DNA from: Candidatus Caenarcanales bacterium
GTDB taxonomy: Bacteria > Cyanobacteriota > Vampirovibrionia > LMEP-6097
DNA length: 64,000 nucleotides
Direction: 5' to 3'
NCBI GenBank assembly: GCA_022447685.1
Contig: JAKVAO010000004.1
Coordinates: 1,978 to 65,977 of the forward strand
Part shown: positions 1-64,000 of the stretch, piece after piece
Layout of the letters: every line of letters starts with the position of its first letter
How positions within the stretch are numbered: the first letter of the stretch is position 1
The notes under the pieces: model-generated
The model's database searches: none
Told to the model about the DNA's origin: nothing
The model's input: the letters and a program-made list of their open reading frames with translations, nothing else
Position numbers and translations under genes: made by a program

Positions 1-2
1 GT

Positions 3-491
3 TTCTTTCCTGTTGAGTTACCCGATGGTGACATACAATACACCAGAAATGGACACTTTACCATAGATAGAGAAGGCTTTGTTACTACTCTTCATGGTGA
101 TAAACTCCTAGACGAAGGGCTTGCACCAATAGTCATAGATATCAGCAGTAGTAAAGATATCACTGTTACCAAAGACGGTACTTTTCTAATAGATGGACAA
201 GCAATGACGCGGCTCTCTACATTTAACTTCCCACAGGGGGCAGGTATAGTAAGAATGACCGGGGATAAATATGACCTAGGAGATGATAATATGACCATGA
301 ATAATGGTGTTGTCATGATTCAAAGTAACGCTGATTTGTTTCACCAAGGGTTTCTTGAAGATTCCAATGTAAGCGCTGTAAAAATGTCTACAGAAATGAT
401 AAAAACCATGAGAAGCTATGAGGCGAATCAAAAAGTTATGAAATCTCAGGTTGATACTTTGAGATTGATTATGGATATTGGTAGAATTTAA
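3..491 (+). CDS. 5'-truncated flagellar basal-body rod protein (FlgF/FlgG family), C-terminal part
   Basis: Frame 3 is open from the window edge. The translation ...YTRNGHFTIDREGFVTTLHGDKLL...GFLEDSNVSAVKMSTEMIKTMRSYEANQKVMKSQVDTLRL matches the conserved C-terminal domain of FlgE/F/G rod proteins (SNV..EM..MI...RAYE.N.K...T.D..L). The ORF track shows only the 204..491 part. Confidence 0.7.
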   Translation, partial: FFPVELPDGDIQYTRNGHFTIDREGFVTTLHGDKLLDEGLAPIVIDISSSKDITVTKDGTFLIDGQAMTRLSTFNFPQGAGIVRMTGDKYDLGDDNMTMNNGVVMIQSNADLFHQGFLEDSNVSAVKMSTEMIKTMRSYEANQKVMKSQVDTLRLIMDIGRI

Positions 492-500
492 AAGCCTACC

Positions 501-2030
501 ATGCAGAAATTAATAAATTTATTTAGCAAGTCTAAAGAACTTGACATCAAAACCGAAGTTTTATCGGGCTTAACTGTTGCTATCGCCTTGATTCCTGAAG
601 CTGTGGCTTTTGCCTTCATTGCTGGCTTATCACCTCTAACTGGACTTTATGCAGCCTTCGTTATGGGTTTTGTTACTTCTATCTTCGGTGGACGCCCAGG
701 TATGATTTCTGGCGCAACAGGAGCTGTAGCAGTAGTATTAGTTGCACTCGCTAAAAGCCATGGAGTTGAATATATCTTCGCAACTGTAGTACTAGCTGGA
801 ATTTTACAGATGCTTGCAGGAATATTTAAACTTGGTAAATTCATGCGCTTAGTGCCACACCCAGTAATTTTCGGATTCGTAAATGGGCTTGCCATCATTA
901 TTTTCATGTCGCAGTTAGATCAATTCAAAAACGAAACTGGTGACTGGCTTTCAGGTATATCTATGTACACTATGCTGATTTTAGTCGGAATAACTATGCT
1001 AATAATTTGGCTATTACCAAAATTAACTAAAATCATCCCTTCCTCTCTTGCAGCTATACTAGCGATATTTGGATTAGTGTCAGTCTTCGGTATTGAAACC
1101 AAAACGGTTGGTGACATAGCTTCTATTCAGGGAGGTTTCCCACCTTTTCATCTTCCATTAGTACCATTTAACTTAGAAACAGTATCATTGATTTTCCCTT
1201 ACGCCCTGATCATGGCTGGAGTTGGGCTCATAGAAAGTTTACTTACCTTAAATATCATTGATGAAATCACAGAAACTAGAGGACACGGTAATAGAGAAGC
1301 TTTCGCTCAAGGTCTTGCCAACTGTATCTCTGGTATTTTTTCAGGCATGGGTGGCTGTGCCATGATTGGACAAAGTTTAATCAATATCTCTTCAGGTGCA
1401 AGAGCAAGGCTATCTGGAATAATAGCTTCTGTGATGTTACTTGTCTTTATTATGTTTGGTGCAGGACTAGTGGAACAATTACCAATAGCAGCACTTACAG
1501 GTTTAATGATCATGGTTTCCATAGGAACTTTCGAGTGGGCAAGTCTTAAGACCATCAATAAAATGCCTAAATCAGATATAACGATTATGGTGCTAGTAAC
1601 TCTGGTAACAGCAGTATTACACAACTTAGCCTTAGCTGTGCTCACTGGAGTTATCATTGCCGCCTTAGTTTTCGCTTGGGATAACGCAAAAAGAATCAGA
1701 GCAAGAAAATATCTAGATGATAATGGAGTTAAACACTACGAAATCTACGGTCCATTATTCTTCGCATCTACAACGCTATTTGGTGAGAAGTTTGATGTAC
1801 TCAATGATCCTACAGAAGTAATTATAGATTTTGCAGAAAGTAGAATCGTTGATATGTCAGCTATCGAAGCCCTCAACAAAATCACTGAACGTTATAGAAA
1901 AGTAGGTAAGAACGTTCATCTAAAACACCTCAGTTCTGACTGCCTAATGCTACTTAAAAACGCTGAAAAAATCATTGATGTCAATGTTCTTGAGGATCCA
2001 ACCTATAAAGTTGTAGTCGATGAACTCTAA
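501..2030 (+). CDS. SulP-family anion (sulfate) permease with C-terminal STAS domain
   Basis: 509-aa polytopic membrane protein with a typical SulP N-terminus (LSGLTVAIALIPEAVAFAFIAG) and a C-terminal STAS-like domain (GPLFFAST...VIIDFAESRIVDMSAIEAL). Confidence 0.85.
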   Translation: MQKLINLFSKSKELDIKTEVLSGLTVAIALIPEAVAFAFIAGLSPLTGLYAAFVMGFVTSIFGGRPGMISGATGAVAVVLVALAKSHGVEYIFATVVLAGILQMLAGIFKLGKFMRLVPHPVIFGFVNGLAIIIFMSQLDQFKNETGDWLSGISMYTMLILVGITMLIIWLLPKLTKIIPSSLAAILAIFGLVSVFGIETKTVGDIASIQGGFPPFHLPLVPFNLETVSLIFPYALIMAGVGLIESLLTLNIIDEITETRGHGNREAFAQGLANCISGIFSGMGGCAMIGQSLINISSGARARLSGIIASVMLLVFIMFGAGLVEQLPIAALTGLMIMVSIGTFEWASLKTINKMPKSDITIMVLVTLVTAVLHNLALAVLTGVIIAALVFAWDNAKRIRARKYLDDNGVKHYEIYGPLFFASTTLFGEKFDVLNDPTEVIIDFAESRIVDMSAIEALNKITERYRKVGKNVHLKHLSSDCLMLLKNAEKIIDVNVLEDPTYKVVVDEL

Positions 2031-2059
2031 GCTTACTGCTTAAGCTATCCTTATAATAT

Positions 2060-2593
2060 ATGTCAAAAAAAGCAATATTTGCAGGTGGTTGTTTCTGGTG
2101 TACTGAAAGTACCTTCGCCAAAATCCAAGGAGTCCTAGAAGTCTATCCCGGATACATAGGTGACGAAGCTTACAATGCAAACTACGAAGCTGTTTCATCT
2201 GGAATAACTAAGCACTATGAAGCTATAGAAGTAATTTATGATGAAAATCAAATCAGCTACGAGAACTTATTAGATGCCTTCTGGCGTGAGATCGATCCAA
2301 CTGATCCATATGGACAATTCGCAGATAAAGGACCTCAATACAAAAGCGCAATATTTTATTTAGATGAAGAGCAAAAAGAATTAGCTGAAAAATCTAAGCA
2401 GGATTTGGAGGATTCTAAAAAGTTCGATAAAGCTATAGCGACTGAAATTATCCAAGCCAAAGACTTCTATATTGCTGAAGAATACCACTGTGAGTACTAT
2501 AAAAAGAATGCAATGCACTATGAAATGTACCGTAAAGGATCGGGGCGTTCAGATTTTCTTGCAAAAACATGGGGAAATAACTGTAAAATATAA
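2060..2593 (+). CDS. msrA: peptide methionine-S-sulfoxide reductase MsrA
   Basis: The N-terminus AIFAGGCFWCTE carries the MsrA active-site motif GCFWC. Length is 177 aa. Confidence 0.9.
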   Translation: MSKKAIFAGGCFWCTESTFAKIQGVLEVYPGYIGDEAYNANYEAVSSGITKHYEAIEVIYDENQISYENLLDAFWREIDPTDPYGQFADKGPQYKSAIFYLDEEQKELAEKSKQDLEDSKKFDKAIATEIIQAKDFYIAEEYHCEYYKKNAMHYEMYRKGSGRSDFLAKTWGNNCKI

Positions 2594-2596
2594 TTC

Positions 2597-4720
2597 ATGC
2601 AAAGAAGCATTTTTCTTTTCCTAGTTTTGGCTTTTATAAGTTTTGCTTGCACGCAAAAAAAGTCAGCAGATAATGGGACTATAAGTTTAAATTCTCCTAA
2701 TGGTGAAATCGTTTTGGATTTTAAACTTTGTGATATTAAATCTCCAATATATAGTGTTAAATTCCAGGATAAAGAAATTATCAGTTCCTCTAACCTTGGC
2801 TTTGAATTCAAGAATCAGCCAGACTTACTTGAAGGTTTCAAAGTTATAGATACTGTAGAGAACTCATTTAAAGAAACTTGGGAACCTCTATGGGGGCAAG
2901 AATCTAGCATCAAAAACGAATTCAATGAACTTATAGTTAAGCTTGAAGAAGAGAAAGCACCGAATAGAAAAATCAATATACACTTCAAAGCCTTCAATGA
3001 TGGTATTGCATTCAGATATGAAGTACCAGAACAAGAAAATCTAAAAGATTTCATTATCATCGACGAGAAAACTACTTTTAACTTTACTGAAGACCATACT
3101 GCTTGGTGGATACCTAGTGATTATGATACTTATGAATTCATTCACAATGAATCTCCAATTTCACAAATCCCAGAAGCTACAAAAAACAGTCAGCATGGAC
3201 ACTCAAGACAAGATCACTGGAAAGGTGCAAATACACCAATCACCATGCAAAGCCCTGATAAAGATTACTGTATAGCAATCCACGAAGCGAACCTTCAGAA
3301 CTATGCTGGTATGACCTTGATACCAGTAAAAGATTCTCCTTACTCTGACTTCTCTTTTGAAGCTGATTTAGTACCGTGGGATAATGGCGACAAAGTTAGA
3401 GCTTCTGCTCCACTAAAAAGTCCTTGGAGAACTATTCTCATAACTAAAACTCCTGAAGAATTATTAAAATCAAGAATGATTCTAAACTTAAATGAACCTA
3501 ACAAAATAACAGATACAAGCTTCATTAAACCACTTAAATATATTGGAATTTGGTGGTCTATGCATTTAGGTATTGCAACTTGGGGACAAAATGGCCGCCA
3601 CGACGCCAATACTGAAAATACTAAAAAACATATTGAATTTGCCAAAAAACATAACTTCAATGGAGTACTAGTAGAAGGCTGGAACCAAGGTTGGGAACAG
3701 TGGTATCAAGATGATAACTTCGATTATGTAACCCCATACGATGATTTTGATTTAGCAGCAGTTAGCAAGTTTGCTGAAGCAAAAGATGTTGAGTTAATCG
3801 GACACTGTGAAACTGGTGGTCAATTCGAAGGTTTCGAGAAGCGCTTAGAAGAAGCATTCAGTCTCTATGAAAACAATGGAATAAATGCTGTTAAAACAGG
3901 GTATGCAGGGACACCATTTGGTGAAGGCAAAAAACCTTATTTCCATCACGGTCAGAGAATGGTAGAGCACTACAACAAAGTTCTTAAAGCTGCAGCTGAA
4001 CATAAAATTACATTAGATGTTCATGAACCAATTAAACCAACTGGACTTGCAAGAACTTACCCTAACCTTATGAGCCATGAAGGGGTAAGAGGTATGGAAT
4101 GGAATTCATGGAGTGATGGTAATCCTCCTTTCCATACTTGCTCATTACCGTTCACTAGAGGTCTTGCTGGACCAATAGATTACACACCAGGAATCTTTGA
4201 TTTAGATTTTAGTGAAAACCCTCTACCTACTAGAAAGCTCTGGAATAAAATCGGTGGTTTGGATAACCCAGGTGGCATGCATAGCACCCTTGCAAGGCAA
4301 CTTGCACTCTATGTAGTACTCTATAGCCCACTTCAAATGGCTTCTGATTTATTAGAACACTATGAAAATCATCCAGCTTTCGAGTTTATCGAGAAAGTTC
4401 CAGTGGATTGGTCAGAGACAGAAATAGTTGATGCTGAAATCGGTGATTACCTAGTAACAGCTAGAAAGGCTAAAGATTCTGAGAACTGGTATCTAGGAGC
4501 TATTACTAATGAAGAAGCACGCACTATAACTATAAAATTAGATTTCTTAGATACTGATAAAACTTACCAAGCTAAAATCTTCCAAGATACAGCTGATGCA
4601 CACTATGAAAATAATCAAGAAGCATATGAAATTATCAGCAAGGAGCTAAGCGCTAATGATGAATTAGAACTTAAGCTAGCAGCTGGTGGTGGAACTGCAA
4701 TTATTTTTGAGAGTCCATAA
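2597..4720 (+). CDS. glycoside hydrolase family 97 alpha-glucosidase (SusB-like), lipoprotein
   Basis: 707 aa with GH97-typical length and conserved blocks (IGIWWSMH, GVLVEGWN, HE..KPTG, MEWN). The signal peptide plus Cys (LAFISFAC) suggests a lipoprotein. Confidence 0.8.
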   Translation: MQRSIFLFLVLAFISFACTQKKSADNGTISLNSPNGEIVLDFKLCDIKSPIYSVKFQDKEIISSSNLGFEFKNQPDLLEGFKVIDTVENSFKETWEPLWGQESSIKNEFNELIVKLEEEKAPNRKINIHFKAFNDGIAFRYEVPEQENLKDFIIIDEKTTFNFTEDHTAWWIPSDYDTYEFIHNESPISQIPEATKNSQHGHSRQDHWKGANTPITMQSPDKDYCIAIHEANLQNYAGMTLIPVKDSPYSDFSFEADLVPWDNGDKVRASAPLKSPWRTILITKTPEELLKSRMILNLNEPNKITDTSFIKPLKYIGIWWSMHLGIATWGQNGRHDANTENTKKHIEFAKKHNFNGVLVEGWNQGWEQWYQDDNFDYVTPYDDFDLAAVSKFAEAKDVELIGHCETGGQFEGFEKRLEEAFSLYENNGINAVKTGYAGTPFGEGKKPYFHHGQRMVEHYNKVLKAAAEHKITLDVHEPIKPTGLARTYPNLMSHEGVRGMEWNSWSDGNPPFHTCSLPFTRGLAGPIDYTPGIFDLDFSENPLPTRKLWNKIGGLDNPGGMHSTLARQLALYVVLYSPLQMASDLLEHYENHPAFEFIEKVPVDWSETEIVDAEIGDYLVTARKAKDSENWYLGAITNEEARTITIKLDFLDTDKTYQAKIFQDTADAHYENNQEAYEIISKELSANDELELKLAAGGGTAIIFESP

Positions 4721-5297
4721 GTGCTGACTGAAAACTAGGCAAAGCTCTTAAACTAGAAATCACTACAGTAAGTAGAACTAAGTACTCAGTTAGATTGAGA
4801 GGACTTGCTAGATTAAACAAAGCTGGCTGCCAGGCTAGGAAAATAAAAATAACTACTTTCAAAACTCCGTAGAAAGCCCGCATAAAACGACTTGAACGAA
4901 GAAAACTGTTCCCAAGTGGTTTAGAAGACTTTAGCCTTAGTAAGTCTACAGCAAAACCTCTAGTGATAAAGAAAACAAAAACCCACAGGGCTAAAGTTTT
5001 CAAAAAGAAAACATAAAAAATCAAATATATATTCTCAACTACACGATCACAAAATATATCAAATTTAGCTCCAAACTCTGTCTCCTGCTTTAAAGCCCTA
5101 GCTACGACACCATCAAGTCCATCCAAAGCAATTACCAGAATCACTGATATAGAGAAAAAGAACCTGACTGTGACTGAACTAATATGAGCTGATTCACTAG
5201 AAACATTTAGAGCTTGAAAGCAAACAATACAAAAAACTAAAGCAAGTAAAACTCGAAAAACACAAATAATATTCGGAACATTGAAATATTTAAGCAC
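4701..5297 (-). CDS. CDP-alcohol phosphatidyltransferase (PgsA-like)
   Basis: Polytopic membrane protein carrying the D-G-x2-A-R-x8-G-x3-D-x3-D signature (ALDGLDGVVARALKQETEFGAKFDIFCDRVVE). Its 3' end overlaps the GH97 gene convergently by 20 nt. Confidence 0.7.
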   Translation of the reverse strand: MLKYFNVPNIICVFRVLLALVFCIVCFQALNVSSESAHISSVTVRFFFSISVILVIALDGLDGVVARALKQETEFGAKFDIFCDRVVENIYLIFYVFFLKTLALWVFVFFITRGFAVDLLRLKSSKPLGNSFLRSSRFMRAFYGVLKVVIFIFLAWQPALFNLASPLNLTEYLVLLTVVISSLRALPSFQSALMDSQK

Positions 5298-5361
5298 TAG
5301 GAAATTTTAGCAAGAGAAATCGAAACAAGAAAAAGTGATACCATTTAATTTCGGAGCATCA

Positions 5362-5375
5362 ATACTATCTTAAAT
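5362..5375 (+). promoter_or_regulatory. copy of conserved leader motif (TACTATCTTAAAT) of the effector-like family
   Basis: Near-identical to the TGCTATTATCTTAA motif at 9938 and 18870. It is followed by ...tcaatcaatcctcaagta, homologous to ...tctaattacactccaccctcaagta of the 9956 gene. Confidence 0.35.
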
Positions 5376-5648
5376 TTCAATCAATCCTCAAGTAATCCAA
5401 GCAATAATCATCAAGTTCAAGCAAAACTTGGAGATTTAGCAGATAAAAATATCCTCTTAAACCAAAGATTAAATCAGGGAATTCAAGAAAAACAAGTTCA
5501 AGCAACCAATCAAAGTGCAAATATACAAAGTATAAGTAGTAACAGAAATATTAATGCAGATCTAGCTCCTAGTCCTAAAGAAATAGAGATTATAGAAAAT
5601 CTAATAATCCCCAACGTAAATAAATTTAAAGAACACAATCTTCCTGAA

Positions 5649-6977
5649 ATGCAAATGCACTGGGAAGGTACTAAAAAGAAACAAGGTCCTCTAGCACTAG
5701 AACCTCGAAAACAAGAAGAAATCAAAGCAGCAATATCCAAAGAATCACAGCAAAGCTCAGGTATATTTAATTTATTCAACAAAAAAGAAAATTCACTTAA
5801 CTATGAAGAAGCTGGAGAGAAGAAGGCTCTAGAAGTACTTGAGCTCGGTAGTACCGCTGTAATTTTAGGTGTCAAAGACTCAGAAACAGGTAACTATGAA
5901 AAAGTAATAAGAGTAGATAGTAATTTTCCACCTAATGTCCCTATCACCCAACATCTAGAACACTCTTATCAAAGCCTAGAGTCTCTTCAAGGAAGCCCAT
6001 ACGTAATTCGTGCTTCTGAAACCACACAAGTACAAGACAAAAATGGCAATATCAGCTTTATCTCAGGCGTTGAATACTTAGACAGTGACAAATGGGCGAA
6101 CTTCGATAAGAATCTTGAGGTCTCTGAAGCTAGGGAAAATACTAATATGAGTAAAGCAGAATTAGTTCAGTCTCTAAAAACAGTTCAGGGACTACTTACA
6201 GCTAGTCAAGGAATTTATCAACAGGGAGCAAGCCTTACTAACACTAAAGAATTTAAGGTTAATACTGAAACAGATCAAGCTATTTATGCACATCCAGGTG
6301 GGCTTAAAAAGCCAGTAGACAGTGTCACAGGCGCAATTCTAGGATCTGTACCATTACTAAATCTGAATAATGAATACCAATATGCTAACTATCTTGCAAG
6401 AGCAGATGAGCAGAATCTAAGCCCAGAGGATAGAAATTCTAAAACAGCAGCTATAGCAAATGCTGTCCGTAATCAACAACAAATACCGATTTTCGCAACT
6501 ATGATTGGCTTGGAGCAATCTATTACTGGAAAGTGGCATTATGGAAACGCTCTAAAAAAACCAATACCTAAAGCAATCACTAAAAAAGATACTTTAATTC
6601 AAAAATCACTCTCAGTAAATAACACTTACAATATGAGTTTGGAAAAATACCGCAAACAATTCCAACAAAAATACGCAAGAGACATTGACCAAAACGCTCA
6701 CCATGAAAACTTCAAAGCAATTCTAAAAAAATTACCTGAAAAGCTTGTACAAAATTCCCAACAAAATAAAGAATTACGCAACGAAATAGCAAATCTCGTA
6801 AATGATCTTACTAGTCTTAAGAAAACCAATCCAGGAATGACTGAAAAAGAAGCTTTAAAAAACCCTGAAGGCTATCAATATCGCCTAAGATCTGAAGATG
6901 ATTCAAAAACAGATAAAGAATATAATCCAAGGAAAGAGCAAACTGAAGAAGTTAAGGATCCACTGAAAAACGTCTAA
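5649..6977 (+). CDS. hypothetical Q/N/S-rich protein (effector-like paralog family); start uncertain
   Basis: 442-aa ORF from the first ATG. The same frame is open and coding-like (…NFNQSSSNPSNNHQVQ…) back to 5349 with no ATG. The 5' region is homologous at nucleotide level to the leaders of the 9956/11173, 8412 and 18921 genes. Confidence 0.5.
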   Translation: MQMHWEGTKKKQGPLALEPRKQEEIKAAISKESQQSSGIFNLFNKKENSLNYEEAGEKKALEVLELGSTAVILGVKDSETGNYEKVIRVDSNFPPNVPITQHLEHSYQSLESLQGSPYVIRASETTQVQDKNGNISFISGVEYLDSDKWANFDKNLEVSEARENTNMSKAELVQSLKTVQGLLTASQGIYQQGASLTNTKEFKVNTETDQAIYAHPGGLKKPVDSVTGAILGSVPLLNLNNEYQYANYLARADEQNLSPEDRNSKTAAIANAVRNQQQIPIFATMIGLEQSITGKWHYGNALKKPIPKAITKKDTLIQKSLSVNNTYNMSLEKYRKQFQQKYARDIDQNAHHENFKAILKKLPEKLVQNSQQNKELRNEIANLVNDLTSLKKTNPGMTEKEALKNPEGYQYRLRSEDDSKTDKEYNPRKEQTEEVKDPLKNV

Positions 6978-7146
6978 AGTAACATTTTTCAACCCTTACC
7001 GAGGAATAAATCCTAGCTCAGGGAGCGGATCCTTAATATTCTTTATCAGGCAGTCGCCACTCAAAACTTCGTTTTGCAGTGCCTCCTTAACTTTACAAAT
7101 GTTCAGCGAAGAATAGCTAATATTATTGAGAAGCTAAATCAACCAT

Positions 7147-7204
7147 AAATATGCAGTAAAACTTCAGATTTAAATCGTAAATGTGCAGTAGAACTTCAGA
7201 TTTA
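7147..7204 (+). promoter_or_regulatory. two 26-bp direct repeats (AAATATGCAGTAAAACTTCAGATTTA / AAATGTGCAGTAGAACTTCAGATTTA) upstream of ATPase gene
   Basis: 24 of 26 positions identical with a 32-bp period. The repeats end 4 bp before a TATAAT box at 7209..7214 and the ATG at 7221. Confidence 0.4.
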
Positions 7205-7208
7205 TGGG

Positions 7209-7214
7209 TATAAT
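7209..7214 (+). promoter_or_regulatory. -10 box GGGTATAAT, 6 nt upstream of the ATPase start (leaderless-type)
   Basis: TATAAT hexamer at 7209..7214 and ATG at 7221. The same layout recurs at all four ATPase paralogs. Confidence 0.4.
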
Positions 7215-7220
7215 AAGAAT

Positions 7221-8393
7221 ATGGACTATATTAAACGAGTAATTAAATTACCGAAGAAATATAGTTTTTTCCTTTTTGGACCGAGACAAGTAGGTAAAAG
7301 TACTCTTCTAAAGAAATATTTTTCTGAGACTGAGAGTATGAAATATGATCTATTAGACTTTTCACTACTAAGGAAATTAGAAAAGGATCCCAGTATATTT
7401 TTTAATGAAGTAGAGTCAAGAGCTAAAAAAATAAAATATGTTTTAGTTGATGAAGTACAAAAACTCCCTTGGATACTAGATGAAGTTCATAGAGTGATTG
7501 AGAATAGTGAAAATCCACCTTATTTTATACTCACAGGTTCAAGTTCACGCAAACTAAAACAATCTCAAGCCAATCTTCTAGCTGGCAGGGCAATATCAAA
7601 ATTTCTATTTCCATTTATCTATGAAGAACTGCACAATTTTAATTTAAATGAAATCTTGCAATTCGGTTCTCTACCTAATGTTTATCTTCAGGAGGACAAA
7701 AATATTAAATACGAAATCCTGAAATCATATACCAACACATATATAAAAGAAGAGATTAAAGAAGAAGCTCTGGTTAGAAATCTCAATGCTTTCAATGAAT
7801 TTTTATACTTTGCTGCTGAAGAGAATGGCAATCTAATAAATTACAGCAATATAGCTCAAGATACTGGAGTTAGTTTAAATACGATTAAGGAATATTATCA
7901 AATACTCATGGATACATTAATGGGTTTTATGCTCATGCCAATCAGAAAGTCAGTCAGGCAACAAATAGCAAGAAGCCCAAAGTTCTATTTTTTTGATACT
8001 GGAGTTCAAAGAGCTTTAAGCAACAAACTACAAGTAGCACTAGTCCAAAAAACCAAAGAATACGGTAAAGCTTTTGAGCACTGGCTTATAAAAGAAATCA
8101 TCTATAAATCTAAGTACAACAATAAAGACTATAAGTTTTCTTTCTATAGAGTAAATGAAAATATTGAAGTTGATTTAGTAATTGAAAAGCCAGATGGAGA
8201 AATACTTGCTATAGAAATCAAAGCAAATAATAACCCTAAAGCAGAAAAATTGAAAGGTTTAAAATCATTTAATAAAATTTTCCCTGAAGCAAAGCTAATA
8301 TGCTCCTGTCTTACAGACAAAATCCAAGAGATAAATAAAGATAATTATAAAATTACTATAATTCCATGGCGAGATCTTCTTGAACTTATATGA
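7221..8393 (+). CDS. AAA+ ATPase, DUF4143 family (COG1373), paralog 1
   Basis: Walker A motif LFGPRQVGKST near the N-terminus, an hhhhDE Walker B (YVLVDEVQ) and a C-terminal DUF4143-like region. It is paralogous to the genes at 15624, 17649 and 62291. Confidence 0.8.
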   Translation: MDYIKRVIKLPKKYSFFLFGPRQVGKSTLLKKYFSETESMKYDLLDFSLLRKLEKDPSIFFNEVESRAKKIKYVLVDEVQKLPWILDEVHRVIENSENPPYFILTGSSSRKLKQSQANLLAGRAISKFLFPFIYEELHNFNLNEILQFGSLPNVYLQEDKNIKYEILKSYTNTYIKEEIKEEALVRNLNAFNEFLYFAAEENGNLINYSNIAQDTGVSLNTIKEYYQILMDTLMGFMLMPIRKSVRQQIARSPKFYFFDTGVQRALSNKLQVALVQKTKEYGKAFEHWLIKEIIYKSKYNNKDYKFSFYRVNENIEVDLVIEKPDGEILAIEIKANNNPKAEKLKGLKSFNKIFPEAKLICSCLTDKIQEINKDNYKITIIPWRDLLELI

Positions 8394-8395
8394 TC

Positions 8396-8409
8396 TGTTA
8401 TTATCTTGG
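8396..8409 (+). promoter_or_regulatory. conserved leader motif copy (TGTTATTATCTTGG) before ATG 8412
   Basis: The TATTAT hexamer lies 8 nt upstream of the ATG. Shares ATTATCTT with the 9938 and 18870 copies. Confidence 0.35.
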
Positions 8410-8411
8410 AT

Positions 8412-9344
8412 ATGGTAACGAATCCTCCTCCTAGTCTTCCTCCTCAAAATGCAGCTTTAGTTAAATTTACCGATACTAATATTGAGAATAGAGTTCCACC
8501 CAATGCTAATCAGGCAATGAATCAAACTAAAGATAAAGATGGAAGGAATCCAATTGATTTAATTTTGGCACAAAAACAAATAAATAATAATTCAGATTCA
8601 ATGAGACCAGAAGATGTAGTTAAAAGACAAATCAACACAAGTATCAAAAATTATGAAGATCTAGAAAGAGTTATCAATGAGACACCAAATGTTATTGACA
8701 CTGAGACTCAAAAAGCATTAGGACAACTTATCACTAATCTAACAGTCTTAAGAGACAATATAGATATTCCTTCTATAACAGAAAATCAAGAATCTCAAAG
8801 TCTGTTATCAAATATTGAACTAATGTCAGGAGCTTTAAATATCTTTAACAGTCAAAGAGCATACATTACTAATAACGATAATACTAATAGACCTGATAAC
8901 TTAGAAGAGAGAACTCAAGTTTTGAACACTTTAAAACAAAATCTCCCAATAGTCATCAACACACAATTAACTAATAGCCAAAAACTTATAAGTACAGCTG
9001 TACTAAAACCACAATATGAGAGTATCATGAATAATTTTGATTCAGCAATTAAGCAACTTCAAAACAACCCTGAAGCTAGTTCAATACTAAAAAATGCCCA
9101 AACTGATCTAAATTTATTTAAAGAAATACTAGGCACAGGTGGAGCAAGTTCTGAATCCGTCATAAATAAGACTTTAACTCTTAATCAAGAACTCACTGAT
9201 TTAAATAATCAACTCAAAGACGGAACTGTTGAAGATTTCGGTCTCAATAATGTTGTGGGTTTTATCGCAAAACTAAGTGATGATCTAGTAGTTGAAGGTA
9301 AAGCACTCGATATACAAGAGGATTTACAAAATATACAAAATTAA
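8412..9344 (+). CDS. hypothetical Q/N-rich effector-like protein (N-terminus MVTNPPPSLPP)
   Basis: The ORF track starts at TTG 8406, but the first ATG is at 8412. The protein has the N-terminal P-P-S motif shared with three other genes and no recognisable domain. The frame continues coding-like for 51 codons after the TAA stop (9345..9500). Confidence 0.6.
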   Translation: MVTNPPPSLPPQNAALVKFTDTNIENRVPPNANQAMNQTKDKDGRNPIDLILAQKQINNNSDSMRPEDVVKRQINTSIKNYEDLERVINETPNVIDTETQKALGQLITNLTVLRDNIDIPSITENQESQSLLSNIELMSGALNIFNSQRAYITNNDNTNRPDNLEERTQVLNTLKQNLPIVINTQLTNSQKLISTAVLKPQYESIMNNFDSAIKQLQNNPEASSILKNAQTDLNLFKEILGTGGASSESVINKTLTLNQELTDLNNQLKDGTVEDFGLNNVVGFIAKLSDDLVVEGKALDIQEDLQNIQN

Positions 9345-9504
9345 AGAGCACAAGAATTAAAAAAAGCAGCCTGGCAAGACCTAATTAAAGCAAGAACATT
9401 TGAAACAATACCACCACAACAAGCCCTACAAGGGGGAAATAATACTGGTATTAACCCTGCACTACTCCTTCAAATCAGAAATCAATTTCTAAATAATTAA
9501 AACC

Positions 9505-9873
9505 CTAAGCCTTCAAATCAGGTCTCAAATTAGCAGCCTCACCAAGGTAAACATGCTTAACCTCAGCTTGCTCCACTGGCAAATTACACTGAACTAATAA
9601 ACGCACACATCTAGCGAGCATGCCATCTATCTGCGGCTCCTGAGATGTGAAAAAAGGTATATGCTGCCAGCCCATACCCTGACGTATAGCTGATGACGCA
9701 TTCAAAGAAGTTAAATCAGAAGTCATAGTCAGAAACAGCATAACAATATCAGCTTCAGGCTTGATATTGTTCTTCTCTATAATCTGCTTGATCATTTCAA
9801 GTGACGCAGCTTTAATTTCTTCAGCACTATCAACATTGACAGTGGTAGCTCCACGAATTGCAACTAATCCCAT
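9505..9873 (-). CDS. aroH: AroH-class monofunctional chorismate mutase
   Basis: 122 aa. MGLVAIRGATTVNVDSAEEI...RPDLKA aligns along its length with Bacillus AroH (MMIRGIRGATTVE...LRPDL). Confidence 0.75.
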   Translation of the reverse strand: MGLVAIRGATTVNVDSAEEIKAASLEMIKQIIEKNNIKPEADIVMLFLTMTSDLTSLNASSAIRQGMGWQHIPFFTSQEPQIDGMLARCVRLLVQCNLPVEQAEVKHVYLGEAANLRPDLKA

Positions 9874-9937
9874 GAATACTAAGTTTAGCAGGTAGTATCT
9901 GAATAATTGTAGAAGAGTTCAAATTCAAGATAAAATT

Positions 9938-9951
9938 TGCTATTATCTTAA
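9938..9951 (+). promoter_or_regulatory. conserved leader motif TGCTATTATCTTAA immediately upstream of the pre-insertion start codon (ATG 9956)
   Basis: Identical 14-mer at 18870..18883. The TATTAT hexamer lies 9 nt before the ATG at 9956. Confidence 0.4.
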
Positions 9952-9959
9952 AATTATGA

Positions 9960-9967
9960 TTTCTAAT
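9960..9967. repeat. left copy of 8-bp target-site duplication TTTCTAAT
   Basis: Identical octamer at 11219..11226, directly abutting the IS inverted repeats. Confidence 0.6.
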
Positions 9968-11218
9968 TCAGGGCAACCGCAAAGTCGTCTTAGCTATTTT
10001 GGAAAAGAATATCTTGTAAGTACTGATTACTAGAAGCCGCTTTAACTCTTCGTGTTTTAAGACTTTTCTTCGACTCAGAATCTTTTTTAAGTAAATTTAA
10101 AGCAATTTTTCTAGCCATAGCAAGGTTTTGTGGAGCATTATCCTTTCTTACTCTTGATTCATCTTCTCTAAAAACAACATCTAAAATACAATGTAAGTTG
10201 TTTTCTATGTTCCAATGAGATCTAACAATATTCAGCAACTCTTCTGCAGAAAGGTTTAAGCTCGTTATGTAATATCTTCTTTGGCTGGTTTCTTTTTTTG
10301 TTTTTACATCATATTTTTGAGATTCAACAACAAATACCGTTTTTAAATCTTTCCAAGCTGTAATATTATCAAAAAGTTTTTCTTTAATATCCCACTCCGT
10401 GAGAGGGACTGTGTAACATAGAAGTTTTTCAATTCTTCCATGATCTTTCTCAAATTTAGTTTCAAAAAAATCATACTCTCTTTTAAAACCTTCTTCTATT
10501 CCTTTATCTAAAAAGCTTTTTACATTTTTATGGAACAAGCCTTGATTACCTTTTAAAGCTAAAACATAATCAGCTTTTGCTTTTCTAATATCTTTTGCTA
10601 TTTCTTTTTGACAGCCCATTGCATCGATAGTTACTATCTTCTTATTCAAGTCTAAAAGCCTTATCAGTTCAGGAATTGCTGTAATTTCATTACTCTTTTT
10701 GTCTACTGCCACTTGTCCAAGACTCAAGCCATTACTACAACACCAAACATTTACTAAGTGCAAGGCTGACTTTTTTGAGCTATTTTCATATGAAGATCTC
10801 AATGTTTTACCATCAATAGCTACTATTGCTCCTTCTGTGATAGTTGCAAGCGCTTGTGACCAAGCAGTAAAACAGTTAGCAAATTCCTTTGGATTTATTT
10901 CTGCAAAAACTCTTTCAAAAGTATCATGGGACGGGATGCCGTGTTTTAAATCTAAAAAAGTTCTTAACCAATCTTCTTTCGCTTCACATATTGCTACTAT
11001 TTCCTCCCAGTCATCAGTTTTACAGATACTTCCGACTATCGCTAAGAGAATTATTTCTAGCAAATCGTGACGTTTTCCACGAGAATCACGAGGATCTTCT
11101 AGCTCATTAAAATATTCTTCTACTAAACTTTTACTTACTTTCACAACTCTATTAAGTCATGAATACTGGCTATTGGCCAGACTTACATTCGTATTAGACG
11201 ACTTTGCGGTTGCCCTGA
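9968..11218 (-). mobile_element. ISAs1-family insertion sequence (1251 bp), intact
   Basis: ~23-bp terminal inverted repeats: TCAGGGCAACCGCAAAGTCGTCT at 9968.. and its reverse complement ending at 11218. It contains a single transposase ORF and is flanked by the 8-bp direct repeat TTTCTAAT. Confidence 0.8.
9990..11144 (-). CDS. ISAs1-family (H-repeat-associated) DDE transposase
   Basis: 384 aa carrying the ISAs1 hallmark blocks KSNEITAIPELIRLLD, DAMGCQKEIA, LKGNQG, YYITSL and SHWNIENNLHCILDVVFREDE. Confidence 0.85.
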   Translation of the reverse strand: MKVSKSLVEEYFNELEDPRDSRGKRHDLLEIILLAIVGSICKTDDWEEIVAICEAKEDWLRTFLDLKHGIPSHDTFERVFAEINPKEFANCFTAWSQALATITEGAIVAIDGKTLRSSYENSSKKSALHLVNVWCCSNGLSLGQVAVDKKSNEITAIPELIRLLDLNKKIVTIDAMGCQKEIAKDIRKAKADYVLALKGNQGLFHKNVKSFLDKGIEEGFKREYDFFETKFEKDHGRIEKLLCYTVPLTEWDIKEKLFDNITAWKDLKTVFVVESQKYDVKTKKETSQRRYYITSLNLSAEELLNIVRSHWNIENNLHCILDVVFREDESRVRKDNAPQNLAMARKIALNLLKKDSESKKSLKTRRVKAASSNQYLQDILFQNS

Positions 11219-11991
11219 TTTCTAATTACACTCCACCCTCAAGTACTATAAGTTTCAATTACAACAACACAAATCAGACTTTAGTTAAGACTATTGATTA
11301 TAAAGAGCCGGAACTTAATATACCTGGATCTGATGCTAGTCAGAAAATGAAAGCAACAGAAAATGATAATAGAAACAATCATACCCTGACAACAAAACTT
11401 AATGCTATTCCAACAAATATAGAAAACACTGAAAACCTAGTAGCAATAAAAGTACCAGACAACTTTAATATGCAGCAATTTGAAAATATAGGTAGAGAAT
11501 TGTCAGAAGAACTTAATATTCAAATTGAAAAACCTGAAGAGCAAGCTCCAGATCTAAGTGATTTCATTGACATGAAAGAAATTAATCAATTTAACAACAA
11601 TGATACACAAGGAAAAACAGATACACTTCTTAAAACCTTTACAGAAGTAAGAAACTTTTTAAACAAGCCAGAAACTAATATATTTGGAAAAGTAGTTATA
11701 GATACAATGCTAGACAGCCTCTCAAAACTAGTAAAGGAAAATTATGATCAAGTAATTAAGAACGAGACTAACAATAACTCCAAGGATAATTTTAATAAAC
11801 TATTTTTACAATTAAGAGTACTTAAAGTGATTTTAGAAAAGCAAAACACAATTAATAATCTAAATCCCCCAGGACATGACCGACACGACCAAATCGCAGC
11901 AGAAGGCAGAGATATTATTCATACATACGTTGGAAAAATAATTAACCAGACCAATACAATACTTCCAGAAGACCAACAAATGGACTTATAA
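11173..11991 (+). CDS. hypothetical effector-like protein, 5' end replaced by the IS insertion (the present ORF starts at a TTG inside the IS inverted repeat)
   Basis: Removing 9968..11226 restores ...TATCTTAAAATT ATG ATT TCT AAT TAC ACT CCA CCC TCA AGT, encoding MISNYTPPSS, which joins in frame to the downstream body. The Q/N-rich body has no known domain. Confidence 0.6.
   Translation: MARLTFVLDDFAVALISNYTPPSSTISFNYNNTNQTLVKTIDYKEPELNIPGSDASQKMKATENDNRNNHTLTTKLNAIPTNIENTENLVAIKVPDNFNMQQFENIGRELSEELNIQIEKPEEQAPDLSDFIDMKEINQFNNNDTQGKTDTLLKTFTEVRNFLNKPETNIFGKVVIDTMLDSLSKLVKENYDQVIKNETNNNSKDNFNKLFLQLRVLKVILEKQNTINNLNPPGHDRHDQIAAEGRDIIHTYVGKIINQTNTILPEDQQMDL
11219..11226. repeat. right copy of 8-bp target-site duplication TTTCTAAT
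   Basis: Matches 9960..9967. Confidence 0.6.
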
Positions 11992-11992
11992 A

Positions 11993-12400
11993 TTATCTAA
12001 CAACCAAAAACTCAGCTATTAATGCATTAAAATCATCAGCAAAGTCATTGTATGCACTAACGAAGCCTATGGTATGCTTACTTCCAAAAAATTCTTCCAT
12101 AGCTTCACAGAAGTAAGCATCATCGAAATCACTGTATTCAGTGTTAATAATAATATCTAAAGTATCCTCATAGGCGCCTGGATCGAAATCCAATAATTTT
12201 TTTCTAAATTTGAAAAACTCCGCTACTGAATTCTGAATATATTCTTTACTCAATCTCGAATAATCTTCACGAGTAAGATCATTAAATCTTGATTTCATAT
12301 CAATAGTCGCAGCGATTAACTGATTAATTCTACCTCTGATGTATAAATCTTTGAGAGATAAAATTTCTAAGCAATATACTTTTAATTTCTTGCCCTTCAT
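11993..12400 (-). CDS. hypothetical protein (135 aa)
   Basis: Clean ORF with coding-like composition and no recognisable motif. Confidence 0.45.
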   Translation of the reverse strand: MKGKKLKVYCLEILSLKDLYIRGRINQLIAATIDMKSRFNDLTREDYSRLSKEYIQNSVAEFFKFRKKLLDFDPGAYEDTLDIIINTEYSDFDDAYFCEAMEEFFGSKHTIGFVSAYNDFADDFNALIAEFLVVR

Positions 12401-12572
12401 ATCATCTTATATCGACAGATCTATGCTTTCGCAAACTAGAGGGAAGGTACTATATTTAATTTTTATATTCATAAAAAATCAGTCTTTCATACCACTAAAT
12501 AAAGATATGCTATTCATTTGAACCGATTTTGCGTCACTGAAAGAATACAGCAAATTTGCTACTATAACTAAG

Positions 12573-12926
12573 ATGGAAACGAAAATGCAGCATCAAACAC
12601 CGTGGGGAGCTTGGGAAGTTTTGGATGATGCTGAATCGCATAAAGTTAAGAAAGTCACGATTAAACCTGGTCACAGACTAAGTTACCAGAAGCATTTTAA
12701 AAGAGAAGAGAATTGGTTTATAGTTCAAGGTAAAGCCAAAGTCACTCTAAATGATGAAGAGCATACTCTCAGCACAGGCGAATTTATCCATATTCCATTT
12801 GAAGCTTTACACCGAATCGAAAACATTGATGACACCATTGAACTCATATTTATTGAAATTCAGAGAGGTTCTTACTTCGGAGAGGACGACATAGTACGTG
12901 TGTCTGATGATTACGGTAGAGATTAG
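12573..12926 (+). CDS. cupin-domain protein (mannose-6-phosphate isomerase type II C-terminal cupin-like)
   Basis: WGAWEVLDDAESHKVKKVTIKPGHRLSYQKHFKREENWFIVQGKAKV...GEFIHIPFEALHRIENIDDT...IEIQRG is the classic stand-alone cupin_2 pattern. Confidence 0.7.
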   Translation: METKMQHQTPWGAWEVLDDAESHKVKKVTIKPGHRLSYQKHFKREENWFIVQGKAKVTLNDEEHTLSTGEFIHIPFEALHRIENIDDTIELIFIEIQRGSYFGEDDIVRVSDDYGRD

Positions 12927-12942
12927 GGTATAATCTCTAGGT

Positions 12943-14199
12943 ATGGCAGAAAAAAAAGGAAATTTCTTCTTCACTTCAGAATCAGTAAGTGAAGGTCACC
13001 CAGATAAGATTTGTGATCAAATCTCAGACGCAGTCTTGGACGCGATTTTATCGAAAGACCAGACGGCGAGGGTTGCCTGTGAAACATTTTGTACTACTGG
13101 ACTTGTAGTTGTAGGTGGTGAAATCACAACTAATTGCTACGCTCCAGTAAATGAGATCGCAAGAGACAAAATTAGAGAAATTGGTTACTCAGGAAAAATG
13201 GGCGGCGGTTTCGACGCTGATAACTGTTCTGTAATGGTAACTTTAGACCAACAATCAGCTGATATCTGTGCAGGTGTTGATAAATCACTAGAAACTAGAG
13301 ACAGCGATGAAGAAGATACTGGTGCTGGTGACCAAGGAATTATGTTTGGCTTTGCTTGTAATGAAACTTCAGAGTACATGCCGCTTGCAATTAATCTTTC
13401 ACACGCGATAGTGAAACAATTAGCTGATGTCAGAAAAAATCACCCTGATATCAACTATCTAAGACCTGACTCTAAGTCTCAAGTAACTATAGAGTATAGA
13501 GACGGTGTAGCTGCAAGAATAGAAGCTATAGTAGTTTCCACACAGCACGATCCAGAAGTTAAGGGTGAAACAGAAAACTCTAAAATCCAAGAAATTATTG
13601 CACAGGATATTAGAAAACTAGTTATAGACAAAGTCCTAAAAGACGCACCAGTTAAAATTGATGATAAAACCAAACTCTACTTCAATCCATCAGGAAGATT
13701 CGTAATCGGTGGACCACAAGGTGACGCTGGTCTTACTGGTAGAAAAATTATAGTAGATACCTACGGTGGCTATGCCCGTCATGGTGGTGGTGCTTTCTCA
13801 GGAAAAGACCCAACCAAAGTAGATAGATCCGCTGCTTATGCAGCACGCCATGCAGCGAAAAATATAGTAGCTGCTGGTTTAGCTGAACAATGTGAAATTC
13901 AACTTTCTTATGCTATTGGTGTAGCCAAGCCTACAAGCATTTACGTAAACACGTTCACAACTAGTGAACATTCTGACGAGAAACTTGTTCAAATTATCGA
14001 ACAAGTTTTCGATTTCAGACCTAAAAAGATCATTGAGAACTTCGATTTACTGTGGATGCCAGCTAAAAGAAATGGTAGGTTCTATCAAGAAACAGCTAAA
14101 TATGGTCACTTCGGTAGAGATGATTTAGATTTGCCTTGGGAAAGACTTGATAAAGTTGATGAAATTAAGAAAGTTCTTGAAAGTGCTTGTGTGGCTTAA
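12943..14199 (+). CDS. metK: S-adenosylmethionine synthetase
   Basis: [39 protein letters not shown] and [23 protein letters not shown] are MetK signature blocks. Confidence 0.95.
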
Positions 14200-14266
14200 G
14201 TAGCTCTTTATAATAAAATTATTAACAATAGGAAAATCTTTAAAATAAGAAGATAAGATTTTCTGA

Positions 14267-15505
14267 ATGATACCTAGCAGCTCTGGTGATAAATTTGATA
14301 AAGTTCAGCCTTCAAGTACTTCTAACGCAATAACGAGAAAGCAACAAGGAAACGAAGTCAGTGAAATAAAGAACCAAGATTCTAATGTATTTTCTGCTAA
14401 AGGGAATCAAGAACCACTTACTATAGATTTTAATGAAAGACCCCTAAGTGAAGAAGAACAAAAAATTCTTGCTTTAGTCCCAGAGAACCTAAGAGCCCCA
14501 GTCTTATACTTCATGCTTCATTTAGATGAAAAAGAAGGCAAAGCTGCGATATTAAATAATTTAAGTCAGAATCTAAATCCTGCTTTCTTACTAGCTCAAA
14601 TGAATGGTCAAGACGAAAGTGTATCTTATGCTATGCCTGAGTATCAAAGCAGAGCAAATTATCTGGAAACAAATGATAATAATACAGCTGCCTACTCACA
14701 AGCTAAAACAAGACAGAAAAGAACCTTAGTAGAAAATCTATCAAACTTATCAACTGATAATTTAGCTGAACTTGAAGAAATTACCGCTGCTTTAGTGCAA
14801 AGTGCTAAAGAAAATCAAAATATTCAAATCAGCCCAGAAGCTGTGCAATTATTAGAAAATATTAAACCGGAAATCAGTCTTTTAAGTCCACAGGAAAGAC
14901 AAGAGTTTTTCTCTGCCATGTACTTCATTAAAGATGCTGTTGCCAGTAATATAATTAGAGAAGAGGATGAGGGAAAATTTATACCAAACCAAGAGAACAA
15001 TATGTTTGATCCACAAGATAGTATTCTTGAGATAAATCGTCTGAAAACAATGCAAGCAGACTTAAATACAATGCAACAGCTCGGAATAATAAATGATCAA
15101 AATCTCTACAAAACCATAAAAAATAATCTTAGCCGCCAAGCCAAAAATCTAGGTCAACACAATATGGTTCACAAAGCTTTAATTACAATTGCTGCTATCA
15201 ATGCCTTACAGGGTAAAGATTTTCAAATAAACTCTGATTTCATCAGCAAAGAAGAGCAGGGAAGATTTATACACGCAAATACTTTAGACGCAACAGTAAT
15301 TTCACAAGAAGCTAAACAATATATGTCAAGCAATATTAATTTCTATGACATTGCCAAACTAGGCTCAAGAATTCTAGAGGAACTGAAATCTTCCAAACAA
15401 AATAGCTCAGAATCAAGTATCAAGCAACTCAAAACAGCTGCAGAATCTGTGAGAAAAGAAAAACCTGAATTGTTTGACAATCTTCATTTAACAGTTAGTT
15501 TATAG
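14267..15505 (+). CDS. hypothetical Q/N/S-rich effector-like protein (N-terminus MIPSSSGD)
   Basis: 412 aa with no domain hit by eye. Has the N-terminal P-S-S motif of the family and ends with TAG. Confidence 0.6.
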   Translation: MIPSSSGDKFDKVQPSSTSNAITRKQQGNEVSEIKNQDSNVFSAKGNQEPLTIDFNERPLSEEEQKILALVPENLRAPVLYFMLHLDEKEGKAAILNNLSQNLNPAFLLAQMNGQDESVSYAMPEYQSRANYLETNDNNTAAYSQAKTRQKRTLVENLSNLSTDNLAELEEITAALVQSAKENQNIQISPEAVQLLENIKPEISLLSPQERQEFFSAMYFIKDAVASNIIREEDEGKFIPNQENNMFDPQDSILEINRLKTMQADLNTMQQLGIINDQNLYKTIKNNLSRQAKNLGQHNMVHKALITIAAINALQGKDFQINSDFISKEEQGRFIHANTLDATVISQEAKQYMSSNINFYDIAKLGSRILEELKSSKQNSSESSIKQLKTAAESVRKEKPELFDNLHLTVSL

Positions 15506-15611
15506 CTATGTTGCACCAAACCTAAATCGACGAATACTTTATTTTCCATAAGATTGCTAAGCGTTTCTAAGCAATTATTAACAAATCGCAAAAAATTTGC
15601 AATTTCATAGG

Positions 15612-15617
15612 TATAAT
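15612..15617 (+). promoter_or_regulatory. -10 box AGGTATAAT, 6 nt upstream of ATG 15624
   Basis: Same GGTATAAT-N6-ATG arrangement as at 7209 and 62278. Confidence 0.4.
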
Positions 15618-15623
15618 ACAAAT

Positions 15624-16829
15624 ATGCAAAAAATTTCCCGAACAATATTAAGTAAATTAATATCTGAGCTGGAGAACGACAAAGTATTGATTCTTTTAGG
15701 AGCAAGGCAAGTTGGTAAAAGCTTTCTAATGAATGAACTAGAGTTAAAACTTAAAAAAGCATCCAAGAAATTTAATAGCTATAACTTAGAAATCCCAAAA
15801 GATAACCGAATCTTCGCTAGAGATGAATTAGAGCTATATGAAGAAATCAGTGAAGGAGTAAATTATTTATTTATAGATGAATTTCAATATTATAATAATG
15901 CTTCTCATTTATTCAAAGCCTTTTATGATGATAGAAGAAAAAAAATCAAAGTTATAGCATCTGGTTCATCTGCTTTAGAAATGCATAAACACCTAAAAGA
16001 AAGTTTAGCTGGCAGAAAAAAAACCTATATTATTTACCCACTTAGCTTCAAAGAAGCTCAAGAAACCAAGGTCAGTTTTAATAATTATTTACTATACGGT
16101 GCTTTAGCAGAAATCCTTAATATAGAACAAAAAACAGATAAAATCACTGCACTTGAAGAAATACACAGTACTTATATATTAAAAGATATCAAAGCACTGA
16201 TTAAAGAAGAAAGTATTTCTAGTTTCAATGCTTTAATATACAGCTTAGCTCAAAACCAAGGACAAATTATTTCAAGTAATTCTTTAGCGAATGATTTGCG
16301 TTTAAATACACAAAGCTTAGAGCGTTACCTAGAGATTCTAGAACAAACCTATGTTCTTTATAAATTATCTAGTTTTTCTAAAAACTTAAGTAATGAGCTA
16401 AAAAAATCTAAAAAATACTATTTTTATGACAGTGGAATTCGAAACTCAATACTAAATAACTTCTCATCGATAGAAAAAAGAAAAGATAAAGGCAGTATCT
16501 ACGAAGCTTACGTAGCACAATTCTTAACTATTAACTCAATACCAAACTCAGAGCTTCGCTTCTGGAGAACCAGGAATGGAGATGAAATTGATTTCGTATT
16601 CTTAAAAAACCAAGTTCCGTATTTATTTGAGGTAAAATCGAAACTAAAAAGAAAAGAAATTCCAAATGCTATGAAAATCTTTTTGCGTAATTACCGTGAG
16701 ATTGGTGGAGCTTATATCATTAACGAAAACCTTGATGAGGAACTAGAATATTCTGGAGTAACTGTAAGATTTATTCCAATTAATAAGCTAGAAGAAGATT
16801 TGGAGATAGCTGAAATATTTTCAACTTAA
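15624..16829 (+). CDS. AAA+ ATPase, DUF4143 family, paralog 2
   Basis: The ORF track starts at TTG 15597, which would run through the TATAAT box. From ATG 15624 the protein MQKISRTILSKLISELENDKVLILLGARQVGKSF aligns with the N-terminus of paralog 3 and shows high identity to it overall. Confidence 0.8.
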   Translation: MQKISRTILSKLISELENDKVLILLGARQVGKSFLMNELELKLKKASKKFNSYNLEIPKDNRIFARDELELYEEISEGVNYLFIDEFQYYNNASHLFKAFYDDRRKKIKVIASGSSALEMHKHLKESLAGRKKTYIIYPLSFKEAQETKVSFNNYLLYGALAEILNIEQKTDKITALEEIHSTYILKDIKALIKEESISSFNALIYSLAQNQGQIISSNSLANDLRLNTQSLERYLEILEQTYVLYKLSSFSKNLSNELKKSKKYYFYDSGIRNSILNNFSSIEKRKDKGSIYEAYVAQFLTINSIPNSELRFWRTRNGDEIDFVFLKNQVPYLFEVKSKLKRKEIPNAMKIFLRNYREIGGAYIINENLDEELEYSGVTVRFIPINKLEEDLEIAEIFST

Positions 16830-16834
16830 TCTAA

Positions 16835-17530
16835 CTAAGCTTCCGCTTTCTTAGACTTTATATCCTTCAGCTCCGCTTCCAAAGACTCAATCTTCTCCTG
16901 CATAGCCTGCAAAGTAGCACCAACAAAGTCCGGTGTCTTATTATGCTCTAAATTATCAATATTATCTATGCATTCTTTGAGTTCACCATTCATTTTCACA
17001 ATTCGTCCTGGGATTCCTACCACTGTTGAATAAGATGGAATATCCTTTAGAACTACTGAATTAGCACCAACTTGAACATAATCCCCAATATCTATATTTC
17101 CCAAAACCTTGGCTCCAGCACCAACGACAATATTCGAAGCTAAAGTCGGATGACGTTTTTCTTTTTTCGTAGAAACTCCACCTAAGGTCACTCCCTGATA
17201 GAGTGTTACATTATCACCAATGATAGTAGTTTCACCAATGACCACCCCTGTGCCATGATCTATAAAAAAATCTTTCCCTATCTGTGCCGCTGGGTGAATC
17301 TCAATACCAGTAATAATCTTAATTACATGAGCTGAGACTCTTACTATAAATTTGGTAAGTGGTTTGAGAAAAGCTAAAAAACCATAATCTTTAGTCCACA
17401 AAACATGAAAAATTCTATGCGCCAAAATCGCATGAAAACCTGGGTAACAAAATAAAATTTCAAAAATTGAGTTACAGGCAGGATCTTTCCTGTAGATATT
17501 TTTTATCTCCTCCTGAAAAGTCCTGAACAT
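16835..17530 (-). CDS. cysE: serine O-acetyltransferase
   Basis: C-terminal left-handed beta-helix hexapeptide repeats (GIEIHPAAQIGKDFFIDHGTGVVIGETTIIGDNVTLYQGVTLGG) and an N-terminal SAT helical domain. Confidence 0.85.
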   Translation of the reverse strand: MFRTFQEEIKNIYRKDPACNSIFEILFCYPGFHAILAHRIFHVLWTKDYGFLAFLKPLTKFIVRVSAHVIKIITGIEIHPAAQIGKDFFIDHGTGVVIGETTIIGDNVTLYQGVTLGGVSTKKEKRHPTLASNIVVGAGAKVLGNIDIGDYVQVGANSVVLKDIPSYSTVVGIPGRIVKMNGELKECIDNIDNLEHNKTPDFVGATLQAMQEKIESLEAELKDIKSKKAEA

Positions 17531-17572
17531 ATTTGTGATTATACTATGACTGGAAATTGGATAATTTTGACC

Positions 17573-17611
17573 TTACTTAAGAATCCTGCCACTAGCAAGA
17601 TTCTTAAGTAA
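17573..17611. promoter_or_regulatory. perfect 13-bp inverted repeat TTACTTAAGAATC-N13-GATTCTTAAGTAA in the cysE/ATPase divergent region
   Basis: Arms 17573..17585 and 17599..17611 are exact reverse complements. The element sits about 25 bp upstream of the -10-like box of the ATPase gene. Confidence 0.35.
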
Positions 17612-17636
17612 TGGTTAGGAATTCCACCCAAAGTGG

Positions 17637-17642
17637 TAAAAT
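17637..17642 (+). promoter_or_regulatory. -10-like box GGTAAAAT, 6 nt upstream of ATG 17649
   Basis: Conserved position relative to the start in all four ATPase paralogs. Confidence 0.35.
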
Positions 17643-17648
17643 TAAGTA

Positions 17649-18863
17649 ATGCAGGAATTTCAAAGACAATTAATAGAAACCCTGCTTAAAGAACTTACGA
17701 ACTCTAAAGTTACCTTAATCTTTGGACCTAGACAGAGTGGTAAAAGCTTTTTGATGAATCACATAGCAAGTCAAGTAAAAGGCAAATTTACTTACTACGA
17801 TTTTGAACAACCTGCTGATCTTAGAAAATTTACAGGCAATGATGAGGATATACATGAACTACTTCTAAATTCAGGCAAAACAGTATTCATAGACGAATTT
17901 CATTATCTAAAAAATGCCGGGAAAATTTTTAAAGGAATCTATGACTTAGGTAAACGTAACCCTAAAAAACAAATCAAAATCTTTGCCTCCGGCTCTTCTG
18001 CCATTGAAATGCACAAACATATAAAAGAAAGTATGGCTGGAAGAGTTCACAAATACCAACTTATGCCTCTAAGCTTAGAAGAATACTCATCTATTGATTT
18101 AGATAAAGAAAATTACTTTATTTATGGTGGCTTACCAGAGACTTATCAATATGACGGAGAAGAAAGAGAGAGCTACCTAAATGGTATTCTTGAAACCTAC
18201 ATCCAGAAAGACATTAAATCTCTAGTAAAAGAAGAGAACATTTCAAGTTTTAATAAATTAATCTATATGCTTGCAGCAAGTCAAGGACAAGTAGTCTCAG
18301 TGAGTAATCTTGCAAATGACTTAAGCGTATCAGCACAAACAGTTCAATCTTACCTAGATACTTTGGAGCAGACTTATACTCTTTATCCTTTGAAATCCTT
18401 TTCAAATAACCTTAGCAATGAATTAAAAAAATCGCGTAAGTACTACCTCTATGACCTAGGAATTAGAAATGCACTAATTAAAGACTTTAGTAAATTAAAT
18501 GAGCGCAAAGATCTTGGCTGCATTATGGAAAGCTATGTTTATCACTATCTTCTCTTCATAGCCAATAAAGCAAATACCGATATTTTCTTCTGGAGAACTA
18601 GTAAAGGCAATGAGGTAGACTTCGTCTGGAAAAAAAATCAAAAACTTATTCCTATAGAGGTAAAAAACAAATATGAAGTGAGTAATCTTAGTAAAGGTAT
18701 GGAAACCTTCATGAGATATTACCCTCTAACAGAAAAAGCTATTATTTTGTTTAATAAGTCAAATAATTTTGATGATTATCAGGAAATTAATCTTCGAGGT
18801 AGGACTCTTTATTTAATAAATATTGGAAATGCTCATTTATACTTGAGGGATGTTTTGCAGTAG
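17649..18863 (+). CDS. AAA+ ATPase, DUF4143 family, paralog 3
   Basis: Walker A motif IFGPRQSGKSF, with long blocks identical to paralog 2 (SSFN.LIY.LA..QGQ..S.SNLANDL.....Q....YL..LEQTY.LY.L.SFS.NLSNELKKS.KYY.YD.GIRN). Confidence 0.8.
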   Translation: MQEFQRQLIETLLKELTNSKVTLIFGPRQSGKSFLMNHIASQVKGKFTYYDFEQPADLRKFTGNDEDIHELLLNSGKTVFIDEFHYLKNAGKIFKGIYDLGKRNPKKQIKIFASGSSAIEMHKHIKESMAGRVHKYQLMPLSLEEYSSIDLDKENYFIYGGLPETYQYDGEERESYLNGILETYIQKDIKSLVKEENISSFNKLIYMLAASQGQVVSVSNLANDLSVSAQTVQSYLDTLEQTYTLYPLKSFSNNLSNELKKSRKYYLYDLGIRNALIKDFSKLNERKDLGCIMESYVYHYLLFIANKANTDIFFWRTSKGNEVDFVWKKNQKLIPIEVKNKYEVSNLSKGMETFMRYYPLTEKAIILFNKSNNFDDYQEINLRGRTLYLINIGNAHLYLRDVLQ

Positions 18864-18869
18864 AACCCA

Positions 18870-18883
18870 TGCTATTATCTTAA
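18870..18883 (+). promoter_or_regulatory. conserved leader motif TGCTATTATCTTAA upstream of the 18921 gene
   Basis: 14 of 14 identical to 9938..9951. It is followed by a vestigial ATGATCTAT (compare ATGATTTCT at 9956), and then TTAAAATATGATT resembles TTAAAATTATGATT at 9956. Confidence 0.4.
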
Positions 18884-18920
18884 TCCTATGATCTATTATA
18901 TTTAGGTTTCAAATTAAAAT

Positions 18921-20453
18921 ATGATTAACCCAAGCTCAAATCAAAGAGACCCCAACATTAGATTCTTACTGAAAACAAATGGTGAAAAAATAACAGTAAC
19001 ACCTTATAAACAAGCTCCTATTGCCAACAAAATTCTCCACAAAAAAGATCAAACAATTCCAAGAGAAGAAACACCTAAAATAAATCCAGAAATGACAGCA
19101 GGAGATTTAACAGAAATATTATTTACATTCAAGCCAAGTGACTTCTACAACAAACAAAATAACGAAAATTTAAGAGTAGTTATAAAGGAGAAAGCAGATT
19201 TTGGCTTTGAAAGGGAAGTTAGAAAGTGGAGAGAGAAATTCCCCAAATTAAACTTTAAACAAAGATTGGGATTCTTATCTATGTTTGCAGAAAAACATGA
19301 AGAGCTAAATATAAAAACAAATCAATTTAAAAGAAATAATGACCACCTAAGAAAATTTATAGACAACCGAGCTTTAGAATTTTTAAGAAATGAAATAGCC
19401 AAGGAAGAACTTTTCTCAAATAAAAATAAAGATTCTAAAGAATTTAATGATTTCAATAATCTATTTATTTCACTAAAAAAACTCAGACACGGTTGGGCAT
19501 ATAGGCAAGACAGTATTCATCAGTTATTAGTACAAAAAATTGACTGGGAAAAACCGCTGACAGACAATACCTTGAAGCTAATAGAAAGTAGTTTCATACA
19601 TCCCATAGAACATTATGCACAAGGTAAAAGAGTTGAATACTATGAAGAAAGAGAATTACTTGCAGAAGTAAGTGCAAACTTAAAAAAATATAATCATCCA
19701 AAACAAGAAATATACAAAAATGCCTTCGAATATAATCCTAATCAAGAATTTGCATTAGCAAAATTAACAGATGTATTGGAAGAGTATTTAAAAGAACAAA
19801 AATTGTCTAACATGGGTGAAAATATGTCACCAGAAATCAATTATGCAATCGAAGGTTCGCTATATTCAATTTTCCATGACTACGCACATTATCTTTTAAA
19901 TGATGAAAATTTTATACCAAATCTTGAAAATGAAAATAAAAGTGAAGAAGATGAATTAAAAGTTAGACAAAATGAATTAAGAGTAGCTGCTGCTGAAGGT
20001 CTGATGTACTTCATATTAGATATACGCTCCTCCGGAAGATTTTCACCATCAAATGAATGGGCGGATTCATCCTACGCAAATCAACTAGAGTATTATAATA
20101 AATACAGAGATACCACACCAGGCTTAAGTAAAGAAGAAGTAGAAGTATCCAAACTTTATGGTATTTTTATGGCTCTCCAAACTATAAACCATAATATGAA
20201 TGTACTTAAAAATTATTCAAACAACAAACTTTTAAACTATCACACTAAGACAAGCGACCTAGCAAAATTTGAGCCTGCACCTACAAAAATAATAGTTAAT
20301 GGCGAGGAAACTACTTGGTACGAACTAATCAAAAAAGATCCTGCTAAATTTGAAAAAATCATTTCTGACTCAATAGATAAAATACTAGAAAATCGAAAAA
20401 AATCTGAAGAAATTATCCCAGACTCAACAGATGAAAATAAAGCTAAAATATAA
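18921..20453 (+). CDS. hypothetical K/N/E-rich effector-like protein (N-terminus MINPSSNQRDP)
   Basis: 510 aa with the N-terminal P-S-S motif of the family and no recognisable domain. Confidence 0.6.
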   Translation: MINPSSNQRDPNIRFLLKTNGEKITVTPYKQAPIANKILHKKDQTIPREETPKINPEMTAGDLTEILFTFKPSDFYNKQNNENLRVVIKEKADFGFEREVRKWREKFPKLNFKQRLGFLSMFAEKHEELNIKTNQFKRNNDHLRKFIDNRALEFLRNEIAKEELFSNKNKDSKEFNDFNNLFISLKKLRHGWAYRQDSIHQLLVQKIDWEKPLTDNTLKLIESSFIHPIEHYAQGKRVEYYEERELLAEVSANLKKYNHPKQEIYKNAFEYNPNQEFALAKLTDVLEEYLKEQKLSNMGENMSPEINYAIEGSLYSIFHDYAHYLLNDENFIPNLENENKSEEDELKVRQNELRVAAAEGLMYFILDIRSSGRFSPSNEWADSSYANQLEYYNKYRDTTPGLSKEEVEVSKLYGIFMALQTINHNMNVLKNYSNNKLLNYHTKTSDLAKFEPAPTKIIVNGEETTWYELIKKDPAKFEKIISDSIDKILENRKKSEEIIPDSTDENKAKI

Positions 20454-20455
20454 AC

Positions 20456-21175
20456 ATGCCACAAGAAATAATCATATGCAGCAGTAACCAAGGAAAATTA
20501 AGAGAGTTCGCTGAAATCCTAGATATACTCTATGAAAGATCTTCACTAGAACTAGACCCTGAACAATACTACTTCAAAAACCTAAGAGACCTAGGAATCA
20601 ATGATTTCGATCCTGAAGAAACAGGTTCAACATACCTAGAAAACGCGAGAATCAAAGCTATAGCTGGAGCTAAAAGAACTAATCAAATTTCTTTAGCAGA
20701 CGATAGTGGCATCGAAGTACAAGCTTTAAATGGTGAACCAGGTATCTACTCAGGAAGATACTTACGTGATCCAGATAAAGGAGTAAATGGTTTACTTACA
20801 AGTATGGCAGACAAAGAAAATAGAGAAGTTCGTTATGTCTGTGCGCTAGTACTTGCAAATCCAGAAGGTGAGATTATCTTCGAAACTATGTCCTACTGGT
20901 ATGGTGAACTTGCTACAGAGAAACATGGAGAGCAAGGCTTCGGTTTCGATCCGATAGTGTACCCAGTGCTAGAAACTAATTACGACGATCAGATTCATAT
21001 AGAGCAAGAATTTAAATTCCCTGAATCAGGACATACTAATAAAACTAAAACCGTAGCAGAAATGGAATCTAGAGAGAAAAACTCATACAGTCATAGATTT
21101 AAAGCTATGAAGAAATTACTTAGATTTCTTTTAAAGAAAGTTGATTTGGCACAGGATAGTGCTGATGTCATCTAG
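20456..21175 (+). CDS. rdgB: non-canonical purine NTP pyrophosphatase (Ham1/RdgB family)
   Basis: The N-terminus IIICSSNQGKLREF and the C-terminal SHRFKAMKKLLRFL fit RdgB/Ham1. Confidence 0.8.
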   Translation: MPQEIIICSSNQGKLREFAEILDILYERSSLELDPEQYYFKNLRDLGINDFDPEETGSTYLENARIKAIAGAKRTNQISLADDSGIEVQALNGEPGIYSGRYLRDPDKGVNGLLTSMADKENREVRYVCALVLANPEGEIIFETMSYWYGELATEKHGEQGFGFDPIVYPVLETNYDDQIHIEQEFKFPESGHTNKTKTVAEMESREKNSYSHRFKAMKKLLRFLLKKVDLAQDSADVI

Positions 21176-22076
21176 CTATAGCCACATAGCTGTTATGCCT
21201 AGTGAAACTCTTACTGGACTTGATGTTCAAGAAGGGTTAATATATTTTGATTGCACTCTAGGTGGAGCTGGACACTCGAAAATGATTCTAGAACAACTAA
21301 ATGGTACTGGACATCTATACTCCTTCGATCAAGATATAAATGTAATTCAAAGTCACAAAGAGGAAGCTACTAAATATGAAAACTGGACTTTAGTTCATAG
21401 TAACTTTGAAAATATCCCTGAATACTGTAAAGAGAATAATATCGAGATCACTGGTGGCTTACTAATGGACTTAGGGCTAAGCTCTATACAGTTAGATAAT
21501 CCTGAAAGAGGTTTTAGCTACCAACACGAAAGCCAGCTAGATATGCGCATGGATACAGACTTAGAAATATCTGCCTATGAAGTAATCAACCATTTCAAAG
21601 AAAAAGAAATCGCTGATATATTCTATAACTATTCAGAGGAAAGACTTTCAAGACAAATAGCATCTAAGATTATTGAAAAACGTCCAATTGAAACGAATAA
21701 AGAATTAGCTGATCTTATCAAAGAAATCTATTGGAAGCGTTACCACAAACACTCGAAGACACATCCAGCAACTAAATGTTTTCAAGCATTAAGAATCTAT
21801 GTAAACCGTGAATTAGAAGTTTTGGAAAACTTATTAGAAGCAATTCCTGGATTACTTTCTGAAAACGCCAAAGTAGTAATTATCTCATTTCATTCTCTTG
21901 AAGATAGGGTAGCCAAACTATTTTTCAAAAAGAAAAGTGATGATTATAAATTTGAATTAGATTTCAAAAAACCACTAGAAGCAAGTAGAGAAGAAATGAA
22001 AGTCAATTCTAGATCCCGCTGTGCAAAACTAAGAGCAGGAAAATTTACTGTTAAGGAAAATAATCTATGCCAGTAA
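21165..22076 (+). CDS. rsmH: 16S rRNA (cytosine1402-N4)-methyltransferase RsmH
   Basis: YSHIAVMPSETL...YFDCTLGGAGHS...GGLLMDLGLSS.QLD...RGFS...LDMRMD...SFHSLEDR are RsmH blocks. The ORF track starts earlier (21141), but the canonical RsmH N-terminus begins at the Met at 21165. Confidence 0.9.
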   Translation: MSSSYSHIAVMPSETLTGLDVQEGLIYFDCTLGGAGHSKMILEQLNGTGHLYSFDQDINVIQSHKEEATKYENWTLVHSNFENIPEYCKENNIEITGGLLMDLGLSSIQLDNPERGFSYQHESQLDMRMDTDLEISAYEVINHFKEKEIADIFYNYSEERLSRQIASKIIEKRPIETNKELADLIKEIYWKRYHKHSKTHPATKCFQALRIYVNRELEVLENLLEAIPGLLSENAKVVIISFHSLEDRVAKLFFKKKSDDYKFELDFKKPLEASREEMKVNSRSRCAKLRAGKFTVKENNLCQ

Positions 22077-23065
22077 TTTATTCAGATTACCAAGCTCCGT
22101 TACTATTTCGTAACCCACACCTGCACACAATTTTCCCATATCTATTACGTAAACGCCCCAAACTCAAATACTCCAGAACTAGAATTGAAACAAGAGATAA
22201 TGACTTTTTAGATTTAGATTTTTTGATTCATAAAAACTCTCACTTAAATTCAAATAGCAGTTTAGTAATCATTTGTCATGGTCTAGAGAGCAATTCTGAA
22301 ACAGGAACTGAAGCTAGTATAGGGAAAATACTCTATGATCACGACTACGATATTTTAGCTATGAACTATAGAGCCTGTAGCGGTGAGGACAATAGACTGA
22401 GTAAAACTTACCACAGTGGCAAAAGTGAAGACCTAAGAGAAGTCTTAGCTTATGTTCTAGAGAATTATAACTATGAAAATATTTACCTAGTAGGAATCAG
22501 CATTGGTGGCAATATAGTTCTAAAATATCTAGGAGAAGAAGCCGGACAAATCAATCCTAAAATCAAAAAAGCTATAGCTTTATCCACACCGATAGATCTT
22601 GCTTGTAGCGCAAATCAAATGGCAAAGCCTACAAATTACATATATATGAAACGCTTTCTATTAAACCTTTATAGGAAAATGAAAATCAAATCTAAGCATT
22701 TCCCAGATACAGTTTCAGTAAAGGACTTTCACAAAATGAAAAACTTTCATGATTTTGATGGCAAATACACAGCACCATTAAACGGTTTCAAATCTGCTGA
22801 AGATTACTGGCAAAAAGCAAGTTCCAAGCAACTCCTAAATTCAATACAAATTCCTACATTGATGCTGAGTTCAGAAGACGATAGTTTTCTTGGAGGAAAT
22901 TGTTATCCAATCCTTGAAGCAATGGATAGTAAAAATTTACACTTAGAAATCACTAAACACGGTGGACATGTAAGTTTTATAGATTTCAACAAAGAAAATA
23001 TTTATTACCACGAAAGAAGAATACTTGAATTTTTTCAATCTTCACAAGATAGAATAGCGAGTTAA
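22067..23065 (+). CDS. alpha/beta-fold hydrolase (YheT-like)
   Basis: GISIGGN nucleophile elbow (G-x-S-x-G) and overall resemblance to the YheT/abhydrolase family. The start overlaps the rsmH stop, suggesting translational coupling. Confidence 0.7.
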   Translation: MPVIYSDYQAPLLFRNPHLHTIFPYLLRKRPKLKYSRTRIETRDNDFLDLDFLIHKNSHLNSNSSLVIICHGLESNSETGTEASIGKILYDHDYDILAMNYRACSGEDNRLSKTYHSGKSEDLREVLAYVLENYNYENIYLVGISIGGNIVLKYLGEEAGQINPKIKKAIALSTPIDLACSANQMAKPTNYIYMKRFLLNLYRKMKIKSKHFPDTVSVKDFHKMKNFHDFDGKYTAPLNGFKSAEDYWQKASSKQLLNSIQIPTLMLSSEDDSFLGGNCYPILEAMDSKNLHLEITKHGGHVSFIDFNKENIYYHERRILEFFQSSQDRIAS

Positions 23066-23075
23066 AATATAAATA

Positions 23076-23432
23076 GTGAACTACATCTCATCCAATAAAC
23101 TTTTAATAGTAGCTATTTTTATATTTGCATTAAGCAGCGTATTAATGTTTATCAATATTGGATTTGAGTCTGTAAATAAAGCTTTAAAAACAGAAATCAA
23201 TAATATTTATAACGAAAAAAATAAACTCAAAGTTTCTTATTTACAAAGAAGCTCTATAAACAACTTAAGTGGAACAGCAAGTAGATTCCAAATGGTTCAC
23301 ATCAACGATAAAAATAGTTTTACTATCAATGAAAACAATTATAAATTCAGTAATAAACTTAATGAAAAAACATTAAATGAGAAACTCCAAGCTTATCAAC
23401 TTGAAAGAAAAAAACTTATTTATGGGTTTTAG
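23076..23432 (+). CDS. small bitopic membrane protein, possibly FtsL/DivIC-like
   Basis: 118 aa with one N-terminal TM helix (LLIVAIFIFALSSVLMFINIGF) followed by a coiled-coil segment. This architecture, and a position downstream of rsmH, are typical of FtsL, but the identification is weak. Confidence 0.3.
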   Translation: MNYISSNKLLIVAIFIFALSSVLMFINIGFESVNKALKTEINNIYNEKNKLKVSYLQRSSINNLSGTASRFQMVHINDKNSFTINENNYKFSNKLNEKTLNEKLQAYQLERKKLIYGF

Positions 23433-23441
23433 ATAGTTTTT

Positions 23442-23867
23442 TTAAAACGGGATTTCCATATCTTCTTCACTAAAATCTGAACTGTCAGACTGTGAAGGTG
23501 AAGAGTTATATACTTCAGTATCAACAAGATTACTAGAACTAGACCCAGATGAAGCACTTAGAAGATTAAGCTTACTTGCTTCAACAACAAAAGCTCTAAC
23601 ATTGTTACCTTCTCTATCAGTATATTGTTCTATTTGAGGTCTTCCAATAACCAAAACCTCAGCTCCAGAATTCAAAGAATCAAGATACTGAGCGTGATTA
23701 TCACCCCAAAGATTAACTTTTACAGAGTGCTGTTTAACTTCTTTACTTCTACCATCATATCTATCGATATTCATGTAGAAAGAAATAACCGAAACATTAT
23801 TAGGCGTATATCTTTGTTCAGCCTTATTATTCAAAGTACCAGATAAAGTTATAGAAGCAAATGTCAT
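23442..23867 (-). CDS. ssb: single-stranded DNA-binding protein
   Basis: OB-fold N-terminal domain, an S/Q-rich linker, and the acidic C-terminal tip EEDMEIPF that is canonical for SSB. Confidence 0.85.
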   Translation of the reverse strand: MTFASITLSGTLNNKAEQRYTPNNVSVISFYMNIDRYDGRSKEVKQHSVKVNLWGDNHAQYLDSLNSGAEVLVIGRPQIEQYTDREGNNVRAFVVEASKLNLLSASSGSSSSNLVDTEVYNSSPSQSDSSDFSEEDMEIPF

Positions 23868-23868
23868 A

Positions 23869-24168
23869 TTATGATGCTAGCACTTCTTGTACGTTATAAA
23901 TCTCAAATCTTAAAAGATCTTCAACTAATTTCATTCTATCTTTGATAGCACTGACATCACTTGGCTCAGCACTTAACTTAAGAATAATCTGGAAAGAACT
24001 TTTCTTGTCTTTAATCGGATAAGCTAAAGTTTGCTTACCTTTTAAATTAACATCGTCAAATTTAACATTGAATTTAGATAGAGTAGACTCTAAATCTTTC
24101 AAAAACCTAGTTGCAGATGAATCATCGAAGTTAGGAGCTAATATTAGAAGAAGTTCGTAAGTTTTCAT
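23869..24168 (-). CDS. rpsF: 30S ribosomal protein S6
   Basis: MKTYELLLILAPN... has S6-like size and N-terminus. Its position immediately upstream of ssb is the conserved rpsF-ssb arrangement. Confidence 0.75.
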   Translation of the reverse strand: MKTYELLLILAPNFDDSSATRFLKDLESTLSKFNVKFDDVNLKGKQTLAYPIKDKKSSFQIILKLSAEPSDVSAIKDRMKLVEDLLRFEIYNVQEVLAS

Positions 24169-24186
24169 AGCTAAATTAATATTATA

Positions 24187-24603
24187 TTATCTTTTCGATG
24201 TCATTGCAAGTTTTTTATCATTGTCCTGATTTAAGCCCTCCAAATAAAGCTTTCCCTCAAGTACAGTAACAGCAGATCCAGCAAGCTTAGACTTGTATCC
24301 ACCACTTGCATCGAGAGAAATTTGAATTTCAAGTCGCCCTTTACGCTTTAGAATATCTCCCTACTCTGCTTTGAGAATAAGTTTAGCTGCATCATCAAGT
24401 TCATAAACATTATTCTTTACTAGATAAACAGCCATAGGGCCATTAGCAGAGTCGGTAACTGGATCCTCAAAAATATCGAAGTAAGGAGAGAAAAACCTCG
24501 AACAAAAATGTGAATCTTCATCATGAGTCTCAGTAGTAAAAACCGCAAAACCTTTAGTTTCAAGCTCAGTACCAAAGGCTTCTAATTCAGCATATATAAA
24601 CAA
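24187..24603 (-). pseudogene. remnant of a PhzF-family (phenazine-biosynthesis-like epimerase) gene: N-terminally truncated and with an in-frame TAG
   Basis: The 80-aa ORF (...SRFFSPYFDIFEDPVTDSANGPMAVYLV...) matches the second half of PhzF. After the TAG at 24361..24363 the same frame continues GDILKRKGRLEIQISLDASGGYKSKLAGSAVTVLEGKLYL, the PhzF C-terminus. The total of about 135 aa compares with about 280 aa for an intact protein. Confidence 0.6.
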
Positions 24604-24853
24604 CTTTATTTAAAACCTCTAAGCTCTTTATAGGATTCATATTAAAGATTATAAAGTAGTTGGTCTTTTTTTCATTCCAAAGAACTATCTTTAATCGGTA
24701 AAAACTCAACTTAATCATGATTACAAAAGAACTGAAACGTGGTAAGTTAGCCTTTGTGGGTAAAGCTGGTTAAAAAACCCACTTGTGTGTAAAATAAATT
24801 ACTAATTTTTTAGTGGTTTACCTGTGCATAATCAAAAGTAAAAGGAAGAGAAA

Positions 24854-27800
24854 ATGGAAACTGATACACAGAAAGAAGAACTTTTTAGGATGCTACAAAT
24901 TCGTCCTGTACAAGAAAAAACTGAAAATCTAAAATATATTTTCACAAAAAAACTAGATAACTCAACACTAAGGCTTGATCTTCAAAAAACCAGAAATAAC
25001 TATAAACAAGTTAAAAAAATTACTGAAGAATTTGTTAAATCAGCGAGGTTTAAATCTAAATTTAATTCAGAAAAGCTAAATGCAATTGCACAGCTACTAG
25101 AAACTCAGAGAAAAACTCCTGATTTAGCGAAACTAAGAGTAGAATTGAAAACTATAATTGGACCTGATTCTAATAAGTTCACCAAAATCAATACCAATGA
25201 AGAAGAAATTAACCAAATGTGGGATTCTCTTACAGCAACTACTATTTCACAAGAAGAACCTGAGAAAAGAGAAGAATTAATCCAAAGCTTGAGAACTCAA
25301 AACTTTCTTCAAGCATTAAACAATGATTCTAATGTCCTAGAGGATGATACTGAGGTTTTAAGATTACTTAAAGCAAGACCAACTCTAGCAAGCGTTGATG
25401 AAATCAATAATCTTCAAGCAAGAGCTTTTGAGAAGAGAGGAAGAGCACAAAGAACTAAAAACGAAACACAAGACTTTAGTAGAAGAGTAGCTCTATACAA
25501 TAGAATTAAAGAGCTGGAAAACACCAGTAAAGATCTCAATAAAATCTACAAAGTTAATATCAAAGAATCAAGCAAAAGTGCTTCTAAAAATGATATTCAA
25601 CAATCAAAAGCGATACTAGAAAGCCTCAAAAAAGAAAAACCTACAACGGTAAGAAACAACGCTAGTAGTATAAATGTAAATAGAACTATAGTTAATAGGT
25701 TAAACGTTAAAACATTCAATTCACTTGCAAGTTCAAGCAAAGCTAACACTGCTGTTCTAAATAGAGGGGCAGCAAATACTGCTCTAGCAGAGGATTTAGA
25801 AAATGAAGAATTATTTTTACTTTCATCTAATAAAACTAAAGCCACTATTCTTTCAAATAATATCCAAAGAAAACTTACATCTAAATCACAAGCTGTACTT
25901 AAGGACTTTGAAAAAGGTGCTGATGATGAATTAGAAATTAGAAAAACTGAAAATGAAATCGATAAAAGATTAAATCTAGCAAATAAATTAATGATGCAAG
26001 ACTTGCCTACTAAATCAATAATCAAATTAACTAGATTGAGAGAGGCTTCTAAAGCACAATCTTCTAGATTTAATTTTGATCCAGATATCTATAAACTTTT
26101 CAGACCTAGAGTTGATTTATCTAGCTTAAACCCTAATAAAATTACCGGTTCATTTAAGGTTATCGGGATTGGTGACTTACTAAAAGTTGAACAAGAACTA
26201 GTTGACTACCAGGCTTCAGAAGTTTCACATGTTGAAAATGTTATGCAATCTGAAAATAAAAATAGATCATTTAGAAGAAAAACTAATCAAGAAGAAACTT
26301 TATTCACTTCTGAAACGATTGAAGAAGAAAATTCTTATGATCTTCAAAGTACCAAGAGAAGCCAAATGTACAATGAAGTTCAGTCTCAGATTAGAAATGA
26401 AAGCGAAATGAGCTTAGGTATTAATCTTTCAGCCAAATATGGTCCTGTGAAACTTAGTACGGATGCAAACTTCAGCTCAAGACAATCAAAAGAACAAAGC
26501 GCTAAAACAGCTTCTGACTTTGCTAAAGAAGTTACTGAGAAATCAGCAAATACCATCAGCAGTAAAGTTCAAGAAGAAAGAACTACCAAAACTCAAACTG
26601 AGGTTGAAGAGCTTAGTTCACATGGTTTCGATAACTCAAATGGTTCAGGGCATGTAGTTGGAATTTACCAGTGGTTAAACAAGAGATATAAAAACAGAGT
26701 TGTTAACTATGGTAAAAGATTAATGCTTGAGTTCATGGTTCCAGAACCAGCTGCTTTCTATAAGTACGCTCAAGAAAACCCTGTTAATGATATCGATACT
26801 ACTTATATCCCAGCCAAACCAGATCCAATCGGTGATTTAAACTACAGTGATATCAACAGGTCTAACTATAGTGTCTTTGCAGCTAAATATAATGCTGTCG
26901 GCATTCAAGCCCCTCCATCAAGTAAGATCTGCCTTGGTACTAGTATCACCAAGGATTACTCTAAAAAGCAAGAGTATTCTGTAATGATGAACAAGGAATT
27001 AAAAATCCCTGATGGTTATCAAGCCGATAATGCTGAAATTGACTATAGTGCTGTCTGGAGTTCAAATGATTCACCAGCTATCTACTTACTAGTAGGTGAT
27101 GAGAAATTCAAATACTCTGATGGTAACCATATTTTAAATCTTAAAAATGAAGTTGGTACACTTCCCATTTCACTTATGTGCGATTTAAAAGCTATAGCAA
27201 TCAACATCGACGTAGAATGCAAACTTAGAGAAGAAACTTATCAGAACTGGCAAATAGCTACTTATGAAGCAATCAAAGCTGCATACGATAAGATGCAAAA
27301 TGAGTACGAAGATGCTATGCGTCAAGCTGAAATCGATACAGGAGTTCAAATCCGTGGTAACAACCCAGATAAGAATAGAATCACAGAGCAGACTGAACTT
27401 AAAAAATCATGTATCAGAATTCTTTCAAGAGATAGTTTCGAAAACTTCGATGCTATGAAAGATGCTGTTTCGTTTGGTTATCCTGAATTTGATTTAGATG
27501 ATGCTGAACAAGAAGGAAAGTATGTTCAATTCATGGAACAAGCTTTTGAATGGGAGCAAATGACTTACATTAACTATCCTTACTTCTGGGGAAGAAAAAC
27601 TAATTGGTTAGAAACTCAATCATTGTCTGATACAGATCCTAAATTTGAAGCTTTCCTAAAAGCTGGTTACGCTAAAGTAAATATGCCAGTAAGACCAGGC
27701 TATGAAGATGCAGTAATGTACTTCATCAACTCCGGCGGAGAGATTTGGAAAGGTGGTGAAGCACCTGTAATCAACGATCCTATGTATGTATCAATCGCTG

Positions 27801-27910
27801 AAGAGCTTTCAGAGCCTGAAGGTGAGCAAGTAGGTGAAGAATGGGAAACTAAAGTAGCTACTAACTTAGTAATGATTAACCAAGAATCTAAGCTGCCTAG
27901 CTTCAGCTAA
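24854..27910 (+). CDS. large hypothetical protein (1018 aa): K/E/N-rich coiled-coil N-half and globular C-half
   Basis: Strong SD (AAAGGAAGAG) 6 nt upstream of the ATG. No recognisable catalytic motif. Followed by patatin 52 bp downstream. Confidence 0.6.
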   Translation: METDTQKEELFRMLQIRPVQEKTENLKYIFTKKLDNSTLRLDLQKTRNNYKQVKKITEEFVKSARFKSKFNSEKLNAIAQLLETQRKTPDLAKLRVELKTIIGPDSNKFTKINTNEEEINQMWDSLTATTISQEEPEKREELIQSLRTQNFLQALNNDSNVLEDDTEVLRLLKARPTLASVDEINNLQARAFEKRGRAQRTKNETQDFSRRVALYNRIKELENTSKDLNKIYKVNIKESSKSASKNDIQQSKAILESLKKEKPTTVRNNASSINVNRTIVNRLNVKTFNSLASSSKANTAVLNRGAANTALAEDLENEELFLLSSNKTKATILSNNIQRKLTSKSQAVLKDFEKGADDELEIRKTENEIDKRLNLANKLMMQDLPTKSIIKLTRLREASKAQSSRFNFDPDIYKLFRPRVDLSSLNPNKITGSFKVIGIGDLLKVEQELVDYQASEVSHVENVMQSENKNRSFRRKTNQEETLFTSETIEEENSYDLQSTKRSQMYNEVQSQIRNESEMSLGINLSAKYGPVKLSTDANFSSRQSKEQSAKTASDFAKEVTEKSANTISSKVQEERTTKTQTEVEELSSHGFDNSNGSGHVVGIYQWLNKRYKNRVVNYGKRLMLEFMVPEPAAFYKYAQENPVNDIDTTYIPAKPDPIGDLNYSDINRSNYSVFAAKYNAVGIQAPPSSKICLGTSITKDYSKKQEYSVMMNKELKIPDGYQADNAEIDYSAVWSSNDSPAIYLLVGDEKFKYSDGNHILNLKNEVGTLPISLMCDLKAIAINIDVECKLREETYQNWQIATYEAIKAAYDKMQNEYEDAMRQAEIDTGVQIRGNNPDKNRITEQTELKKSCIRILSRDSFENFDAMKDAVSFGYPEFDLDDAEQEGKYVQFMEQAFEWEQMTYINYPYFWGRKTNWLETQSLSDTDPKFEAFLKAGYAKVNMPVRPGYEDAVMYFINSGGEIWKGGEAPVINDPMYVSIAEELSEPEGEQVGEEWETKVATNLVMINQESKLPSFS

Positions 27911-27962
27911 TTGACTATTACAAAATTTAGTCACAAACTCGAAAATAAAAGGTGCATAAGCT

Positions 27963-29342
27963 GTGGACTATATCAAGAAAGAAGATGTAGAGTATTTAGT
28001 CTTTGAAGGTGGCGGAGGGGCAGGTAATGCCTTTCCCGGTGCCCTAAATGCTTTAGAAGAATTAAAGATACTTCAATTCAAAAAAAATAAAGTAGTAGGA
28101 AAAATAAGAGGCTTTGGTGGAGCTTCTGCTGGGGCAATTAATGCTCTATTCCTCTCTTTAGGATATAGTCCCAGTGAAATGCAAACTATACTTGATCAAA
28201 ACAACTTCGAGGATTTCTTTGACACACCAAACATCACCCATAGACCATATACTTTTACTGCTAAGAAAAGTACTAAAGTAAAAGATGACTTAGCAAAGCT
28301 TGCAAAAGAACTTGAGCAAGGAGTTTTTGGGAATATCTTTAAATATTGTTTTGGATGGATTTTATCAAATAAAGCAATAAGTAGCTTAGCCTGGGGAACC
28401 ATAGCTGCAGGTTATACGATGCTTAGTTACTTTTTTGGTGCAGCTCTTTCAGCCATAAGCATAGTCATGATGGGTAAAATGCCACAACAAATGCTTAAAA
28501 AAATAAAAGATAACCTGAAAAATAATAAAGTACAATTCTCCTTACTTTTCCACTATGGAATTTTCCCAGGTTTTACTTTTAGACACTTTCTAAATAAATA
28601 CATTAAACTTGCTGTAAATAGAGTCGGAGCCTCTGATATAAGTGGTGATGAAATTACTATCAGTGGAGTTAAGAAAAAAATTCAAGACATTAACTTTGCT
28701 GACCATGAAAAGATTTTCGGCATAAAGTTAATAGTTACTGGAACCAATCTAGAAACTATGAAAAGTGTCCAGTTCAGTTCTCTTACTACTCCTAATTTTC
28801 CTATTGCTGATGCCGTAAGAATCTCAATGAGTATTCCTATGGCATTTCAGCCTTTAATCCTAAAAGATGACAATGATCTTAGACAAGTAATCAAAAGTGG
28901 AGAAAACCCAAGAAACCATTTCCTCAAAGGAGTCTGGGTTGATGGAGGTTTACTCAACAACGCCCCTGTAGCAGCTTTTGATCAAATAGCTGGAACTCAT
29001 ACTAAAACACTTGCTCTTAGATTAAGACAGGATGAAAGAAGTGAAATAGAAACAGTTTTTGATTTCTTCAAAATCTATCCACTTAGTTTAGGACTTATGG
29101 GTACTGGTGAAGCTTATATCGATAATGCTGCAAGTACCTTTGATAGAACTATCAATATCAAGGTGAAAAATAGTGAAATGGGTTTATTTGATTTTAAAGT
29201 GGATAAAGCAACCTTTACAAAAGTAAATGATAGATCTAAGAAGACGGTCAAAGACTTTTTTGCAAGTGCAGCAGCTATCCAAAGAATTAAAGATGAAGCA
29301 CAGAAAACTGGTTCAGGTGAGTATCCTGTTAATGATTTATAA
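27963..29342 (+). CDS. patatin-like phospholipase
   Basis: Glycine-rich oxyanion loop FEGGGGAGNAFPG, serine hydrolase motif GASAGA (G-x-S-x-G) and the Asp dyad motif VDGGLLNNAPV. GTG start with an AAGGTG SD. Carries a hydrophobic insert (AWGTIAAGYTMLSYFFGAALSAISIVMMG). Confidence 0.8.
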   Translation: MDYIKKEDVEYLVFEGGGGAGNAFPGALNALEELKILQFKKNKVVGKIRGFGGASAGAINALFLSLGYSPSEMQTILDQNNFEDFFDTPNITHRPYTFTAKKSTKVKDDLAKLAKELEQGVFGNIFKYCFGWILSNKAISSLAWGTIAAGYTMLSYFFGAALSAISIVMMGKMPQQMLKKIKDNLKNNKVQFSLLFHYGIFPGFTFRHFLNKYIKLAVNRVGASDISGDEITISGVKKKIQDINFADHEKIFGIKLIVTGTNLETMKSVQFSSLTTPNFPIADAVRISMSIPMAFQPLILKDDNDLRQVIKSGENPRNHFLKGVWVDGGLLNNAPVAAFDQIAGTHTKTLALRLRQDERSEIETVFDFFKIYPLSLGLMGTGEAYIDNAASTFDRTINIKVKNSEMGLFDFKVDKATFTKVNDRSKKTVKDFFASAAAIQRIKDEAQKTGSGEYPVNDL

Positions 29343-29350
29343 TAAATCTG

Positions 29351-30145
29351 ATGGATAAAAAAGCAGATATTGGAATTTTTGGTGGTAGTGGACTCTACTC
29401 TTTCTTAGAAAACGTAGAAGAAGTTCAAGTAGAGAGTGAATATGGACCCTGCTCAGATTCAGTATTCATAGGAGAATACGCCGGTAAAAAAATAGCTTTC
29501 TTACCACGTCACGGACGCAAACATACTATCCCACCTCATAAGATCAACTACCGAGCAAACGTAAACGCCATGAAAAAACTAGGAGTAAGCTCAGTAATCT
29601 GCCCATGTGCTGTAGGAAGTTTAAAAAAAGAAATAGAACCGGGTCACTTTGTAATAGCAGACCAGTGGGTTGATAGAACGAATGGCAGAGCCGATACTTT
29701 CTTTGATGGACCTATTGCAACACATGTCAGTGCTGCTTATCCTTATATAGAAGAATTAAGAAAACTCGCTATAAATTCTGCAAAAGAAAACTCTATTACC
29801 GTACATGAAAAAGGTACTATAGCTGTTATTAATGGTCCTAGATTCAGTTCAAGAGCAGAATCTGAATGGTTTACAAAAATGGGATGGGATATTATAAATA
29901 TGACCCAATACCCTGAAGCACATCTAGTAAGAGAAGCCGGTATGGCATGTGTAAATATTTCTTTAGTTACTGACTATGACTGTGGTTTAGTAGCTGATTG
30001 TGAACCAGTTAGTCACGCTGCTGTTTTCGAAGTATTTAATAACAATATTGATAAATTAAGAAAAATGTTATTCACCTTAATTGAAAAAATTCCAGTAGGA
30101 GAATATTGGGGTGCAGACAAGGTTTTAGAAAACTCTAGATTTTAA
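29351..30145 (+). CDS. mtnP: S-methyl-5'-thioadenosine phosphorylase (PNP/MTAP family)
   Basis: IGIFGGSGLY, RHGRKHTIPPHKINYRANV and IINMTQYPEAHLVREAGMACVNISLVTDYD are MTAP blocks. It starts 8 nt after the patatin stop. Confidence 0.85.
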   Translation: MDKKADIGIFGGSGLYSFLENVEEVQVESEYGPCSDSVFIGEYAGKKIAFLPRHGRKHTIPPHKINYRANVNAMKKLGVSSVICPCAVGSLKKEIEPGHFVIADQWVDRTNGRADTFFDGPIATHVSAAYPYIEELRKLAINSAKENSITVHEKGTIAVINGPRFSSRAESEWFTKMGWDIINMTQYPEAHLVREAGMACVNISLVTDYDCGLVADCEPVSHAAVFEVFNNNIDKLRKMLFTLIEKIPVGEYWGADKVLENSRF

Positions 30146-30171
30146 TTACATTAATACTCTAATTTATACAA

Positions 30172-30204
30172 TAAAAAAAGCCGCTCATAATGAGCGGCTT
30201 TTTC
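30172..30204. terminator. bidirectional rho-independent terminator AAAAAAAGCCGCTCATAATGAGCGGCTTTTTC
   Basis: 8-bp GC-rich stem GCCGCTCA/TGAGCGGC with a 3-nt loop, flanked by an A-run and a T-run. It lies between the convergent mtnP and giant-protein genes. Confidence 0.8.
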
Positions 30205-30225
30205 ATGACGAATGAGAGAATTATT

Positions 30226-33200
30226 TTAGTTAACCTCTTTGTATCTAAGTTTCACAACTGGGTTTGAAATACTGTCATCCAAAACTTCTATTTCCAAAAG
30301 ATTATCTGATCCAGCAATATAAGTACTGTTATCAACTTTAATGAAATAACTTGGGAAACTTGGGGTAAAAAAGCCAGTTAACCTTAAGAAATATCTATGA
30401 CCTTGATGTAAATTAGTTGCTGTAAAAGTAGTATTGGAAGTCATAGTCTTAGTGAAATAACTATGTTCAGCACTTAAATCAATTACATTGCCAACTAAAA
30501 CACCCTTATCAGTAGTAAGAGAAGAAATAGTACCTGGTGCTAAGTCAGCAGCAGTAATACTACCATCTTGAATATCATCACCAGTTAAAGATTCATCTAG
30601 AACTTTATCTGTGGTAACAGCATCAGGAGCTAACTTAGTATTAATTACACTGCCATCTGCCAAATCTACTGTATCAATAGTTCCATCTAAAATATCAACT
30701 GAAGTAATTGAGTTATCAGCAATCTCAGTTGTAGTAACAGAAGCAGGTCCAACAGTAATTGCACCTAAAGTACTTGGGTGAAGATCCTGAGGTAGAATAG
30801 TTCCATCAAGTATCTTAGTTGTAGTTACTGCATTTGGTCCTATTTTCTGATTAGTTACCGCCGAGATACCAAGATCAGCACTTTGAATCGAAGCATCTAA
30901 AATATGGAAAGAGTTTACAGCAGAGCCTAAAATTTTGTCAGATGTCACCGATGAATTAGCGATTTTTATTGATGTAACCGATGCTGAAGCTAGTTTGGTA
31001 TCAGTTATAGAAAAATCTGCTATCTTTGATGTAGTAACCGAGTCATTAATTAACTTAGGCGTTGATATAGAATTATTAGCAATCTTAGCTGCTGTTACAG
31101 CATTATTTGCTAATTTTGCTGTTGTTATTGAACCATCAGCAACAGTAAGAGAAGTTAATACAACTGGATCTAGATCTGCTACTTGGATAGTGCCGTCTAA
31201 TATCTTACTACTTGTTACTGCATCTACAGCAAGCTTAGGGGTCGTTACACTACCATCAGCTAAATCAACTGTCACAATAGTACCGTTTTGGATATTGGAA
31301 GATAAAATTGTATTGTTTGCTATTTGAACATTAGTAATAGAGTTATTGGTAATATTTGATGCTGTTATCGTACCTGAAGCTAAATCAGCACCTGTTATTG
31401 TTCCATCCAAGATCTTGTCAGTTGTGACAACATCTGCAGCAAGCTTAGGATTAGTTACGCTACCATCAGCAAGCATAGCTGTAGTTACTGAACCTGCTCC
31501 AGGTACCACAGAACTTAGGACACTTGGATCTAAGTCTGCTACTTGGATAGTTCCATCTAGAATCTTGTTACTTGTTACTGCGTCTGTAGCGAGTTTAGAG
31601 TTGGTTATACTACCATCAGCTAAGTCTACAGTCTGGATTGTGCCATCCTGAATATTTGTAGATAGGATAGTATCGTTGTCTATCTGAATATTGGTAATAG
31701 AATTATTTGTAATGTTTGATGCAGTTATCGTTCCTGGGGCTAAGTCTGCACCAATAATTGTTCCATCTAGAATCTTTCCAGTGGTTACTGCATCTGAAGC
31801 AAGCTTAGGATTAGTTACACTACCATCTGCTAAGTCTACTGTTTGAACACCACCATCTTGGATCTTAATACTAGTTACTGAATTATCAGCTAGAGAACCA
31901 GTACTAATAGTTCCTGGAGCTAGGTCATCGATTGTGATCGAACCGTCTAAAATATCATCACCAGTTAAACTTTCATCTACTACTTTTGTAGTGTCTACCG
32001 CATCACCTGCTAGTTTCACTAATGTTACTGCTGCATCTGCTAGATCAGCTTCCATTACTTCACCATCTAGAATCTTTCCAGTGGTTACTGCATCTGAAGC
32101 TAATTTAAGATTAGTTACACTACCATCAGCCAAGTCTACAGTTGCAATAGTACCGTCTACTATCTTGATACTTGTTACTGAATTGTCTGCAAGTATTGTA
32201 TTAGTTACTGAACCTGCTCCAGGTACCACAGAACTTAGGACACTTGGATCTAAGTCTGCTACTTGGATAGTTCCATCTAGAATCTTGTTACTTGTTACTG
32301 CGTCTGTAGCGAGTTTAGAGTTGGTCATACTACCATCAGCTAAGTCTACAGTCTGGATTGTGCCATCCTGGATATTAGTAGACAAGATTGTATCGTTGTC
32401 TATCTGAATATTAGTAATAGAATTATTTGTAATGTTTGATGCAGTTATCGTCCCTGGGGCTAAATCTGCGCCTGTGATAGTACCATCTAAGATTTTATCT
32501 GTGGTAACTGCATCTGGAGCTAGTTTCACATTAGTCACACTACCATCTGCAAGAGAACCTGTACTAATAGTTCCTGGAGCTAAATCATCAACAGTAATTG
32601 AGCCATCTTGAATATCATCACCAGTTAAGCTTTCATCAACTACCTTTGTAGTATCTACAGAATCTACTGCTAACTTAACTAATGTCACAGCATCGTCTGC
32701 TAAATCATCTGTGATAATTGTTTCATCTAAAATCTTGTCTGTTGTTACTGCATCTGAAGCTAATTTAGGATTAGTTACGCTACCATCTGCTAAGTCTACC
32801 GTTTCAATAGTACCGTCTATTATCTTGATACTTGTTACTGAATTATCTGCAAGTATTGTATTAGTTACTGAACCTGCTCCAGGTACTACTGAAGTGAGTA
32901 CACTTGGATCTAAATCAGCAACTTGAATAGTTCCATCTAAAATCTTATTACCTGTTACAGCGTCATCAGCTAATTTAGGATTAGTTACAGCTAGGTTTCT
33001 AATTTTATTAGTTCTAACTGCATTGTTTCTAATCTTACTAGTTCTAACACTTGCATTGGCAAGATCAGCAGTAGCTATAGTTCCATCTAAAATTTTATCT
33101 GTTGTTACTGCATCTGCTGCAAGTTTAGGATTAGTTACACTACCGTCTGCAAGAGAACCTGTACTAATAGTTCCTGGAGCTAAATCATCAACAGTAATTG

Positions 33201-35679
33201 AACCATCTTGAATATCATCACCAGTTAAACTTTCATCAACTATCTTTGTCGTATCTACAGAGTCTGCCGCTAACTTAACTAATGTCACAGCATCGTCTGC
33301 TAAATCATCTGTAATAATTGTTTCATCTAAAATCTTGTCTGTTGTTACTGCATCTGCTCCAAGTTTAGGATTAGTTACACTACCATCTGCAAGCTCTGTT
33401 GTACCTACAGAACCTGGAGTAATACCAGTGATATCAGATAATCTTGCAAGAGTACCATCTCCCTCTGGAAGAGTTAAGTTTACATCTGCTGTGCTTGCAC
33501 CATTTAAAATGAATTTTGCATTATAAGTTAAGCCATCAAATGTTATCGCTTCTGTTGTAGCACTACCATTACTACTCTTTAATCTTAAAGCTTCATCCAA
33601 AGAATTCAATACTGTTGTATCTAAGTCTGCTACAGTGATCGTGCCATCTAGAATCTCATCAGAAGTTACTGAACCTGTATCTAAATCATCTGCTGTTAAT
33701 GAATTGTCTATAACCTTATCTGAATTAACTGAATCTGTTGCTAACTTGAGAACTGTTACATGACCATCTGTAATCTTGTCTGTAGTAACACTATCATTTG
33801 CTAAATCTACTGACGTAATAGTGCCATCAAAAATATTTCCACCAGTCAAAGTATTAGGAGCTACATCAGCACCGAAAATAGAGCCGTCCTGAATATCAAC
33901 ACCAGTTAAAGTACCGTCAATAACTTTATCTGAATTAACTGAATCTATTGCTAGTTTTAAAACTGTTACATGACCGTCTGTGATCTTACTTGTAGTAACT
34001 GCATCATCGGCTAGATCAGCTGTTCCTACTTCACCATCTAAAATTTTATCTGTTGTTACTGCATCTGCTGCAAGTTTAGGATTAGTTACACTACCATCTG
34101 CAAGCTCTGTTGTACCTACAGAACCTGGAGTAATACCAGTAATATCAGATAATCTTGCTAAAGTACCATCTCCCTCTGGAAGAGTTAAGTTCACATCTGC
34201 TGTGCTTGCACCATTTAAAATGAATTTTGCATTGTAAGTTAAACCATCAAATGTTATCGCTTCTGTTGTAGCACTAGCATTACTACTTTTAAGTCTTAAA
34301 GCTTCATCCAAAGAATTTAATACTGCTGTATCTAAGTCTGCTGCCGTGATTGTGCCATCATCTATCTTGTCAGTTGTTACCGCATCTGCTGCTAATTTAG
34401 GATTAGTTACACTACCATCTGCTAACTGAGCAGTATTCACAGTTCCATTACCAGGAGTTAAACCTACTAAATCCTCTAATCTTGCTACAGTACCGTTTGC
34501 TGCAGGCAAAGTTAAATTAGTTAATTCAGCCTGAGAATTCAATACAGTATTAAAATTACCAATATAGGTTGTGAACTTAGTAGTGTCAGTAGAGCTTTGC
34601 AGCTTCTTAACTGAATCATCACCATCAGGATTAAAAACAAAGTTTCTTCTAGTACTATTAGAAGTGAAATATAAATCACCTGAATTATCAAATTCAAAAG
34701 CACCTTCTGTAAGTGAGCTTGGTAGAGGACTTGGTCTAAATCTCATAATTGGTAACTCTTGAGAATTATCACCTGGAGCTATATCCAAAGTCGCCTCAGG
34801 ACTATCTTCATTAATACCAATTCTTCTATTAGAGTCTATAACTAGAATAGGAACCGATGGATCTGTGCTTGATGTTACAGCCATGATTTTACCGTTTTGA
34901 ACAATAATTGGAAGATCACCAGAAATACCAGAAGTTTCAGTTCCAGGATTAGCCTCTGAAGTTTCAGAATCAAAGTCTACTACTTCATTAGAACCATATC
35001 TTAGTCTTTTACGTCTAACTACCTCTCTTTTGCGAGAAGGAACAACTGGAATATTTACCTCAACAGTATTATTTTGGTTATCAGAAACAACAGAAATAGC
35101 CTTAGAATTACCTCTTGTGCTAGCATTCCATCTAACGTTGTTTACAAGGAAATCCATCACAGTTTCTTTAACTGAATCATAATCAGGGTTTACACTTTGA
35201 GCTAAATTATTTGCATAAACACCTTCAGCGTTTAAATCTACACTATTAGTTAATAATAATTTATCGTTAGAAGCATACCACTCGATGTAAACAGTTTTAG
35301 ATCCAGTAAATGGCATTAAAGGTAAATCTAATTGATAATCTTTTAAATTTTTCTTACCCTTTGGGAATTTTACGTAGGTTTTTGAAATTACATCTTTTTG
35401 TCCTAAAGCATTAACCTCATATGCTCTATACGAAAAAGAATCTTCCGTACTATCAGGAGCCAAAAATAAATTTGGGCTTACCCTTAATCTTAGACGCGCC
35501 TCACTTTCTGGAAAAACTTTATTAAAGTCTTCATCCTGGCCAAATACGTTAATATCGCATTCACCTGATACACATTCCAAAGGAACGAACTGAGCCTTCG
35601 CTATATTTGGCATGAAATAGCCCTGCAGTAAAACTGCACATAGCAAGGTCAAGGTTAAGGTTTGTCTAAGTAATTTCAT
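30226..35679 (-). CDS. giant secreted repeat protein (1817 aa), decapeptide-repeat beta-solenoid-like; putative surface adhesin
   Basis: N-terminal signal peptide MKLLRQTLTLTLLCAVLLQGYF. A non-repeat head of about 430 aa is followed by roughly 130 copies of a ~10-aa unit ([IL]-x-[DN]-[GA]-[ST]-[IV]-T-x-x-[KND], for example LADGSVTNPKLAADAVTTDKILDGTI), and then a C-terminal domain of about 100 aa. Confidence 0.8.
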   Translation of the reverse strand: MKLLRQTLTLTLLCAVLLQGYFMPNIAKAQFVPLECVSGECDINVFGQDEDFNKVFPESEARLRLRVSPNLFLAPDSTEDSFSYRAYEVNALGQKDVISKTYVKFPKGKKNLKDYQLDLPLMPFTGSKTVYIEWYASNDKLLLTNSVDLNAEGVYANNLAQSVNPDYDSVKETVMDFLVNNVRWNASTRGNSKAISVVSDNQNNTVEVNIPVVPSRKREVVRRKRLRYGSNEVVDFDSETSEANPGTETSGISGDLPIIVQNGKIMAVTSSTDPSVPILVIDSNRRIGINEDSPEATLDIAPGDNSQELPIMRFRPSPLPSSLTEGAFEFDNSGDLYFTSNSTRRNFVFNPDGDDSVKKLQSSTDTTKFTTYIGNFNTVLNSQAELTNLTLPAANGTVARLEDLVGLTPGNGTVNTAQLADGSVTNPKLAADAVTTDKIDDGTITAADLDTAVLNSLDEALRLKSSNASATTEAITFDGLTYNAKFILNGASTADVNLTLPEGDGTLARLSDITGITPGSVGTTELADGSVTNPKLAADAVTTDKILDGEVGTADLADDAVTTSKITDGHVTVLKLAIDSVNSDKVIDGTLTGVDIQDGSIFGADVAPNTLTGGNIFDGTITSVDLANDSVTTDKITDGHVTVLKLATDSVNSDKVIDNSLTADDLDTGSVTSDEILDGTITVADLDTTVLNSLDEALRLKSSNGSATTEAITFDGLTYNAKFILNGASTADVNLTLPEGDGTLARLSDITGITPGSVGTTELADGSVTNPKLGADAVTTDKILDETIITDDLADDAVTLVKLAADSVDTTKIVDESLTGDDIQDGSITVDDLAPGTISTGSLADGSVTNPKLAADAVTTDKILDGTIATADLANASVRTSKIRNNAVRTNKIRNLAVTNPKLADDAVTGNKILDGTIQVADLDPSVLTSVVPGAGSVTNTILADNSVTSIKIIDGTIETVDLADGSVTNPKLASDAVTTDKILDETIITDDLADDAVTLVKLAVDSVDTTKVVDESLTGDDIQDGSITVDDLAPGTISTGSLADGSVTNVKLAPDAVTTDKILDGTITGADLAPGTITASNITNNSITNIQIDNDTILSTNIQDGTIQTVDLADGSMTNSKLATDAVTSNKILDGTIQVADLDPSVLSSVVPGAGSVTNTILADNSVTSIKIVDGTIATVDLADGSVTNLKLASDAVTTGKILDGEVMEADLADAAVTLVKLAGDAVDTTKVVDESLTGDDILDGSITIDDLAPGTISTGSLADNSVTSIKIQDGGVQTVDLADGSVTNPKLASDAVTTGKILDGTIIGADLAPGTITASNITNNSITNIQIDNDTILSTNIQDGTIQTVDLADGSITNSKLATDAVTSNKILDGTIQVADLDPSVLSSVVPGAGSVTTAMLADGSVTNPKLAADVVTTDKILDGTITGADLASGTITASNITNNSITNVQIANNTILSSNIQNGTIVTVDLADGSVTTPKLAVDAVTSSKILDGTIQVADLDPVVLTSLTVADGSITTAKLANNAVTAAKIANNSISTPKLINDSVTTSKIADFSITDTKLASASVTSIKIANSSVTSDKILGSAVNSFHILDASIQSADLGISAVTNQKIGPNAVTTTKILDGTILPQDLHPSTLGAITVGPASVTTTEIADNSITSVDILDGTIDTVDLADGSVINTKLAPDAVTTDKVLDESLTGDDIQDGSITAADLAPGTISSLTTDKGVLVGNVIDLSAEHSYFTKTMTSNTTFTATNLHQGHRYFLRLTGFFTPSFPSYFIKVDNSTYIAGSDNLLEIEVLDDSISNPVVKLRYKEVN
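31490..34340. repeat. higher-order tandem duplications (units of 600 to 720 bp, more than 90% identical) inside the giant gene
   Basis: Near-identical segments occur starting at 31491 and 32211 (720-bp period), at 32551 and 33151 (600 bp), and at 33361 and 34072 (711 bp). Confidence 0.7.
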
Positions 35680-35837
35680 ATTTATCCTCGTAATTATTTA
35701 AATACTGAAAATCAAATTAAAAATCCTAACTCAATGGAACAGTATTTACATCTAAAAATTATATTATTTTGAAAGTCGTTATGTCAAAATAAGATATCCA
35801 AAATATATAAATAGTGAAAATTAATAAATTTACTATA

Positions 35838-35880
35838 AAATAAAAAACCCCCTTCAAAAAGCTGAAGAGGGTCTGTTAAA
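35838..35880 (-). terminator. probable rho-independent terminator downstream of the SOD gene
   Basis: On the minus strand: CCCTCTTCAGCTTTTTGAAGGGGG followed by TTTTTT. The stem is imperfect. Confidence 0.4.
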
Positions 35881-35911
35881 TAAGGATTTTCCTATGAAAT
35901 TATTTTTGAAA

Positions 35912-36568
35912 TTAAGCAGCTACAGCTTCTAAATCAATGATTTTTTTGCCAGATTTAGCAGCAGCATAATATTCAGCTATTTTGTTCCAATTGATCATTT
36001 TCCAGAAAGTAGCGATAAAATCAGGTCTTCTATTCTGTACTTCTAAATAGTAAGCATGCTCCCAAACATCAAGAACCATAACTGGTTTCTTGTCAGAATC
36101 CATTAAACAGTTATCTTGGTTTACAGTATTCTCGATATTTAAAGAACCATCAGTATTTACAGTTAACCAAGTCCAACCACTACCAAATAAAGTAGCAGCA
36201 CTGTTAGAGAATTTTTCTTTGAAAGCTTCAAAACTACCAAAATCTTTGTTGATTTGTTCAGCTAATTCACCACTAGGAGCTTCAGGAGCATTAGGTCCTA
36301 AAATATTCCAGAAAAGTGTGTGGTTATAGTGACCACCACCATTATTGATAACAGCTTGTCTTTTGTCAGCTGGGAAGTCTTTAGTTTTAAGACCAGTTAA
36401 TAATTCTTCGATAGCAGTGTTTTCAAAACCTGTTCCTTCAAGAGCAGCGTTTAATTTAGTTACATAAGCATTGTGGTGTTTTCCATAATGGAATTCTAAA
36501 GTGCTAGCTTGATAGTTAGGCTCAAGAGCATTCATTTCCCATGGAAGTGCAGGTAAAGTATGTGGCAT
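35912..36568 (-). CDS. Fe/Mn-family superoxide dismutase
   Basis: ALEPNYQASTLEFHYGKHHNAYV, GGGHYNHTLFW and DVWEHAYY are SodA/SodB family signatures. The metal cofactor cannot be called from sequence alone. Confidence 0.9.
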   Translation of the reverse strand: MPHTLPALPWEMNALEPNYQASTLEFHYGKHHNAYVTKLNAALEGTGFENTAIEELLTGLKTKDFPADKRQAVINNGGGHYNHTLFWNILGPNAPEAPSGELAEQINKDFGSFEAFKEKFSNSAATLFGSGWTWLTVNTDGSLNIENTVNQDNCLMDSDKKPVMVLDVWEHAYYLEVQNRRPDFIATFWKMINWNKIAEYYAAAKSGKKIIDLEAVAA

Positions 36569-36863
36569 ATTTCAGTGTCTCCTTGTTAATCTTTAGTATT
36601 TACTAAAATTTTATTCCACCTATTATTATTGCAAATCATAAGACTTAGTGAAGAAAACGAAAATCGTTCTCAATAAAAGAAAGCTAAGCTCTAATAAAGC
36701 TTGCATAAAATGCAGATTATTTACAACTGAGATAAGAAGAACTTAACTTTAATAAGTTATATAATCTATGGTGTGTGTAGTCTAAAGCTACTAAAAACTA
36801 AATAGAATACTTAAAACATTGAGTGTTATCAATAGTGTGTTTGATCATCCGGGAGGGCAGTGA

Positions 36864-37049
36864 ATGAATACAGACTGTAAAACACTAGAAGATGTTTGTG
36901 AATCAAAGTCTATGAGAAGACTCGACTCGCTTCGTGGTGAACTGGTATGCGAACAGTTAAAGGATCACGAGGATGAAGTTCTAGAGTCCTTTAGAGACAT
37001 TGAGCAAATAAATACACTTCTAGAAAATCGACAAAGAAAGCTTTTTTAA
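36864..37049 (+). CDS. small hypothetical protein (61 aa)
   Basis: Strong SD GGGAGGG 6 nt upstream of the ATG. Acidic, helical composition. Two perfect hairpins (9-bp and 11-bp stems) follow at 37050..37125. Confidence 0.35.
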   Translation: MNTDCKTLEDVCESKSMRRLDSLRGELVCEQLKDHEDEVLESFRDIEQINTLLENRQRKLF

Positions 37050-37134
37050 GTAAGAAACCTCTCTTACTTAAGTCGCCATCAAGAAAAGTCCACGCCTGTT
37101 TCTTTGGACTTTTCTTGACTTTGCTTTCAAACAT

Positions 37135-37689
37135 TTATATAAGTTCAGGTAGAGTAACAACTACGTTTGCTCTAACCGGAACAGCTTTAGAAACGTCTTT
37201 ATTACCATTAGATGTAGATTTAGCCCAAGGACTAGCTTTAGCCTTCAGTTTAAATTTAAGCTCCCTAGTATCTGAATCATAGTTAACAACAGTTAAAGTT
37301 CCAGTAGCACTAGTATCATCTGTAGATGTAATACCAGTAGTCTTAGTATTTAAACCATTGATTTTAGTTTTTTGACCTTGGAAAACGATTACAGCTTGAT
37401 TAACATCTTCATTCGCTGTAGATGTAATATCAAGTTTGGTACCTTTCTCTAATAACTCAACAGCATTTGTGGGAAGAATAACAGTTAAAGTACCAGAAAC
37501 AGTTCCTTTAGCTCCACCTAAAGTGATATTAATTCTATCCGCTTGCTGAACTGCTGCAACAGAATTACCACCTTCAGAGTTGCTTACACTTCTATAAGCA
37601 ACAAAACCGAATTTAACTTTAGCTTTATCCTTAGCAAAAACTGCTGAACACATTAATAAAACACTTAATACACAGAATATTTTTTTCAT
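37135..37689 (-). CDS. secreted hypothetical protein (184 aa), T/S/G-rich, beta-rich
   Basis: Signal peptide MKKIFCVLSVLLMCSAVFA followed by a mature domain with no assignable family. Confidence 0.55.
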   Translation of the reverse strand: MKKIFCVLSVLLMCSAVFAKDKAKVKFGFVAYRSVSNSEGGNSVAAVQQADRINITLGGAKGTVSGTLTVILPTNAVELLEKGTKLDITSTANEDVNQAVIVFQGQKTKINGLNTKTTGITSTDDTSATGTLTVVNYDSDTRELKFKLKAKASPWAKSTSNGNKDVSKAVPVRANVVVTLPELI

Positions 37690-37727
37690 TATTTTGATCT
37701 CCTAATATTTGCTGATTATATATTAAA

Positions 37728-38621
37728 TTAAACAAGTTTTTCTTCAATAAGATCATGAAGTTTATCTTTACTTTTTTGAGTAACACTATCGATAAATGAA
37801 TAAGCTCTATAAATGTGCAAATCCTCGAAAGTTTTTTGGAGTTTTTCTTGAAGTTTAGATTGTTGTTTATTCATATTAACAGTCACTTCAGGGAAATAAA
37901 CTTTTGGAAAAAAAGAATCTTTAATATAATTAGTCATCTTCTCTACAGAGTCAAAATTAACAGTATTATCAACAAGAGATTTAATGAATTTATCAATGTT
38001 TTCATTCTTTCTTATTTCATTATTTGCACTTGGATTAATATCTATAAAACGGTGATACAAAGCTTTTGCACTATCTTCTAAACTAGCATAAGATTTTTCC
38101 GTAGGAGTTTCAACTATATATCCCATACTTGGATTCCTATAAGAACCTTCAAGATACAAAGAATCAATTAAGGGTAAAGCATTTTGCTCGATAAACTCTT
38201 CTACTATTTTAGGGTTACTTTTTTTAAGTAAATGAGACAACCAGAAAATTTGATGATTAAATGAAAACAAATCACGTTGAAACTCTTCTTTAAACTGCAA
38301 GTCATCATCAAAAAATTGAGACAAAGTTTGCTGCTTATTAGACAGTGGGTCATATCTGTAATATTCATGTGTGAAATTATCTAACTTTTCTTTAAATCTA
38401 CCTAACTCCTCTTTCTGCATTTGCAAAAAATCTGATTCAGGAATAACAGAAATACTCTTCAAAGGCTCATTTGGCTTTTTGAAAAGTACTCCATATTTTT
38501 TGGTATAAAGTTCATTAGCATTTCTAACTTGAAGATCAGCTTCGGCAACAGTAACTTTATTCTCAGTATTTAAATGAGAAGTAACAGGTTCTTTTAAAGT
38601 AGTAGTAACTGCCTTAACCAT
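37728..38621 (-). CDS. hypothetical protein (297 aa)
   Basis: Clean ORF with coding-like composition and no motif recognised. Confidence 0.55.
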   Translation of the reverse strand: MVKAVTTTLKEPVTSHLNTENKVTVAEADLQVRNANELYTKKYGVLFKKPNEPLKSISVIPESDFLQMQKEELGRFKEKLDNFTHEYYRYDPLSNKQQTLSQFFDDDLQFKEEFQRDLFSFNHQIFWLSHLLKKSNPKIVEEFIEQNALPLIDSLYLEGSYRNPSMGYIVETPTEKSYASLEDSAKALYHRFIDINPSANNEIRKNENIDKFIKSLVDNTVNFDSVEKMTNYIKDSFFPKVYFPEVTVNMNKQQSKLQEKLQKTFEDLHIYRAYSFIDSVTQKSKDKLHDLIEEKLV

Positions 38622-38776
38622 AAACTAATAAAAGCCCTGAAACAAAGAATAAAATCTTAAATTTCAGAATTTATAAATTAACTAATTGATTAGATAAAAT
38701 CATACCAAAGAAGTAAATCAAATACAAGTGTTTTTCAAAACCAATTACTAAAGATAATAATATTTTAACAATAAAA

Positions 38777-39045
38777 GGTGGCATCGAGATTAGCTATTTT
38801 CGACTGAAGCCGAGTCAAGCGAAAGCTTGCTTTCATTTGCGAGTGAAAGTCGTAAACACGGAGTTTCCCCGCAGCGAAGCTGACGGGGTATTACGCAAAT
38901 CTGGAGAAACACTTTGTGTTTCTGAGCCTTCACAATCAGCGAGTGAAAGCTCTATGAGCTCTCCCTCACAAATAGCTCAGGCTACGATGCCACTTTTGTT
39001 ACTCGTTCGTCCTATTCATCTCCTTAGCAAAGCTAAGGAGTATTT
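38777..39045. ncRNA. candidate structured non-coding RNA (class undetermined)
   Basis: Intergenic segment with much higher G+C than its surroundings. The 5' GGTGGCATCG (38777..38786) pairs with CGATGCCAC (38985..38993), followed by TTTT. Nested perfect hairpins: GAAAGC-TT-GCTTTC, CCCCG-N11-CGGGG, AGAAACAC-TTT-GTGTTTCT, AGCTC-TAT-GAGCT, and CTCCTTAGC-AAA-GCTAAGGAG at 39019..39039. The overlapping ORF 38837..39115 has implausible composition. Confidence 0.3.
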
Positions 39046-39132
39046 CGAACTCATAATAAATATTTCGCGCCCAAATAAAAATCCCCACTTTTTTCAAAGC
39101 AGGGATTCTATTTAATTATTCAATAAATTCAA

Positions 39133-39732
39133 CTAAGCAGCTACAGCTTCGTTGAAGTAATCTTTAAGACCATCTTCAGTAGGCTTCATAGCTTTATCGC
39201 CTTCGTTCCAGTTAGCTGGACAAACTTCACCATTCTTCTCGAAGAACTGAAGAGCTTTAACCATTCTGATAGCTTCATCAATATTTCTTCCTAAAGGTAA
39301 GTTGTTTACAACTTGGTGTTGAACAGTTTGTTCTTTGTCGATAAGGAATAAACCTCTGAAAGCTACTCCCATGTTTTCTTCAACAACATCATAAGCTTCA
39401 GCGATTTCTTTCTTAAGGTCAGAAACTAAAGCGTACTTAACGCCTTTGATACCGCCTTGGTTCTTATCAGTGTTTAACCAAGCGAAGTGAGAGAACTTAG
39501 AATCAACAGAAACTCCAATAACTTCTGTATCTAAACTATTAAATTCTTCCAATTTAGCTTGGAAAGCGTGTAATTCAGTTGGGCAAACAAATGTGAAATC
39601 TAATGGATAGAAAAATAAAACTACATATTTCTTACCTTTGAAATCACTCAATTTGATTTGCTTAAACTCTGTACCGTTAACAACTGCGTCAGCTGTAAAA
39701 TCTGGTGCTTCTTTTCCTACTAATACTCCCAT
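39133..39732 (-). CDS. 2-Cys peroxiredoxin (AhpC/TSA family)
   Basis: FFYPLDFTFVCPTE contains the peroxidatic Cys motif. The resolving Cys lies in GEVCPANW. Length is 199 aa. Confidence 0.9.
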   Translation of the reverse strand: MGVLVGKEAPDFTADAVVNGTEFKQIKLSDFKGKKYVVLFFYPLDFTFVCPTELHAFQAKLEEFNSLDTEVIGVSVDSKFSHFAWLNTDKNQGGIKGVKYALVSDLKKEIAEAYDVVEENMGVAFRGLFLIDKEQTVQHQVVNNLPLGRNIDEAIRMVKALQFFEKNGEVCPANWNEGDKAMKPTEDGLKDYFNEAVAA

Positions 39733-39868
39733 GTTTTTCTCCTTTTTTGGTTATTATCGGTAGACTTTAAATTTGAAATATAAAGTCTTTTTAAAGCTCG
39801 AAAACCTTGGATCAAGCCCTAATAACAAGATTGATTATACAACAACATGGTATGATTATCAGTCCAAG

Positions 39869-40930
39869 AAGATGAAAAATTTAGAAAAAACTAAAGTATT
39901 CAACGTCAATATCGAAAAGATTGACGCTTTGGCTACTCCAAAAAAAATAGCCGAAGAAATTCAAATCTCTGAGGATATATCTGAGTTTGTTTATCAAAGT
40001 AGAGAAACTATCTCAAATATCATCCAAGGTAAAGATAATAGGTTACTTGCAATAGTTGGACCTTGTTCTATTCATGACCAAGAATTAGCTTTTCATTACG
40101 CAGAGAAAATAGCAGCACTTAGAAAAGAAGTTGAAGACAAAATCTTTCTTGTTATGAGAGTTTATTTCGAGAAGCCAAGAACATCAACTGGCTGGAAAGG
40201 AATGATTAACGATCCACATCTCAATGGTTCTTTTCATATGGAAGAAGGTTTGAGAACAGCTAGAAGAATTCTTAAAACTATCAATATGCTAGGAGTCCCA
40301 TGTGCAACAGAGATGTTAGACCCTCTAGTTCCGCAATACATTGCAGATCTAGTTTCATGGGTAGCTATCGGAGCTAGAACTACTGAATCACAGACACACA
40401 GAGAGATGTCTAGTGGATTATCTATGCCTGTAGGTTTCAAAAATGCAACCAATGGTGATGTCGGTGTTGCAATCAACGCGATCAAATCATCGCGCGCACC
40501 TCATTCTTTTCTAGGAATACACCAAGATGAAGGTAAAGTAGCTATTTATCACACTAAAGGAAACCCAAACTGTCACATAGTTTTACGTGGTGGAAAAGCT
40601 GGACCTAACTACAGTGTTGAACATATTGAGAAATATGAAGCTGAGCTTAAAGCCTCTAATATCGACAGCAAAATCATAATAGACTGCAACCACGAGAACT
40701 CTGGTAAAGATCCATATAAACAACCTAAAGTTCTAGAATCTATTGCAGAACAGAAGAAACTAGGCAACCAGTCCATCTGTGGTTTCATGGTTGAAAGTAA
40801 TATCTTCGGTGATAATCAATCTATTCCAGAAGATCTTACTCAACTTAAATATGGTGTTTCGATCACAGATAAATGTTTAGATTGGGAAAATACTGAGAAA
40901 TCTATAAGAAATTTAGCTAGTAGCTTATAA
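39869..40930 (+). CDS. 3-deoxy-7-phosphoheptulonate (DAHP) synthase, class I (AroG/F/H type)
   Basis: RLLAIVGPCSIHD, VMRVYFEKPRTSTGWKGMINDPH, WVAIGARTTESQTHREMSSGLSMPVGFKN and HIVLRGG align along their length with E. coli AroG. The ORF track begins at 39773, but the homologous region and a sensible length start at the Met at 39869. Confidence 0.85.
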   Translation, partial: KMKNLEKTKVFNVNIEKIDALATPKKIAEEIQISEDISEFVYQSRETISNIIQGKDNRLLAIVGPCSIHDQELAFHYAEKIAALRKEVEDKIFLVMRVYFEKPRTSTGWKGMINDPHLNGSFHMEEGLRTARRILKTINMLGVPCATEMLDPLVPQYIADLVSWVAIGARTTESQTHREMSSGLSMPVGFKNATNGDVGVAINAIKSSRAPHSFLGIHQDEGKVAIYHTKGNPNCHIVLRGGKAGPNYSVEHIEKYEAELKASNIDSKIIIDCNHENSGKDPYKQPKVLESIAEQKKLGNQSICGFMVESNIFGDNQSIPEDLTQLKYGVSITDKCLDWENTEKSIRNLASSL

Positions 40931-40940
40931 TATTAACGTT

Positions 40941-42659
40941 ATGTTAATTCGCTATAGCCTGGTTTTAATTCTTTGCTTAATATTTGGTAATTATATGAAA
41001 GCATCAGCTTTACCTTGTGAGACAAGCAAATCTGCATTTATAGATGCGGTTTCCAACGATACAATAAATTTGATTACTGTAGATGATTATTCAATAGGAG
41101 AAAGTAGAACTATTAACACTCCTGTAGGTCCTGGTCTATTACAAAGATCTGGAGGACAGCTACTTTTCACAGTTCCTGGTTCTGGTAACAATACCAAGAC
41201 AGTAACTATTACTATGACAACATCAGCATTTAAGGCAGATGATCTTATACTGCAATTTGCTGTTGGTCCTTTAACAAATGGCTTAGCTAGTTGTGGTGAC
41301 AGAGATTTTCTAGACAACGTTGTATCTAACACAGCAGATAACCCTAGAGTATTTAAAGCAAATAACCTCAATGACAATAACGGAGATACTTCATATATAA
41401 TCTCAACAAACAGTGGTGTCAATAACACATCTACTCAATCTTTTGGTATTGAAGTTGAATTACAAACAATTCCAGGACAAGTTTATGAAGCAACTTGTGG
41501 CGCTATTCAAGAAAGAGGATCAACAACAGAATCTTTTGAATGCAATATCAGCATCAATGAAGGATCCAGTAGTTCTGAAGGTGGCAATGATGAAACTAGT
41601 GAGCCTGAAGAACCAGTTACTGTAGTCGAAGAAGAAGTAAAAATACAACCAGAGGTTAGAGATGGCAATTGCCCATTAACGGCTCTTGAGCATTTAAATA
41701 TTGCTGTGAGAACTGAACAAGCAATCAAAGAAAGACTAAATGGCTTTGCAGAACAATTAGAAGAAGCTAGACTAGCTGTTTCTGATGCAGGAGTAAACCC
41801 AGGTCCAGCATTAAGAAGATTAGATATATTAGTAGAATTTATTCGTGATGATATTAGTGAAGCTAGAAACGCAGCTAAAGGTGCTTTAGATTTCTCTATA
41901 AGACATTTAGAATGCGCTAAAGCTCAATCTGAAAACACTGTAGCTGATGAAGCTATAGATAGAGCTATAGCTCATGACACTGAAGCCAAAACAGCTGTTA
42001 TGACAGAAGATCCTTCACTGAATGAAGAATCTATTCGCTTAAAAGCTACATTAGAAAACACAGTAAGTGATATTGACCAAGCTTTAGAAGATAAAGAAGA
42101 CGCTGGTACAGAATTAGACTCTTCATACACTTTGCCAGAATTTAACAACGAAACCGTTCAAGATGTTGTAGATAGTGCTGTTGGTGAAATAGAATCACTT
42201 ACAGAAGATTTAAAAACTTTACTTGAAAATCAATTCGGTACTATAGAAGCTAATAATAAAATCGCTGCAATAGATGCAATCTGTGAAGTTCAAGTCAGTG
42301 ATTGTATAACACAGTACTACGAAGAAGTTGTTGAAGCTTACACTAAAGCTCACACTAAAGTTAGACAGGCTCTTCTCGATAAGAAAAAAGAAGAAGAAAG
42401 TGCTAAACGCAAGAAAGCAATTGATAGAACTGTTAAAAAAATAGATAAAGGCTACACTTCAGTTATAAAGTCAGTAGAAAAAATCAAGAAAACTAACAAC
42501 AATGCTTGTCCTCCAGACTCGTTTAGATTAACGCCTCTAGCTAGACAGAGAAGAATTGATAAACTTCTTAAACTTAGAAGAAAGGCTACTCTCTATAGAG
42601 ACAAGCAATGGTTAAGAATCATTGATAGAGCACTTCTAAAAGAAGGTTTCTCTAACTAA
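40941..42659 (+). CDS. secreted hypothetical protein (572 aa) with acidic linker and helical, K-rich C-terminus
   Basis: Signal peptide MLIRYSLVLILCLIFGNYMKASA. No recognisable domain. Confidence 0.55.
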   Translation: MLIRYSLVLILCLIFGNYMKASALPCETSKSAFIDAVSNDTINLITVDDYSIGESRTINTPVGPGLLQRSGGQLLFTVPGSGNNTKTVTITMTTSAFKADDLILQFAVGPLTNGLASCGDRDFLDNVVSNTADNPRVFKANNLNDNNGDTSYIISTNSGVNNTSTQSFGIEVELQTIPGQVYEATCGAIQERGSTTESFECNISINEGSSSSEGGNDETSEPEEPVTVVEEEVKIQPEVRDGNCPLTALEHLNIAVRTEQAIKERLNGFAEQLEEARLAVSDAGVNPGPALRRLDILVEFIRDDISEARNAAKGALDFSIRHLECAKAQSENTVADEAIDRAIAHDTEAKTAVMTEDPSLNEESIRLKATLENTVSDIDQALEDKEDAGTELDSSYTLPEFNNETVQDVVDSAVGEIESLTEDLKTLLENQFGTIEANNKIAAIDAICEVQVSDCITQYYEEVVEAYTKAHTKVRQALLDKKKEEESAKRKKAIDRTVKKIDKGYTSVIKSVEKIKKTNNNACPPDSFRLTPLARQRRIDKLLKLRRKATLYRDKQWLRIIDRALLKEGFSN

Positions 42660-42667
42660 GAGTCGAT

Positions 42668-43675
42668 TTGCTTAAGTGCTTAATTAAATGCTATATTATG
42701 TATATGGCTAATTTATTAATAGATAAAGCTACAGAATCAGAGCAATATTTAGAAAATATTGATGAAAATGGTGTTCTGCTCATGGGTTGGAGGCTCAAGA
42801 AAGTAACTGATAATCTATTTAAACAAGTACAGGATCTTTATGACAAGCGTAAAAGGAATTTTAAAGCTGTATGGTTTACACCACTCATCACTATATATAA
42901 AAATCCAGATATAGAATTAAAAACACTAGCCGAGAAAAGAAAAGTTACAGCGTCAGCAATTACACAAATAGTAAAAGAACTAGAGAAAAATAATTTAGTT
43001 AAAACAAAAAAATCTAAAGAAGATCAAAGATCAAAAACAATTAAGATTACAAAAAAAGGAATAGAGTTACTCACATCAATAATCCCAGACCTTAATCTAA
43101 TTGAAGAGACAATTAATGAACTTTTATCACATGACTTTCATAGTACACTCGCTAAACTCGAAAATTTCAGTCAAAAACTATCCGAAAGCTCTTTTGAAGA
43201 AAGATATATAGAAAAAATTAAAATAATTAAGTACCAAGATAAATATAAAAAAGACTTCAAAGAACTTAACGAATCATGGTTTAATCCAATGTTTTCACAA
43301 ACAGATTATGATAGAAAACAATTTAGAAATCCACAGAAATCAATTATAGAGAAAGGTGGAGAAATATTTTTATTAGTTTCAGACGATGAGTTAATAGGAA
43401 ATATTTGTCTAATACATCATGATAATGACAATATTGAAATTTCTAAAATGTGTGTCAGAAAAGATTTCCAAGGTTTAGGTTTATCTAAATTATTAATGAA
43501 CCAAGCTATAGAATATGCACGTGAGAAAAAATATAATAGGATAACTCTTTATACAAACTCTCAGTTATCAAGTGCTATAGAGCTTTATAGAAAATATAAT
43601 TTTATTCAAGAAACAGTCGATTCCAAACACTCATATGGTGACAGAGCTGATATGCAGTTTAAGTTATATCTGTAA
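42668..43675 (+). CDS. bifunctional MarR-type HTH regulator / GNAT N-acetyltransferase
   Basis: wHTH block LAEKRKVTASAITQIVKELEKNNLVKTKKSKEDQRSKTIKITKKG in the N-half. GNAT acetyl-CoA pocket (...ISKMCVRKDFQGLGLSKLLMNQAIEYAR...) in the C-half. Confidence 0.7.
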   Translation: MLKCLIKCYIMYMANLLIDKATESEQYLENIDENGVLLMGWRLKKVTDNLFKQVQDLYDKRKRNFKAVWFTPLITIYKNPDIELKTLAEKRKVTASAITQIVKELEKNNLVKTKKSKEDQRSKTIKITKKGIELLTSIIPDLNLIEETINELLSHDFHSTLAKLENFSQKLSESSFEERYIEKIKIIKYQDKYKKDFKELNESWFNPMFSQTDYDRKQFRNPQKSIIEKGGEIFLLVSDDELIGNICLIHHDNDNIEISKMCVRKDFQGLGLSKLLMNQAIEYAREKKYNRITLYTNSQLSSAIELYRKYNFIQETVDSKHSYGDRADMQFKLYL

Positions 43676-43676
43676 A

Positions 43677-45116
43677 TTAATCATAAATACTAACAAAGTT
43701 ATATTTATAAAGCTGAGACTGAACACTGCCACTTCTCATATAGTCTATAAATTTTGCGACATTAGTTGTGAGCTTACCTAAACTAACTAAATATAAATAA
43801 CGAGACAATGGATACTGTCCTTTTCTAACTTTCTCAGTATCTATAGTAATTTTCTTAACACCATTTTCTTCAGAAATTATCACAGGAGCTATCCCTTTCT
43901 CTTCGAAGATTGTAGAAATTTTGAGTATTTTAAGATCTCTACCTTTCACATCTCCTAAACTTGCAAAGGAAATCGCATTAGGTTCAGATTCAACAAAATC
44001 CATAACTTGATTAACATCATAAATTTGAGTTACATCACTTGCAAACTTATCACCATAAAGAACTCTTTCTCTAAAGAAGCTCACAGTTCCATGGTGGAAT
44101 GTTTTAGAGTATTTCTTAACTTCTGATTGATTACCACCAAATTCACTCCAAGAAACAGCTTCTTTAGAATATATTTTCTGAAGATCTTCTACCGATAAAA
44201 CACTAACAGGGTTTAGTTTGTTTACAACTATAACAACTACATCTAAAGCCATTTTGTGATCAACTAATTCTTTACCTGAAATCTTTATAGCTCTCTTTCT
44301 TTCAGCTATAGTAGGAATTCTAGAACAAGAAGCAAGCTCTATCTTACCTTCTATAAGATTACTGATAGCCATACTAGAGTCAGATTTCTCTAAACTAAGT
44401 TCAAGACCTGGATTATCGATATTGAAACCAGATTTATAATCATCAAAAATTCTAACCAAAGATGAAGAACCATTAATCCTAATTTCCTTAGATTTACTAG
44501 CTACTGAAAGAGAACTTAAATTTCTATCTGACCTATATTCATTCATCAAAGATGTCAAATTAGTAGCATGATTATTAAAGAAACGGTCATAAATTAAATA
44601 ACCAATCGCTGAAAGCATTATCAAAAACAATATAGGAGCCATGCAACCTATAGACTTAGATTCTGGAGCTGCTTGCTGAGCCGCCGCTTGAGCTTGGGGA
44701 TTAGCTCTTGGAGTTTTCTTAGCTATAACCTTTTTATAGTCTTTAAGTGGAATATTTTCAGAAATATATTCAATAGCTATATCAACAAGATTACTTGCAT
44801 CAGCTAAGCTGACACCAAGATCCATAGAAATAGTATTGAGATCAGACCTATAATAAAGAACTAATTCTGCTGCTCTCTTAACTCTAAGGTAATTATTATG
44901 CCTCGGGGCGATATATTTTCCATTATTATAAGAACTTATCTCAGCCATTGGCGACGACAAGTGTTTAATCAAATTATTAATAGCTAAAGCTAGAGACATT
45001 AACTCTGACTTTTGAGTATCTGAAATCTCAGTATCACTATATCTATCTATATGAGTAGAAAAATCAAGTATGGTTAATATGATATTTTTTCTAACTTCTA
45101 ATTCTGTAAGTGACAT
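43677..45116 (-). CDS. membrane protein with a cytoplasmic HTH-like N-domain, one TM helix and a periplasmic PstS-like phosphate-binding domain
   Basis: The C-terminal 280 aa resemble PstS/PBP2 (SCSRIPT..ER.RAIK, LDVVVIVVNKLNPVSVLSVEDLQKIYS...WSEFGG). A TM segment lies around IGCMAPILFLIMLSAIGYLIY. The N-terminal region around LRVKRAAELVLYY...ISMDLGVSLADASNLV is HTH-like. Confidence 0.55.
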   Translation of the reverse strand: MSLTELEVRKNIILTILDFSTHIDRYSDTEISDTQKSELMSLALAINNLIKHLSSPMAEISSYNNGKYIAPRHNNYLRVKRAAELVLYYRSDLNTISMDLGVSLADASNLVDIAIEYISENIPLKDYKKVIAKKTPRANPQAQAAAQQAAPESKSIGCMAPILFLIMLSAIGYLIYDRFFNNHATNLTSLMNEYRSDRNLSSLSVASKSKEIRINGSSSLVRIFDDYKSGFNIDNPGLELSLEKSDSSMAISNLIEGKIELASCSRIPTIAERKRAIKISGKELVDHKMALDVVVIVVNKLNPVSVLSVEDLQKIYSKEAVSWSEFGGNQSEVKKYSKTFHHGTVSFFRERVLYGDKFASDVTQIYDVNQVMDFVESEPNAISFASLGDVKGRDLKILKISTIFEEKGIAPVIISEENGVKKITIDTEKVRKGQYPLSRYLYLVSLGKLTTNVAKFIDYMRSGSVQSQLYKYNFVSIYD

Positions 45117-45339
45117 ATTAACTGTTTTCTATATTCTTAACTACTAAACCGTAAAGTATTTCGAGAGTATCTTCACTAACTGAGTTAGCAAGCATCCTAA
45201 TCATGACTTCAGATATTAGCTCTCTATTTTCACCGTCCATTTAAACTTTCATTTTACATTAACTGGTAAAAAGCTGCCATTTTATAAAGTTTAATGAGAA
45301 TATTTTCATTTATTTTGAGTTTCATTATATATTTTGAAT

Positions 45340-46467
45340 GTGAAACTAATAGTTGGCTTAGGAAATATAGGAAGTAAGTATGATAATACCAGGCATAATA
45401 TAGGCTTTGATTTTTTAGATTATTTAGCGAAAAAAGAAAATTTAAATTTCAGAGAAGAGAAAAAATTTAAAGCTTTCATCGCAAAAAAAGACGATATAAT
45501 TTATATCAAACCAACTACATATATGAATCTTTCAGGAGATTCTGTATTAAAATTAATGAGCTTCTTCAAAATCAAAAGAGAAGATATCTTAGTAGCTCAC
45601 GATGATGTCAGCATCAACTACCCTGAAACTAGGTTCTCATTCAATAGAGGAGCTGGTGGTCAACACGGTATAGAAGACATAATCAAAAAATCAGGTGGGA
45701 AAAGTTTTGGACGTATAAGAATAGGTGTGGGTCCTGACCCTGGCGGCGATAAAAGAGCTAACTATGTTCTTAGTAAGTTTAATAATGATGAACAGAATAA
45801 AAAAGAACTGATCTACAAAGACTCTGAATTTATATTGGATCAATGGCTTAAACTACCAATTGAAAAAATTCAAAACCCAAAAAACAAAAAACAAGCTAAT
45901 GCTAAGCTAAAAAAGATGAATTATAAATTGAAAAAAGGTTTAACTCTCTGGTTTACTGGCTTATCCGGCGCTGGAAAATCGACAGTAGCAAATGCTTTAA
46001 TTGGAAAACTATCTAAGAACAATAAAAAGTTTCCTTTAGAGCTTTTAGACGGTGATGAAATAAGAGAAAACCTCAATCAAGGACTAGGTTTCAGTAAAGA
46101 AGATAGATTTACTAATATAAAAAGAATATCTTTTCTTGCTGGTAAAATTTCTAAACATAATGTTCTAGTAGTAGTGCCAGTTATCGCTCCATACCAGGAA
46201 GCAAGAGATATGGCAAGATCTATGAGTGAAGATTTCATAGAAGTATTTGTGAATGCAAGTATAGAAAAAGTAGAGGAAAGAGATGTTAAAGGACTCTATG
46301 CTAAAGCAAGATCTGGTGAAATTCAAAATTTCACAGGCATATCCGATCCGTATGAGGCCCCCTCAAATCCTGATATAGAGCTTAACACAGACAAAGAGTC
46401 AATTTCAAAATCTGTTGATAAAGTTTTAAACAAATTATTGGAAAAGGGATATGTAGAAAAAATTTAA
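45340..46467 (+). CDS. peptidyl-tRNA hydrolase fused to adenylyl-sulfate (APS) kinase domain
   Basis: Residues ~1 to 175 are a complete Pth (MKLIVGLGNIGSKYDNTRHNIGF, YMNLSGDSV, HDD, RIRIGVG). After a K-rich linker, residues ~200 to 375 are a complete CysC-type kinase (LWFTGLSGAGKSTVANAL, LDGDEIRENLNQGLGFSKEDR, FIEVFVNASIEKVEERDVKGLYAKARSGEIQNFTGISDPYE). GTG 45340 restores the canonical Pth N-terminus. The ORF track starts at TTG 45334. Confidence 0.75.
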   Translation: MKLIVGLGNIGSKYDNTRHNIGFDFLDYLAKKENLNFREEKKFKAFIAKKDDIIYIKPTTYMNLSGDSVLKLMSFFKIKREDILVAHDDVSINYPETRFSFNRGAGGQHGIEDIIKKSGGKSFGRIRIGVGPDPGGDKRANYVLSKFNNDEQNKKELIYKDSEFILDQWLKLPIEKIQNPKNKKQANAKLKKMNYKLKKGLTLWFTGLSGAGKSTVANALIGKLSKNNKKFPLELLDGDEIRENLNQGLGFSKEDRFTNIKRISFLAGKISKHNVLVVVPVIAPYQEARDMARSMSEDFIEVFVNASIEKVEERDVKGLYAKARSGEIQNFTGISDPYEAPSNPDIELNTDKESISKSVDKVLNKLLEKGYVEKI

Positions 46468-46704
46468 AAATAATTTTCTACATGAAATTTGAGATCATTT
46501 CCTCAAATTTACTTTGTCAAGTTTTTAATCAACAAGTTTATGAAAAGTTTTGAACATAAAATATTTAAAGACAGAGTCAAATAAATCCAAGTTTTGAACA
46601 AAAACTACAGTGTTTATTACTACTTAGGAATAAATTAATTAAAAAAACAAATATATATAAATTTAAGAAGAAATCTGTTTAAAAACTTGGTATATTTTTA
46701 AATC

Positions 46705-47850
46705 ATGAAACTAAAAGTTTCTCAAAAATTATTAGACAAAGCTATCAAGTCAGTTAATAAAGCTGTACCAGCGAAAGGCATACAGCCAATACTTAACAAT
46801 ATTTATTTAAAAACACTTGGTGAAAAGTTATTATTAAATGCAACTGATTTAGATTTTTGGATTGAAGCTACGATTCCAGCTAATAATTTGAATGAAGGTT
46901 CAGTAGCAATTTCTGCAAAGAAAATAGAAGAAATTTCAAGTAAATTTTCTGATGAAGAATTAGATTTATTTATGGAAGATGAAAAGAAAATTCTTGAAAT
47001 TGGTTCTGAGAAAATAAAATTTGATCTAATTGGTTTACCTGGAGATGATTTCCCAGCTTTTGAAAAACCAGATTTTATAGATCAAGATTTTATAAGTATC
47101 AATAGACAAGAGTTTTTAGATCTCTTAAACGTAGTTCAAATATCTGCTTCTAGATTTGATTTGAATAATATACTTGGTGGAATTTATATTGGAATTAAAC
47201 AAGAAGAAGATAATTCATATTTTCTAGAATTTGCTAGCTCTGATGGTGGCAGGCTTTCAGCTTATAAGATGAAGCTTGATAATATTAATGAAACTCATAA
47301 GTTTGCTAACAAAGCTGTCATAGTTCCTATAAAAATTATTCTAGATGTTCAGAAGATCTTAGATACTAGTGTTGATGATAATGTAGAAATTGGTTTTCTT
47401 TCATCTAGAGTGGTATTCAAAACTGAAGATAGATATGTTGTTTCTAGAATACTTGAAGGTGAGTATCCTAACTACATGGAATTAGTTCCAAAGACTCATG
47501 ACAAAGAAGCTATTATCAATAGAAAAGATCTTCAGCAAGCATTAGACAGAGTTTCAGTTATGGCTAATGAAGTTACCAATATGGTTAAGTTTTCATTCAA
47601 TGATAATCAAATGACCCTTGAGTGTTCTAATTTGGATTTTGGTAATGCTGTTGAATCTTTAGAGGTTGTTTCTTACAATGGTTCAGAGTTTGAAATTAAT
47701 TTTAATGTTAGATTTATAATGGATTACTTAAAGGTTATTGATTCGGATAATATAGTAATTCACATGAATGCTAACGAAAGTCCTGCTCTAGTAAAACCAG
47801 AGCAAGGTCAAGAACACATCTATGTGATAATGCCTTTAAAATCTAATTAA
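46705..47850 (+). CDS. dnaN: DNA polymerase III beta sliding clamp
   Basis: Three-domain clamp of 381 aa with N-terminus MKLKVSQKLLDKAIKSVNKAVPAKGIQPILNNIYLKT and C-terminal MPLKSN. No dnaA lies upstream in this window. Confidence 0.9.
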   Translation: MKLKVSQKLLDKAIKSVNKAVPAKGIQPILNNIYLKTLGEKLLLNATDLDFWIEATIPANNLNEGSVAISAKKIEEISSKFSDEELDLFMEDEKKILEIGSEKIKFDLIGLPGDDFPAFEKPDFIDQDFISINRQEFLDLLNVVQISASRFDLNNILGGIYIGIKQEEDNSYFLEFASSDGGRLSAYKMKLDNINETHKFANKAVIVPIKIILDVQKILDTSVDDNVEIGFLSSRVVFKTEDRYVVSRILEGEYPNYMELVPKTHDKEAIINRKDLQQALDRVSVMANEVTNMVKFSFNDNQMTLECSNLDFGNAVESLEVVSYNGSEFEINFNVRFIMDYLKVIDSDNIVIHMNANESPALVKPEQGQEHIYVIMPLKSN

Positions 47851-47896
47851 TTTCTTTAATTATTAGTTTACTAAATTATTCTTAAGGGGTAACCGT

Positions 47897-50455
47897 TTAT
47901 AAAAAAGCTAGCTGAGATTTTTTTGCATCTATATCAGATCTAAGTGAATTAGCTTTATCCTCATCATAGTTAGGTGTTGACTCAAGAGTTAATAGTTCAC
48001 TTTCTAGACTTGCTATTTCATCTTCTATAAATATTCTTTGTTCTTCATCATTTGTAATATCTCTATTAACAAAGAATGCATCAACTGTATCTCTTGTAAC
48101 TGATTCACCATCAACATCCATAGTAAAGCTACTGGTTAAACTTATATCGTTACCATTTTTATCAAACTTCTCACCAACGTTTCCAGAGTAGTTAGTTGAA
48201 ATAGATGTGATGCCTACTTCTTCAAGACCTTTCATCTCACCTTTGCCAACTTTACCGTCTCCATCCATATCAGCCCAAACTTTAAGCTCACTGAATGCTT
48301 CATCTTCAGATGTAATTTGACCATCTTGGTTGGTATCTAATTTAGCTAATTCTTCATAACCATTATCAGCATCGTTTTGATCACCAAATAATTCTGAACC
48401 GTCATCAATTTGACCGTTACCATTTCTATCTAATGCTAAGAATGCATCATCAAACCCTTGACTACTTTGTGTCCATGCTGTTCTATCTAATTGTTGATCT
48501 GCATTTAAGTCGAAGTTAACTCCATTTTCAACAGATGTTAATTCGATTCCATCACCATCTATATCTAAGATCACTGGAGATGACCATCTGAAAGAAGAAT
48601 CAACTACTTCATAATCCTGACCTTCTACTTCAATTGTTTGACCAGCTACAGTATCATCTGCTACATCACCCCATGCATTAGTATTACCAGACAATTCATT
48701 TCTATCTATTGTTCCAAGAACCTCTCCAGAGTGAATATCTACTATTACTGGTGTCGTAGCAGACATTTCTTTATCTTCGTCTGACATCATAGCCAAGACA
48801 TTTTGATAAAGCTCGTCATTTGTTGAATCATAGTTTATTTGATTATAGTTATAACCATTATGATTATCACCGAATTGTCCACCAGATACACCCATTATAT
48901 CTCCAAGTGAATGTGCATCCCAACCACCAACTACTATTACTTCTCTAGGTGCAATCATATCCTGTAATTCACTACTAGTAACTGTTTGATCGCCGAAAGC
49001 AAATGTTTCTACATTAGTTACTGTATTAACATCACCATTATCATTATCAGTAAATGTAAAAGTATTATTACCTTCATCAGTTATTGAATAACTACTAAAA
49101 CCTTTATTTAGAGCTAAAGTATCATTTCCCTCGCCACCATCTATAGTATTGTCTCCATAACCGTCAGTTATTATGTCATCTCCAGCTCCACCTTCGATAT
49201 TATCGTTTCCTTCACTACCGTCAATGACATCGTCACCGAATCCACCATCTATGGTGTCGTTTCCAGCTCCACCGTCTATAGTATCGTCTCCAGCTCCACC
49301 ATCTATAATATCGTCACCAGCACCACCATCAATTGTGTCATCACCATCTCCACCATCTATAATATCGTCACCGGCTCCGCCGTCTATAATGTCATCACCA
49401 TCTCCTCCATTAATAGTGTCGTTACCTTCTCCACCATTAAGATTGTCATTGCCAGCTCCGCCATTAAGAATGTCATTACCTTCGCCACCAATCAATGTAT
49501 CGTTACCACCATTACCATTGATAGTGTCATCACCATCTAAACCATTTATTTCATCATCGCCATCGGTTCCCTCTAACACATCATCACTATCTGTAGCAAA
49601 ACCTAATGCGATAGCTTCATGTAATTCAGCTATTGTGAATAATTCTTCGCCATCATCAGTAAGGAATAAAAAGTTTTCTACACTCATTACAGTGGTAGTA
49701 TTTTCTGGATTATCAGCATCTGTAATTCTGATATTATTTCCGCTATCATAGTCAATTATAAAATCATCAGTACTTCCCTCAAAAACAACAGTATCTTCTC
49801 CTAAACCACCCATAACAGTGTTTTGTCCAGTACCAGCTACTATAAAGTCGTTTCCGTTTCCAGCATCTATTAGATCATTACCCGGACCACCATGTATATA
49901 GTCATCACCATTTCCAGCTATAATATGGTCATCACCGGCTTCCCCATAAATAACATCATTTCCATTTCCACCATAGACTCTGTCATCACCTGATCCAGCT
50001 AGTATTGAATCATTTCCACTACCGCCACTTATTAGGTCATCTCCTGCACCTGCGTCAATAACATCGTTACCACTAGTTGAACTTACATTATCATCACCAT
50101 CGCCACTATCTATGATTGCGTCACTAACTACTGCAGAAATTATCCTATCATTACCATCAAATGAAGCAATATTACTATTATCATAGTCATAGATTGTATC
50201 GCCGTCATTACTTCCTGATCTTATATCGTTGCCATTTCTATTAAAAGTATTATTGCCTGACAATTCGTTTCTCATTGAGTCCAAACGTGAACTTATATTA
50301 TCGACATCAATAGGAGCTAGGTCAGGATTATCCGCCATTGCTCTATCCAGTGTAGGGTCATATGATTGCCCATTAACCTTAACGCCTTTTCGGGTTAAAT
50401 TGTTCTCTTCAATGTTTATCAAACTATCATTTAAAAAATTATTATTTATAACCAT
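47897..50455 (-). CDS. RTX-family calcium-binding repeat protein (852 aa) with additional EF-hand/dockerin-like Ca loops
   Basis: More than 25 nonapeptide GGxGxDxUx repeats (for example GGAGDDIIDGGDGDDTIDGGAGDD). Later D-x-D/N-x-D-G-x-I loops (DRNGNGQIDDGSE, DTNQDGQITSEDE, DMDGDGKVGKGE). No signal peptide, consistent with a T1SS-type substrate. Confidence 0.8.
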   Translation of the reverse strand: MVINNNFLNDSLINIEENNLTRKGVKVNGQSYDPTLDRAMADNPDLAPIDVDNISSRLDSMRNELSGNNTFNRNGNDIRSGSNDGDTIYDYDNSNIASFDGNDRIISAVVSDAIIDSGDGDDNVSSTSGNDVIDAGAGDDLISGGSGNDSILAGSGDDRVYGGNGNDVIYGEAGDDHIIAGNGDDYIHGGPGNDLIDAGNGNDFIVAGTGQNTVMGGLGEDTVVFEGSTDDFIIDYDSGNNIRITDADNPENTTTVMSVENFLFLTDDGEELFTIAELHEAIALGFATDSDDVLEGTDGDDEINGLDGDDTINGNGGNDTLIGGEGNDILNGGAGNDNLNGGEGNDTINGGDGDDIIDGGAGDDIIDGGDGDDTIDGGAGDDIIDGGAGDDTIDGGAGNDTIDGGFGDDVIDGSEGNDNIEGGAGDDIITDGYGDNTIDGGEGNDTLALNKGFSSYSITDEGNNTFTFTDNDNGDVNTVTNVETFAFGDQTVTSSELQDMIAPREVIVVGGWDAHSLGDIMGVSGGQFGDNHNGYNYNQINYDSTNDELYQNVLAMMSDEDKEMSATTPVIVDIHSGEVLGTIDRNELSGNTNAWGDVADDTVAGQTIEVEGQDYEVVDSSFRWSSPVILDIDGDGIELTSVENGVNFDLNADQQLDRTAWTQSSQGFDDAFLALDRNGNGQIDDGSELFGDQNDADNGYEELAKLDTNQDGQITSEDEAFSELKVWADMDGDGKVGKGEMKGLEEVGITSISTNYSGNVGEKFDKNGNDISLTSSFTMDVDGESVTRDTVDAFFVNRDITNDEEQRIFIEDEIASLESELLTLESTPNYDEDKANSLRSDIDAKKSQLAFL

Positions 50456-50524
50456 ACCAATCTCCGAATCTTATTCGTATAGATAACATAGTATGGTTAA
50501 GCTTCTATTATGTTGCTGTTTTTT

Positions 50525-51798
50525 TTATATACTTATAGTGGAATTTTCTAGAAATTCAGAGATTGCTTTACTTATTTCTAAGTATCTATTATATATGTGC
50601 CAAGTTTTTTCTATGTTTATACCTGTTCTAAGAATTTTCATATTTTTTAAGAGATTAGCTTTGTTTTTTAATGTGTATATATTATCAATGTTTATTGAAT
50701 TTAAATATGATTCGATTAATGTTTGATTATCTTTACTATATTTAGCAGATTCCAAACTAATTCCCATATTTTGCATTTCTTCTATATCTTTCGTTAGATT
50801 TGTCGGGTCTTCATCATATTTACCTAATTCAAGATCTTCTTTTATCTGATTAAATTTACTTTCTCTTTCTTTATACTTTTCAATAGCTTCTTCTTGTGTC
50901 ATATAATTTGGAAGATCAGGAAGTAGTAATTTAGCTAATTTTTCTTTTCCGTATTTTAGAGCTAGTTCATAAGGCAATGCGGTTAAACTATTAGGGTTTT
51001 CTTTAAGGGATGCCATGAATTTTATTGAGCTTTTTGATTCTAGTAAATTAAAAAGTTTTTTTAATTTATCAAGTGATGTTTTAGACTAAGGTTCTAGTAT
51101 TTCCTCTGCTATGGTGTGGTAGACATTATTATTGGTATTTTTGATAACAGGTAATCCCATAAGCGACATTTCAGGAACTTTATTTAGAAATTTTTCTACT
51201 AATTTGCTGTTGAAAATTTCTTTCGTAAAGAGTGCATTTAAGAGTGGGTATTTTTCTTCTTCCTTATCTAGAATAATGATTACTGAATCTGCGTCTTTGA
51301 TTAATTGTTTATCTATTATGAACTCTAAAAAATTATCATCTGGATTTAGCTTTTTGTTTTTTTCTATATGATCATCAATATATATAATAAGTTTACTAGA
51401 ACAGATTTATAATCATTTTTATTAATTTTGTTTTCAATATCTTTAAGTGTAGTTATAACAATTGAGTTTTTTTTAGGCTCATTAAGAAATTCGAGAAGAG
51501 CAGTTTGAACATTATCTAATTTCTCCAAACTAAAATTATCTGATGAACTATTTATAAGTTCTATTAATTTATTTATTTCTTCAGTAAATTCGTCTTTGAT
51601 AGTGTAAGGTTTATTTTCTATTACTTTAATGTTGCTTAAAGTTTCTATTTCTTCTCTATTGATAACTTGTTTTTGCAAATTTTTGGAGGCTTTTTCCCAG
51701 AATAATTTTCTTTGTTTTTTGTTGTAATTATCATTTTTACTGGAATAAAAGAAGTTTTTTCCTTTTATTATTGTATAGGGATAACTTGTGTAAACCAT
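50525..51798 (-). pseudogene. disrupted gene in three in-frame or near-frame pieces (144 aa + ~105 aa + 163 aa)
   Basis: ORF 51364..51798 is followed after a frameshift (around 51365..51395) by an open coding-like frame, ...SKLIIYIDDHIEKNKK...AEEILEP, with no start codon. This ends at a TAG at about 51064. The same frame then continues SKTSLDKLKKLFNLLESKSSIKF-MASLK... into ORF 50525..51016. Confidence 0.5.
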
Positions 51799-51800
51799 GA

Positions 51801-53072
51801 CTAAGTATTATAAATACCTTTATCTGAGAGACTCTCGTTAGAAATATTATTTTTCTTTAATGTAGTAATTATGTTTTTAGATTTCAGTTCTATTTCTTCG
51901 AACTCTTTTTCAGGATTGGAATCTGCTGTTATTCCAGCACCACTATGTAAGCTTAATTCTTGATTATTTTTATCATAAACAAGTGTTCTTATAAGAATAT
52001 TGAATTCGCCACCTTCGTGGAATTTATAGTAACCTGCAGAGCCTGTGTAAAGACCACGAGTTTGATTTTCTATTTCTTCTATAAGTTCTATTGCTTTTTG
52101 TTTTGGAGTACCTGTTATAGAGCCTCCTGGGAAGCAATAAGAAAATATTTTTTCAAAATCAGGTATTCTTATTTCGTTTTGTTTTCGGGCGTGATTTATT
52201 TCAAGTATATGTTCTTGATTTAAAGCACCTTGAACCGTAGATATAAGATGAAAAAGATCTTTAAATTTATATTTTTGCATTAGCTCAATAACTTTTACTG
52301 ATGCTGTTTTAGAAATTTTACCAATATCATTTCTAATTAGATCAACAATCATCATGTGTTCAGCTTTTTCTTTCTCCGAACAATCTAATATATTTTCTTC
52401 ATTTAATTTTGCTGTTCCTTTTATAGGACTACTTTTTACTGTTAGTTCATTATTTTCAAAAGTGAATTTCAAGAAAGATTCAGGGGAACTACTGATTATT
52501 GAGTAATTTTCAAAATCTATGAAACTCATATATGGAGATGGATTTGAGTTTTTTAGATCTTTATATAAATTTTTAAGATCTTGGTAACTTAGTTTTTCTT
52601 TACTAATAATGACTTTTTCAGAAATATTTACTTGGTATATATCTCCTTCTTCGATGAATTTTTGGCATTTGCAGACATTATTTATAAATCTAGTTTTATT
52701 GAATAATTCTGTGTTAAGTAAATCAATAGTATTCAATTTTGAATGAGATGTTTCTTTTTGATTTTTAATAAGCAAATTTTCGTATTGTTTTTTATGAATT
52801 TCTTCATATAACACAATTTCTATTTTTCTTTCATAGCTTATGTAAGCAGCAAAACCTGAGTTTTTCAGATTTAAAATATCTGGATTTGCTGTTATGAAAT
52901 TTTGCATGTCTTTAAAGCTATAGAATTTTGCTATAGCTTTATCTGCAAATATTTGGTTTTTTTGTTGATAAGAATTAACTGTATGCGTGTCTAAATCACA
53001 GGTTTCAAGAAGAAACTTATGGTCTATCAATTTTAAGTCTGACTGACGCATTACCATGAAATCCTTCTGCAT
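51801..53072 (-). CDS. pabB: chorismate-binding enzyme, aminodeoxychorismate synthase component I-like (PabB)
   Basis: C-terminal chorismate-utilising motifs (PGGSITGTPK, RGLYTGSAGYY, GAGITADSNPEKEFEE). It is adjacent to folB. The annotated start overlaps folB by 56 nt, so the true start may be internal. Confidence 0.75.
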   Translation of the reverse strand: MQKDFMVMRQSDLKLIDHKFLLETCDLDTHTVNSYQQKNQIFADKAIAKFYSFKDMQNFITANPDILNLKNSGFAAYISYERKIEIVLYEEIHKKQYENLLIKNQKETSHSKLNTIDLLNTELFNKTRFINNVCKCQKFIEEGDIYQVNISEKVIISKEKLSYQDLKNLYKDLKNSNPSPYMSFIDFENYSIISSSPESFLKFTFENNELTVKSSPIKGTAKLNEENILDCSEKEKAEHMMIVDLIRNDIGKISKTASVKVIELMQKYKFKDLFHLISTVQGALNQEHILEINHARKQNEIRIPDFEKIFSYCFPGGSITGTPKQKAIELIEEIENQTRGLYTGSAGYYKFHEGGEFNILIRTLVYDKNNQELSLHSGAGITADSNPEKEFEEIELKSKNIITTLKKNNISNESLSDKGIYNT

Positions 53073-53382
53073 TGATTACAGGCTTATGAATTTTGATATC
53101 TATGTAGTTGATAACGTTAAAATCATTGAAAAGCTTGTCAGTAATTGATTTACATAAGTGTTCAATTAAATTAAATTCTTTAGATTTAGCAACATCCTGG
53201 ATAGCATGACTCAGAGAGACATAGCTGATACTATCTTCCATTTTGTCACCGTTACAAGCATCACGAAGATCAATTCCAACTATAAGATCAACAATTACTG
53301 CTTGACCTCTAATTCTTTCATTTTCATAGATTCCTAATCTACAAAAGGCTTGTACTTTTTCTAAATGTATTTCTGTGATCAT
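53017..53382 (-). CDS. folB: dihydroneopterin aldolase
   Basis: 121 aa. MITEIHLEKVQAFCRLGIYENERIRGQAVIVDLIV...SISYVSLSHAIQDVA...IKIHKP follows the FolB pattern. Confidence 0.8.
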   Translation of the reverse strand: MITEIHLEKVQAFCRLGIYENERIRGQAVIVDLIVGIDLRDACNGDKMEDSISYVSLSHAIQDVAKSKEFNLIEHLCKSITDKLFNDFNVINYIDIKIHKPVINAEGFHGNASVRLKIDRP

Positions 53383-53384
53383 AA

Positions 53385-54002
53385 TTAACTTGCTGTTATT
53401 TCTGTTTTTAATCTCTTAACTCTTTCAGAGAACTCATAAGCAAGTTCACTTGTTGTATTTAGTACTTCTTCAAGATTTTTAGCTTTTTCTTTGAAGAAAC
53501 TTAAGTCTTTCTCTAATTGGCTAATTTGAGATTCTTGTTTTTCAACTTGATTAGTTAGTTCTTCTTCCTTAGCTTTAGCTTCACTCATAAGCTTAGCTGA
53601 ATCTTCATTAGTTTCAATAGGACTAGTTTCATTACTTTGGTTAGATTCTTTAGAATTATCTTCTGTATTGGATTTCAGTATTTTAGCTTCTAAATCCTCT
53701 AATTTATTATTGTACTCATCAATTTCTTTTTGAAGTTTGGTGATTTCTTCGTTCTTCTCATTTAGAGTGCTTTGAAGTTTAGCAATGCTTTTTCTTTCTT
53801 CATCACTTAATCTTGTAACCTCGTTAAGTGCTTTGTCTAGAAGAGATTGGCTTTTTTCTAGATTAGCTGCTTTTCCCAAACCACGAAAAATTATTTCGAA
53901 GATATTCTTAGAATTTCTCTTATTAATTTCTGTTAGTACTTTATCTTTTGCAGATTTTATAAAATCTGATATTTCTTTTAGCCTTGATTCATTATTTTGC
54001 AT
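53385..54002 (-). CDS. coiled-coil hypothetical protein
   Basis: The ORF track begins at 54062, overlapping the upstream gene by 70 nt. The Met at 54002 is preceded by AAGGAG at an appropriate spacing and avoids the overlap. The protein is charged with heptad-like periodicity. Confidence 0.5.
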   Translation of the reverse strand: MQNNESRLKEISDFIKSAKDKVLTEINKRNSKNIFEIIFRGLGKAANLEKSQSLLDKALNEVTRLSDEERKSIAKLQSTLNEKNEEITKLQKEIDEYNNKLEDLEAKILKSNTEDNSKESNQSNETSPIETNEDSAKLMSEAKAKEEELTNQVEKQESQISQLEKDLSFFKEKAKNLEEVLNTTSELAYEFSERVKRLKTEITAS

Positions 54003-55122
54003 GTTCAAGCTCCTTAGGGTCTTCAGAAGTTCTTCCTGACTCTTCTTGCTCATTATTATCATTTTCTATCTTTATTTCTGTTTCAACTATTTTAGTTCCC
54101 ATTCTTCTCTTGTCTTTTTCTAGATTTATAATCTCAAGATTTAATTTAGTGTTGACTGCAGGGAACTCTTTTTCAGAATAAGTAGATTTGTGAACTAGAG
54201 CTTCTATTCCAGGTTCTACTTCAGCGAAGAAACCAAATTCAGCGTGGCTGACAACTTTAGCTTCGTGTTTGCTACCAACAGCGTATTTCTTTTCATCGAT
54301 AACAGTCCATGGATCTGGAACTATCTGTTTGCGGCTGATTGCAACTTGAAGATTATCCTGGTCTATTTTGAAAACTTTACCTGAAATATCATCACCAACA
54401 TTAACTAGATCAGAAGGTTCTTTTAATCTAGCCCATGAAAGTTCAGATGACGGAATTAAGATATCTATTCCTTGATACTCAATGAAAACTCCAAATTTAG
54501 TAGTTCTCACAACTTTACCAGTAATTTCTTGACCAATAGCAAGTTTGCTCATTACTTCTTGGCTTTTGGCTTTCATTTGTTCTTCACTGATAGTCTTGTG
54601 ATCTAATATGATTTTATTTTTTTCTTGATCAATTTCGTGGATTCTTGCTGGAATTTTTTTACCAACCCACTCATTTTGAGCGATATTTTTTAAAGTTTCA
54701 TATTTATAATCCATTAATTTAAATGGAATGAAAGCAGTCTGATTAGTAGAAGAAATAATAACTTCAGCTCCGCTTTTTACTATTTTGCTGATGCTAACTT
54801 CAAGGTTTTGTCCTTGTAATTCTTCTAGTTGCTTCCATTTATTCTTATCTTCAATTTTCTTGACAGAAGCTCTGAAAACACCTTTGGTTTTCTTTTCTCT
54901 GTCAACTAATAAAACTTCAACTCTCTCACCAAGTTTAAAATCTTTTTTCTCTCCGAGTTCGTTTATATTCACAAAAGCTTCATAACATTTATTTATATCT
55001 AAATAAACACCTTGTGAATTCGAAGCAAGAACTGAACCAGTGATAACTTCTCCAAGCTTAGGTTCTTTATCTTGTCTGTCAAGCTGAATTTGCTCTACTA
55101 ACTTAATGAACTTGTTTGACAT
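53992..55122 (-). CDS. S1 RNA-binding-domain protein (four S1 repeats; short ribosomal protein S1-like)
   Basis: Four tandem ~70-aa S1 folds (GEVITGSV..., GQNLEVSISKIVKSGAEV..., GQEITGKVVRTTKFGVFIE..., GSKHEAKVVSHAEFGFFAEV). Confidence 0.75.
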   Translation of the reverse strand: MSNKFIKLVEQIQLDRQDKEPKLGEVITGSVLASNSQGVYLDINKCYEAFVNINELGEKKDFKLGERVEVLLVDREKKTKGVFRASVKKIEDKNKWKQLEELQGQNLEVSISKIVKSGAEVIISSTNQTAFIPFKLMDYKYETLKNIAQNEWVGKKIPARIHEIDQEKNKIILDHKTISEEQMKAKSQEVMSKLAIGQEITGKVVRTTKFGVFIEYQGIDILIPSSELSWARLKEPSDLVNVGDDISGKVFKIDQDNLQVAISRKQIVPDPWTVIDEKKYAVGSKHEAKVVSHAEFGFFAEVEPGIEALVHKSTYSEKEFPAVNTKLNLEIINLEKDKRRMGTKIVETEIKIENDNNEQEESGRTSEDPKELEHAK

Positions 55123-55150
55123 AAATTAATACGTAATATTATATCTTAAC

Positions 55151-55591
55151 TCATTTTTGCTTTGTAAACTCAGAAAAATAAAATCTAGATGCAAAAGCTA
55201 GCGCTAAAGCTATTCCCATATAAAAAAAACCAAATAAATTATATGGATCGCAACCTATATCTTTCAAAAATCTGAGTAAAAATCCTAAAGCTATCATAAG
55301 TAAGATAGTTACTACTCCTTTTGTACCGAAAAGAACTAAAAATCCTTTTAAGTAATTAATCGGGTTCGAATCAATTTTGTCTAGATTTTGTAAATTGCGC
55401 ATGCAAGCTTTTTTAAGAACAGTAGATGATTTAACAATTCCTATAATTAATGAAAGAATTAATAGTGATAACATCCAGTTAGGTTCAACGAAGTAAGGCT
55501 CAAGCCATCCAAGTGCTCTCGATCCTATTCTAAAACCTACGCTTAACCAAATTATTCCGGCTAGTAGTAAGCTAAACTTTGCTGGTGTCAT
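55151..55591 (-). CDS. small polytopic membrane protein (146 aa)
   Basis: Four predicted TM helices. Sits in the operon downstream of batB. Confidence 0.45.
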   Translation of the reverse strand: MTPAKFSLLLAGIIWLSVGFRIGSRALGWLEPYFVEPNWMLSLLILSLIIGIVKSSTVLKKACMRNLQNLDKIDSNPINYLKGFLVLFGTKGVVTILLMIALGFLLRFLKDIGCDPYNLFGFFYMGIALALAFASRFYFSEFTKQK

Positions 55592-55622
55592 GTGTCATAT
55601 TCTAACAAAGTTAAGTTTAAAT

Positions 55623-57254
55623 TTACCAAGGATTTAACTTTGTGTCATTTTTCTGTTTTGAATCTGTAGTATTAAGTCTTTGAGGGTTTTTGGCTTCTTG
55701 GATTTGCATTAGTAAATTTTCAATTTCTTCTTTACTAAGCTCATTTTGATTTTCCTGTTTGTTTTTTTCTTCTTTTTCTTTTTGTTCGTCTTTTTTATCT
55801 TTGTTTTTTTTATCTTGTGTGTCTTTTTCTTTATCTTCTTTTTGTTCTTCTTCAAGAAGTTTCTCTGCTAGTTTGAGATTGAATTGAGCGTTTAAATCTT
55901 TAGGGTCTATTGCTAGAGATGATTTGTAAGCATTAATAGCTGATTTATAATCTTTTTGTTTAAAAAAACTATTGCCTAGATTATAGAAAGATTTTTCTTT
56001 GAGAAAATTATCCTGTGAATTATTTTTGATGCTTTGCTCAAAGGAGTTTTGTGCTGCCTTAAAATCATTTTCTTTATAGAGACAGATTCCTAGATGATAA
56101 TTTAGTCTAGGGTTGTTGGGGTTTTTCACTAAATCTTTTATATAGTTATCTTTTGCTTTTTCAAAATTACTTTTTTTAAGTTCAGAGTTACCTTGAATCG
56201 TATTAATAAAAGCGTGTGCAGGATGGCTGTTGAATATAAGGCTGAACAGTAAGAATATCGAGAAGAAATTTTTAAAATTGAAATTACTTAAAAGTTCTAT
56301 TAGTAGAAAAATGAAGGCTAGACCAAGAAATATTTGAAAACTTTCATGCCATCTTTGAACCTTGCCTGATTTAAGTTTGACTGACTCGTTTTCATTTCTA
56401 ATAAAACTTCTATATAGTTGTTCTAGGTGAAAGTTGCCTGTTCTTGATCTAATGTACTTACCATCTGTGATTTCAGCTATTTCCTTAAGTAGTTTATCGT
56501 TTAATTTACTTACAACTATGTTTCCTTCTTTGTCTTTTATTAATTCACCTTGGTATTTTATTGGTGCGCCTTGATTAGAACCGATACCAATGGAGACAAT
56601 TCTAATTCCTAGTTCTTTAGCTTCTTCTGCTTTTTTCTTGGTTGCTTCATCCTGTTCTTCACCGTCACTGATTACTATTAAGATTTTGGCTCCAGTTTTT
56701 ACAGGTGAAAAACCTTTGATAGCCATATCTATAGCTGATTTGATGGACGTACCGGCTATAGGTACTGAATCTACATTAATTTCCTTGATCCAGTTTTTTA
56801 TCATTTGATAGTCGTGGGTTAGCGGTGATTGCAGAAAACTTTTACCAGCAAAAATTATTAAACCTAATCTGTCACCATCAAGTTGATTCACCAGTTTCTC
56901 TAACTCTAATTTTGCTCTAAATAATCTAGATGGATTTATATCATCTGCAAGCATACTTTTTGAAACATCAATGGCTATGAAAATATTAGTTCCTTTACTC
57001 TCTATCTCTTTCCAGTCATAGCCCCATCTTGGTGAGACTATAGTAGTAATAAACATAGTCAAAGCCAGGCTTAAAAAGAAGAATTTAAACAATTGTAATT
57101 TTTTGCTAAATGAAGGAAGTATGGTTTTTAGATGTTTGGGATGGCAAAACTGTAATATGGCTTTTTTACTTTTTTGATATGACCAAGTTAGAAATATAAT
57201 TAATGCAGGGATAAGAAGATATAGATATAAAAATTCAGGATGTTTGAGATTCAT
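55623..57254 (-). CDS. BatB/BatC-like protein: N-terminal TM, vWFA domain and TPR repeats
   Basis: vWA MIDAS region (FIAIDVSKSM...LIIFAGKSF...ILIVISDGEEQD) followed by TPR-like repeats (YHLGICLYKENDFKAAQNSFEQSI, FYNLGNSFFKQKDYKSAINAYKSSL) and a K/E-rich tail. Confidence 0.75.
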   Translation of the reverse strand: MNLKHPEFLYLYLLIPALIIFLTWSYQKSKKAILQFCHPKHLKTILPSFSKKLQLFKFFFLSLALTMFITTIVSPRWGYDWKEIESKGTNIFIAIDVSKSMLADDINPSRLFRAKLELEKLVNQLDGDRLGLIIFAGKSFLQSPLTHDYQMIKNWIKEINVDSVPIAGTSIKSAIDMAIKGFSPVKTGAKILIVISDGEEQDEATKKKAEEAKELGIRIVSIGIGSNQGAPIKYQGELIKDKEGNIVVSKLNDKLLKEIAEITDGKYIRSRTGNFHLEQLYRSFIRNENESVKLKSGKVQRWHESFQIFLGLAFIFLLIELLSNFNFKNFFSIFLLFSLIFNSHPAHAFINTIQGNSELKKSNFEKAKDNYIKDLVKNPNNPRLNYHLGICLYKENDFKAAQNSFEQSIKNNSQDNFLKEKSFYNLGNSFFKQKDYKSAINAYKSSLAIDPKDLNAQFNLKLAEKLLEEEQKEDKEKDTQDKKNKDKKDEQKEKEEKNKQENQNELSKEEIENLLMQIQEAKNPQRLNTTDSKQKNDTKLNPW

Positions 57255-57255
57255 A

Positions 57256-58245
57256 TTAAACCCTTTTCAGTATTGTGTTTGATAAAGTTATTTCGAATAA
57301 GAATATGCTAAAGGCAATCCAGAGAAAGTATTCATAAATATCTTTGTAGTTAGTGTATTCCCTGACTTCGACTTCAGTTTTTTCTAGCTTGTCTATTTCG
57401 CTATAGATTGCTTTTAACTCTTCTGTACTTTCAGCTCTATAATATTTTCCAGAAGTGCTTTCAGCAATTTCTATTAGTGTTTCTTCATCTATAGTTACAC
57501 TTTGATTTATTGCTTTTTTCCCGAAAGGTGTGTCAACTATAAATGGTACTTCACCATCTTGTCCTATCCCTATAGTATAGATTTTGATCTGATATTCTTT
57601 TGCAAGTTTACTTGCTGTAATCGGTGAGATTGAACCTGAGGTGTTTTGACCATCTGTCATTAAAATTAGTACTTTGGATTTAGCTTTAAGATCTTTGAGT
57701 CTTTTCACTGCTAGAGCTATAGCTGATCCTATAGCAGTTGATTTCCCGGCTATGCCGATGTCTATATAGTTAACTAAATCTAAGAGTGCGCCATAGTCTC
57801 TTGTAATAGGACATTGAGTATAGGCTTCATCTCCGAAAACTATTAAACCTAATCTGTCATTGCTTCTTTTGAGTATGAATTCACTTAATATTTTTTTGAC
57901 TACAGTTAACCTGTCTACAGCTTGATCGTTGATTTTTAGGTCCAACGCAGACATACTCTGTGAAGTATCTACAGCAAGAATTATATCCAAACCAAGATTT
58001 TTATTAGTTGAGAAGCTTTGACCGAATTGTGGTCTTGCAAGTGCTGTGATAATAATACATAGGCAAAGTATTCTAAAAATAAATGGAATATGAAAACTGA
58101 TCTTATCGATTATATTAGTTAAGCCTAGATTGCTTTCAGCAAGGCTTATTTGTAAACTATTTATGCTTGATTTTTTAAGATATAGATATATCAGTATTGG
58201 AATTAAAATCAGTAACAGAAAGAATACAGGATTTGCAAAGCTCAT
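57256..58245 (-). CDS. BatA-like vWFA-domain membrane protein
   Basis: TM helices plus a vWA MIDAS region (LDIILAVDTSQSM...LGLIVFGDEAY...VLILMTDGQNTSG). Confidence 0.8.
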   Translation of the reverse strand: MSFANPVFFLLLILIPILIYLYLKKSSINSLQISLAESNLGLTNIIDKISFHIPFIFRILCLCIIITALARPQFGQSFSTNKNLGLDIILAVDTSQSMSALDLKINDQAVDRLTVVKKILSEFILKRSNDRLGLIVFGDEAYTQCPITRDYGALLDLVNYIDIGIAGKSTAIGSAIALAVKRLKDLKAKSKVLILMTDGQNTSGSISPITASKLAKEYQIKIYTIGIGQDGEVPFIVDTPFGKKAINQSVTIDEETLIEIAESTSGKYYRAESTEELKAIYSEIDKLEKTEVEVREYTNYKDIYEYFLWIAFSIFLFEITLSNTILKRV

Positions 58246-58769
58246 AAATCTTCCTCCTCTTCATCTGTCTCAATAATAAATTGGCTTTCAATGATTTGTA
58301 TGATTTCTAAACTTTTGGATAAATCTTCGAGTTTATCTTCACCTGAAAAGGATTTTTTAGCGAATTTTGCTAAGTCTGCTCTTTCTAAACATTTAATTAG
58401 ATTATGTGAGGAACTGGTTTCTAGATTTTTGATTTTAGTAAGTACAGTTTCTATTTCCTTAGTTGTTTTATCTAGGATAGAAATTGAAAAACGGAAATCC
58501 AAATAAGATTTCAATAATTCTGAATACTTTTCATAGAAGACTTTTGAATCTGAGACTTGTTCTAATTCTTTTAGCTTTTCAATTATTTTTTCATTTAATG
58601 GTCTAATATCTGATTCGTCTTTTTTCTTGTTTTTGAGATAAATGTAAACGATTACTGCAGCTATGACCAAGATAAGGGGGACTATTAGCCAAATAGGAAT
58701 TTGCATAGAAACAAATCCGTGAACGTCTTTTAAACTATTTATAAGTTTTTCTTTGGTGAGCTCGTCCAT
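58242..58769 (-). CDS. Bat-operon-associated single-TM protein (DUF4381-like)
   Basis: 175 aa with one TM helix (IPIWLIVPLILVIAAVIVYIYL). A 4-nt ATGA overlap with batA indicates translational coupling. Confidence 0.45.
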   Translation of the reverse strand: MDELTKEKLINSLKDVHGFVSMQIPIWLIVPLILVIAAVIVYIYLKNKKKDESDIRPLNEKIIEKLKELEQVSDSKVFYEKYSELLKSYLDFRFSISILDKTTKEIETVLTKIKNLETSSSHNLIKCLERADLAKFAKKSFSGEDKLEDLSKSLEIIQIIESQFIIETDEEEEDL

Positions 58770-58833
58770 TCAATATAAAATTATATCAATAGAAATTTTA
58801 GCCACAGTTTATGATGATAAAATACTGGTATTC

Positions 58834-60225
58834 ATGCTGCTGAGAACGATTTTCTTATTATTAGTATTACTTTTCCCTTTAGCTAATAATTGTTTAGTAC
58901 TTCAAGCATCTGCAAAAAAAAACATTCTTTTTATAGCGATTGATGACCTAAACGATATGGTTCCTATCCTAGATCAGGGAGCTATTGTTAAAACTCCTAA
59001 TATAGATAAACTTGCAAGTAAATCTACAGTTTTTACTAATGCTTTTGCTTCTTCGACTTTATGTAATCCATCTAGATTTTCTTTACTTACAGGTCTGAAA
59101 CCAAGTACAACAGGGGTTTATCTCAATATAAGTAATTCCTTGTTATTAGAAGATGAGTATTTAAATATCATGACTTATCTTAGGCAGCATGATTATCAAA
59201 CTATTGGTGTTGGGAAAATTTTCCATGGTACTCAAAATCAAGAATCTGCCTGGGATATATACCATGGTTATCACAAGAACCGTTTTGCTACTAGAAAATC
59301 GCATAATAAATGGCCTGTTAATTGGGGTGTCGTCAATGATAAGTTTTTAGACCAAAGAGATGAACTAGTCACAGACAAGGCTCTAGAATATATTTCTAAG
59401 AAATTTGAACAGCCGACTTTTTTAGCTGTAGGTTTTCACAATCCACATCTGCCTTGGTTTTACACTAAAGAAATTTATGATAAGCATGCTATTCCTTTGT
59501 CTAAGATTCATAAGCCAGAGGAACCAGAGTATATACTTTCTGACTTACCGAAGTCTGCAAGAACACTTGCCATTCAATACAATATTTTTGATCAATCAAA
59601 TTATCATGAGAAGGTAATCGATGCTCATGAATGGAAACGTGCTATTCAAGCATATTTGGTTGGTGTTGCTTATATGGATGAGAAATTAGGTGAGCTTCTT
59701 GAAGCTTTCTATGCAAGTCCTAACTTTGAAGATACTATAGTTGTTTTGTGGAGTGATCATGGTTATCATCTCGGTGAAAAGAAACATTGGAACAAACATG
59801 GTTTATGGGAGAAGACTACTCATATTCTTCTTATGTTCTCATTTCCACAGAGACAAAAAATAGTTAATAACTCAGTTGTAAGTCTATTAGATGTTTTTCC
59901 AACTATTATTGATTTTCTAGGATTGCCTAAACTTGATCAATTAGAAGGTAATTCTCTTATGCCTATTATGTTTGCAAGTAATGCCGATTGGGATAACCAT
60001 GCTTTAACTACTATGGATTATAAGAATCATTCTGTTCGTGGCATTCGCTGGCGTTATACTCGTTATAAAGATGGGTCTGAAGAGCTTTATGATAAGAAAT
60101 TTGATCAGAGAGAGTTTTATAATTTGGCTGAGAATAAGTCTTTGAAGCAGGTTAAGAAGAGACTTAAGAAGTTTTTACCAGAGGATAATCATAAGCCGAT
60201 TCCGGAAGAGGTGTTTGTTCATTAG
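58834..60225 (+). CDS. sulfatase (formylglycine-dependent arylsulfatase family), secreted
   Basis: The C-x-P-S-R sulfatase signature lies in STLCNPSRFSLLTG. A signal peptide (MLLRTIFLLLVLLFPLANNCLVLQASA) begins at the Met at 58834. The ORF track starts at 58753. Confidence 0.8.
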   Translation: MLLRTIFLLLVLLFPLANNCLVLQASAKKNILFIAIDDLNDMVPILDQGAIVKTPNIDKLASKSTVFTNAFASSTLCNPSRFSLLTGLKPSTTGVYLNISNSLLLEDEYLNIMTYLRQHDYQTIGVGKIFHGTQNQESAWDIYHGYHKNRFATRKSHNKWPVNWGVVNDKFLDQRDELVTDKALEYISKKFEQPTFLAVGFHNPHLPWFYTKEIYDKHAIPLSKIHKPEEPEYILSDLPKSARTLAIQYNIFDQSNYHEKVIDAHEWKRAIQAYLVGVAYMDEKLGELLEAFYASPNFEDTIVVLWSDHGYHLGEKKHWNKHGLWEKTTHILLMFSFPQRQKIVNNSVVSLLDVFPTIIDFLGLPKLDQLEGNSLMPIMFASNADWDNHALTTMDYKNHSVRGIRWRYTRYKDGSEELYDKKFDQREFYNLAENKSLKQVKKRLKKFLPEDNHKPIPEEVFVH

Positions 60226-60368
60226 TATTAGCCCAGTGCTAACTGAATGCAGTTATTTTCTTATGAAAATTACTGTGGAATTTTTCTTTGTAGTATTCGA
60301 CTTCATTTTCATTTACTTTAATCATTCCATTTAGTTTCGTATCATTTTGATTTTGCTCTTCATCAATT

Positions 60369-62090
60369 TTAGTTCGTACTATAGTTAAATCTTCTCCAAA
60401 TTTTTAAGTTTTTGGGGATATTCTTTATATGAGCTTCTCTCATATCTAATCTTCCATTTACTGTCATATTGTTTGGCAGTTTGACACTTTCAGATTCAGT
60501 TAATCCTTGCATTATGAGATCTCCATAAATATTGATTCCATCTTTTAGGACTGGGTTCCCACCCCATATTTTTAAATTACCAACTATGTTTTTAATATTA
60601 AAATTTCTAGTAGTTAAATCACTCATAAAATCTTCATCAAATGTTAAATTACCAATTACTATTTCAAGGTTTTTTATTAGGTTAAAATTTTTATAGTTGA
60701 TTTTTATTTCTTCTCCTGGATTTATAATTAGCTTAGTATTTTCAGTTATATCATTCTGTTCAAACGCTATTTCATTCTTGTTATAGGTATAATTAAATTC
60801 AGCTTTTAAAGCTTCTTGAATCTTTTCTTTGAGCTCTCTTTTATTTTTAAAAACTCTATTTTTGATTTCTGTAAATCTTTTATTTTCATCTGATGATACC
60901 CTAAAGGATTTTACTCTTGAGTCAAAACCGTCCTCTTGAGATAGGAATAATAGTTCATTTAGGTTTAGTTTCTTATCTCTGTTTAATTTATCTTCAATTG
61001 TATTTATTTTTTTTACATTTTCTACTCTTGATATATAGTTACGAAAATCTTTAAAGCTTGTAAGCTCAATCAGTTTTTCTTGAAGTTTATCTAGGTACAC
61101 AGAATCGGTTAGATCCTGATCTGTTTCTTCTCCCTGAATACTATCAATGTATTGATTTATGTATTGATTTTCTTTTATTTGAATTCCAATTTTAGGAATG
61201 TATTCATTTGTATTAGTTATATCAAAGTATATTAATAACTTATTATTGTCTTTTAAGTAAGACTCTGCATATGGAGTTAATCTAAAGCACCAATCGCTGC
61301 CTTTACTTTCGATTAGTTTTGTTAATTTTTCTTCGTCTCCTTTTGAGAATATATTCCATATGCCACTTGTGATTTCTTGTTCTTGTCTATTTATTTCCTC
61401 GTTGAAAAATTTTGCGTATATTTTACTAAAGGAAATACTCATGTTACTGAAGAATTCTTTGTCCTCTACTTTTAAACTCTTTGGATTCTTGAAATAGTTT
61501 TCGATTAGAGTTAATGTTTGATCGAGTGCTTGTGTATTTAATTCTGGGAATAGCGCTCTATCACCCGATTTTCTATCATTATCAAACTTTATTTTGTTAT
61601 TCTTATCTTTGCTTTGTTTTAGTTTGCTCAGTTGATGCCAAACTAAATATCTAGTTTTTGTTGAGTACTTATTTTTACAATCCTTTGAATCAAGGTAGTT
61701 GAGCCAGTTCTTTAATCCCTCTATTTGAGATTCTCGTGATAACTTTACTTCTATTGGCTCTTCTTCCTTTGCCTTTGGTGCTGTATAAAACCCATTAACA
61801 TATTCATTTTTTAGTGATTCATATTCTTTATTTTGCTCGTTTTCTTGGAGTGATTCAAAATATTCTTCACTGATATTGAAAAGTTTTTCAATTAGGTGAT
61901 TTGGATGTGAATTTTCTTTTTTTTGATGTAAAAGATTATTTAACTCCTCTCTTGCTTTTAAGATAATAGGGTTTTGGTTCTCTGTACCTTCTCTAATATT
62001 TTGGGGTGATAAATAATAGTTGAGTAATGACTTTCTAGCAAGAGGTAGATTATTTTTTACTATTTTTGCTATTGGAATCGAATTAGACAT
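60369..62090 (-). CDS. hypothetical protein (573 aa), N-terminus MSNSIP...
   Basis: K/N/E-rich with no recognisable domain. A 42-codon coding-like +1-frame ORF follows its stop (60240..60366). Confidence 0.55.
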   Translation of the reverse strand: MSNSIPIAKIVKNNLPLARKSLLNYYLSPQNIREGTENQNPIILKAREELNNLLHQKKENSHPNHLIEKLFNISEEYFESLQENEQNKEYESLKNEYVNGFYTAPKAKEEEPIEVKLSRESQIEGLKNWLNYLDSKDCKNKYSTKTRYLVWHQLSKLKQSKDKNNKIKFDNDRKSGDRALFPELNTQALDQTLTLIENYFKNPKSLKVEDKEFFSNMSISFSKIYAKFFNEEINRQEQEITSGIWNIFSKGDEEKLTKLIESKGSDWCFRLTPYAESYLKDNNKLLIYFDITNTNEYIPKIGIQIKENQYINQYIDSIQGEETDQDLTDSVYLDKLQEKLIELTSFKDFRNYISRVENVKKINTIEDKLNRDKKLNLNELLFLSQEDGFDSRVKSFRVSSDENKRFTEIKNRVFKNKRELKEKIQEALKAEFNYTYNKNEIAFEQNDITENTKLIINPGEEIKINYKNFNLIKNLEIVIGNLTFDEDFMSDLTTRNFNIKNIVGNLKIWGGNPVLKDGINIYGDLIMQGLTESESVKLPNNMTVNGRLDMREAHIKNIPKNLKIWRRFNYSTN

Positions 62091-62193
62091 ATTTCACGAG
62101 TAGTTATTAAGATAATTGTATTATGGTGTGGTTGTTTGTATTTATATTTTATACTTGTTTTATTTTCTGGTTGGCTTTTGTGCTTTTTAATTT

Positions 62194-62287
62194 TTCGACT
62201 ATAATCGATGAAAGTAGTTAATATTGATTTATTTCGACTATAATCGAAATAAAAGTTAAAATTGTAATTATTTCGGGTATAATCGAA
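62194..62287 (+). promoter_or_regulatory. three tandem 39-bp units, each carrying the near-palindrome TTCGA(c/g)(t/g)TATAATCGA(A)
   Basis: Copies at 62194..62208, 62233..62248 and 62272..62287 with exactly 39-bp spacing. The spacer sequences are also similar. The last copy supplies the TATAAT 7 nt before the GTG start at 62291. Confidence 0.5.
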
Positions 62288-62290
62288 ATA

Positions 62291-63523
62291 GTGACTAAAG
62301 GTTTACTACGTAAAAATTATTTAAAGTCTATTAAGCCTTTTATAGATAAATCTGTAATTAAGGTTATTATTGGTATGCGCCGTAGTGGGAAAAGTTATTT
62401 CCTAAGGCAAATAATTGAAAAGCTTATAGGGCAAGAAAAACAAGTTGTTTATATCGATAAAGAAAATTTGGATTTTAAAAATATTAGAGATTTTAATGAT
62501 TTAGATGAGTATATTAAATCCAAAATTAATAAGAGAAAAAAAACTTATTTATTTATTGACGAGATTCAAGATATTCAAGGCTGGGAGAAAGCAATAGCTT
62601 CATATCAAGGTTCAGGTAATTTTGATATTTATATTACAGGATCTAATTCTGAGCTTTTATCTTCTGAATTATCAACACTAATATCTGGTCGCTATGTTGA
62701 ATTTTATCTCTATACATTATCTTTTAATGAATTTATTGAATTTAGGAAAAGATCATTGAAAAAATTTAAACGTAAAAATTCTAATAAAGTAAATTTGCAA
62801 AAAGAATTTTTGAATTATTTGGCATTTGGTGGTCTACCAGGAATTCATGAATTTGACTTAGATAGAGAAAATATTTATAAATTAATAAATGCTATTTTCA
62901 GCACTATCGTTTTAAAAGATTTAGTAGCTAGGTATGAGATTCGAAATGTAAGAATTCTTGAAAATATTTATAGTTTTATTTTTGATAATATAGCTAATAT
63001 TTTTTCAGCAAAAAAAATTGCTGATTATTATAAATCTCAAAATATAAAAGTTAGTGTAGATACGGTTCTTAGTTATATATCTCATTTAGAAGCAGCTATG
63101 CTTTGTAAAAAAGTTCCTCGCTATGATCTAAAAGGGAAGAGACTTTTAGAAGTCCAAGAAAAGTATTTTTTAAATGATATTGGTTTTAGAAATGCTTTAT
63201 TAGGTTTTAGCTTAAAAGATATCAATGCTTTACTTGAAAATGTGGTTTATTTGCATTTGAAAATGGCTGGATATCAAGTATATATTGGAAAAATGGATAA
63301 TTATGAAATAGATTTTGTCGCCAAAAAGCGTGATGAAATAATTTATTATCAAGTTTGTTATTTACTTAATGACGAAAAGGTAGTAGAAAGAGAGTTTAGA
63401 CCTCTTCTCAGGATAGAAGATGCTTATCCTAAGTATGTTTTAAGTATGGATGAACTATGGGATGAGCATTATTGTGGGATTAAACGTTTGAATATTATTG
63501 AGTTTCTTTGTGAGGTTTTTTAG
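62291..63523 (+). CDS. AAA+ ATPase, DUF4143 family, paralog 4
   Basis: GTG start. Walker A motif IIGMRRSGKSY, Walker B (YLFIDEIQ) and the C-terminal DUF4143-like region. Confidence 0.8.
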   Translation: MTKGLLRKNYLKSIKPFIDKSVIKVIIGMRRSGKSYFLRQIIEKLIGQEKQVVYIDKENLDFKNIRDFNDLDEYIKSKINKRKKTYLFIDEIQDIQGWEKAIASYQGSGNFDIYITGSNSELLSSELSTLISGRYVEFYLYTLSFNEFIEFRKRSLKKFKRKNSNKVNLQKEFLNYLAFGGLPGIHEFDLDRENIYKLINAIFSTIVLKDLVARYEIRNVRILENIYSFIFDNIANIFSAKKIADYYKSQNIKVSVDTVLSYISHLEAAMLCKKVPRYDLKGKRLLEVQEKYFLNDIGFRNALLGFSLKDINALLENVVYLHLKMAGYQVYIGKMDNYEIDFVAKKRDEIIYYQVCYLLNDEKVVEREFRPLLRIEDAYPKYVLSMDELWDEHYCGIKRLNIIEFLCEVF

Positions 63524-63526
63524 TTT

Positions 63527-64000
63527 ATGGTTGAATTAAGTAAAGAATTTATAATTTCAGAGTTGAAGAGACTTGCTGAAGCGAATGGGGGGAAGGCTCC
63601 TGGTTTTTCTTTTTTTTATAAGGAGACTGGAATAAGCCATCATCAATTAAATTCATATTGGATAAACTATAGTGATTTAGTCAAAGAGTCAGGATATGAG
63701 CCAAATGAGTTTACTAAGGCATATACTAATGAATTTATAATTGAAAAATTTATAGGATTAATTGGTGAGTTTAAGCAATTCCCAACGCAAAGGATCTTAA
63801 GATTTAAGGCAAAAAACGATTATTCTTTTCCAAGTATGACAACAATGTGGGGAAAATTTGGTTCTAAATTCAACACAGCAAAAAAGATATTAGAATCAGG
63901 ATTAGCTGATAATAATTCTTTGGTTTTAGAAGTGTGTCAAGAAATTGTTGATAATCCTAAAAGTAAAGCTCAATTGAAGGAAAGTCTGGATTCTGAATTA
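63527..64000 (+). CDS. hypothetical protein, 3'-truncated by window edge
   Basis: The ATG lies 3 nt after the ATPase stop, suggesting translational coupling. At least 158 aa of coding-like sequence with no motif recognised. Confidence 0.5.
   Translation, partial: MVELSKEFIISELKRLAEANGGKAPGFSFFYKETGISHHQLNSYWINYSDLVKESGYEPNEFTKAYTNEFIIEKFIGLIGEFKQFPTQRILRFKAKNDYSFPSMTTMWGKFGSKFNTAKKILESGLADNNSLVLEVCQEIVDNPKSKAQLKESLDSEL

Follow-up and report, generated by a model that had tools for sequence, protein, structure and literature searches.

Putative leaderless promoters and a small, lineage-restricted orphan gene family in a marine Caenarcaniphilales genome

Analysis of the window (the whole 64-kb stretch of DNA considered here, which derives from a marine Candidatus Caenarcaniphilales MAG) indicates that what had been taken for a leader and export signal specific to a family of effector-like proteins is mostly the genome's normal leaderless-promoter architecture, plus one small paralogous orphan family. 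Taken as a whole, the data are probably best explained by a leaderless −10 promoter layout that is general in this genome, with a TATTATCTT-type variant that is inherited within a small family, represented in the window by genes B and C, and that also heads unrelated orphans. The comparison covered about 75 kb of sequence from the window species and about 28 kb from the related species DT_14. The sequence observations in the preliminary description were accurate and its interpretation is partly supported; secretion of the five proteins that it singled out, here called A to E, is a candidate property. All five are fast-evolving or species-specific and contain no cysteine, Sec signal or membrane segment. 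Searches of A to E against Pfam, NCBIfam, PADLOC and PDB sequences gave nothing significant, and structure prediction for two proteins yielded helical models with disordered N termini.

A −10 box close to the ATG

The supposed leader appears to be a TG-extended −10 box (TGnTATTAT) located 7 to 9 nt from the ATG, an arrangement that is the signature of leaderless mRNA. In the window, a TAnnnT hexamer with at least a 5/6 match to TATAAT lies 6 to 9 nt upstream of 17 of the 50 annotated starts, compared with 47 of 1,864 other ATGs (2.5%; p = 3e-15). The box-bearing starts include those of metK, cysE, ATPases, B (7 nt) and C (9 nt). Contrary to what had been proposed, the box is not a leader specific to effector-like proteins; a −10 box abutting the ATG is a general feature of the genome, present at about one-third of genes. 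A Shine-Dalgarno-like core at −16 to −4 was found at none of the 17 box-bearing starts versus 10 of the 33 others. The earlier suggestion that TATTAT is the −10 element of a leaderless mRNA is the reading best supported by this positional enrichment, and the proposal of a shared promoter likewise holds up.

In its full form, the promoter would comprise the −10 hexamer TATTAT, usually after TGn (an extended −10), followed by CTT(A/G)(A/G) and then by 2 to 4 nt to the ATG. Because the box lies so close to the ATG, transcription would begin on the start codon itself or no more than a few nucleotides away, making the mRNA leaderless or nearly so. This layout would be the ordinary start architecture for about one-third of genes in the Caenarcaniphilales genome, with TATTATCTT as a sub-variant. 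Zheng et al. 2011 called leaderless genes by a TANNNT element about 10 to 12 bp upstream of the start (PMC3160421). The genes described here resemble those "TA-led" genes in having a TAnnnT hexamer 6 to 9 nt before the start, in lacking a Shine-Dalgarno core and in amounting to about one-third of genes. However, that class was described mainly from Actinobacteria and Deinococcus-Thermus, while the present genes are from Caenarcaniphilales and are assigned to it by spacing statistics; we found no paper tying leaderless genes to Melainabacteria. Similarity to the extended −10 (TGnTATAAT) promoters of sigma-70 is also evident, with TG one base before the hexamer in C, E, B, P0037 of DT_14 and a gene in L020, and with a weak or absent −35. 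In contrast to those promoters, the hexamer is TATTAT and is followed by the conserved CTT(A/G)(A/G) tail, and DT_14 gene P0034 and gene A have no TG.

In DNA as AT-rich as this, a generic promoter and terminator scan showed no enrichment relative to shuffled sequence, and only its −35 and TG call at C was informative. Rfam returned zero family matches across the whole window, and a reading of the box as an RNA element was dropped. The idea that the polar N termini reflect a G-poor, CA-rich 5′ coding bias for leaderless translation was also rejected as a specific explanation, since the 5′ ends are no CA-richer than the gene bodies.

Genes B and C and the TATTATCTT promoter core

The region around B and C, and related boxes elsewhere in the window, contain the following features.

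8396 to 8409, forward strand: box variant TGTTATTATCTTGG, a TG-extended −10 with TATTAT at 8399 to 8404, 7 nt before the ATG of B
8412 to 9344, forward strand: gene B, family member (MVTNPPPSLPP...NANQAMNQ), annotated as MCH2226398.1
9938 to 9951, forward strand: 14-mer TGCTATTATCTTAA, a TG-extended −10 with TATTAT at 9941 to 9946, a −35-like TTCAAA at 9918, and 9 nt from the hexamer to the ATG of C
9956 to 9968, forward strand: original start of gene C, the ATG plus the left copy of a 10-bp target duplication
9969 to 11217, reverse strand: ISAs1-type insertion sequence, transposase at 9990 to 11144 (DDE_Tnp_1_assoc and DDE_Tnp_1), splitting gene C after codon 4
11218 to 11991, forward strand: body of gene C, family member (ISNYTPPSS...DASQKMK...NPPGHD)
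38751 to 38759, reverse strand: TATTATCTT core; the hypothetical gene that follows about 130 nt downstream (37728 to 38621, reverse strand) encodes 297 aa and no Cys
62107 to 62120, reverse strand: related box TACAATTATCTTAA, separated by 16 nt from the ATG of the hypothetical gene that it precedes (573 aa, MSNSIPIAK)

Gene C is interrupted by an element that we take to be of the ISAs1 family from its combination of DDE_Tnp_1_assoc and DDE_Tnp_1 domains (PF13808, 1.8e-32; PF01609, 2.1e-24). Its ends are 26-nt inverted repeats with 96% complementarity, and the 10-bp target duplication, ATTTCTAATT, is present at 9959 to 9968 and 11218 to 11227. Excision of the element yields ATG-ATT-TCT-AAT-TAC-ACT-CCA-CCC-TCA-AGT, that is, MISNYTPPSS, as the preliminary description had reconstructed it. 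The other N termini that it listed, MVTNPPPSLPP (8412), MIPSSSGD (14267) and MINPSSNQRDP (18921), also read as reported.

Two syntenic genes in DT_14, P0034 and P0037, have in common with B and C the TATTATCTT promoter core, a PP(S/P) N terminus and an AxQxM motif at about residues 32 to 45. A further motif, NPPGxD, is common to C, P0034 and P0037 and absent from B. C and P0034 are syntenic, each adjoining a chorismate mutase gene, and tblastn aligned the first 51 residues of C with P0034 at 40% identity. When six-frame ORFs totalling 45,044 residues were scanned, A[SAN]Q[AK]M was restricted to B, C and the DT_14 pair and NPPG.D to C and that pair, and the order along the protein is the same. 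An exhaustive search of 1.84 billion representative proteins with a profile of B, C and P0034 gave five matches, all in the two species; P0037 was recovered at E = 2.8e-9, and no further family member came up. In another family-profile search the family itself was the sole match. The narrow taxonomic range of the family is thus established.

Leave-one-out profiles recovered neither B nor C, and therefore the homology of B to the others rests on its promoter, its N terminus and one short motif. Beyond the first 50 residues, identity within the family is 26 to 30%, in sequence that is compositionally biased; C and P0034 share 43% identity over their first 50 residues versus 27% over the rest. 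These comparisons suggest that B and C are very divergent paralogues with a common promoter and N terminus. The parts best kept would be the start, M-x-x-N-(Y)-x-P-P-S, and the A-x-Q-x-M motif about 35 residues in; residues 1 to 62 of P0034 are predicted to be disordered. The proposal of a single paralogous family of five survives only for B and C, which are probably related. A, D and E fall outside it: there was no pairwise similarity, the best blastp E-value among the five being 0.4, and the family profiles matched none of the three. P[PS]S or PS[SL] does occur in 4 of the 50 N termini versus 0.3% of internal 12-residue windows, a comparison in which the motif was picked after the data were seen and two of the four genes are paralogues.

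As had been reported, the 14-mer TGCTATTATCTTAA occurs exactly at 9938 to 9951 and 18870 to 18883. It is found nowhere else in the window; related copies are located at 8396 (TGTTATTATCTTGG) and 5363 (TACTATCTTAA). By itself, one perfectly matching pair of 14-mers is unremarkable in an AT-rich sequence of 64 kb, and the count of copies with up to two mismatches in the window was not above shuffles. The 9-mer core TATTATCTT is enriched, with eight copies versus 2.6 expected, a count reached in 0 of 100 shuffles, and it is kept at orthologous positions in DT_14 (L003 916, 2110 and 11225). Just outside the window, in L020, TGTTATTATCTTAAgaATG heads another orphan, a 101-aa gene that has no P-S-S start. 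The TATTATCTT sub-variant would have passed by descent within a fast-evolving, lineage-restricted helical family with disordered N termini, and the same variant would also drive two unrelated orphans, E and the 101-aa gene. The placement of the 14-mer directly after the stops of ATPases 1 and 3 had raised the possibility of a 3′ element of ATPase genes; this was rejected, as no ATPase lies beside the copies at C, P0034 and P0037.

Genes A, D and E and their surroundings

7221 to 8393, forward strand: AAA_14/DUF4143 ATPase 1 (PADLOC candidate defence gene PDC-S01), with leaderless layout (GGGTATAAT, 6 nt, ATG)
5349 to 6977, forward strand: gene A, strict orphan, frame open from 5349, first ATG at 5649
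5363 to 5373, forward strand: degenerate box TACTAT-CTTAA (the TACTATCTTAA site) before gene A, sharing 10 of 14 bases with the 14-mer and not followed by an ATG
14267 to 15505, forward strand: gene D, orphan-like, starts MIPSSS, no box, family membership not supported
15624 to 16829, forward strand: AAA_14/DUF4143 ATPase 2 (PDC-S01), missing from DT_14
17649 to 18863, forward strand: AAA_14/DUF4143 ATPase 3 (PDC-S01), 95% identical in DT_14
18870 to 18883, forward strand: 14-mer TGCTATTATCTTAA, unchanged in DT_14; the stop of ATPase 3 lies 6 nt before it and the ATG of E 37 nt past it, and interspecies homology ends directly beyond it
18888 to 18905, forward strand: mini-ORF of five codons, ATGATCTATTATATTTAG, 4 nt past the box, a possible relic of a leaderless start
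18921 to 20453, forward strand: gene E, fast-evolving, not a family member, with residues 1 to 49 disordered, a helical domain at 50 to 270 and an invariant C-terminal motif

Ahead of 5649, the frame is indeed open for 100 codons from 5349 without ATG, GTG or TTG and reads ...NQSSSNPS, in agreement with the view that A has lost its start. Seven of seven contigs are identical upstream of A, which made strain variation uninformative as to whether 5349 to 5648 is coding. Among 5.8 billion proteins, A matched itself only, and the gene at its position in DT_14 is unrelated and starts MLSLLTLQ; A appears to be an orphan confined to its own species, and the box copy ahead of it has degenerated. DT_14 likewise lacks a counterpart of D, whose position is occupied there by an unrelated gene that starts MSLSINSN. 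Both D and E start with M-I-(N)-P-S-S; for two among 48 unrelated genes the nominal probability is about 0.01, for a motif defined post hoc, and chance may not fully explain the likeness.

A homologue search for E gave three clusters. Its DT_14 orthologue, E′, is 38% identical, with homology running from residue 54 onward, and starts MKIQKTQEKYH; the P-S-S start is missing, and the box is nonetheless present upstream. The dN/dS of E is 0.41 versus at most 0.19 for its neighbours. The distance from box to ATG is 37 nt in the window and 52 nt in DT_14, too far for transcription from this box to make E leaderless. In the closer strain L001, the first position of the −10 hexamer of the E box carries a T-to-C change, which weakens the case for the box as the working promoter of E, and the start of the mini-ORF is changed to GTG. 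A, D and E would resemble the B/C family only in their polar, S/P/N-rich, disordered N termini, a likeness that is not kept in orthologues or positional equivalents.

These genes are similar to lineage-specific ORFan families of variable regions in that homologues are confined to one genus-level clade, there is no Pfam, PDB or fold match, and genes are replaced between sister species. They differ from typical ORFan families in that promoter and N terminus are kept while the protein body diverges, and in that PDC-S01 ATPases adjoin the genes.

Export, defence and recombination as alternatives

At the edge of the window lies one gene that bears on secretion.

3 to 491, forward strand: flagellar rod/hook gene (FlgE/F/G-type) of which the window boundary leaves only the 3′ part (Pfam Flg_bbr_C 4.9e-13, LlgE_F_G_D1 9.7e-13); the full 255-aa gene is in L021/L022

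The principal alternative is that A to E are cargo of an export system with N-terminal signals, flagellar type III or other, in which the polar, disordered N terminus is the signal and the common promoter co-regulates the genes; for B and C, the AxQxM segment could then be a chaperone- or gate-binding site. We consider this unlikely, and export by a flagellar-type system in particular is possible but unsupported. Flagellar genes have been reported in Caenarcaniphilales (PMC4040986). The organism has at least one flagellar rod gene, and the claim that the window encodes rod machinery is borne out by the fragment at 3 to 491, beyond which no export apparatus was detected in the window. The N termini are as Ser/Thr/Asn/Pro-rich as had been stated, ranking 1, 2, 3, 5 and 6 of 50 for S/T/N/P/Q in the first 25 residues. 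Also consistent with export are the predicted disorder of P0034 and E, the lack of Sec signals and membrane segments, the absence of cysteine across A to E (0 versus 13.6 expected), the better-kept start of the C/P0034 pair, and fast divergence, of E in particular and in general, with the orphans 20 to 38% identical or replaced in DT_14 versus 74 to 96% for neighbours and housekeeping genes. In these soft respects, A to E are effector-like. However, 15 of the 50 window proteins are Cys-free, and the N-terminal composition mirrors that of the whole proteins. The shared P-S-S export motif proposed for the five is kept only within the B/C family, being absent from E′ and from the DT_14 genes at the A and D positions, and the box also heads a gene without the motif, the 101-aa orphan. 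Known type III signals have no conserved sequence motif, so a conserved motif is no evidence for such a signal. Thus, in disordered Ser/Thr/Asn/Pro-rich N termini, lack of Sec signal and Cys, and fast evolution, the proteins are like injectisome or flagellar type III substrates; unlike those, they are known from genes alone, their motif is not kept across orthologues, and the window holds no chaperone, effector-type domain or apparatus gene save the rod fragment, nor was there any fold match to an effector. A more specific version, in which B, C and possibly neighbouring orphans are exported by a particle- or eukaryote-associated marine melainabacterium through a flagellar-type gate or another system, with M-x-x-N-Y-x-P-P-S and AxQxM serving for export or docking and with co-regulation by TATTATCTT as a leaderless promoter class of their own, seems quite improbable. 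If true, neither an effector repertoire nor an export signal would have been described before in non-photosynthetic cyanobacteria.

Alternatively, the orphans might be cargo or partners in a hypervariable, defence-island-like region around the PDC-S01 ATPase-nuclease genes, with turnover driven by phage conflict and not by host interaction. Five AAA_14/DUF4143 genes, four of them inside the window and one just past it, match PDC-S01 models (E = 1e-65 to 1.9e-149), for which a defence role is predicted. B begins 18 nt after the stop of ATPase 1 and E 57 nt after that of ATPase 3, the latter pair is retained in DT_14, and the region is evidently variable, given its insertion sequence and presence/absence differences. 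Nevertheless, we regard this reading as very unlikely: PDC-S01 is a single-gene defence candidate whose role awaits experimental validation (PMC12988326), the family genes in DT_14 adjoin no ATPase, no PADLOC model matched an orphan, and metK, cysE and chorismate mutase genes lie in the same region. Hardly credible is a role of the 14-mer as a junction for cassette-like recombination that swaps gene bodies behind a fixed promoter and start, so that unrelated genes share the box and first codons: at the ATPase 3–E junction the two species cease to be homologous immediately past the 14-mer, the box upstream of E is followed by a relic ATGATC, and A has its degenerate box and an in-frame, C-like TCAAGT without an ATG, but only two species were compared, a selected promoter amid freely drifting flanks gives the same picture, a search for a recombinase or repeated flanking site found none, and the homology of E and E′ from residue 54 indicates that the body of E was not swapped.

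The preferred reading remains that of a general leaderless layout with an inherited promoter variant. The contrast in evolutionary rate beside multiple PDC-S01 candidates provides a defined region in which to seek conflict-driven genes, whether the conflict is with host or phage. A genome in which about one-third of genes may be leaderless is relevant to start calling and to translation initiation in the sister lineage of the photosynthetic cyanobacteria.

Gene organization of a variable region

Exact protein matches assign the window (locus tags MK033_013xx; GC content ~33%) to a MAG that carries the annotation Candidatus Caenarcaniphilales bacterium. The organism is a non-photosynthetic relative of cyanobacteria. 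Across the region, synteny is retained with the genome of a sister species, DT-Caenarcaniphilales-1 (GCA_013216135.1), one of a set of deep-trap MAGs re-labelled by their authors as shallow, photic-zone in origin (PMC9426571). The five proteins with polar N termini, A to E, are arranged as follows.

Features of the region (window positions; minus strand where marked)
before 5349, minus: CDP-alcohol phosphatidyltransferase
5349/5649-6977: A
7221-8393: ATPase 1
8412-9344: B
9505-9873, minus: chorismate mutase
9956, IS, 11218-11991: C, split by the IS
11993-12400, minus: 135-aa gene
between the 135-aa gene and D: cupin, then metK from 12943
14267-15505: D
15624-16829: ATPase 2
between ATPases 2 and 3, minus: cysE from 17530
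17649-18863: ATPase 3
18921-20453: E

ATPases 1 to 3, a fourth at 62291-63523 and a fifth just past the window (13194-14378, minus, in L020, the same-contig sequence that reaches beyond the window end) all match PADLOC PDC-S01, a widespread single-gene defence candidate awaiting functional validation (PMC12988326). These five AAA_14/DUF4143 ATPases lie within ~75 kb and are 21-44% identical to one another. The sister species has ATPase 3 at 95% conservation and lacks A, D and ATPases 1 and 2. The ATPases, the IS and these presence/absence differences together mark the region as variable.

The IS occupies 9969-11217. Its terminal inverted repeats are 26 nt long, the target duplication is the 10-bp ATTTCTAATT, and its transposase combines DDE_Tnp_1 with the DDE_Tnp_1_assoc domain. 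Its excision restores MISNYTPPSS, the start that had been assigned to the interrupted gene. A 209-aa database protein (P0036) consists of an IS-derived start, the first ~73 residues of C and a hydrophobic, membrane-protein-like tail; it represents a strain rearrangement or else a chimeric assembly, and it shows that C carries the IS in other samples too. Convergent with C, the 135-aa gene encodes an acidic protein (pI 4.8) without a family match, 85% conserved at the same position in the sister species; only in size and charge is it reminiscent of secretion chaperones.

A near-start −10 box and leaderless genes

All sequence statements of the preliminary description proved correct. A 14-mer upstream of these genes had been described as a shared leader. 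It is indeed exact at 9938 and 18870, and only there in the window, with variants upstream of B (8396) and A (5363). One exact pair in 64 kb is within chance expectation, and near-matches are not enriched in the window. Its core, TATTATCTT, is enriched (8 copies versus 2.6 expected) and is present again at orthologous sites in the sister species. Parsed as TG-C-TATTAT-CTTAA, the 14-mer corresponds to an extended −10 box. Hexamer and ATG are 7 nt apart in B and P0037, as they are in a 101-aa orphan just past the window; the gap is 8 nt in P0034 and 9 nt in C (P0034 and P0037 being the B/C-like genes of the sister species). In C a −35-like TTCAAA is present as well, at 17-nt spacing. The "leader" is thus best read as a promoter.

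The leader had been regarded as specific to one family, but placing a −10 box right next to the start codon is usual in this genome and does not mark a family. In the 40-nt upstream stretches of all genes, a TATAAT-like box nearly touched the ATG at many housekeeping genes; spacings include GGGTATAAT-6-ATG at ATPase 1, GGGTATAAT-8-ATG at metK and TATAAT-7-ATG at cysE. At 17 of the 50 annotated starts, a TAnnnT hexamer that agrees with TATAAT in at least 5 of 6 positions is found 6-9 nt upstream; among other ATGs the count is 47 of 1864 (p = 3e-15). Examples of box-bearing starts are at 7206-7220, 12926-12942, 17531-17550 (minus) and 62275-62290, and GGGTATAAT is found at three such starts. None of the 17 has a Shine-Dalgarno-like core, versus 10 of the remaining 33. 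Such a pattern has been published as the signature of leaderless genes (PMC3160421). Leaderless mRNAs thus appear common in this Caenarcaniphilales genome, at about one-third of genes; our literature search found no paper tying leaderless genes to Melainabacteria. Particular to the present gene set is the TATTAT-CTT(A/G)(A/G) flavour of the box.

The 101-aa orphan (MLVNSTILNT...; L020 14943-15248, minus, on the contig of the window and ~4 kb past its edge) is headed by TGTTATTATCTTAAgaATG, and has the same promoter variant without the Pro/Ser start (P-S-S) described for the window proteins; downstream of it come a 96-aa orphan and the fifth ATPase. Within the window, a 573-aa hypothetical protein without a family match (60369-62090, minus) is preceded by TACAATTATCTTAA at 62107-62120 and begins ATG TCT AAT TCG ATT CCA (MSNSIP), by eye like the start of C minus codon 2.

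Relationships among the five proteins

A to E have no Pfam, NCBIfam, PADLOC or PDB match. The proposal of a single paralogous cargo family does not hold for all five, since blastp among them detects no resemblance and shared motifs are limited to B, C, P0034 and P0037. The last two are tandem genes after the chorismate mutase gene of the sister species: P0034 (358 aa, start MTPNYIPPSL) is preceded by CCTTATTATCTTAAgctATG, and P0037 (248 aa, start MAITTPPPPQ) by TGCTATTATCTTGCacATG. All four have, in the same order, the box, PP(S/P) at residues 5-10 and A[SAN]Q[AK]M at about residues 32-45, and all except B have NPPGxD ~50 residues from the C terminus. The six-frame ORFs of the two species, 45,044 residues in all, contain no further A[SAN]Q[AK]M or NPPGxD. 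By tblastn the first 51 residues of C are 40% identical to P0034, and a profile of B, C and P0034 searched against 1.84 billion representative proteins retrieved only these genes and P0037 (E = 2.8e-9). Leave-one-out profiles did not recover B or C, and the membership of B rests on short motifs, promoter and genomic context. These similarities point to B and C as one genuine, very narrow paralogous family in which promoter and N terminus have been kept, and we consider promoter retention by descent the probable explanation for the likeness described.

E is a different case. It has three homologue clusters only, and its 38% identical orthologue starts MKIQKTQEKYH, with the alignment beginning at residue 54. 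Four nucleotides after the box upstream of E is an ATGATC with an ORF of five codons, resembling the relic of a leaderless start. The sister species has an identical copy of the box, and interspecies homology stops immediately past it. In a closer strain the box is mutated to TGCCATTAT and the following ATG to GTG, which leaves its present role for E uncertain. A dN/dS of 0.41 between strains, compared with at most 0.19 in neighbours, indicates that E is a real but fast-evolving gene. Near its C terminus (20283-20370, residues ~455-483), APTKIIVNGEETTWYELIKKDPAKFEKII is near-invariant in the orthologue, with two substitutions, and is thus a module under strong constraint within the fast-evolving protein.

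The positions of A and D in the sister species hold unrelated orphans, with starts MLSLLTLQPINPE and MSLSINSNLQ, and a homologue search with A returned none at all. A was thought to have lost its ATG. The frame upstream of its first ATG (5349-5648) is indeed open for 100 codons without ATG, GTG or TTG (chance ~4e-4 in such AT-rich DNA, estimated from base composition). Start loss itself is plausible, since the box ahead of A is degenerate and a TCAAGT in frame with A aligns with the 5' end of C after deletion of ~7 nt including the ATG. The open frame may reflect either a recently lost or a non-canonical start; all retrieved strain contigs spanning this 5' end are identical. In another assembly (ERZ27252478 k141_785034, 6463-12844), the place of ATPase 1, B and chorismate mutase after A is taken by other genes, namely a 143-aa gene, an NTP-transferase, a DUF525 gene, a 390-aa gene and ArgRS; the locus was either rearranged at strain level or assembled as a chimera.

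Export and lineage-restricted orphans

That these proteins are exported cargo seems unlikely. Two points speak for it. Flagellar rod machinery had been noted in the window, and a rod/hook gene does end at 491, missing from the ORF list because the window edge cuts it; in addition, conservation in the C/P0034 pair is highest at the N terminus. A to E have the most S/T/N/P/Q-rich N termini in the window, but these mirror whole-protein composition. Cysteine is absent (0 versus 13.6 expected), yet 15 of the 50 window proteins are also Cys-free. A to E lack membrane segments and Sec-type N termini. AF2 predicts disorder in P0034 residues 1-62 and E residues 1-49, followed by helical domains, and fold searches gave generic helical matches only. 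Identity to the sister species is 74-96% for neighbouring genes, 38% for E and ~25% for B/C. Such traits are compatible with exported or conflict-related proteins, but fit disordered orphans restricted to this lineage equally well.

Elsewhere in the window, an 852-aa Cys-free RTX protein (47897-50455, minus; HemolysinCabind 2e-59), with 27-nt tandem repeats in its gene, is a probable substrate of type I secretion; in the sister species, the position of D and ATPase 2 holds a related RTX gene of 1022 aa. A 1817-aa protein (30226-35679, minus) has a signal-peptide-like start, ~30-residue (90-nt) repeats and no Pfam match.

The preliminary description captured something real but merged three separate things: a general leaderless-promoter architecture, the narrow B and C family with its retained promoter and N terminus, and unrelated orphan N termini alike in composition. 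The by-product with the most reuse value is that leaderless genes seem to be abundant in Caenarcaniphilales.

Follow-up and report, generated by a model that had tools for sequence, protein, structure and literature searches.

The window analyzed here, a stretch of 64,000 nucleotides from a Candidatus Caenarcanales (Melainabacteria) contig, carries four paralogous ATPase genes, each with a -10-like hexamer directly before its start codon, and unannotated genes are among their neighbors. This raises the question whether they encode chaperones dedicated to the adjacent genes, parts of mobile cassettes, or units regulating themselves. The layout points to self-repressed modules rather than chaperones for neighboring genes.

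ATPase paralogs of the PDC-S01 family

The coordinates and GGTA(T/A)AAT motifs given for four genes in the initial annotation are exact, and a fifth paralog lies outside the window, giving five copies inside ~67 kb:

7221..8393, + strand: A1, ATPase paralog of 390 aa (AAA_14, winged helix, DUF4143 PD-(D/E)xK; Pfam matches)
15624..16829, + strand: A2, ATPase paralog of 401 aa (Pfam matches)
17649..18863, + strand: A3, ATPase paralog of 404 aa (Pfam matches)
62291..63523, + strand: A4, ATPase paralog of 410 aa with GTG start (Pfam matches)
L012 13194-14378, - strand: fifth ATPase paralog, ~2 kb past the window end

The start of A2 had been placed at ATG 15624 instead of TTG 15597, which is confirmed since the N-termini of A2 and A3 align residue 1 to residue 1; an independent gene call also yields 401 aa. 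These two proteins, previously described as highly similar, share a moderate identity of 45%, with 21-27% among other paralog pairs. Between A3 and its syntenic orthologue in MAG DT_14 identity is 95%, and the conserved synteny includes housekeeping genes on both sides. L005, the syntenic locus in a related MAG, lacks A2, and A1 is split into two ORFs in a single metagenome strain (L099). Four copies in 64 kb had been considered unusual; however, the family is typically multi-copy and self-clustering, both in homologous loci and in the literature (PMC12988326, PMC13356809).

The assignment to COG1373 is upheld by PF13173 (AAA_14) and PF13635 (DUF4143) in all four proteins (E-values 1e-18 to 1e-39). 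Furthermore, PADLOC PDC-S01 matches are full-length for all four ATPases (E-values A1 1e-65, A2 5e-87, A4 2e-149 with model PDLC04787). The Walker A motifs read GPRQVGKST, GARQVGKSF, GPRQSGKSF, and GMRRSGKSY; neither the Walker A and Walker B motifs nor the sensor and the arginine finger vary. The nuclease motifs E...ExD...ExK are found in A1-A3, with Q-x-(A/C) replacing E-x-K in the A4 subfamily, whose members are 50-56% identical across many phyla. HTH_11 is matched by A3 only (Pfam, residues 202-246). The AlphaFold2 model of A3 (pLDDT 92.4, pTM 0.91) consists of AAA+, a helical lid, a wHTH (three helices and a wing), and an alpha-beta-beta-beta-alpha-beta nuclease fold. Its top PDB fold is the archaeal Walker ATPase 2qen, followed by Apaf-1 (STAND), DNA-bound Cdc6/Orc1, SIR2-STAND Avs5, RuvB, and DnaA. 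The protein is accordingly modeled as an ORC/Cdc6-like AAA+ ATPase continuing into a winged helix and then a PD-(D/E)xK nuclease domain, an architecture misfitting the chaperone or unfoldase role initially proposed.

PDC-S01 is a PADLOC defence candidate with putative anti-phage activity (10.1101/2024.01.29.577857; PMC12988326), occurring as a single gene, often in multiple copies, in Bacteria and Archaea (PMC12988326; PMC13356809), and DUF4143 is listed among the PD-(D/E)xK families of unknown function (PMC3424549). The window genes share the ATPase plus PD-(D/E)xK architecture, and nothing sets them apart from this family.

Promoter geometry at the start codon

All four window genes carry their hexamer at nearly the same distance from the start codon:

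7207..7214, + strand: -10 box GGTATAAT of A1, read directly, ending 6 nt before ATG 7221
15610..15617, + strand: -10 box GGTATAAT of A2, ending 6 nt before ATG 15624
17634..17642, + strand: extended -10 TGGTAAAAT of A3 (TGn plus TAAAAT), i.e., (T)GGTAAAAT, 6 nt before ATG 17649
62276..62283, + strand: -10 box GGTATAAT of A4, ending 7 nt before GTG 62291

Within the window, GGTATAAT occurs five times on the + strand and never on the - strand, approximately as expected from base composition. Since four of these five sit 6-8 nt before real start codons (three ATPases and metK at 12943) despite this composition-level frequency, a chance origin of their placement is excluded. A Shine-Dalgarno (SD) sequence is absent from all four ATPase genes and not only, as previously described, without room at three. 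Other genes have this layout too: of the 52 window genes, 16 carry a -10-like hexamer 5-9 nt before the start (4-5 at control spacings), i.e., 4/4 ATPases versus 12/48 other genes (Fisher one-sided p = 0.007). As about a quarter of the other window genes share the geometry, the signal is partly a property of the lineage. A generic sigma-70 scan, which in AT-rich window DNA performs no better than on shuffles, calls the A4 promoter only; among the four, A4 alone has a -35-like hexamer (TTAAAA, 16-nt spacer), and A1-A3 have no recognizable -35. A GTG start codon, as found in A4, initiates leaderless translation poorly in E. coli.

For comparison, starts were set by homology in 75 metagenome loci whose A1 relatives show 24-69% identity. 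TAnnnT peaks at a spacing of 6 nt before the start (25/75) and is found at spacings 5-9 in 35 loci, compared with 8 and 15 loci for two control spacings. At 58% GC or more the ratio is 9/21 to 1/21. Of the 75 loci, 39 have T at -12, 52 have A at -11, 45 have T at -7, and 30 have G at -14. TTG precedes the hexamer by 16-18 nt in 23 of the 35 loci (6 at control spacing), and just three of the 75 contain an SD-like core, a near-absence which holds even at 60-70% GC. A start-codon-independent test gave 28/76 ATPase ORFs versus 24/292 neighboring ORFs (p = 7e-9), a 4.5-fold enrichment of the geometry over neighboring genes. The 6-7-nt layout is kept in other Melainabacteria, Chlamydiae, Saganbacteria, Margulisbacteria, and many contigs of 30-70% GC, often with TTGACA placed another 17 nt upstream and without an SD. 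The A1 orthologue in L008 (53% identical) shows GGTAAAAT, 6 nt, then ATG, the -10 sequence of A3 is identical in L005, and A3-like genes in MAGs of Chlamydiae, Saganbacteria, and Margulisbacteria read TTGAC(T/C), spacer, TA(G/T)AAT, 6-7 nt, ATG; the fifth paralog has GGGTAAAAT, 6 nt, and ATG. The predicted promoter-at-start-codon layout recurs in relatives of the A1 and A3 types from many phyla, and the comparison supports the earlier proposal that the hexamer is a -10 box giving a putatively leaderless mRNA. Leaderlessness is not universal in the family, since the A4 subfamily elsewhere keeps a palindrome embedding the -10 box followed by a leader of 25-30 nt, with AGGAGG in one case.

Palindromes and repeats overlapping the promoters

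Each window copy has its own putative operator:

7147-7172 and 7179-7204, + strand: two 26-nt direct repeats of A1, the second abutting the -10 box
15553-15575, + strand: first A2 palindrome, ATTGCTAAG-cgttt-CTAAGCAAT
15583-15605 (-41 to -19), + strand: second A2 palindrome, AAATCGCAAA-aaa-TTTGCAATTT
17573-17589 and 17595-17611, + strand: A3 inverted repeat TTACTTAAGAATCCTGC / GCAAGATTCTTAAGTAA
17618-17625, + strand: A3 palindrome GGAATTCC, at the expected place of the -35
62193-62210, 62232-62249, and 62271-62288, + strand (62193..62290): three copies of the A4 palindrome TTTCGAnTATAATCGAAA, 39 nt apart

Each A1 repeat is itself an imperfect palindrome, TAAAT(A/G)TGCAGTA(A/G)AACTTCAGATTTA. 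The A1 and A2 palindromes are individually not significant against shuffles in AT-rich DNA, and the A3 inverted repeat (score 14) was equalled by 0 of 100 shuffles. Its arms are kept in L005 with a different loop, and at the equivalent position the A3-like genes of L006-L011 have GGAATTCTAGA-aaa-TCTAGAATTCC. In A4, the arms of TTTCGAnTATAATCGAAA flank TATAAT, the third copy holding the -10 box; upstream of a 56% identical relative from another phylum (L116), where TTTTCGATATATCGAAAT is found, the A4 operator TTTCGA..TCGAAA recurs. Every operator is unique in the 64-kb window to the upstream region of its own ATPase gene, and none was found upstream of the neighboring genes.

Among the 75 loci, inverted repeats between -60 and +6 (p <= 0.05 versus shuffles) were detected in 31 (41%), compared with 7 of 99 control starts (7%), which were other gene starts within the same loci; at p <= 0.01 the counts are 20/75 and 2/99. 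This ~6-fold enrichment (Fisher p = 7e-8) concerns repeats usually spanning about -30 to -2 with the -10 box inside the right arm. The individualised upstream operators postulated in the initial annotation are thereby corroborated. Across protein groups a common recognition helix goes along with a common operator, a match confounded by shared descent.

Rival readings and the proposed module

That the genes serve their neighbors, as cargo-handling AAA+ chaperones or unfoldases or as dedicated regulators of an adjacent effector-like protein, is hardly credible. The five presumed effector-like neighbors match no Pfam or NCBIfam family and show no BLASTP similarity to each other, and 63527, also counted as such an orphan, carries a T5orf172/MUG113 domain. 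Hydrophilic, Q/N/E/K-rich orphans do occupy five of the eight flanking slots, four of them with a common N-terminal M-(I/V)-x-(N)-P-(P)-S-S motif, and the pairs A3-18921 (retained in MAG DT_14) and A1-8412 (in every context) stay together. However, this adjacency is not significant (p ~0.11) because ~35% of the window ORFs (~18/52) equally lack a Pfam match. Moreover, the ORC/Cdc6/STAND-type fold with DNA-binding winged helix and nuclease is not Clp/Hsp100-like, and the operators are not placed upstream of the neighbors. No conserved partner gene was found in the 75 homologous loci, where another ATPase paralog is the only recurrent neighbor and a regulator could come from no other co-inherited gene. 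Selfish mobile cassettes, with the ATPase-nuclease as mobility or addiction protein and genes moving alone or with the adjacent orphan, are very unlikely. The three different left flanks of A1 among metagenome contigs would suggest such mobility, but a 139-nt MITE-like repeat at 6952-7090 accounts for them: L096 contains the upstream gene and this element without A1, L014 and L015 the element and A1 without the upstream gene. The five clustered copies, the joint absence of A2 and orphan 14267 from the syntenic site of the related MAG, the nearby ISAs1 and MITE-like elements, and the 50-56% identity of A4-type proteins over many phyla are in line with mobility, and AAA+ plus PD-(D/E)xK recalls TnsC plus TnsA. 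Yet none of the ATPase genes is flanked by terminal inverted repeats or target duplications, A3 has kept its syntenic place amid housekeeping genes (95% identity), the 75 loci contain no transposase or other conserved partner, and 2.9 million viral contigs yielded only 6 relatives.

A pure lineage effect, in which Caenarcaniphilales and other Melainabacteria are habitually leaderless and the palindromes are chance AT-rich features with no regulatory role, is unlikely as well, given that the geometry extends to unrelated high-GC homologues, where leaderless genes are not the norm, and exceeds that of neighboring genes. It would account for the 12 non-ATPase window genes with the same hexamer spacing (including metK with GGGTATAAT), for 104.5 kb of other Melainabacteria sequence, in which 13 of 14 TA[TA]AAT-N6-8-ATG sites begin long ORFs, and for the individually non-significant A1 and A2 palindromes. 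The enrichment of inverted repeats over control starts, their constant placement over the -10 box, and the conservation of operators within subfamilies speak against it.

We consider it probable that the ATPase genes are self-contained modules of the PDC-S01 family, each consisting of a single, mostly leaderless gene that represses itself. From the promoter geometry we infer that transcription, driven by the near-consensus -10 box (G at -14), starts on the start codon's first base or within one nucleotide of it; the mRNA would therefore be leaderless and an SD unneeded. A paralog-specific palindrome or repeat overlapping the -35, spacer, or -10 region would be bound by the protein's own winged helix, probably as a dimer or as an ATP-dependent oligomer in the manner of ORC and DnaA. 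Such binding by the ATPase itself would repress rather than activate its promoter and hold a potentially toxic ATPase-nuclease, with a possible anti-phage role, at a low, buffered level.

Phage lambda cI from PRM and Tn1721 tetR, classic leaderless autoregulated repressors, are DNA-binding proteins acting on operators overlapping their own promoter, as proposed for the ATPases, but with different folds and without enzymatic domains. The C proteins of type II restriction-modification systems (C.PvuII, C.AhdI, C.Esp1396I) share the horizontally mobile defence context and an HTH protein binding palindromic boxes just upstream of its own gene, as presumed for the ATPases. Their mRNAs are commonly leaderless, inferred from a fixed operator-to-ATG distance, and their promoters have no recognizable -10 box (PMC2632904), in contrast to the near-consensus box of the ATPases. 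C proteins, not homologous to the ATPases, are small stand-alone HTH proteins which activate, then repress, and control a separate nuclease gene, whereas regulator, ATPase, and nuclease would here be one polypeptide. ORC/Cdc6, DnaA, and STAND NTPases (Apaf-1, Avs), the top structural neighbors, also have an AAA+ core followed by a winged helix and bind specific DNA in an ATP-dependent manner; however, sequence identity is merely 11-16%, the initiators ORC/Cdc6 and DnaA have no C-terminal nuclease, and the ATPases show no evidence of a replication role or sensor repeats.

For the PDC-S01 family, this analysis adds a description of promoter, leaderless layout, and operators, which was not found in the papers mentioning the family. 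Promoter, operator, and regulator would be packed in ~1.3 kb and, as no host-specific translation signal would be needed, such a module could therefore function after horizontal transfer, which would fit the wide spread and multi-copy occurrence of the family.

Family assignment and predicted architecture

The initial annotation had assigned the four paralogs to the COG1373-type P-loop ATPases, and profile searches confirmed this family for all of them. PF13173 (AAA_14) matches the N-terminal P-loop domain with E 2e-22 to 3e-35, and PF13635 (DUF4143, PD-(D/E)xK clan) the C-terminal domain with E 2e-19 to 5e-39. Within the window (33% GC), the ORF listing and Pfam place the paralogs as follows:

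A1, 7221-8393, AAA_14 + DUF4143
A2, 15624-16829, AAA_14 + DUF4143
A3, 17649-18863, AAA_14 + DUF4143
A4, 62291-63523, AAA_14 + DUF4143

The HMMs of PDC-S01, a PADLOC phage-defence candidate family, cover A1-A4 almost over their full length (best E 1e-65, 5e-87, 7e-88, and 2e-149). A1-A4 are ordinary members of this abundant, known, and uncharacterised family. PDC-S01 is one of 145 candidate phage-defence loci (10.1101/2024.01.29.577857); it is described as an ATPase fused to PD-(D/E)xK and as the fourth commonest “defence” locus in prokaryotes, still of candidate status (PMC12988326), and outnumbers every other single locus in rumen genomes (PMC13356809). DUF4143/COG1373 was placed in PD-(D/E)xK in 2012 without an assigned function (PMC3424549), and the literature found on DUF4143, COG1373, and PF13635 consists of lists and surveys only.

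A2 and A3, previously described as highly similar, share a moderate identity of 45%, every other pair of A1-A4 21-27%. The paralogs are old, and in consequence of these low identities the 8-mer common to their upstream regions at a fixed distance is not a relic of recent duplication. Across an alignment of 54 sequences, Walker A (GxRxxGK[ST]), Walker B (hhDE), GS[SN], and (A/S)GR are invariant, with sensor-1 and arginine finger present. The catalytic E...ExD...ExK set is complete in A1-A3. A4 has a DUF4143 domain lacking the catalytic lysine, since Q-V-C stands for E-V-K at residues about 352-357. A decayed nuclease was rejected as explanation because Q-x-(A/C) in place of E-x-K, followed by Y (YIQVAY), is invariant throughout the A4 subfamily, which is very large (>7000 matches at 50-56% identity, many phyla). 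In this clade, either the catalytic lysine moved or the nuclease chemistry was lost or changed.

An AlphaFold2 model of A3 built from 54 sequences (pLDDT 92.4, pTM 0.91) predicts, in this order, an AAA+ core, a helical lid, a winged helix, and a C-terminal nuclease fold of the alpha-beta-beta-beta-alpha-beta type. The modelled winged helix covers residues 195-267 (helices 195-210, 218-225, and 229-241; wing 245-267) and coincides with an HTH_11 match at residues 202-246. A sequence search of the PDB gave no match. The best structural neighbour in the PDB is the archaeal Walker ATPase 2qen, followed by Apaf-1 (STAND), DNA-bound Cdc6/Orc1, the SIR2-STAND protein Avs5, RuvB, and DnaA. As modelled, this ATPase-nuclease architecture argues for DNA transactions and against protein unfolding.

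Neighbouring genes and nearby elements

Each ATPase gene had been reported to lie beside a member of an effector-like family. The neighbours concerned (genes at 5649, 8412, 14267, 18921, and 60369) gave neither a Pfam nor an NCBIfam match, and an all-against-all BLASTP of the window ORFs revealed no mutual similarity between them; as a detectable sequence family, the effector-like group was consequently rejected. Orphans occupy 5/8 flanking slots, which is not significant because about 18/52 ORFs of the window are equally unannotated (binomial ~0.11). The ATPase itself (14 ORFs) is the sole neighbour family to recur over 75 homologous loci, the next-largest neighbour cluster being found in 5 of 75, and PDC-S01 appears in these loci as a single gene with no obligatory partner. 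Relatives in the Melainabacteria carry three ATPase paralogs inside 5 kb.

The two roles initially proposed, a cargo-handling chaperone or unfoldase and a selfish ATPase-plus-cargo cassette, have to be weighed on this basis. An AAA+ unfoldase of the Clp/Hsp100 or Cdc48 type could appeal to a Cdc48 chain at structural rank 6 and to a match to the classical AAA profile PF00004; the former reaches TM-scores of only 0.2-0.3, the latter stays below cut-off (18.4 vs 21.2 bits) and occurs in one paralog only. The ORC/Cdc6/STAND-like fold neighbours and the lack of a conserved neighbour gene stand against this role, which is not supported. The cassette could be suspected from A1, which is found with three different left flanks in metagenome contigs. 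The junctions of these flanks match both ends of a 139-nt MITE-like element, and the same element lies 3' of a 442-aa gene in a contig without A1. Recombination between copies of this repeat, not ATPase mobility, explains the A1 rearrangements. A1 as a mobile cassette was rejected. Neither ATPase-bounding element ends (terminal inverted repeats, target duplication) nor a linked transposase were found, which speaks against cargo of a transposon or other mobile element; with no defined ends and no conserved partner, the selfish cassette is improbable. The elements close to the ATPase genes are:

6952-7090, MITE-like element, 139 nt, with 20-nt terminal inverted repeats and TTAA flanks
9971-11215, ISAs1-family IS with 26-nt inverted repeats and a 10-bp target duplication (ATTTCTAATT), no ATPase gene inside
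9990-11144, - strand, ISAs1 transposase gene (NF033564, E = 8e-115)

As terminal inverted repeats, the MITE-like element has TTAAGGATCCACTGAAAAAC paired with TTAAGGAGGCACTGCAAAAC of the opposite strand (17/20 matching), and an inner inverted repeat reads TTAAGGATCC...GGATCCTTAA. Gene 5649-6977 takes its last 8 codons and its stop from the first 26 nt of the element. Integron attC-like or IS605-like ends at 6952 were dropped as alternatives, the element going with the downstream gene and having TTAA-flanked 20-nt terminal repeats. Synteny breaks exactly at the element, at its left end in two contigs (L014, L015) and at its right end in a third (L096), marking it as a hot spot of inter-strain recombination. 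The ISAs1 element inserted directly after the ATG of an orphan (present listing 11173-11991), whose original N-terminus was MISNYTPPSS, and the right end of this IS is the exact point at which contig L013 departs from the window.

A3 is 95% identical to a syntenic protein of the Candidatus Caenarcaniphilales MAG DT_14 and 46% identical to other Melainabacteria/Vampirovibrionia proteins. The ATPase locus with interleaved housekeeping genes (metK, rsmH, Ham1, ssb, rpsF) recurs in many metagenome contigs, and only six relatives were found in a collection of viral contigs. Compared with the window, MAG DT_14 has another gene in place of A2 and orphan 14267, namely a relative of an 852-aa RTX (HemolysinCabind) protein that the window encodes at 47897-50455 (- strand) with a 27-nt tandem array. 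Orphan 18921-20453 shares 38% identity with its syntenic orthologue in this MAG (L005 11288-12715), the flanking proteins sharing 80-96%; judged by these sequences, the orphan is evolving very fast. In one metagenome strain (L099 7573-8744, corresponding to window 7221-8393), A1 is broken into ORFs of 218 and 161 aa, and loss of A1 is therefore possible without obvious harm.

Several further observations concern the surrounding genes. Four unannotated hydrophilic proteins begin with M-(I/V)-x-(N)-P-(P)-S-S, encoded at 8412 (MVTNPPPS), 11218 (MISNYTPPSS), 14267 (MIPSSS), and 18921 (MINPSS). Two of them are preceded by a similar 30-nt stretch, TGCTATTATCTTAA...TATGAT (9938-9967 vs 18870-18899). 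Beyond motif and stretch, the four proteins have no detectable similarity; a 5' module or an N-terminal signal may be common to them. A T5orf172/MUG113 (GIY-YIG-like) gene starts at 63527, 4 nt 3' of the A4 stop codon. A two-gene system of A4 and this gene was rejected, three A4-type homologues elsewhere having unrelated neighbours. Past the window end (L012 11237-14378), T5orf172/MUG113 is followed by a UDP-galactopyranose mutase gene and by A5, a fifth ATPase paralog (- strand). An 1817-aa protein without Pfam match (30226-35679, - strand) is made up of numerous internal repeats that have diverged and whose periods lie at about 210-720 nt.

Predicted promoter position at the start codon

Direct reading of the upstream regions of A1-A4 verified a -10-like hexamer 6-7 nt 5' of each start codon, as the initial annotation had described, and A5 was found to follow the same layout:

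A1, GGTATAAT, 6 nt, then ATG 7221
A2, GGTATAAT, 6 nt, then ATG 15624
A3, TGGTAAAAT, 6 nt, then ATG 17649
A4, GGTATAAT, 7 nt, then GTG 62291
A5, GGGTAAAAT, 6 nt, then ATG

A Shine-Dalgarno (SD) core (GGAG, GAGG, AGGA) is absent from the 6-7-nt gaps and -10 boxes of A1-A4; the initial annotation had seen no room for an SD in three of the four, and none of the four has one. On the + strand of the window there are five copies of GGTATAAT, on the - strand none. At four of these five sites, a real start codon follows after 6-8 nt, belonging to three ATPases and metK. The fifth site (60786-60793, +) lies antisense within gene 60369-62090 (- strand) with no ORF behind it and could be due to chance or represent an antisense promoter. 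An ATPase-only signal in the GG of GGTATAAT was rejected: metK carries the identical GGGTATAAT in two species, so that an extended -10 typical of the lineage (G at -14) is the better reading of the GG. In some homologues, this extended -10 also forms the inner end of an operator arm (TAC-nnn-GTA). A generic sigma-70 and terminator scan returned fewer matches than shuffles and is uninformative in AT-rich DNA; neither Rfam nor tRNA scans of the window gave a match.

Evaluated by one fixed criterion, a -10-like hexamer stands 5-9 nt 5' of the start in 16/52 window genes, with 4-5 at control spacings. The ATPases are enriched among them (4/4 vs 12/48 other window genes, one-sided p = 0.007). TA[TA]AAT-N6-9-ATG begins a real gene in 10/16 cases in the window. 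In other Melainabacteria (104.5 kb of DNA), sites with spacing 6-8 begin long ORFs in 13/14 cases, compared with 18/97 for spacing 11-30, the former including the metK of a second species, again with GGGTATAAT. Window genes with leaderless-type promoters include metK, Ham1, a cysE-like gene, PNP, and dnaN, of which metK, Ham1, and the cysE-like gene keep the layout in a second species (L005, L008, and L009 also examined). On this sequence comparison, leaderless-type promoters look common in the Melainabacteria lineage, and our literature search found no paper linking “leaderless” with Melainabacteria. The layout is partly a property of the lineage and partly one of the ATPase family.

The family component was assessed in 80 metagenome loci of A1 relatives (24-69% identity, 31-73% GC), 75 of which entered the counts, with start codons assigned by homology. 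TAnnnT shows a sharp peak at spacing 6 (25/75) and is present at spacing 5-9 in 35/75 loci, compared with 8 and 15 at control spacings; among loci with 58% GC or more, the respective counts are 9/21 vs 1/21. Base counts highlight T at -12, A at -11, T at -7, G at -14, and TTG at -35 to -33. This TTG lies 16-18 nt 5' of the hexamer in 23/35 loci vs 6 in the control, and an SD-like core appears in just 3/75. A test independent of start choice gave 28/76 for ATPase ORFs vs 24/292 for neighbouring ORFs (p = 7e-9). An A1 orthologue reads GGTAAAAT, 6 nt, ATG. In other Melainabacteria, the ATG of A3-like genes is preceded at 5-9 nt by GGGTATAAT, and A3-like genes in MAGs of Chlamydiae, Saganbacteria, and Margulisbacteria show the order TTGAC(T/C), spacer, TA(G/T)AAT, 6-7 nt, ATG. 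The geometry is that of a sigma-70 promoter with its predicted start site on the first base of the start codon. The exception are three A4-type homologues, keeping the -10 box inside a palindrome but having a leader of 25-30 nt, one with AGGAGG. The leaderless or near-leaderless mRNAs proposed for the ATPase genes thus gain comparative support from spacing and SD absence, with this A4-type exception. The few viral-contig relatives (L104-L109) have, ~17 nt before the start, a Bacteroidota-type TAnnTTTG and lack the TATAAT at 6 nt; the theme of short leaders may have been adjusted to whichever promoter type the host uses.

Putative operators and proposed regulatory logic

Every ATPase copy of the window has a symmetry element of its own, each confined to its own gene in the window, in agreement with the individualised operators suggested by the initial annotation. 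The putative operators, including that of A5, are:

A1, two 26-nt imperfect palindromes, 32 nt apart, the second adjoining the -10 box
A2, two palindromes, -71 to -49 and -41 to -19
A3, inverted repeat with 17-nt arms plus GGAATTCC at the -35 position
A4, TTTCGAnTATAATCGAAA in three copies, the -10 box inside the last copy
A5, TTTTGGACCA-g-TGGTCCAAAA, -38 to -18

Inverted repeats were scored from -60 to +6 against shuffles, with other gene starts of the same loci as controls. At p <= 0.05 they were detected in 31/75 homologous loci vs 7/99 control starts (Fisher p = 7e-8), at p <= 0.01 in 20/75 vs 2/99. The typical homologue element extends from about -30 to -2, its right arm holding the -10 box, e.g., TGGGCTATTTACG-t-CGTAAATAGCCCA, GTTGTTAATATAC-acg-GTATATTAACAAC, or GGGTAAAAT-n7-ATTTTACCC. 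In another phylum, a homologue with 56% identity also has the A4 operator 5' of its gene, and an A3-type operator, GGAATTCTAGA-aaa-TCTAGAATTCC, is common to several Melainabacteria. Recognition helix and operator covary, the same helix going with the same operator and a different helix with a different one, a match that is confounded by shared descent. As no other gene is co-inherited, the winged helix of the ATPase is the obvious candidate binder, and we infer that it may bind its own putative operator and alter transcription. Both the leaderless and the operator readings of the ATPase genes are, as predictions, supported by the comparisons. No paper on promoter, leaderless layout, or operators of the PDC-S01 family was found in the literature.

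A comparable arrangement is known from the C proteins of restriction-modification systems, whose palindromic boxes keep a fixed short distance to the start codon and whose mRNAs are leaderless (PMC2632904). By analogy, the regulatory logic of PDC-S01 genes would be alike, given palindromic boxes near a predicted leaderless start, and the ATPase genes likewise combine an operator-like dyad over their own promoter with an encoded HTH. Unlike in C proteins, a single polypeptide would serve as regulator, ATPase, and nuclease, and the PDC-S01 promoter, unlike C-gene promoters, has a strong -10 box. In its regulatory logic, the lambda cI gene transcribed from PRM can also be likened to the ATPase genes.

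A joint reading, which we regard as improbable, sees the paralogs as ATP-dependent sequence-specific DNA-binding nucleases, each with a winged helix for a distinct palindrome, the operator revealing the specificity. The promoter palindrome would then double as autorepressor and self-titration site, and five paralogs would represent five specificities of a methylase-free restriction-like or ORC-like surveillance set. In the same reading, the leaderless operator-embedded promoter would make the gene a portable cassette across distant phyla, possibly across Bacteria and Archaea.

The added value of this analysis is the regulatory architecture, which is clear in the sampled A1- and A3-type relatives and directly testable. 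A near-consensus promoter set to the start codon, a subfamily-specific palindrome, no Shine-Dalgarno, and no partner yield hypotheses that can be tested cheaply. The layout illustrates how a mobile single-gene system can bring along expression control that does not depend on the host. Should the protein bind its own operator, its DNA specificity could be read from every gene, offering a direct way into how this very large uncharacterised family works.

Follow-up and report, generated by a model that had tools for sequence, protein, structure and literature searches.

Members of the ISAs1 family are insertion sequences (IS) of about 1.2–1.5 kb that carry a single transposase ORF and duplicate roughly 8–10 bp of their target. 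Integration at a fixed distance from a sequence lying outside the insertion point is known from other elements, namely Tn7 with TnsD at attTn7, the REP-targeting IS1397 and ISKpn1, and IS30 at its hot spots; Tn7 is in addition orientation-specific and employs a dedicated targeting protein. Promoter-proximal insertions that alter expression of the adjacent genes are known for IS5 and IS1 at the control regions of Escherichia coli flhDC, bglGFB and glpFK, where DNA features of the promoter set the hot spot. According to PMC11946415, ISAs1 elements are recognised by a direct repeat of 10 bp and, with reference to Ross et al. 2021, by inverted repeats of 14–22 bp that start with CAGGG. The sole published hint of a target preference that we found is the Frankia pyrF locus, which has been hit repeatedly by ISAs1-family elements (PMC11946415); beyond this hint, nothing on target specificity or outward promoters of the family was found in the papers searched.

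The IS described here is located in a 64,000-nt stretch of DNA (the window) of a marine Candidatus Caenarcaniphilales MAG, a Melainabacteria-type, non-photosynthetic relative of the cyanobacteria. Like ISAs1 of Aeromonas salmonicida, the E. coli H-repeat/ISEc1, IS1358 and the cyanobacterial ISAsp2-like elements, it has a single DDE transposase, a size of about 1.25 kb, CAGGG termini and a 10-bp duplication; it differs from them in its host, a Melainabacteria-type MAG, in its transposase, for which no annotated relative reaching 50% identity was found, and in showing a defined motif at a fixed distance, where the papers searched give only the Frankia pyrF hint of a target preference (PMC11946415). 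With Tn7, IS1397, ISKpn1 and IS30 it shares a positioning sequence outside the duplicated target and at a fixed distance, whereas its motif is just 7–11 bp long, occurs very many times per genome and is one-sided. In contrast to Tn7, it is found in either orientation and has no separate targeting protein or guide RNA. It resembles the IS5 and IS1 cases in landing in the 5′ region of a gene, with a probable effect on its expression, at a spot marked by DNA features of the promoter, but its insertion point is past both the -10 box and the start codon, from which the gene has been parted, and it does not seem to supply or relieve a promoter. Our reading, to which we assign a probability of about 0.85, is that a motif-guided insertion of this IS beheaded an ORFan, which was most likely silenced.

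The ISAs1-family element and its target-site duplication

The element (IS-1) occupies positions 9969..11217, has termini CAGGG...CCCTG and carries its transposase gene on the minus strand. Its terminal inverted repeats, the left at 9969..9990 (plus strand, CAGGGCAACCGCAAAGTCGTCT) and the right at 11196..11217 (minus strand), are 22 bp long and match perfectly; CAGGGCAACCGCAAAGTCGTCT was found exactly at these two places in the window, with zero occurrences expected in shuffles. One long ORF, the transposase gene (9990..11144, minus strand, GTG start, 384 aa, protein MCH2226400.1), is intact and fills the element, and neither a separate targeting protein nor a guide RNA is encoded in it. The protein matched NF033564 (transpos_ISAs1) over profile positions 1–314 of 314 with E=8.3e-115 and 383 bits (cut-off 70), and exceeded the gathering scores of both PF13808 and PF01609; among annotated proteins its closest relative, at 48.7% identity, came from Anabaena sp. 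90 and is an ISAsp2-like transposase. DDE transposase homology, CAGGG repeats, duplication length, and size with a single ORF all place the element in the ISAs1 family, as the preliminary description had proposed, along with an intact transposase.

Twelve identical bases, TGATTTCTAATT, are present at 9957–9968 and 11216–11227 and overlap the IS termini, so that the length of the target-site duplication (TSD) is ambiguous when this site is viewed alone. A 10-bp duplication was observed at three paired sites of this IS (the window and two others), and the base adjoining CAGGG/CCCTG differs between sites. It follows that the element is 1249 bp long and that the TSD is 10 bp, ATTTCTAATT, with its left copy at 9959..9968 and its right copy at 11218..11227. 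Duplications of 10 bp were also seen at three paired sites of IS-2, a second ISAs1-family IS of the same organisms, with a transposase 45% identical to that of the window IS. The inverted-repeat and duplication structure described previously was thus present on re-inspection, with its dimensions revised: the element is 1249 bp rather than 1251 bp, the duplication 10 bp rather than 8 bp, and the repeats, given as about 23 bp, are real and perfect over 22 bp.

The IS is multi-copy: the left flanks of its copies fell into 15 distinct sequences and the right flanks into 10, and the copies differed at only 1–5 positions per 1249 bp (at least 99.6% identity). Because of the many sites, the near-identical copies and the fresh duplications, the IS is probably active.

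Reconstruction of the interrupted gene

The insertion point lies 13 nt past the A of the ATG (9956) of an uncharacterised ORF. Removal of the IS and one repeat copy restores an ORF of 258 codons (MISNYTPPSS...) in DNA of 33% GC; the rebuilt allele reads ...TGCTATTATCTTAAAATT-ATG-ATT-TCT-AAT-TAC-ACT..., is identical whether the TSD is read as 8 bp or 10 bp, and has TTATGATTTCTAATTACACTCC as its pre-insertion junction. ATG 9956 is the sole in-frame ATG, GTG or TTG from the upstream stop to the junction, and coding-like codon usage, seen in frame only, reaches the junction (score 0.23 for 11218–11346 vs -0.60 and -1.47 out of frame). The reconstruction bore out the claims that the pre-insertion allele can be rebuilt exactly and that the IS cut the ORF off from the ATG and from the sequence next to the promoter.

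In the present allele, the native ATG and codons 2–4 (ISN) run into the left end of the IS as a stub ORF of 25 aa (9956..10033, plus strand, MISNSGQPQSRLSYFGKEYLVSTDY*), where the transposase gene has its 3′ end on the opposite strand. The body of the ORFan, codons 2–258 and the stop, is located at 11218..11991 on the plus strand and remains open. The NCBI annotation at this place, MK033_01385 (11173..11991, plus strand, 272 aa), is simply the longest ORF available; it begins at a TTG in the right end of the IS, so that its N-terminus consists of 15 IS-encoded residues, MARLTFVLDDFAVAL. No Shine-Dalgarno sequence precedes TTG 11173, and a weak TTCACA-16-AATACT lies just upstream. This 272-aa "fusion" is an annotation artefact, the ORF caller having extended the frame to the first TTG within the IS. 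That TTG had been placed inside the right inverted repeat; it does belong to the IS right end, but lies 23 nt further into the element than the repeat (11196–11217) and outside it.

Searches of 5.8 billion proteins (word-indexed) and 1.84 billion representatives (full HMMER) returned the interrupted ORFan and, besides it, two repetitive hits of low complexity and P0002, a chimeric contig with a TerC fusion. It matched no domain of Pfam or NCBIfam either, and the label "effector-like" given earlier found no support. The structure model was poor (pLDDT 41.8); with low confidence, it predicts a disordered N-terminal region of about 130 residues and a helical C-terminal half. Paralogy with the neighbouring ORFans (8412, 14267, 18921 and 5649) was considered and rejected, as BLASTP and tblastn gave nothing below E=0.4. 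Of the supposed family-type N-terminus, all that was seen is that one neighbour loosely resembles the pattern M-[IV]-x-N-..-PP(S); three ORFans of the window, the interrupted gene among them, do have in common a DNA motif of 12 nt, TG[C/T]TATTATCTT, ahead of their starts.

A promoter-like site was located at 9918..9946 on the plus strand, comprising a -35 TTCAAA (9918–9923), a 17-nt spacer and an extended -10 TGcTATTAT (9938–9946), a 9/12 match with TG. ATG 9956 is situated 9 nt after TATTAT and 6 nt after the overlapping TATCTT, a near-leaderless geometry, and no Shine-Dalgarno sequence precedes it. In 15 of the 47 window genes, -10-like boxes peak 6–10 nt before the start codon. The motif upstream of the interrupted gene may well function as its promoter.

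A motif at a fixed distance from the insertion

The gene's own -10-like box, TGCTATTATCTT (9938..9949, plus strand), is also the target motif, and its core TTATCTT (9943–9949) ends exactly 9 nt before the duplicated target. Of 24 independent flanks of the window IS, 9 had an exact TTATCTT that stops 19 nt short of the IS, which leaves 9 nt to the duplication, and 11 had it with at most one mismatch at that offset; only one exact copy was present at any other offset (binomial P ~6e-26, with a background of 3.3e-4 per position). An unbiased test on the first flanks, those outside the definition of the 12-mer, gave 3/9 matching it at 9/12 or better (P=2e-7). In the flanks of IS-2, exact TTATCTT was found at the same offset in 4/13 and nowhere else. 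The flanks are metagenome contigs, often chimeric across the repeat; each junction was directly observed, and the pairing of left with right flanks rests on matching 10-mers.

At all six paired sites (three per IS) the motif is on exactly one side, and in both elements the IS may have either orientation relative to it. About half of the single flanks have no motif, as expected if it is one-sided, with one-sidedness verified at the six paired sites only. By eye, no palindromic second half-site was seen across the duplication at these six sites. A tandem IS-2/IS-1 arrangement fits two hits on one motif. Likeness of the motif to the IS's own ends was limited to 6/7 (ATATCTT, IS positions 41–47, by eye) and was not considered meaningful. 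Of the 42 TTATCTT heptamers in the window, 41 are unoccupied and most lie inside genes, indicating that the heptamer alone is insufficient as a target. As to the nearest annotated relatives, copies on Anabaena and Nostoc plasmids (five loci) were without clear duplications and their ends differ (e.g. TAGGGCAAACGC, ~1.6 kb).

In our reading, both the window IS and IS-2 integrate so that the 10-bp duplication begins exactly 9 bp downstream of (W)ATTATCTT(N)A, a one-sided motif that admits either orientation of the IS. In the window this motif coincides with the -10-like box TGCTATTATCTT, 6 nt upstream of the ATG, which put the insertion 13 nt past the A of that codon. That the ISAs1 transposases of this clade themselves read the short asymmetric motif and insert at a distance of exactly 9 bp on one side, as seen with two elements, and are thereby prone to behead genes, is a proposition that we consider somewhat better than an even bet. 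Some near-leaderless genes of this genome have a -10 box that overlaps the motif, and such an IS would be predisposed to cut genes from their promoter and start within the first few codons; location of the motif near a gene start was verified at the window and one other site.

A competing account is that a host feature, such as the open complex of RNA polymerase, a DNA-binding protein at the -10-like box or local melting, or else selection, brings TTATCTT and the insertions together. The motif at the window and at site 4 does form part of a good extended -10, with a -35 (TTCAAA and TTGACA, respectively) at 17–18 nt; an ATG follows within 19 nt in 8 of the 11 motif-bearing flanks of the window IS (by eye), and most of the window heptamers are inside genes and unoccupied. 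However, three motif sites, b and c of IS-2 and site 3 of IS-1, show no gene start; the 13 exact-match flanks, from two ISs, agree in their offset to the single base pair, a precision for which selection cannot account; and a rule common to two transposases of 45% identity fits an inherited property of the protein. A host origin of the pattern is thus rather unlikely, and recognition by the transposase rather than by a host factor would best explain it.

Fate of the interrupted gene

In the course of events that we favour, an ISAs1-family IS of 1249 bp with a 10-bp duplication jumped into a lineage-specific ORFan within its opening codons. What was left in front, namely promoter, ATG and four codons, leads into the IS on the strand opposite to the transposase gene and can yield at most the 25-aa stub, and the 257-codon body beyond the IS has lost its native promoter and start. 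The gene had been described as either dead or expressed as an IS fusion from an outward IS promoter; judged from the sequence, the former is most likely, the beheaded gene being silent, and the outward promoter match is at the level of chance.

According to the other possibility, the 272-aa ORF is a functional IS fusion, transcribed from an outward IS promoter or by native read-through and translated from TTG 11173 or from the first internal ATG, 11347; the gene would then have been rewired by the insertion, not killed. The body is an intact 257-codon ORF in 23/23 contigs carrying it, which would equally be expected after a recent insertion with copies at least 99.6% identical. The weak sigma-70-like TTCACA-16-AATACT ends 5 nt before the TTG, resembling the leaderless geometry common in the genome, but 14 such sites were found in the region against 13.3 expected. 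No terminator-like site was found on the plus strand of the IS, so that transcripts begun at the native promoter might still run through into the body; TTG is nevertheless a poor start, and no Shine-Dalgarno-like sequence precedes either TTG 11173 or ATG 11347. Moreover, with both orientations relative to the motif, nothing suggests that the IS is built to drive downstream genes. A hybrid promoter over the right junction (TTGCGG-17-TACACT) was also examined by eye and set aside as weak (7/12). We therefore consider a functional fusion improbable, and silencing of the beheaded ORFan the better reading.

Distribution of the insertion and search for the empty site

The IS was present in all public contigs retrieved over one junction or the other: 14 loci for the left and 12 for the right, which agreed with each other and came from many samples and at least two assembly series. 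No empty site was detected by protein-guided scans of GTDB genomes and JGI metagenomes, the exact junction 22-mer was unmatched in JGI metagenomes, and an exact look-up of the 258-aa allele gave no match. All contigs with the neighbouring chorismate mutase run into the IS, and the inverted repeat of the IS had no match in GTDB representative genomes. The hunt for the empty site that had been suggested was thus fruitless in the collections searched. For the insertion having been called recent, the perfect TSD and repeats and the copies of at least 99.6% identity are in agreement, whereas its presence in every fetched contig and the failure to find an empty allele point the other way.

That the contig was joined through the repeated IS, with flanks that are not genomic neighbours, can be practically dismissed: many metagenome contigs through the IS are indeed chimeric and join the left flank of one site to the right flank of another, but here the flanks share the 10-bp duplication (a chance 10-mer match being ~1e-6) and rebuild one coding-like ORF with start codon and promoter, and an independent assembly, L008, spans both junctions, left and right, in the same form as the window.

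Implications

Taken singly, the insertion is routine, an IS having beheaded and probably knocked out an ORFan gene. The motif rule is a statistical pattern of base-pair precision, drawn from natural marine populations, in an IS family that has been little studied; in the sources searched, no target-site rule had been defined for ISAs1 elements before, and this one would be the first. Such a rule would let annotators predict landing sites, would explain tandem IS arrays as repeated hits on one motif, and would offer a simple system, with one protein only, in which to study how the distance between recognition sequence and insertion point is measured by a DDE transposase. For the host, the -10 geometry points to gene starts that may frequently be near-leaderless in this uncultured Melainabacteria-type lineage.

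Structure of the element and its target duplication

The 64-kb window contained two exact copies, and no more, of the 22-mer CAGGGCAACCGCAAAGTCGTCT, where chance predicted none: one on the + strand (9969-9990), forming the left arm of the inverted repeat of the window's IS (IS-1), and one on the - strand (11196-11217), forming the right arm. The arms are identical over 22 nt and diverge beyond. The single long ORF between them (9990..11144, - strand, GTG start) encoded a 384-aa transposase, which covered the full length of the NCBIfam ISAs1 transposase model (E=8.3e-115) and contained the PF13808 and PF01609 domain pair. The inverted repeats and the intact transposase gene reported in the preliminary description are both confirmed. 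Twelve identical bases, TGATTTCTAATT, were present at both flanks and overlapped the element termini, so that the window site alone permitted any duplication length from 8 to 12 bp. To this were added public contigs encoding the identical transposase or close variants, which gave 15 distinct left and 10 distinct right flanks. Since the base adjoining CAGGG or CCCTG differed from site to site in these flanks, the element is 1249 bp long (9969..11217), and since three sites were paired by the same 10-mer on both sides (ATTTCTAATT in the window, GGTCAATTTT and ATCCATGGTA), the target duplication is 10 bp, located at 9959-9968 and 11218-11227. The values first proposed, 1251 bp and 8 bp, were thus slightly off. 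Both the 10-bp duplication and the CAGGG ends agree with the published description of the ISAs1 family, in which the inverted repeat starts with CAGGG and the direct repeat is 10 bp (PMC11946415). The closest annotated relative found was an ISAsp2-like element of Anabaena sp. 90, with a transposase identity of 48.7%. Judged by every family feature that sequence can test, IS-1 is assigned to ISAs1, of which it is a new member.

The interrupted gene

Removal of IS-1 and one copy of the repeat gave ...TTCAAA-N17-TGCTATTAT-CTTAAAATT-ATG ATT TCT AAT TAC ACT..., a 258-codon ORF that, in DNA of 33% G+C, is no chance product; the pre-insertion allele reconstructed earlier stands, as it is identical with an 8-bp or a 10-bp duplication. 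Codon usage of the 43 codons adjoining the junction was coding-like only in frame, scoring 0.23 versus -0.60 and -1.47 in the other frames (window genes: mean 0.36±0.18 in frame, -1.17 out of frame), and no in-frame ATG, GTG or TTG was found between the upstream stop and the ATG at 9956 in the reconstructed allele. The native start is thus this ATG, with the IS inserted 13 nt downstream of its A.

The target protein lacked Pfam and NCBIfam domains, its matches among 5.8 billion proteins were limited to itself and one chimeric contig, and the sole additions from a full HMMER search of 1.84 billion representatives were two low-complexity, repetitive matches; no similarity to the neighbouring ORFans was detected. 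The protein is an ORFan. Its AlphaFold model was poor (pLDDT 42), predicting disorder in the N-terminal half and helices in the C-terminal half. With domains, homologues and similarity to neighbours all lacking, the labels "effector-like" and "family-type N-terminus" previously attached to the gene are unsupported; the conserved feature that had been sensed is real as a shared 12-nt DNA motif, here read as a putative promoter box, and not as a protein family.

The DNA comes from a Candidatus Caenarcaniphilales MAG (MK033_01370 to _01385 by locus tag), and marine metagenomes, Tara Oceans data among them, contained the same sequences. It was also noticed that three AAA_14/DUF4143 ATPase genes, paralogues of one another, are found in a stretch of under 12 kb (7221-8393, 15597-16829 and 17649-18863), interleaved with ORFans of 258-510 aa without homologues; this region looks like a variable island beside housekeeping genes (chorismate mutase, metK).

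Target rule of IS-1 and its recurrence in IS-2

As a statistical pattern, the site of IS-1 is set by a one-sided motif at a fixed offset. The window site reads TGCTATTATCTT-AAAATTATG-ATTTCTAATT and a second site, rebuilt from contigs L017 and L012, reads TGCTATTATCTT-GAAGATGGT-GGTCAATTTT, the last block being the 10-bp target; the two sites share the 12-mer TGCTATTATCTT and the 9-nt spacing, and in each the gene ATG sits in the 9-nt gap. Among 24 flanks of adequate length, all oriented to read towards the IS, 9 contained exact TTATCTT with its last base 19 nt from the IS end, or 9 nt from the duplication, and 11 did so allowing up to one mismatch; there was only one exact match at other offsets, and never the reverse complement at the 19-nt offset (binomial P = 6e-26; background frequency 3.3e-4 per position). 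As an unbiased test, the 12-mer was sought at this offset in the first 9 flanks that had played no part in defining it, and 3 of them matched at 9 or more of the 12 positions (P=2e-7). The motif was 3' of the transposase in 7 sites and 5' in 4, and on exactly one side in 3/3 paired sites; one motif per site predicts its occurrence in about half of all flanks, as observed. The heptamer alone is insufficient as a target; 42 copies of TTATCTT were located in the window, 41 of them unoccupied and most within genes.

A second ISAs1-family element in the same organisms, IS-2 (ends CAGGGCAAAAGCACTAAA; contig L011, 1684-2940, and also L012-L014 and L063-L072), encodes a 384-aa transposase only 45% identical to that of the window. 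Its 13 flanks contained exact TTATCTT at the same offset in 4 cases, or 5 allowing one mismatch, and at no other offset; its three paired sites each had a 10-bp duplication and the motif on one side only. In tandem IS-2/IS-1 arrays (contigs L011-L014) the elements were separated by exactly one 10-bp duplication, and in contig L063 TACTATTATCTT-AAGTGGTGG-CTTCTATGGG adjoins IS-2, the same 10-mer standing between IS-2 and IS-1. The simplest reading is that both elements hit one motif in succession. The pooled consensus of 16 motif sites was W-A-T-T-A-T-C-T-T-N-A, 7 unconstrained bases and the 10-bp target, in which the core positions are circular, the sites having been chosen on them, but the W, A and A beside the core are not.

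The motif as a putative promoter box

The window 12-mer resembles a good extended -10 (TGcTATTAT) with TTCAAA at 17 nt, and at site 4 of IS-1 the motif is accompanied by a perfect TTGACA at 18 nt. With up to one mismatch, TG[C/T]TATTATCTT occurred three times in the window, always on the + strand and just 5' of an ORFan start: at 8396-8407 (ORFan at 8412, MVTNPPPS...), 9938-9949 (the interrupted gene at 9956, MISNYTPPSS...) and 18870-18881 (the 18921-region ORFan). Two exact matches were seen against ~0.03 expected by a rough calculation. Lineage-specific genes may share a promoter class marked by the 12-mer; several motif-bearing insertion sites had no gene start. At 18870-18923, an ATG 6 nt beyond the motif begins a mini-ORF of only 5 codons (MIYYI*), and a second similar box (TCTATTATATTT) precedes the 510-aa ORF starting at 18921, an arrangement compatible with a tandem promoter or with a short upstream ORF.

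TATAAT-like -10 boxes ended 6-10 nt 5' of the start codon in 15/47 window ORFs (e.g., 7221, 12943, 16835(-), 29351, 40941 and 62291; gggTATAATctctaggtATG precedes metK), and Shine-Dalgarno-like sequences were found in only 10/47, which together suggest that leaderless or near-leaderless mRNAs are frequent in the window and possibly widespread in this MAG.

State of the locus

What is left on the upstream side, namely the native promoter-like site, the ATG and four codons, now runs into the IS and gives a 25-codon stub that ends at 10033, antisense to the transposase gene; the gene body (11218..11991) is intact. In the NCBI annotation the body belongs to a 272-aa protein whose start is TTG 11173, inside the IS; this start had been proposed before, but it lies 23 nt interior to the inverted repeat, not within it. 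No Shine-Dalgarno-like sequence was found upstream of TTG 11173 or of the first internal ATG (11347). Only one promoter-like match pointed outward, TTCACA-16-AATACT, and it does not exceed chance in this AT-rich region (14 such sites observed versus 13.3 expected). Transcripts from the native promoter could run on across the IS, since no terminator-like site was found on the + strand of the IS; silencing would be the most likely outcome.

In the annotated product, MCH2226401.1 (MK033_01385), the first 15 residues are encoded by the IS end (MARLTFVLDDFAVAL; window 11173-11217). Gene calls at other copies (L012, L014 and L015) likewise start within the IS end, apparently using the TTG that closes ...GGTTGCCCTG, and the pattern looks like a systematic artefact of annotation where genes adjoin the IS.

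Copies of the IS differed by 1-5 bases per 1249, and the duplication and inverted repeats at the window site were both perfect, which fit a young, active element. Every fetched contig reaching the left (14 loci) or right (12 loci) junction, from many samples and at least two independent assembly series, carried the IS. The exact 258-aa product of the empty-site allele was absent from a collection of 15 billion proteins, neither GTDB genomes nor JGI metagenomes yielded the empty site in protein-guided scans, and the exact 22-mer of the empty junction was absent from JGI metagenomes. The insertion looks fixed in the sampled population; the event had been called recent, which suits the perfect repeats and near-identical copies but not the occupied junctions and missing empty allele. 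An assembly chimera at the window junction is very unlikely, since both flanks share the 10-mer and together restore a single ORF, and since both junctions recur in another assembly, L008. On L008 itself (ERZ23500054 scaffold_5445, 1579-2208), the first 88 residues of the annotated 11173..11991 (+) ORF (...IENTEN) run into a TerC-family membrane protein (P0002), probably through an assembly chimera, possibly through a real rearrangement.

Recognition of the motif

A host factor may mark the motif in place of its being read by the transposase; however, the offset is precise to the base pair and two divergent transposases obey the same rule, and on these grounds we favour intrinsic recognition by the transposase. 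In Tn7 TnsD and REP-targeting ISs, integration is positioned by sequence outside the duplication. IS-1 appears similar in being positioned by sequence beyond its duplication, but unlike them it uses a very short motif, occurs in both orientations and encodes no accessory targeting protein. Our literature search found no description of a fixed-offset, one-sided motif rule for the ISAs1 family, the only hint of a target preference being repeated insertions at one Frankia locus (PMC11946415). Insertion of an IS into the 5' end of a gene is routine, and the insertion was correctly recognized in the preliminary description, although some details were mislabelled. What the locus adds beyond an ordinary insertion is the target rule, which would be more important if the transposase itself reads the motif.
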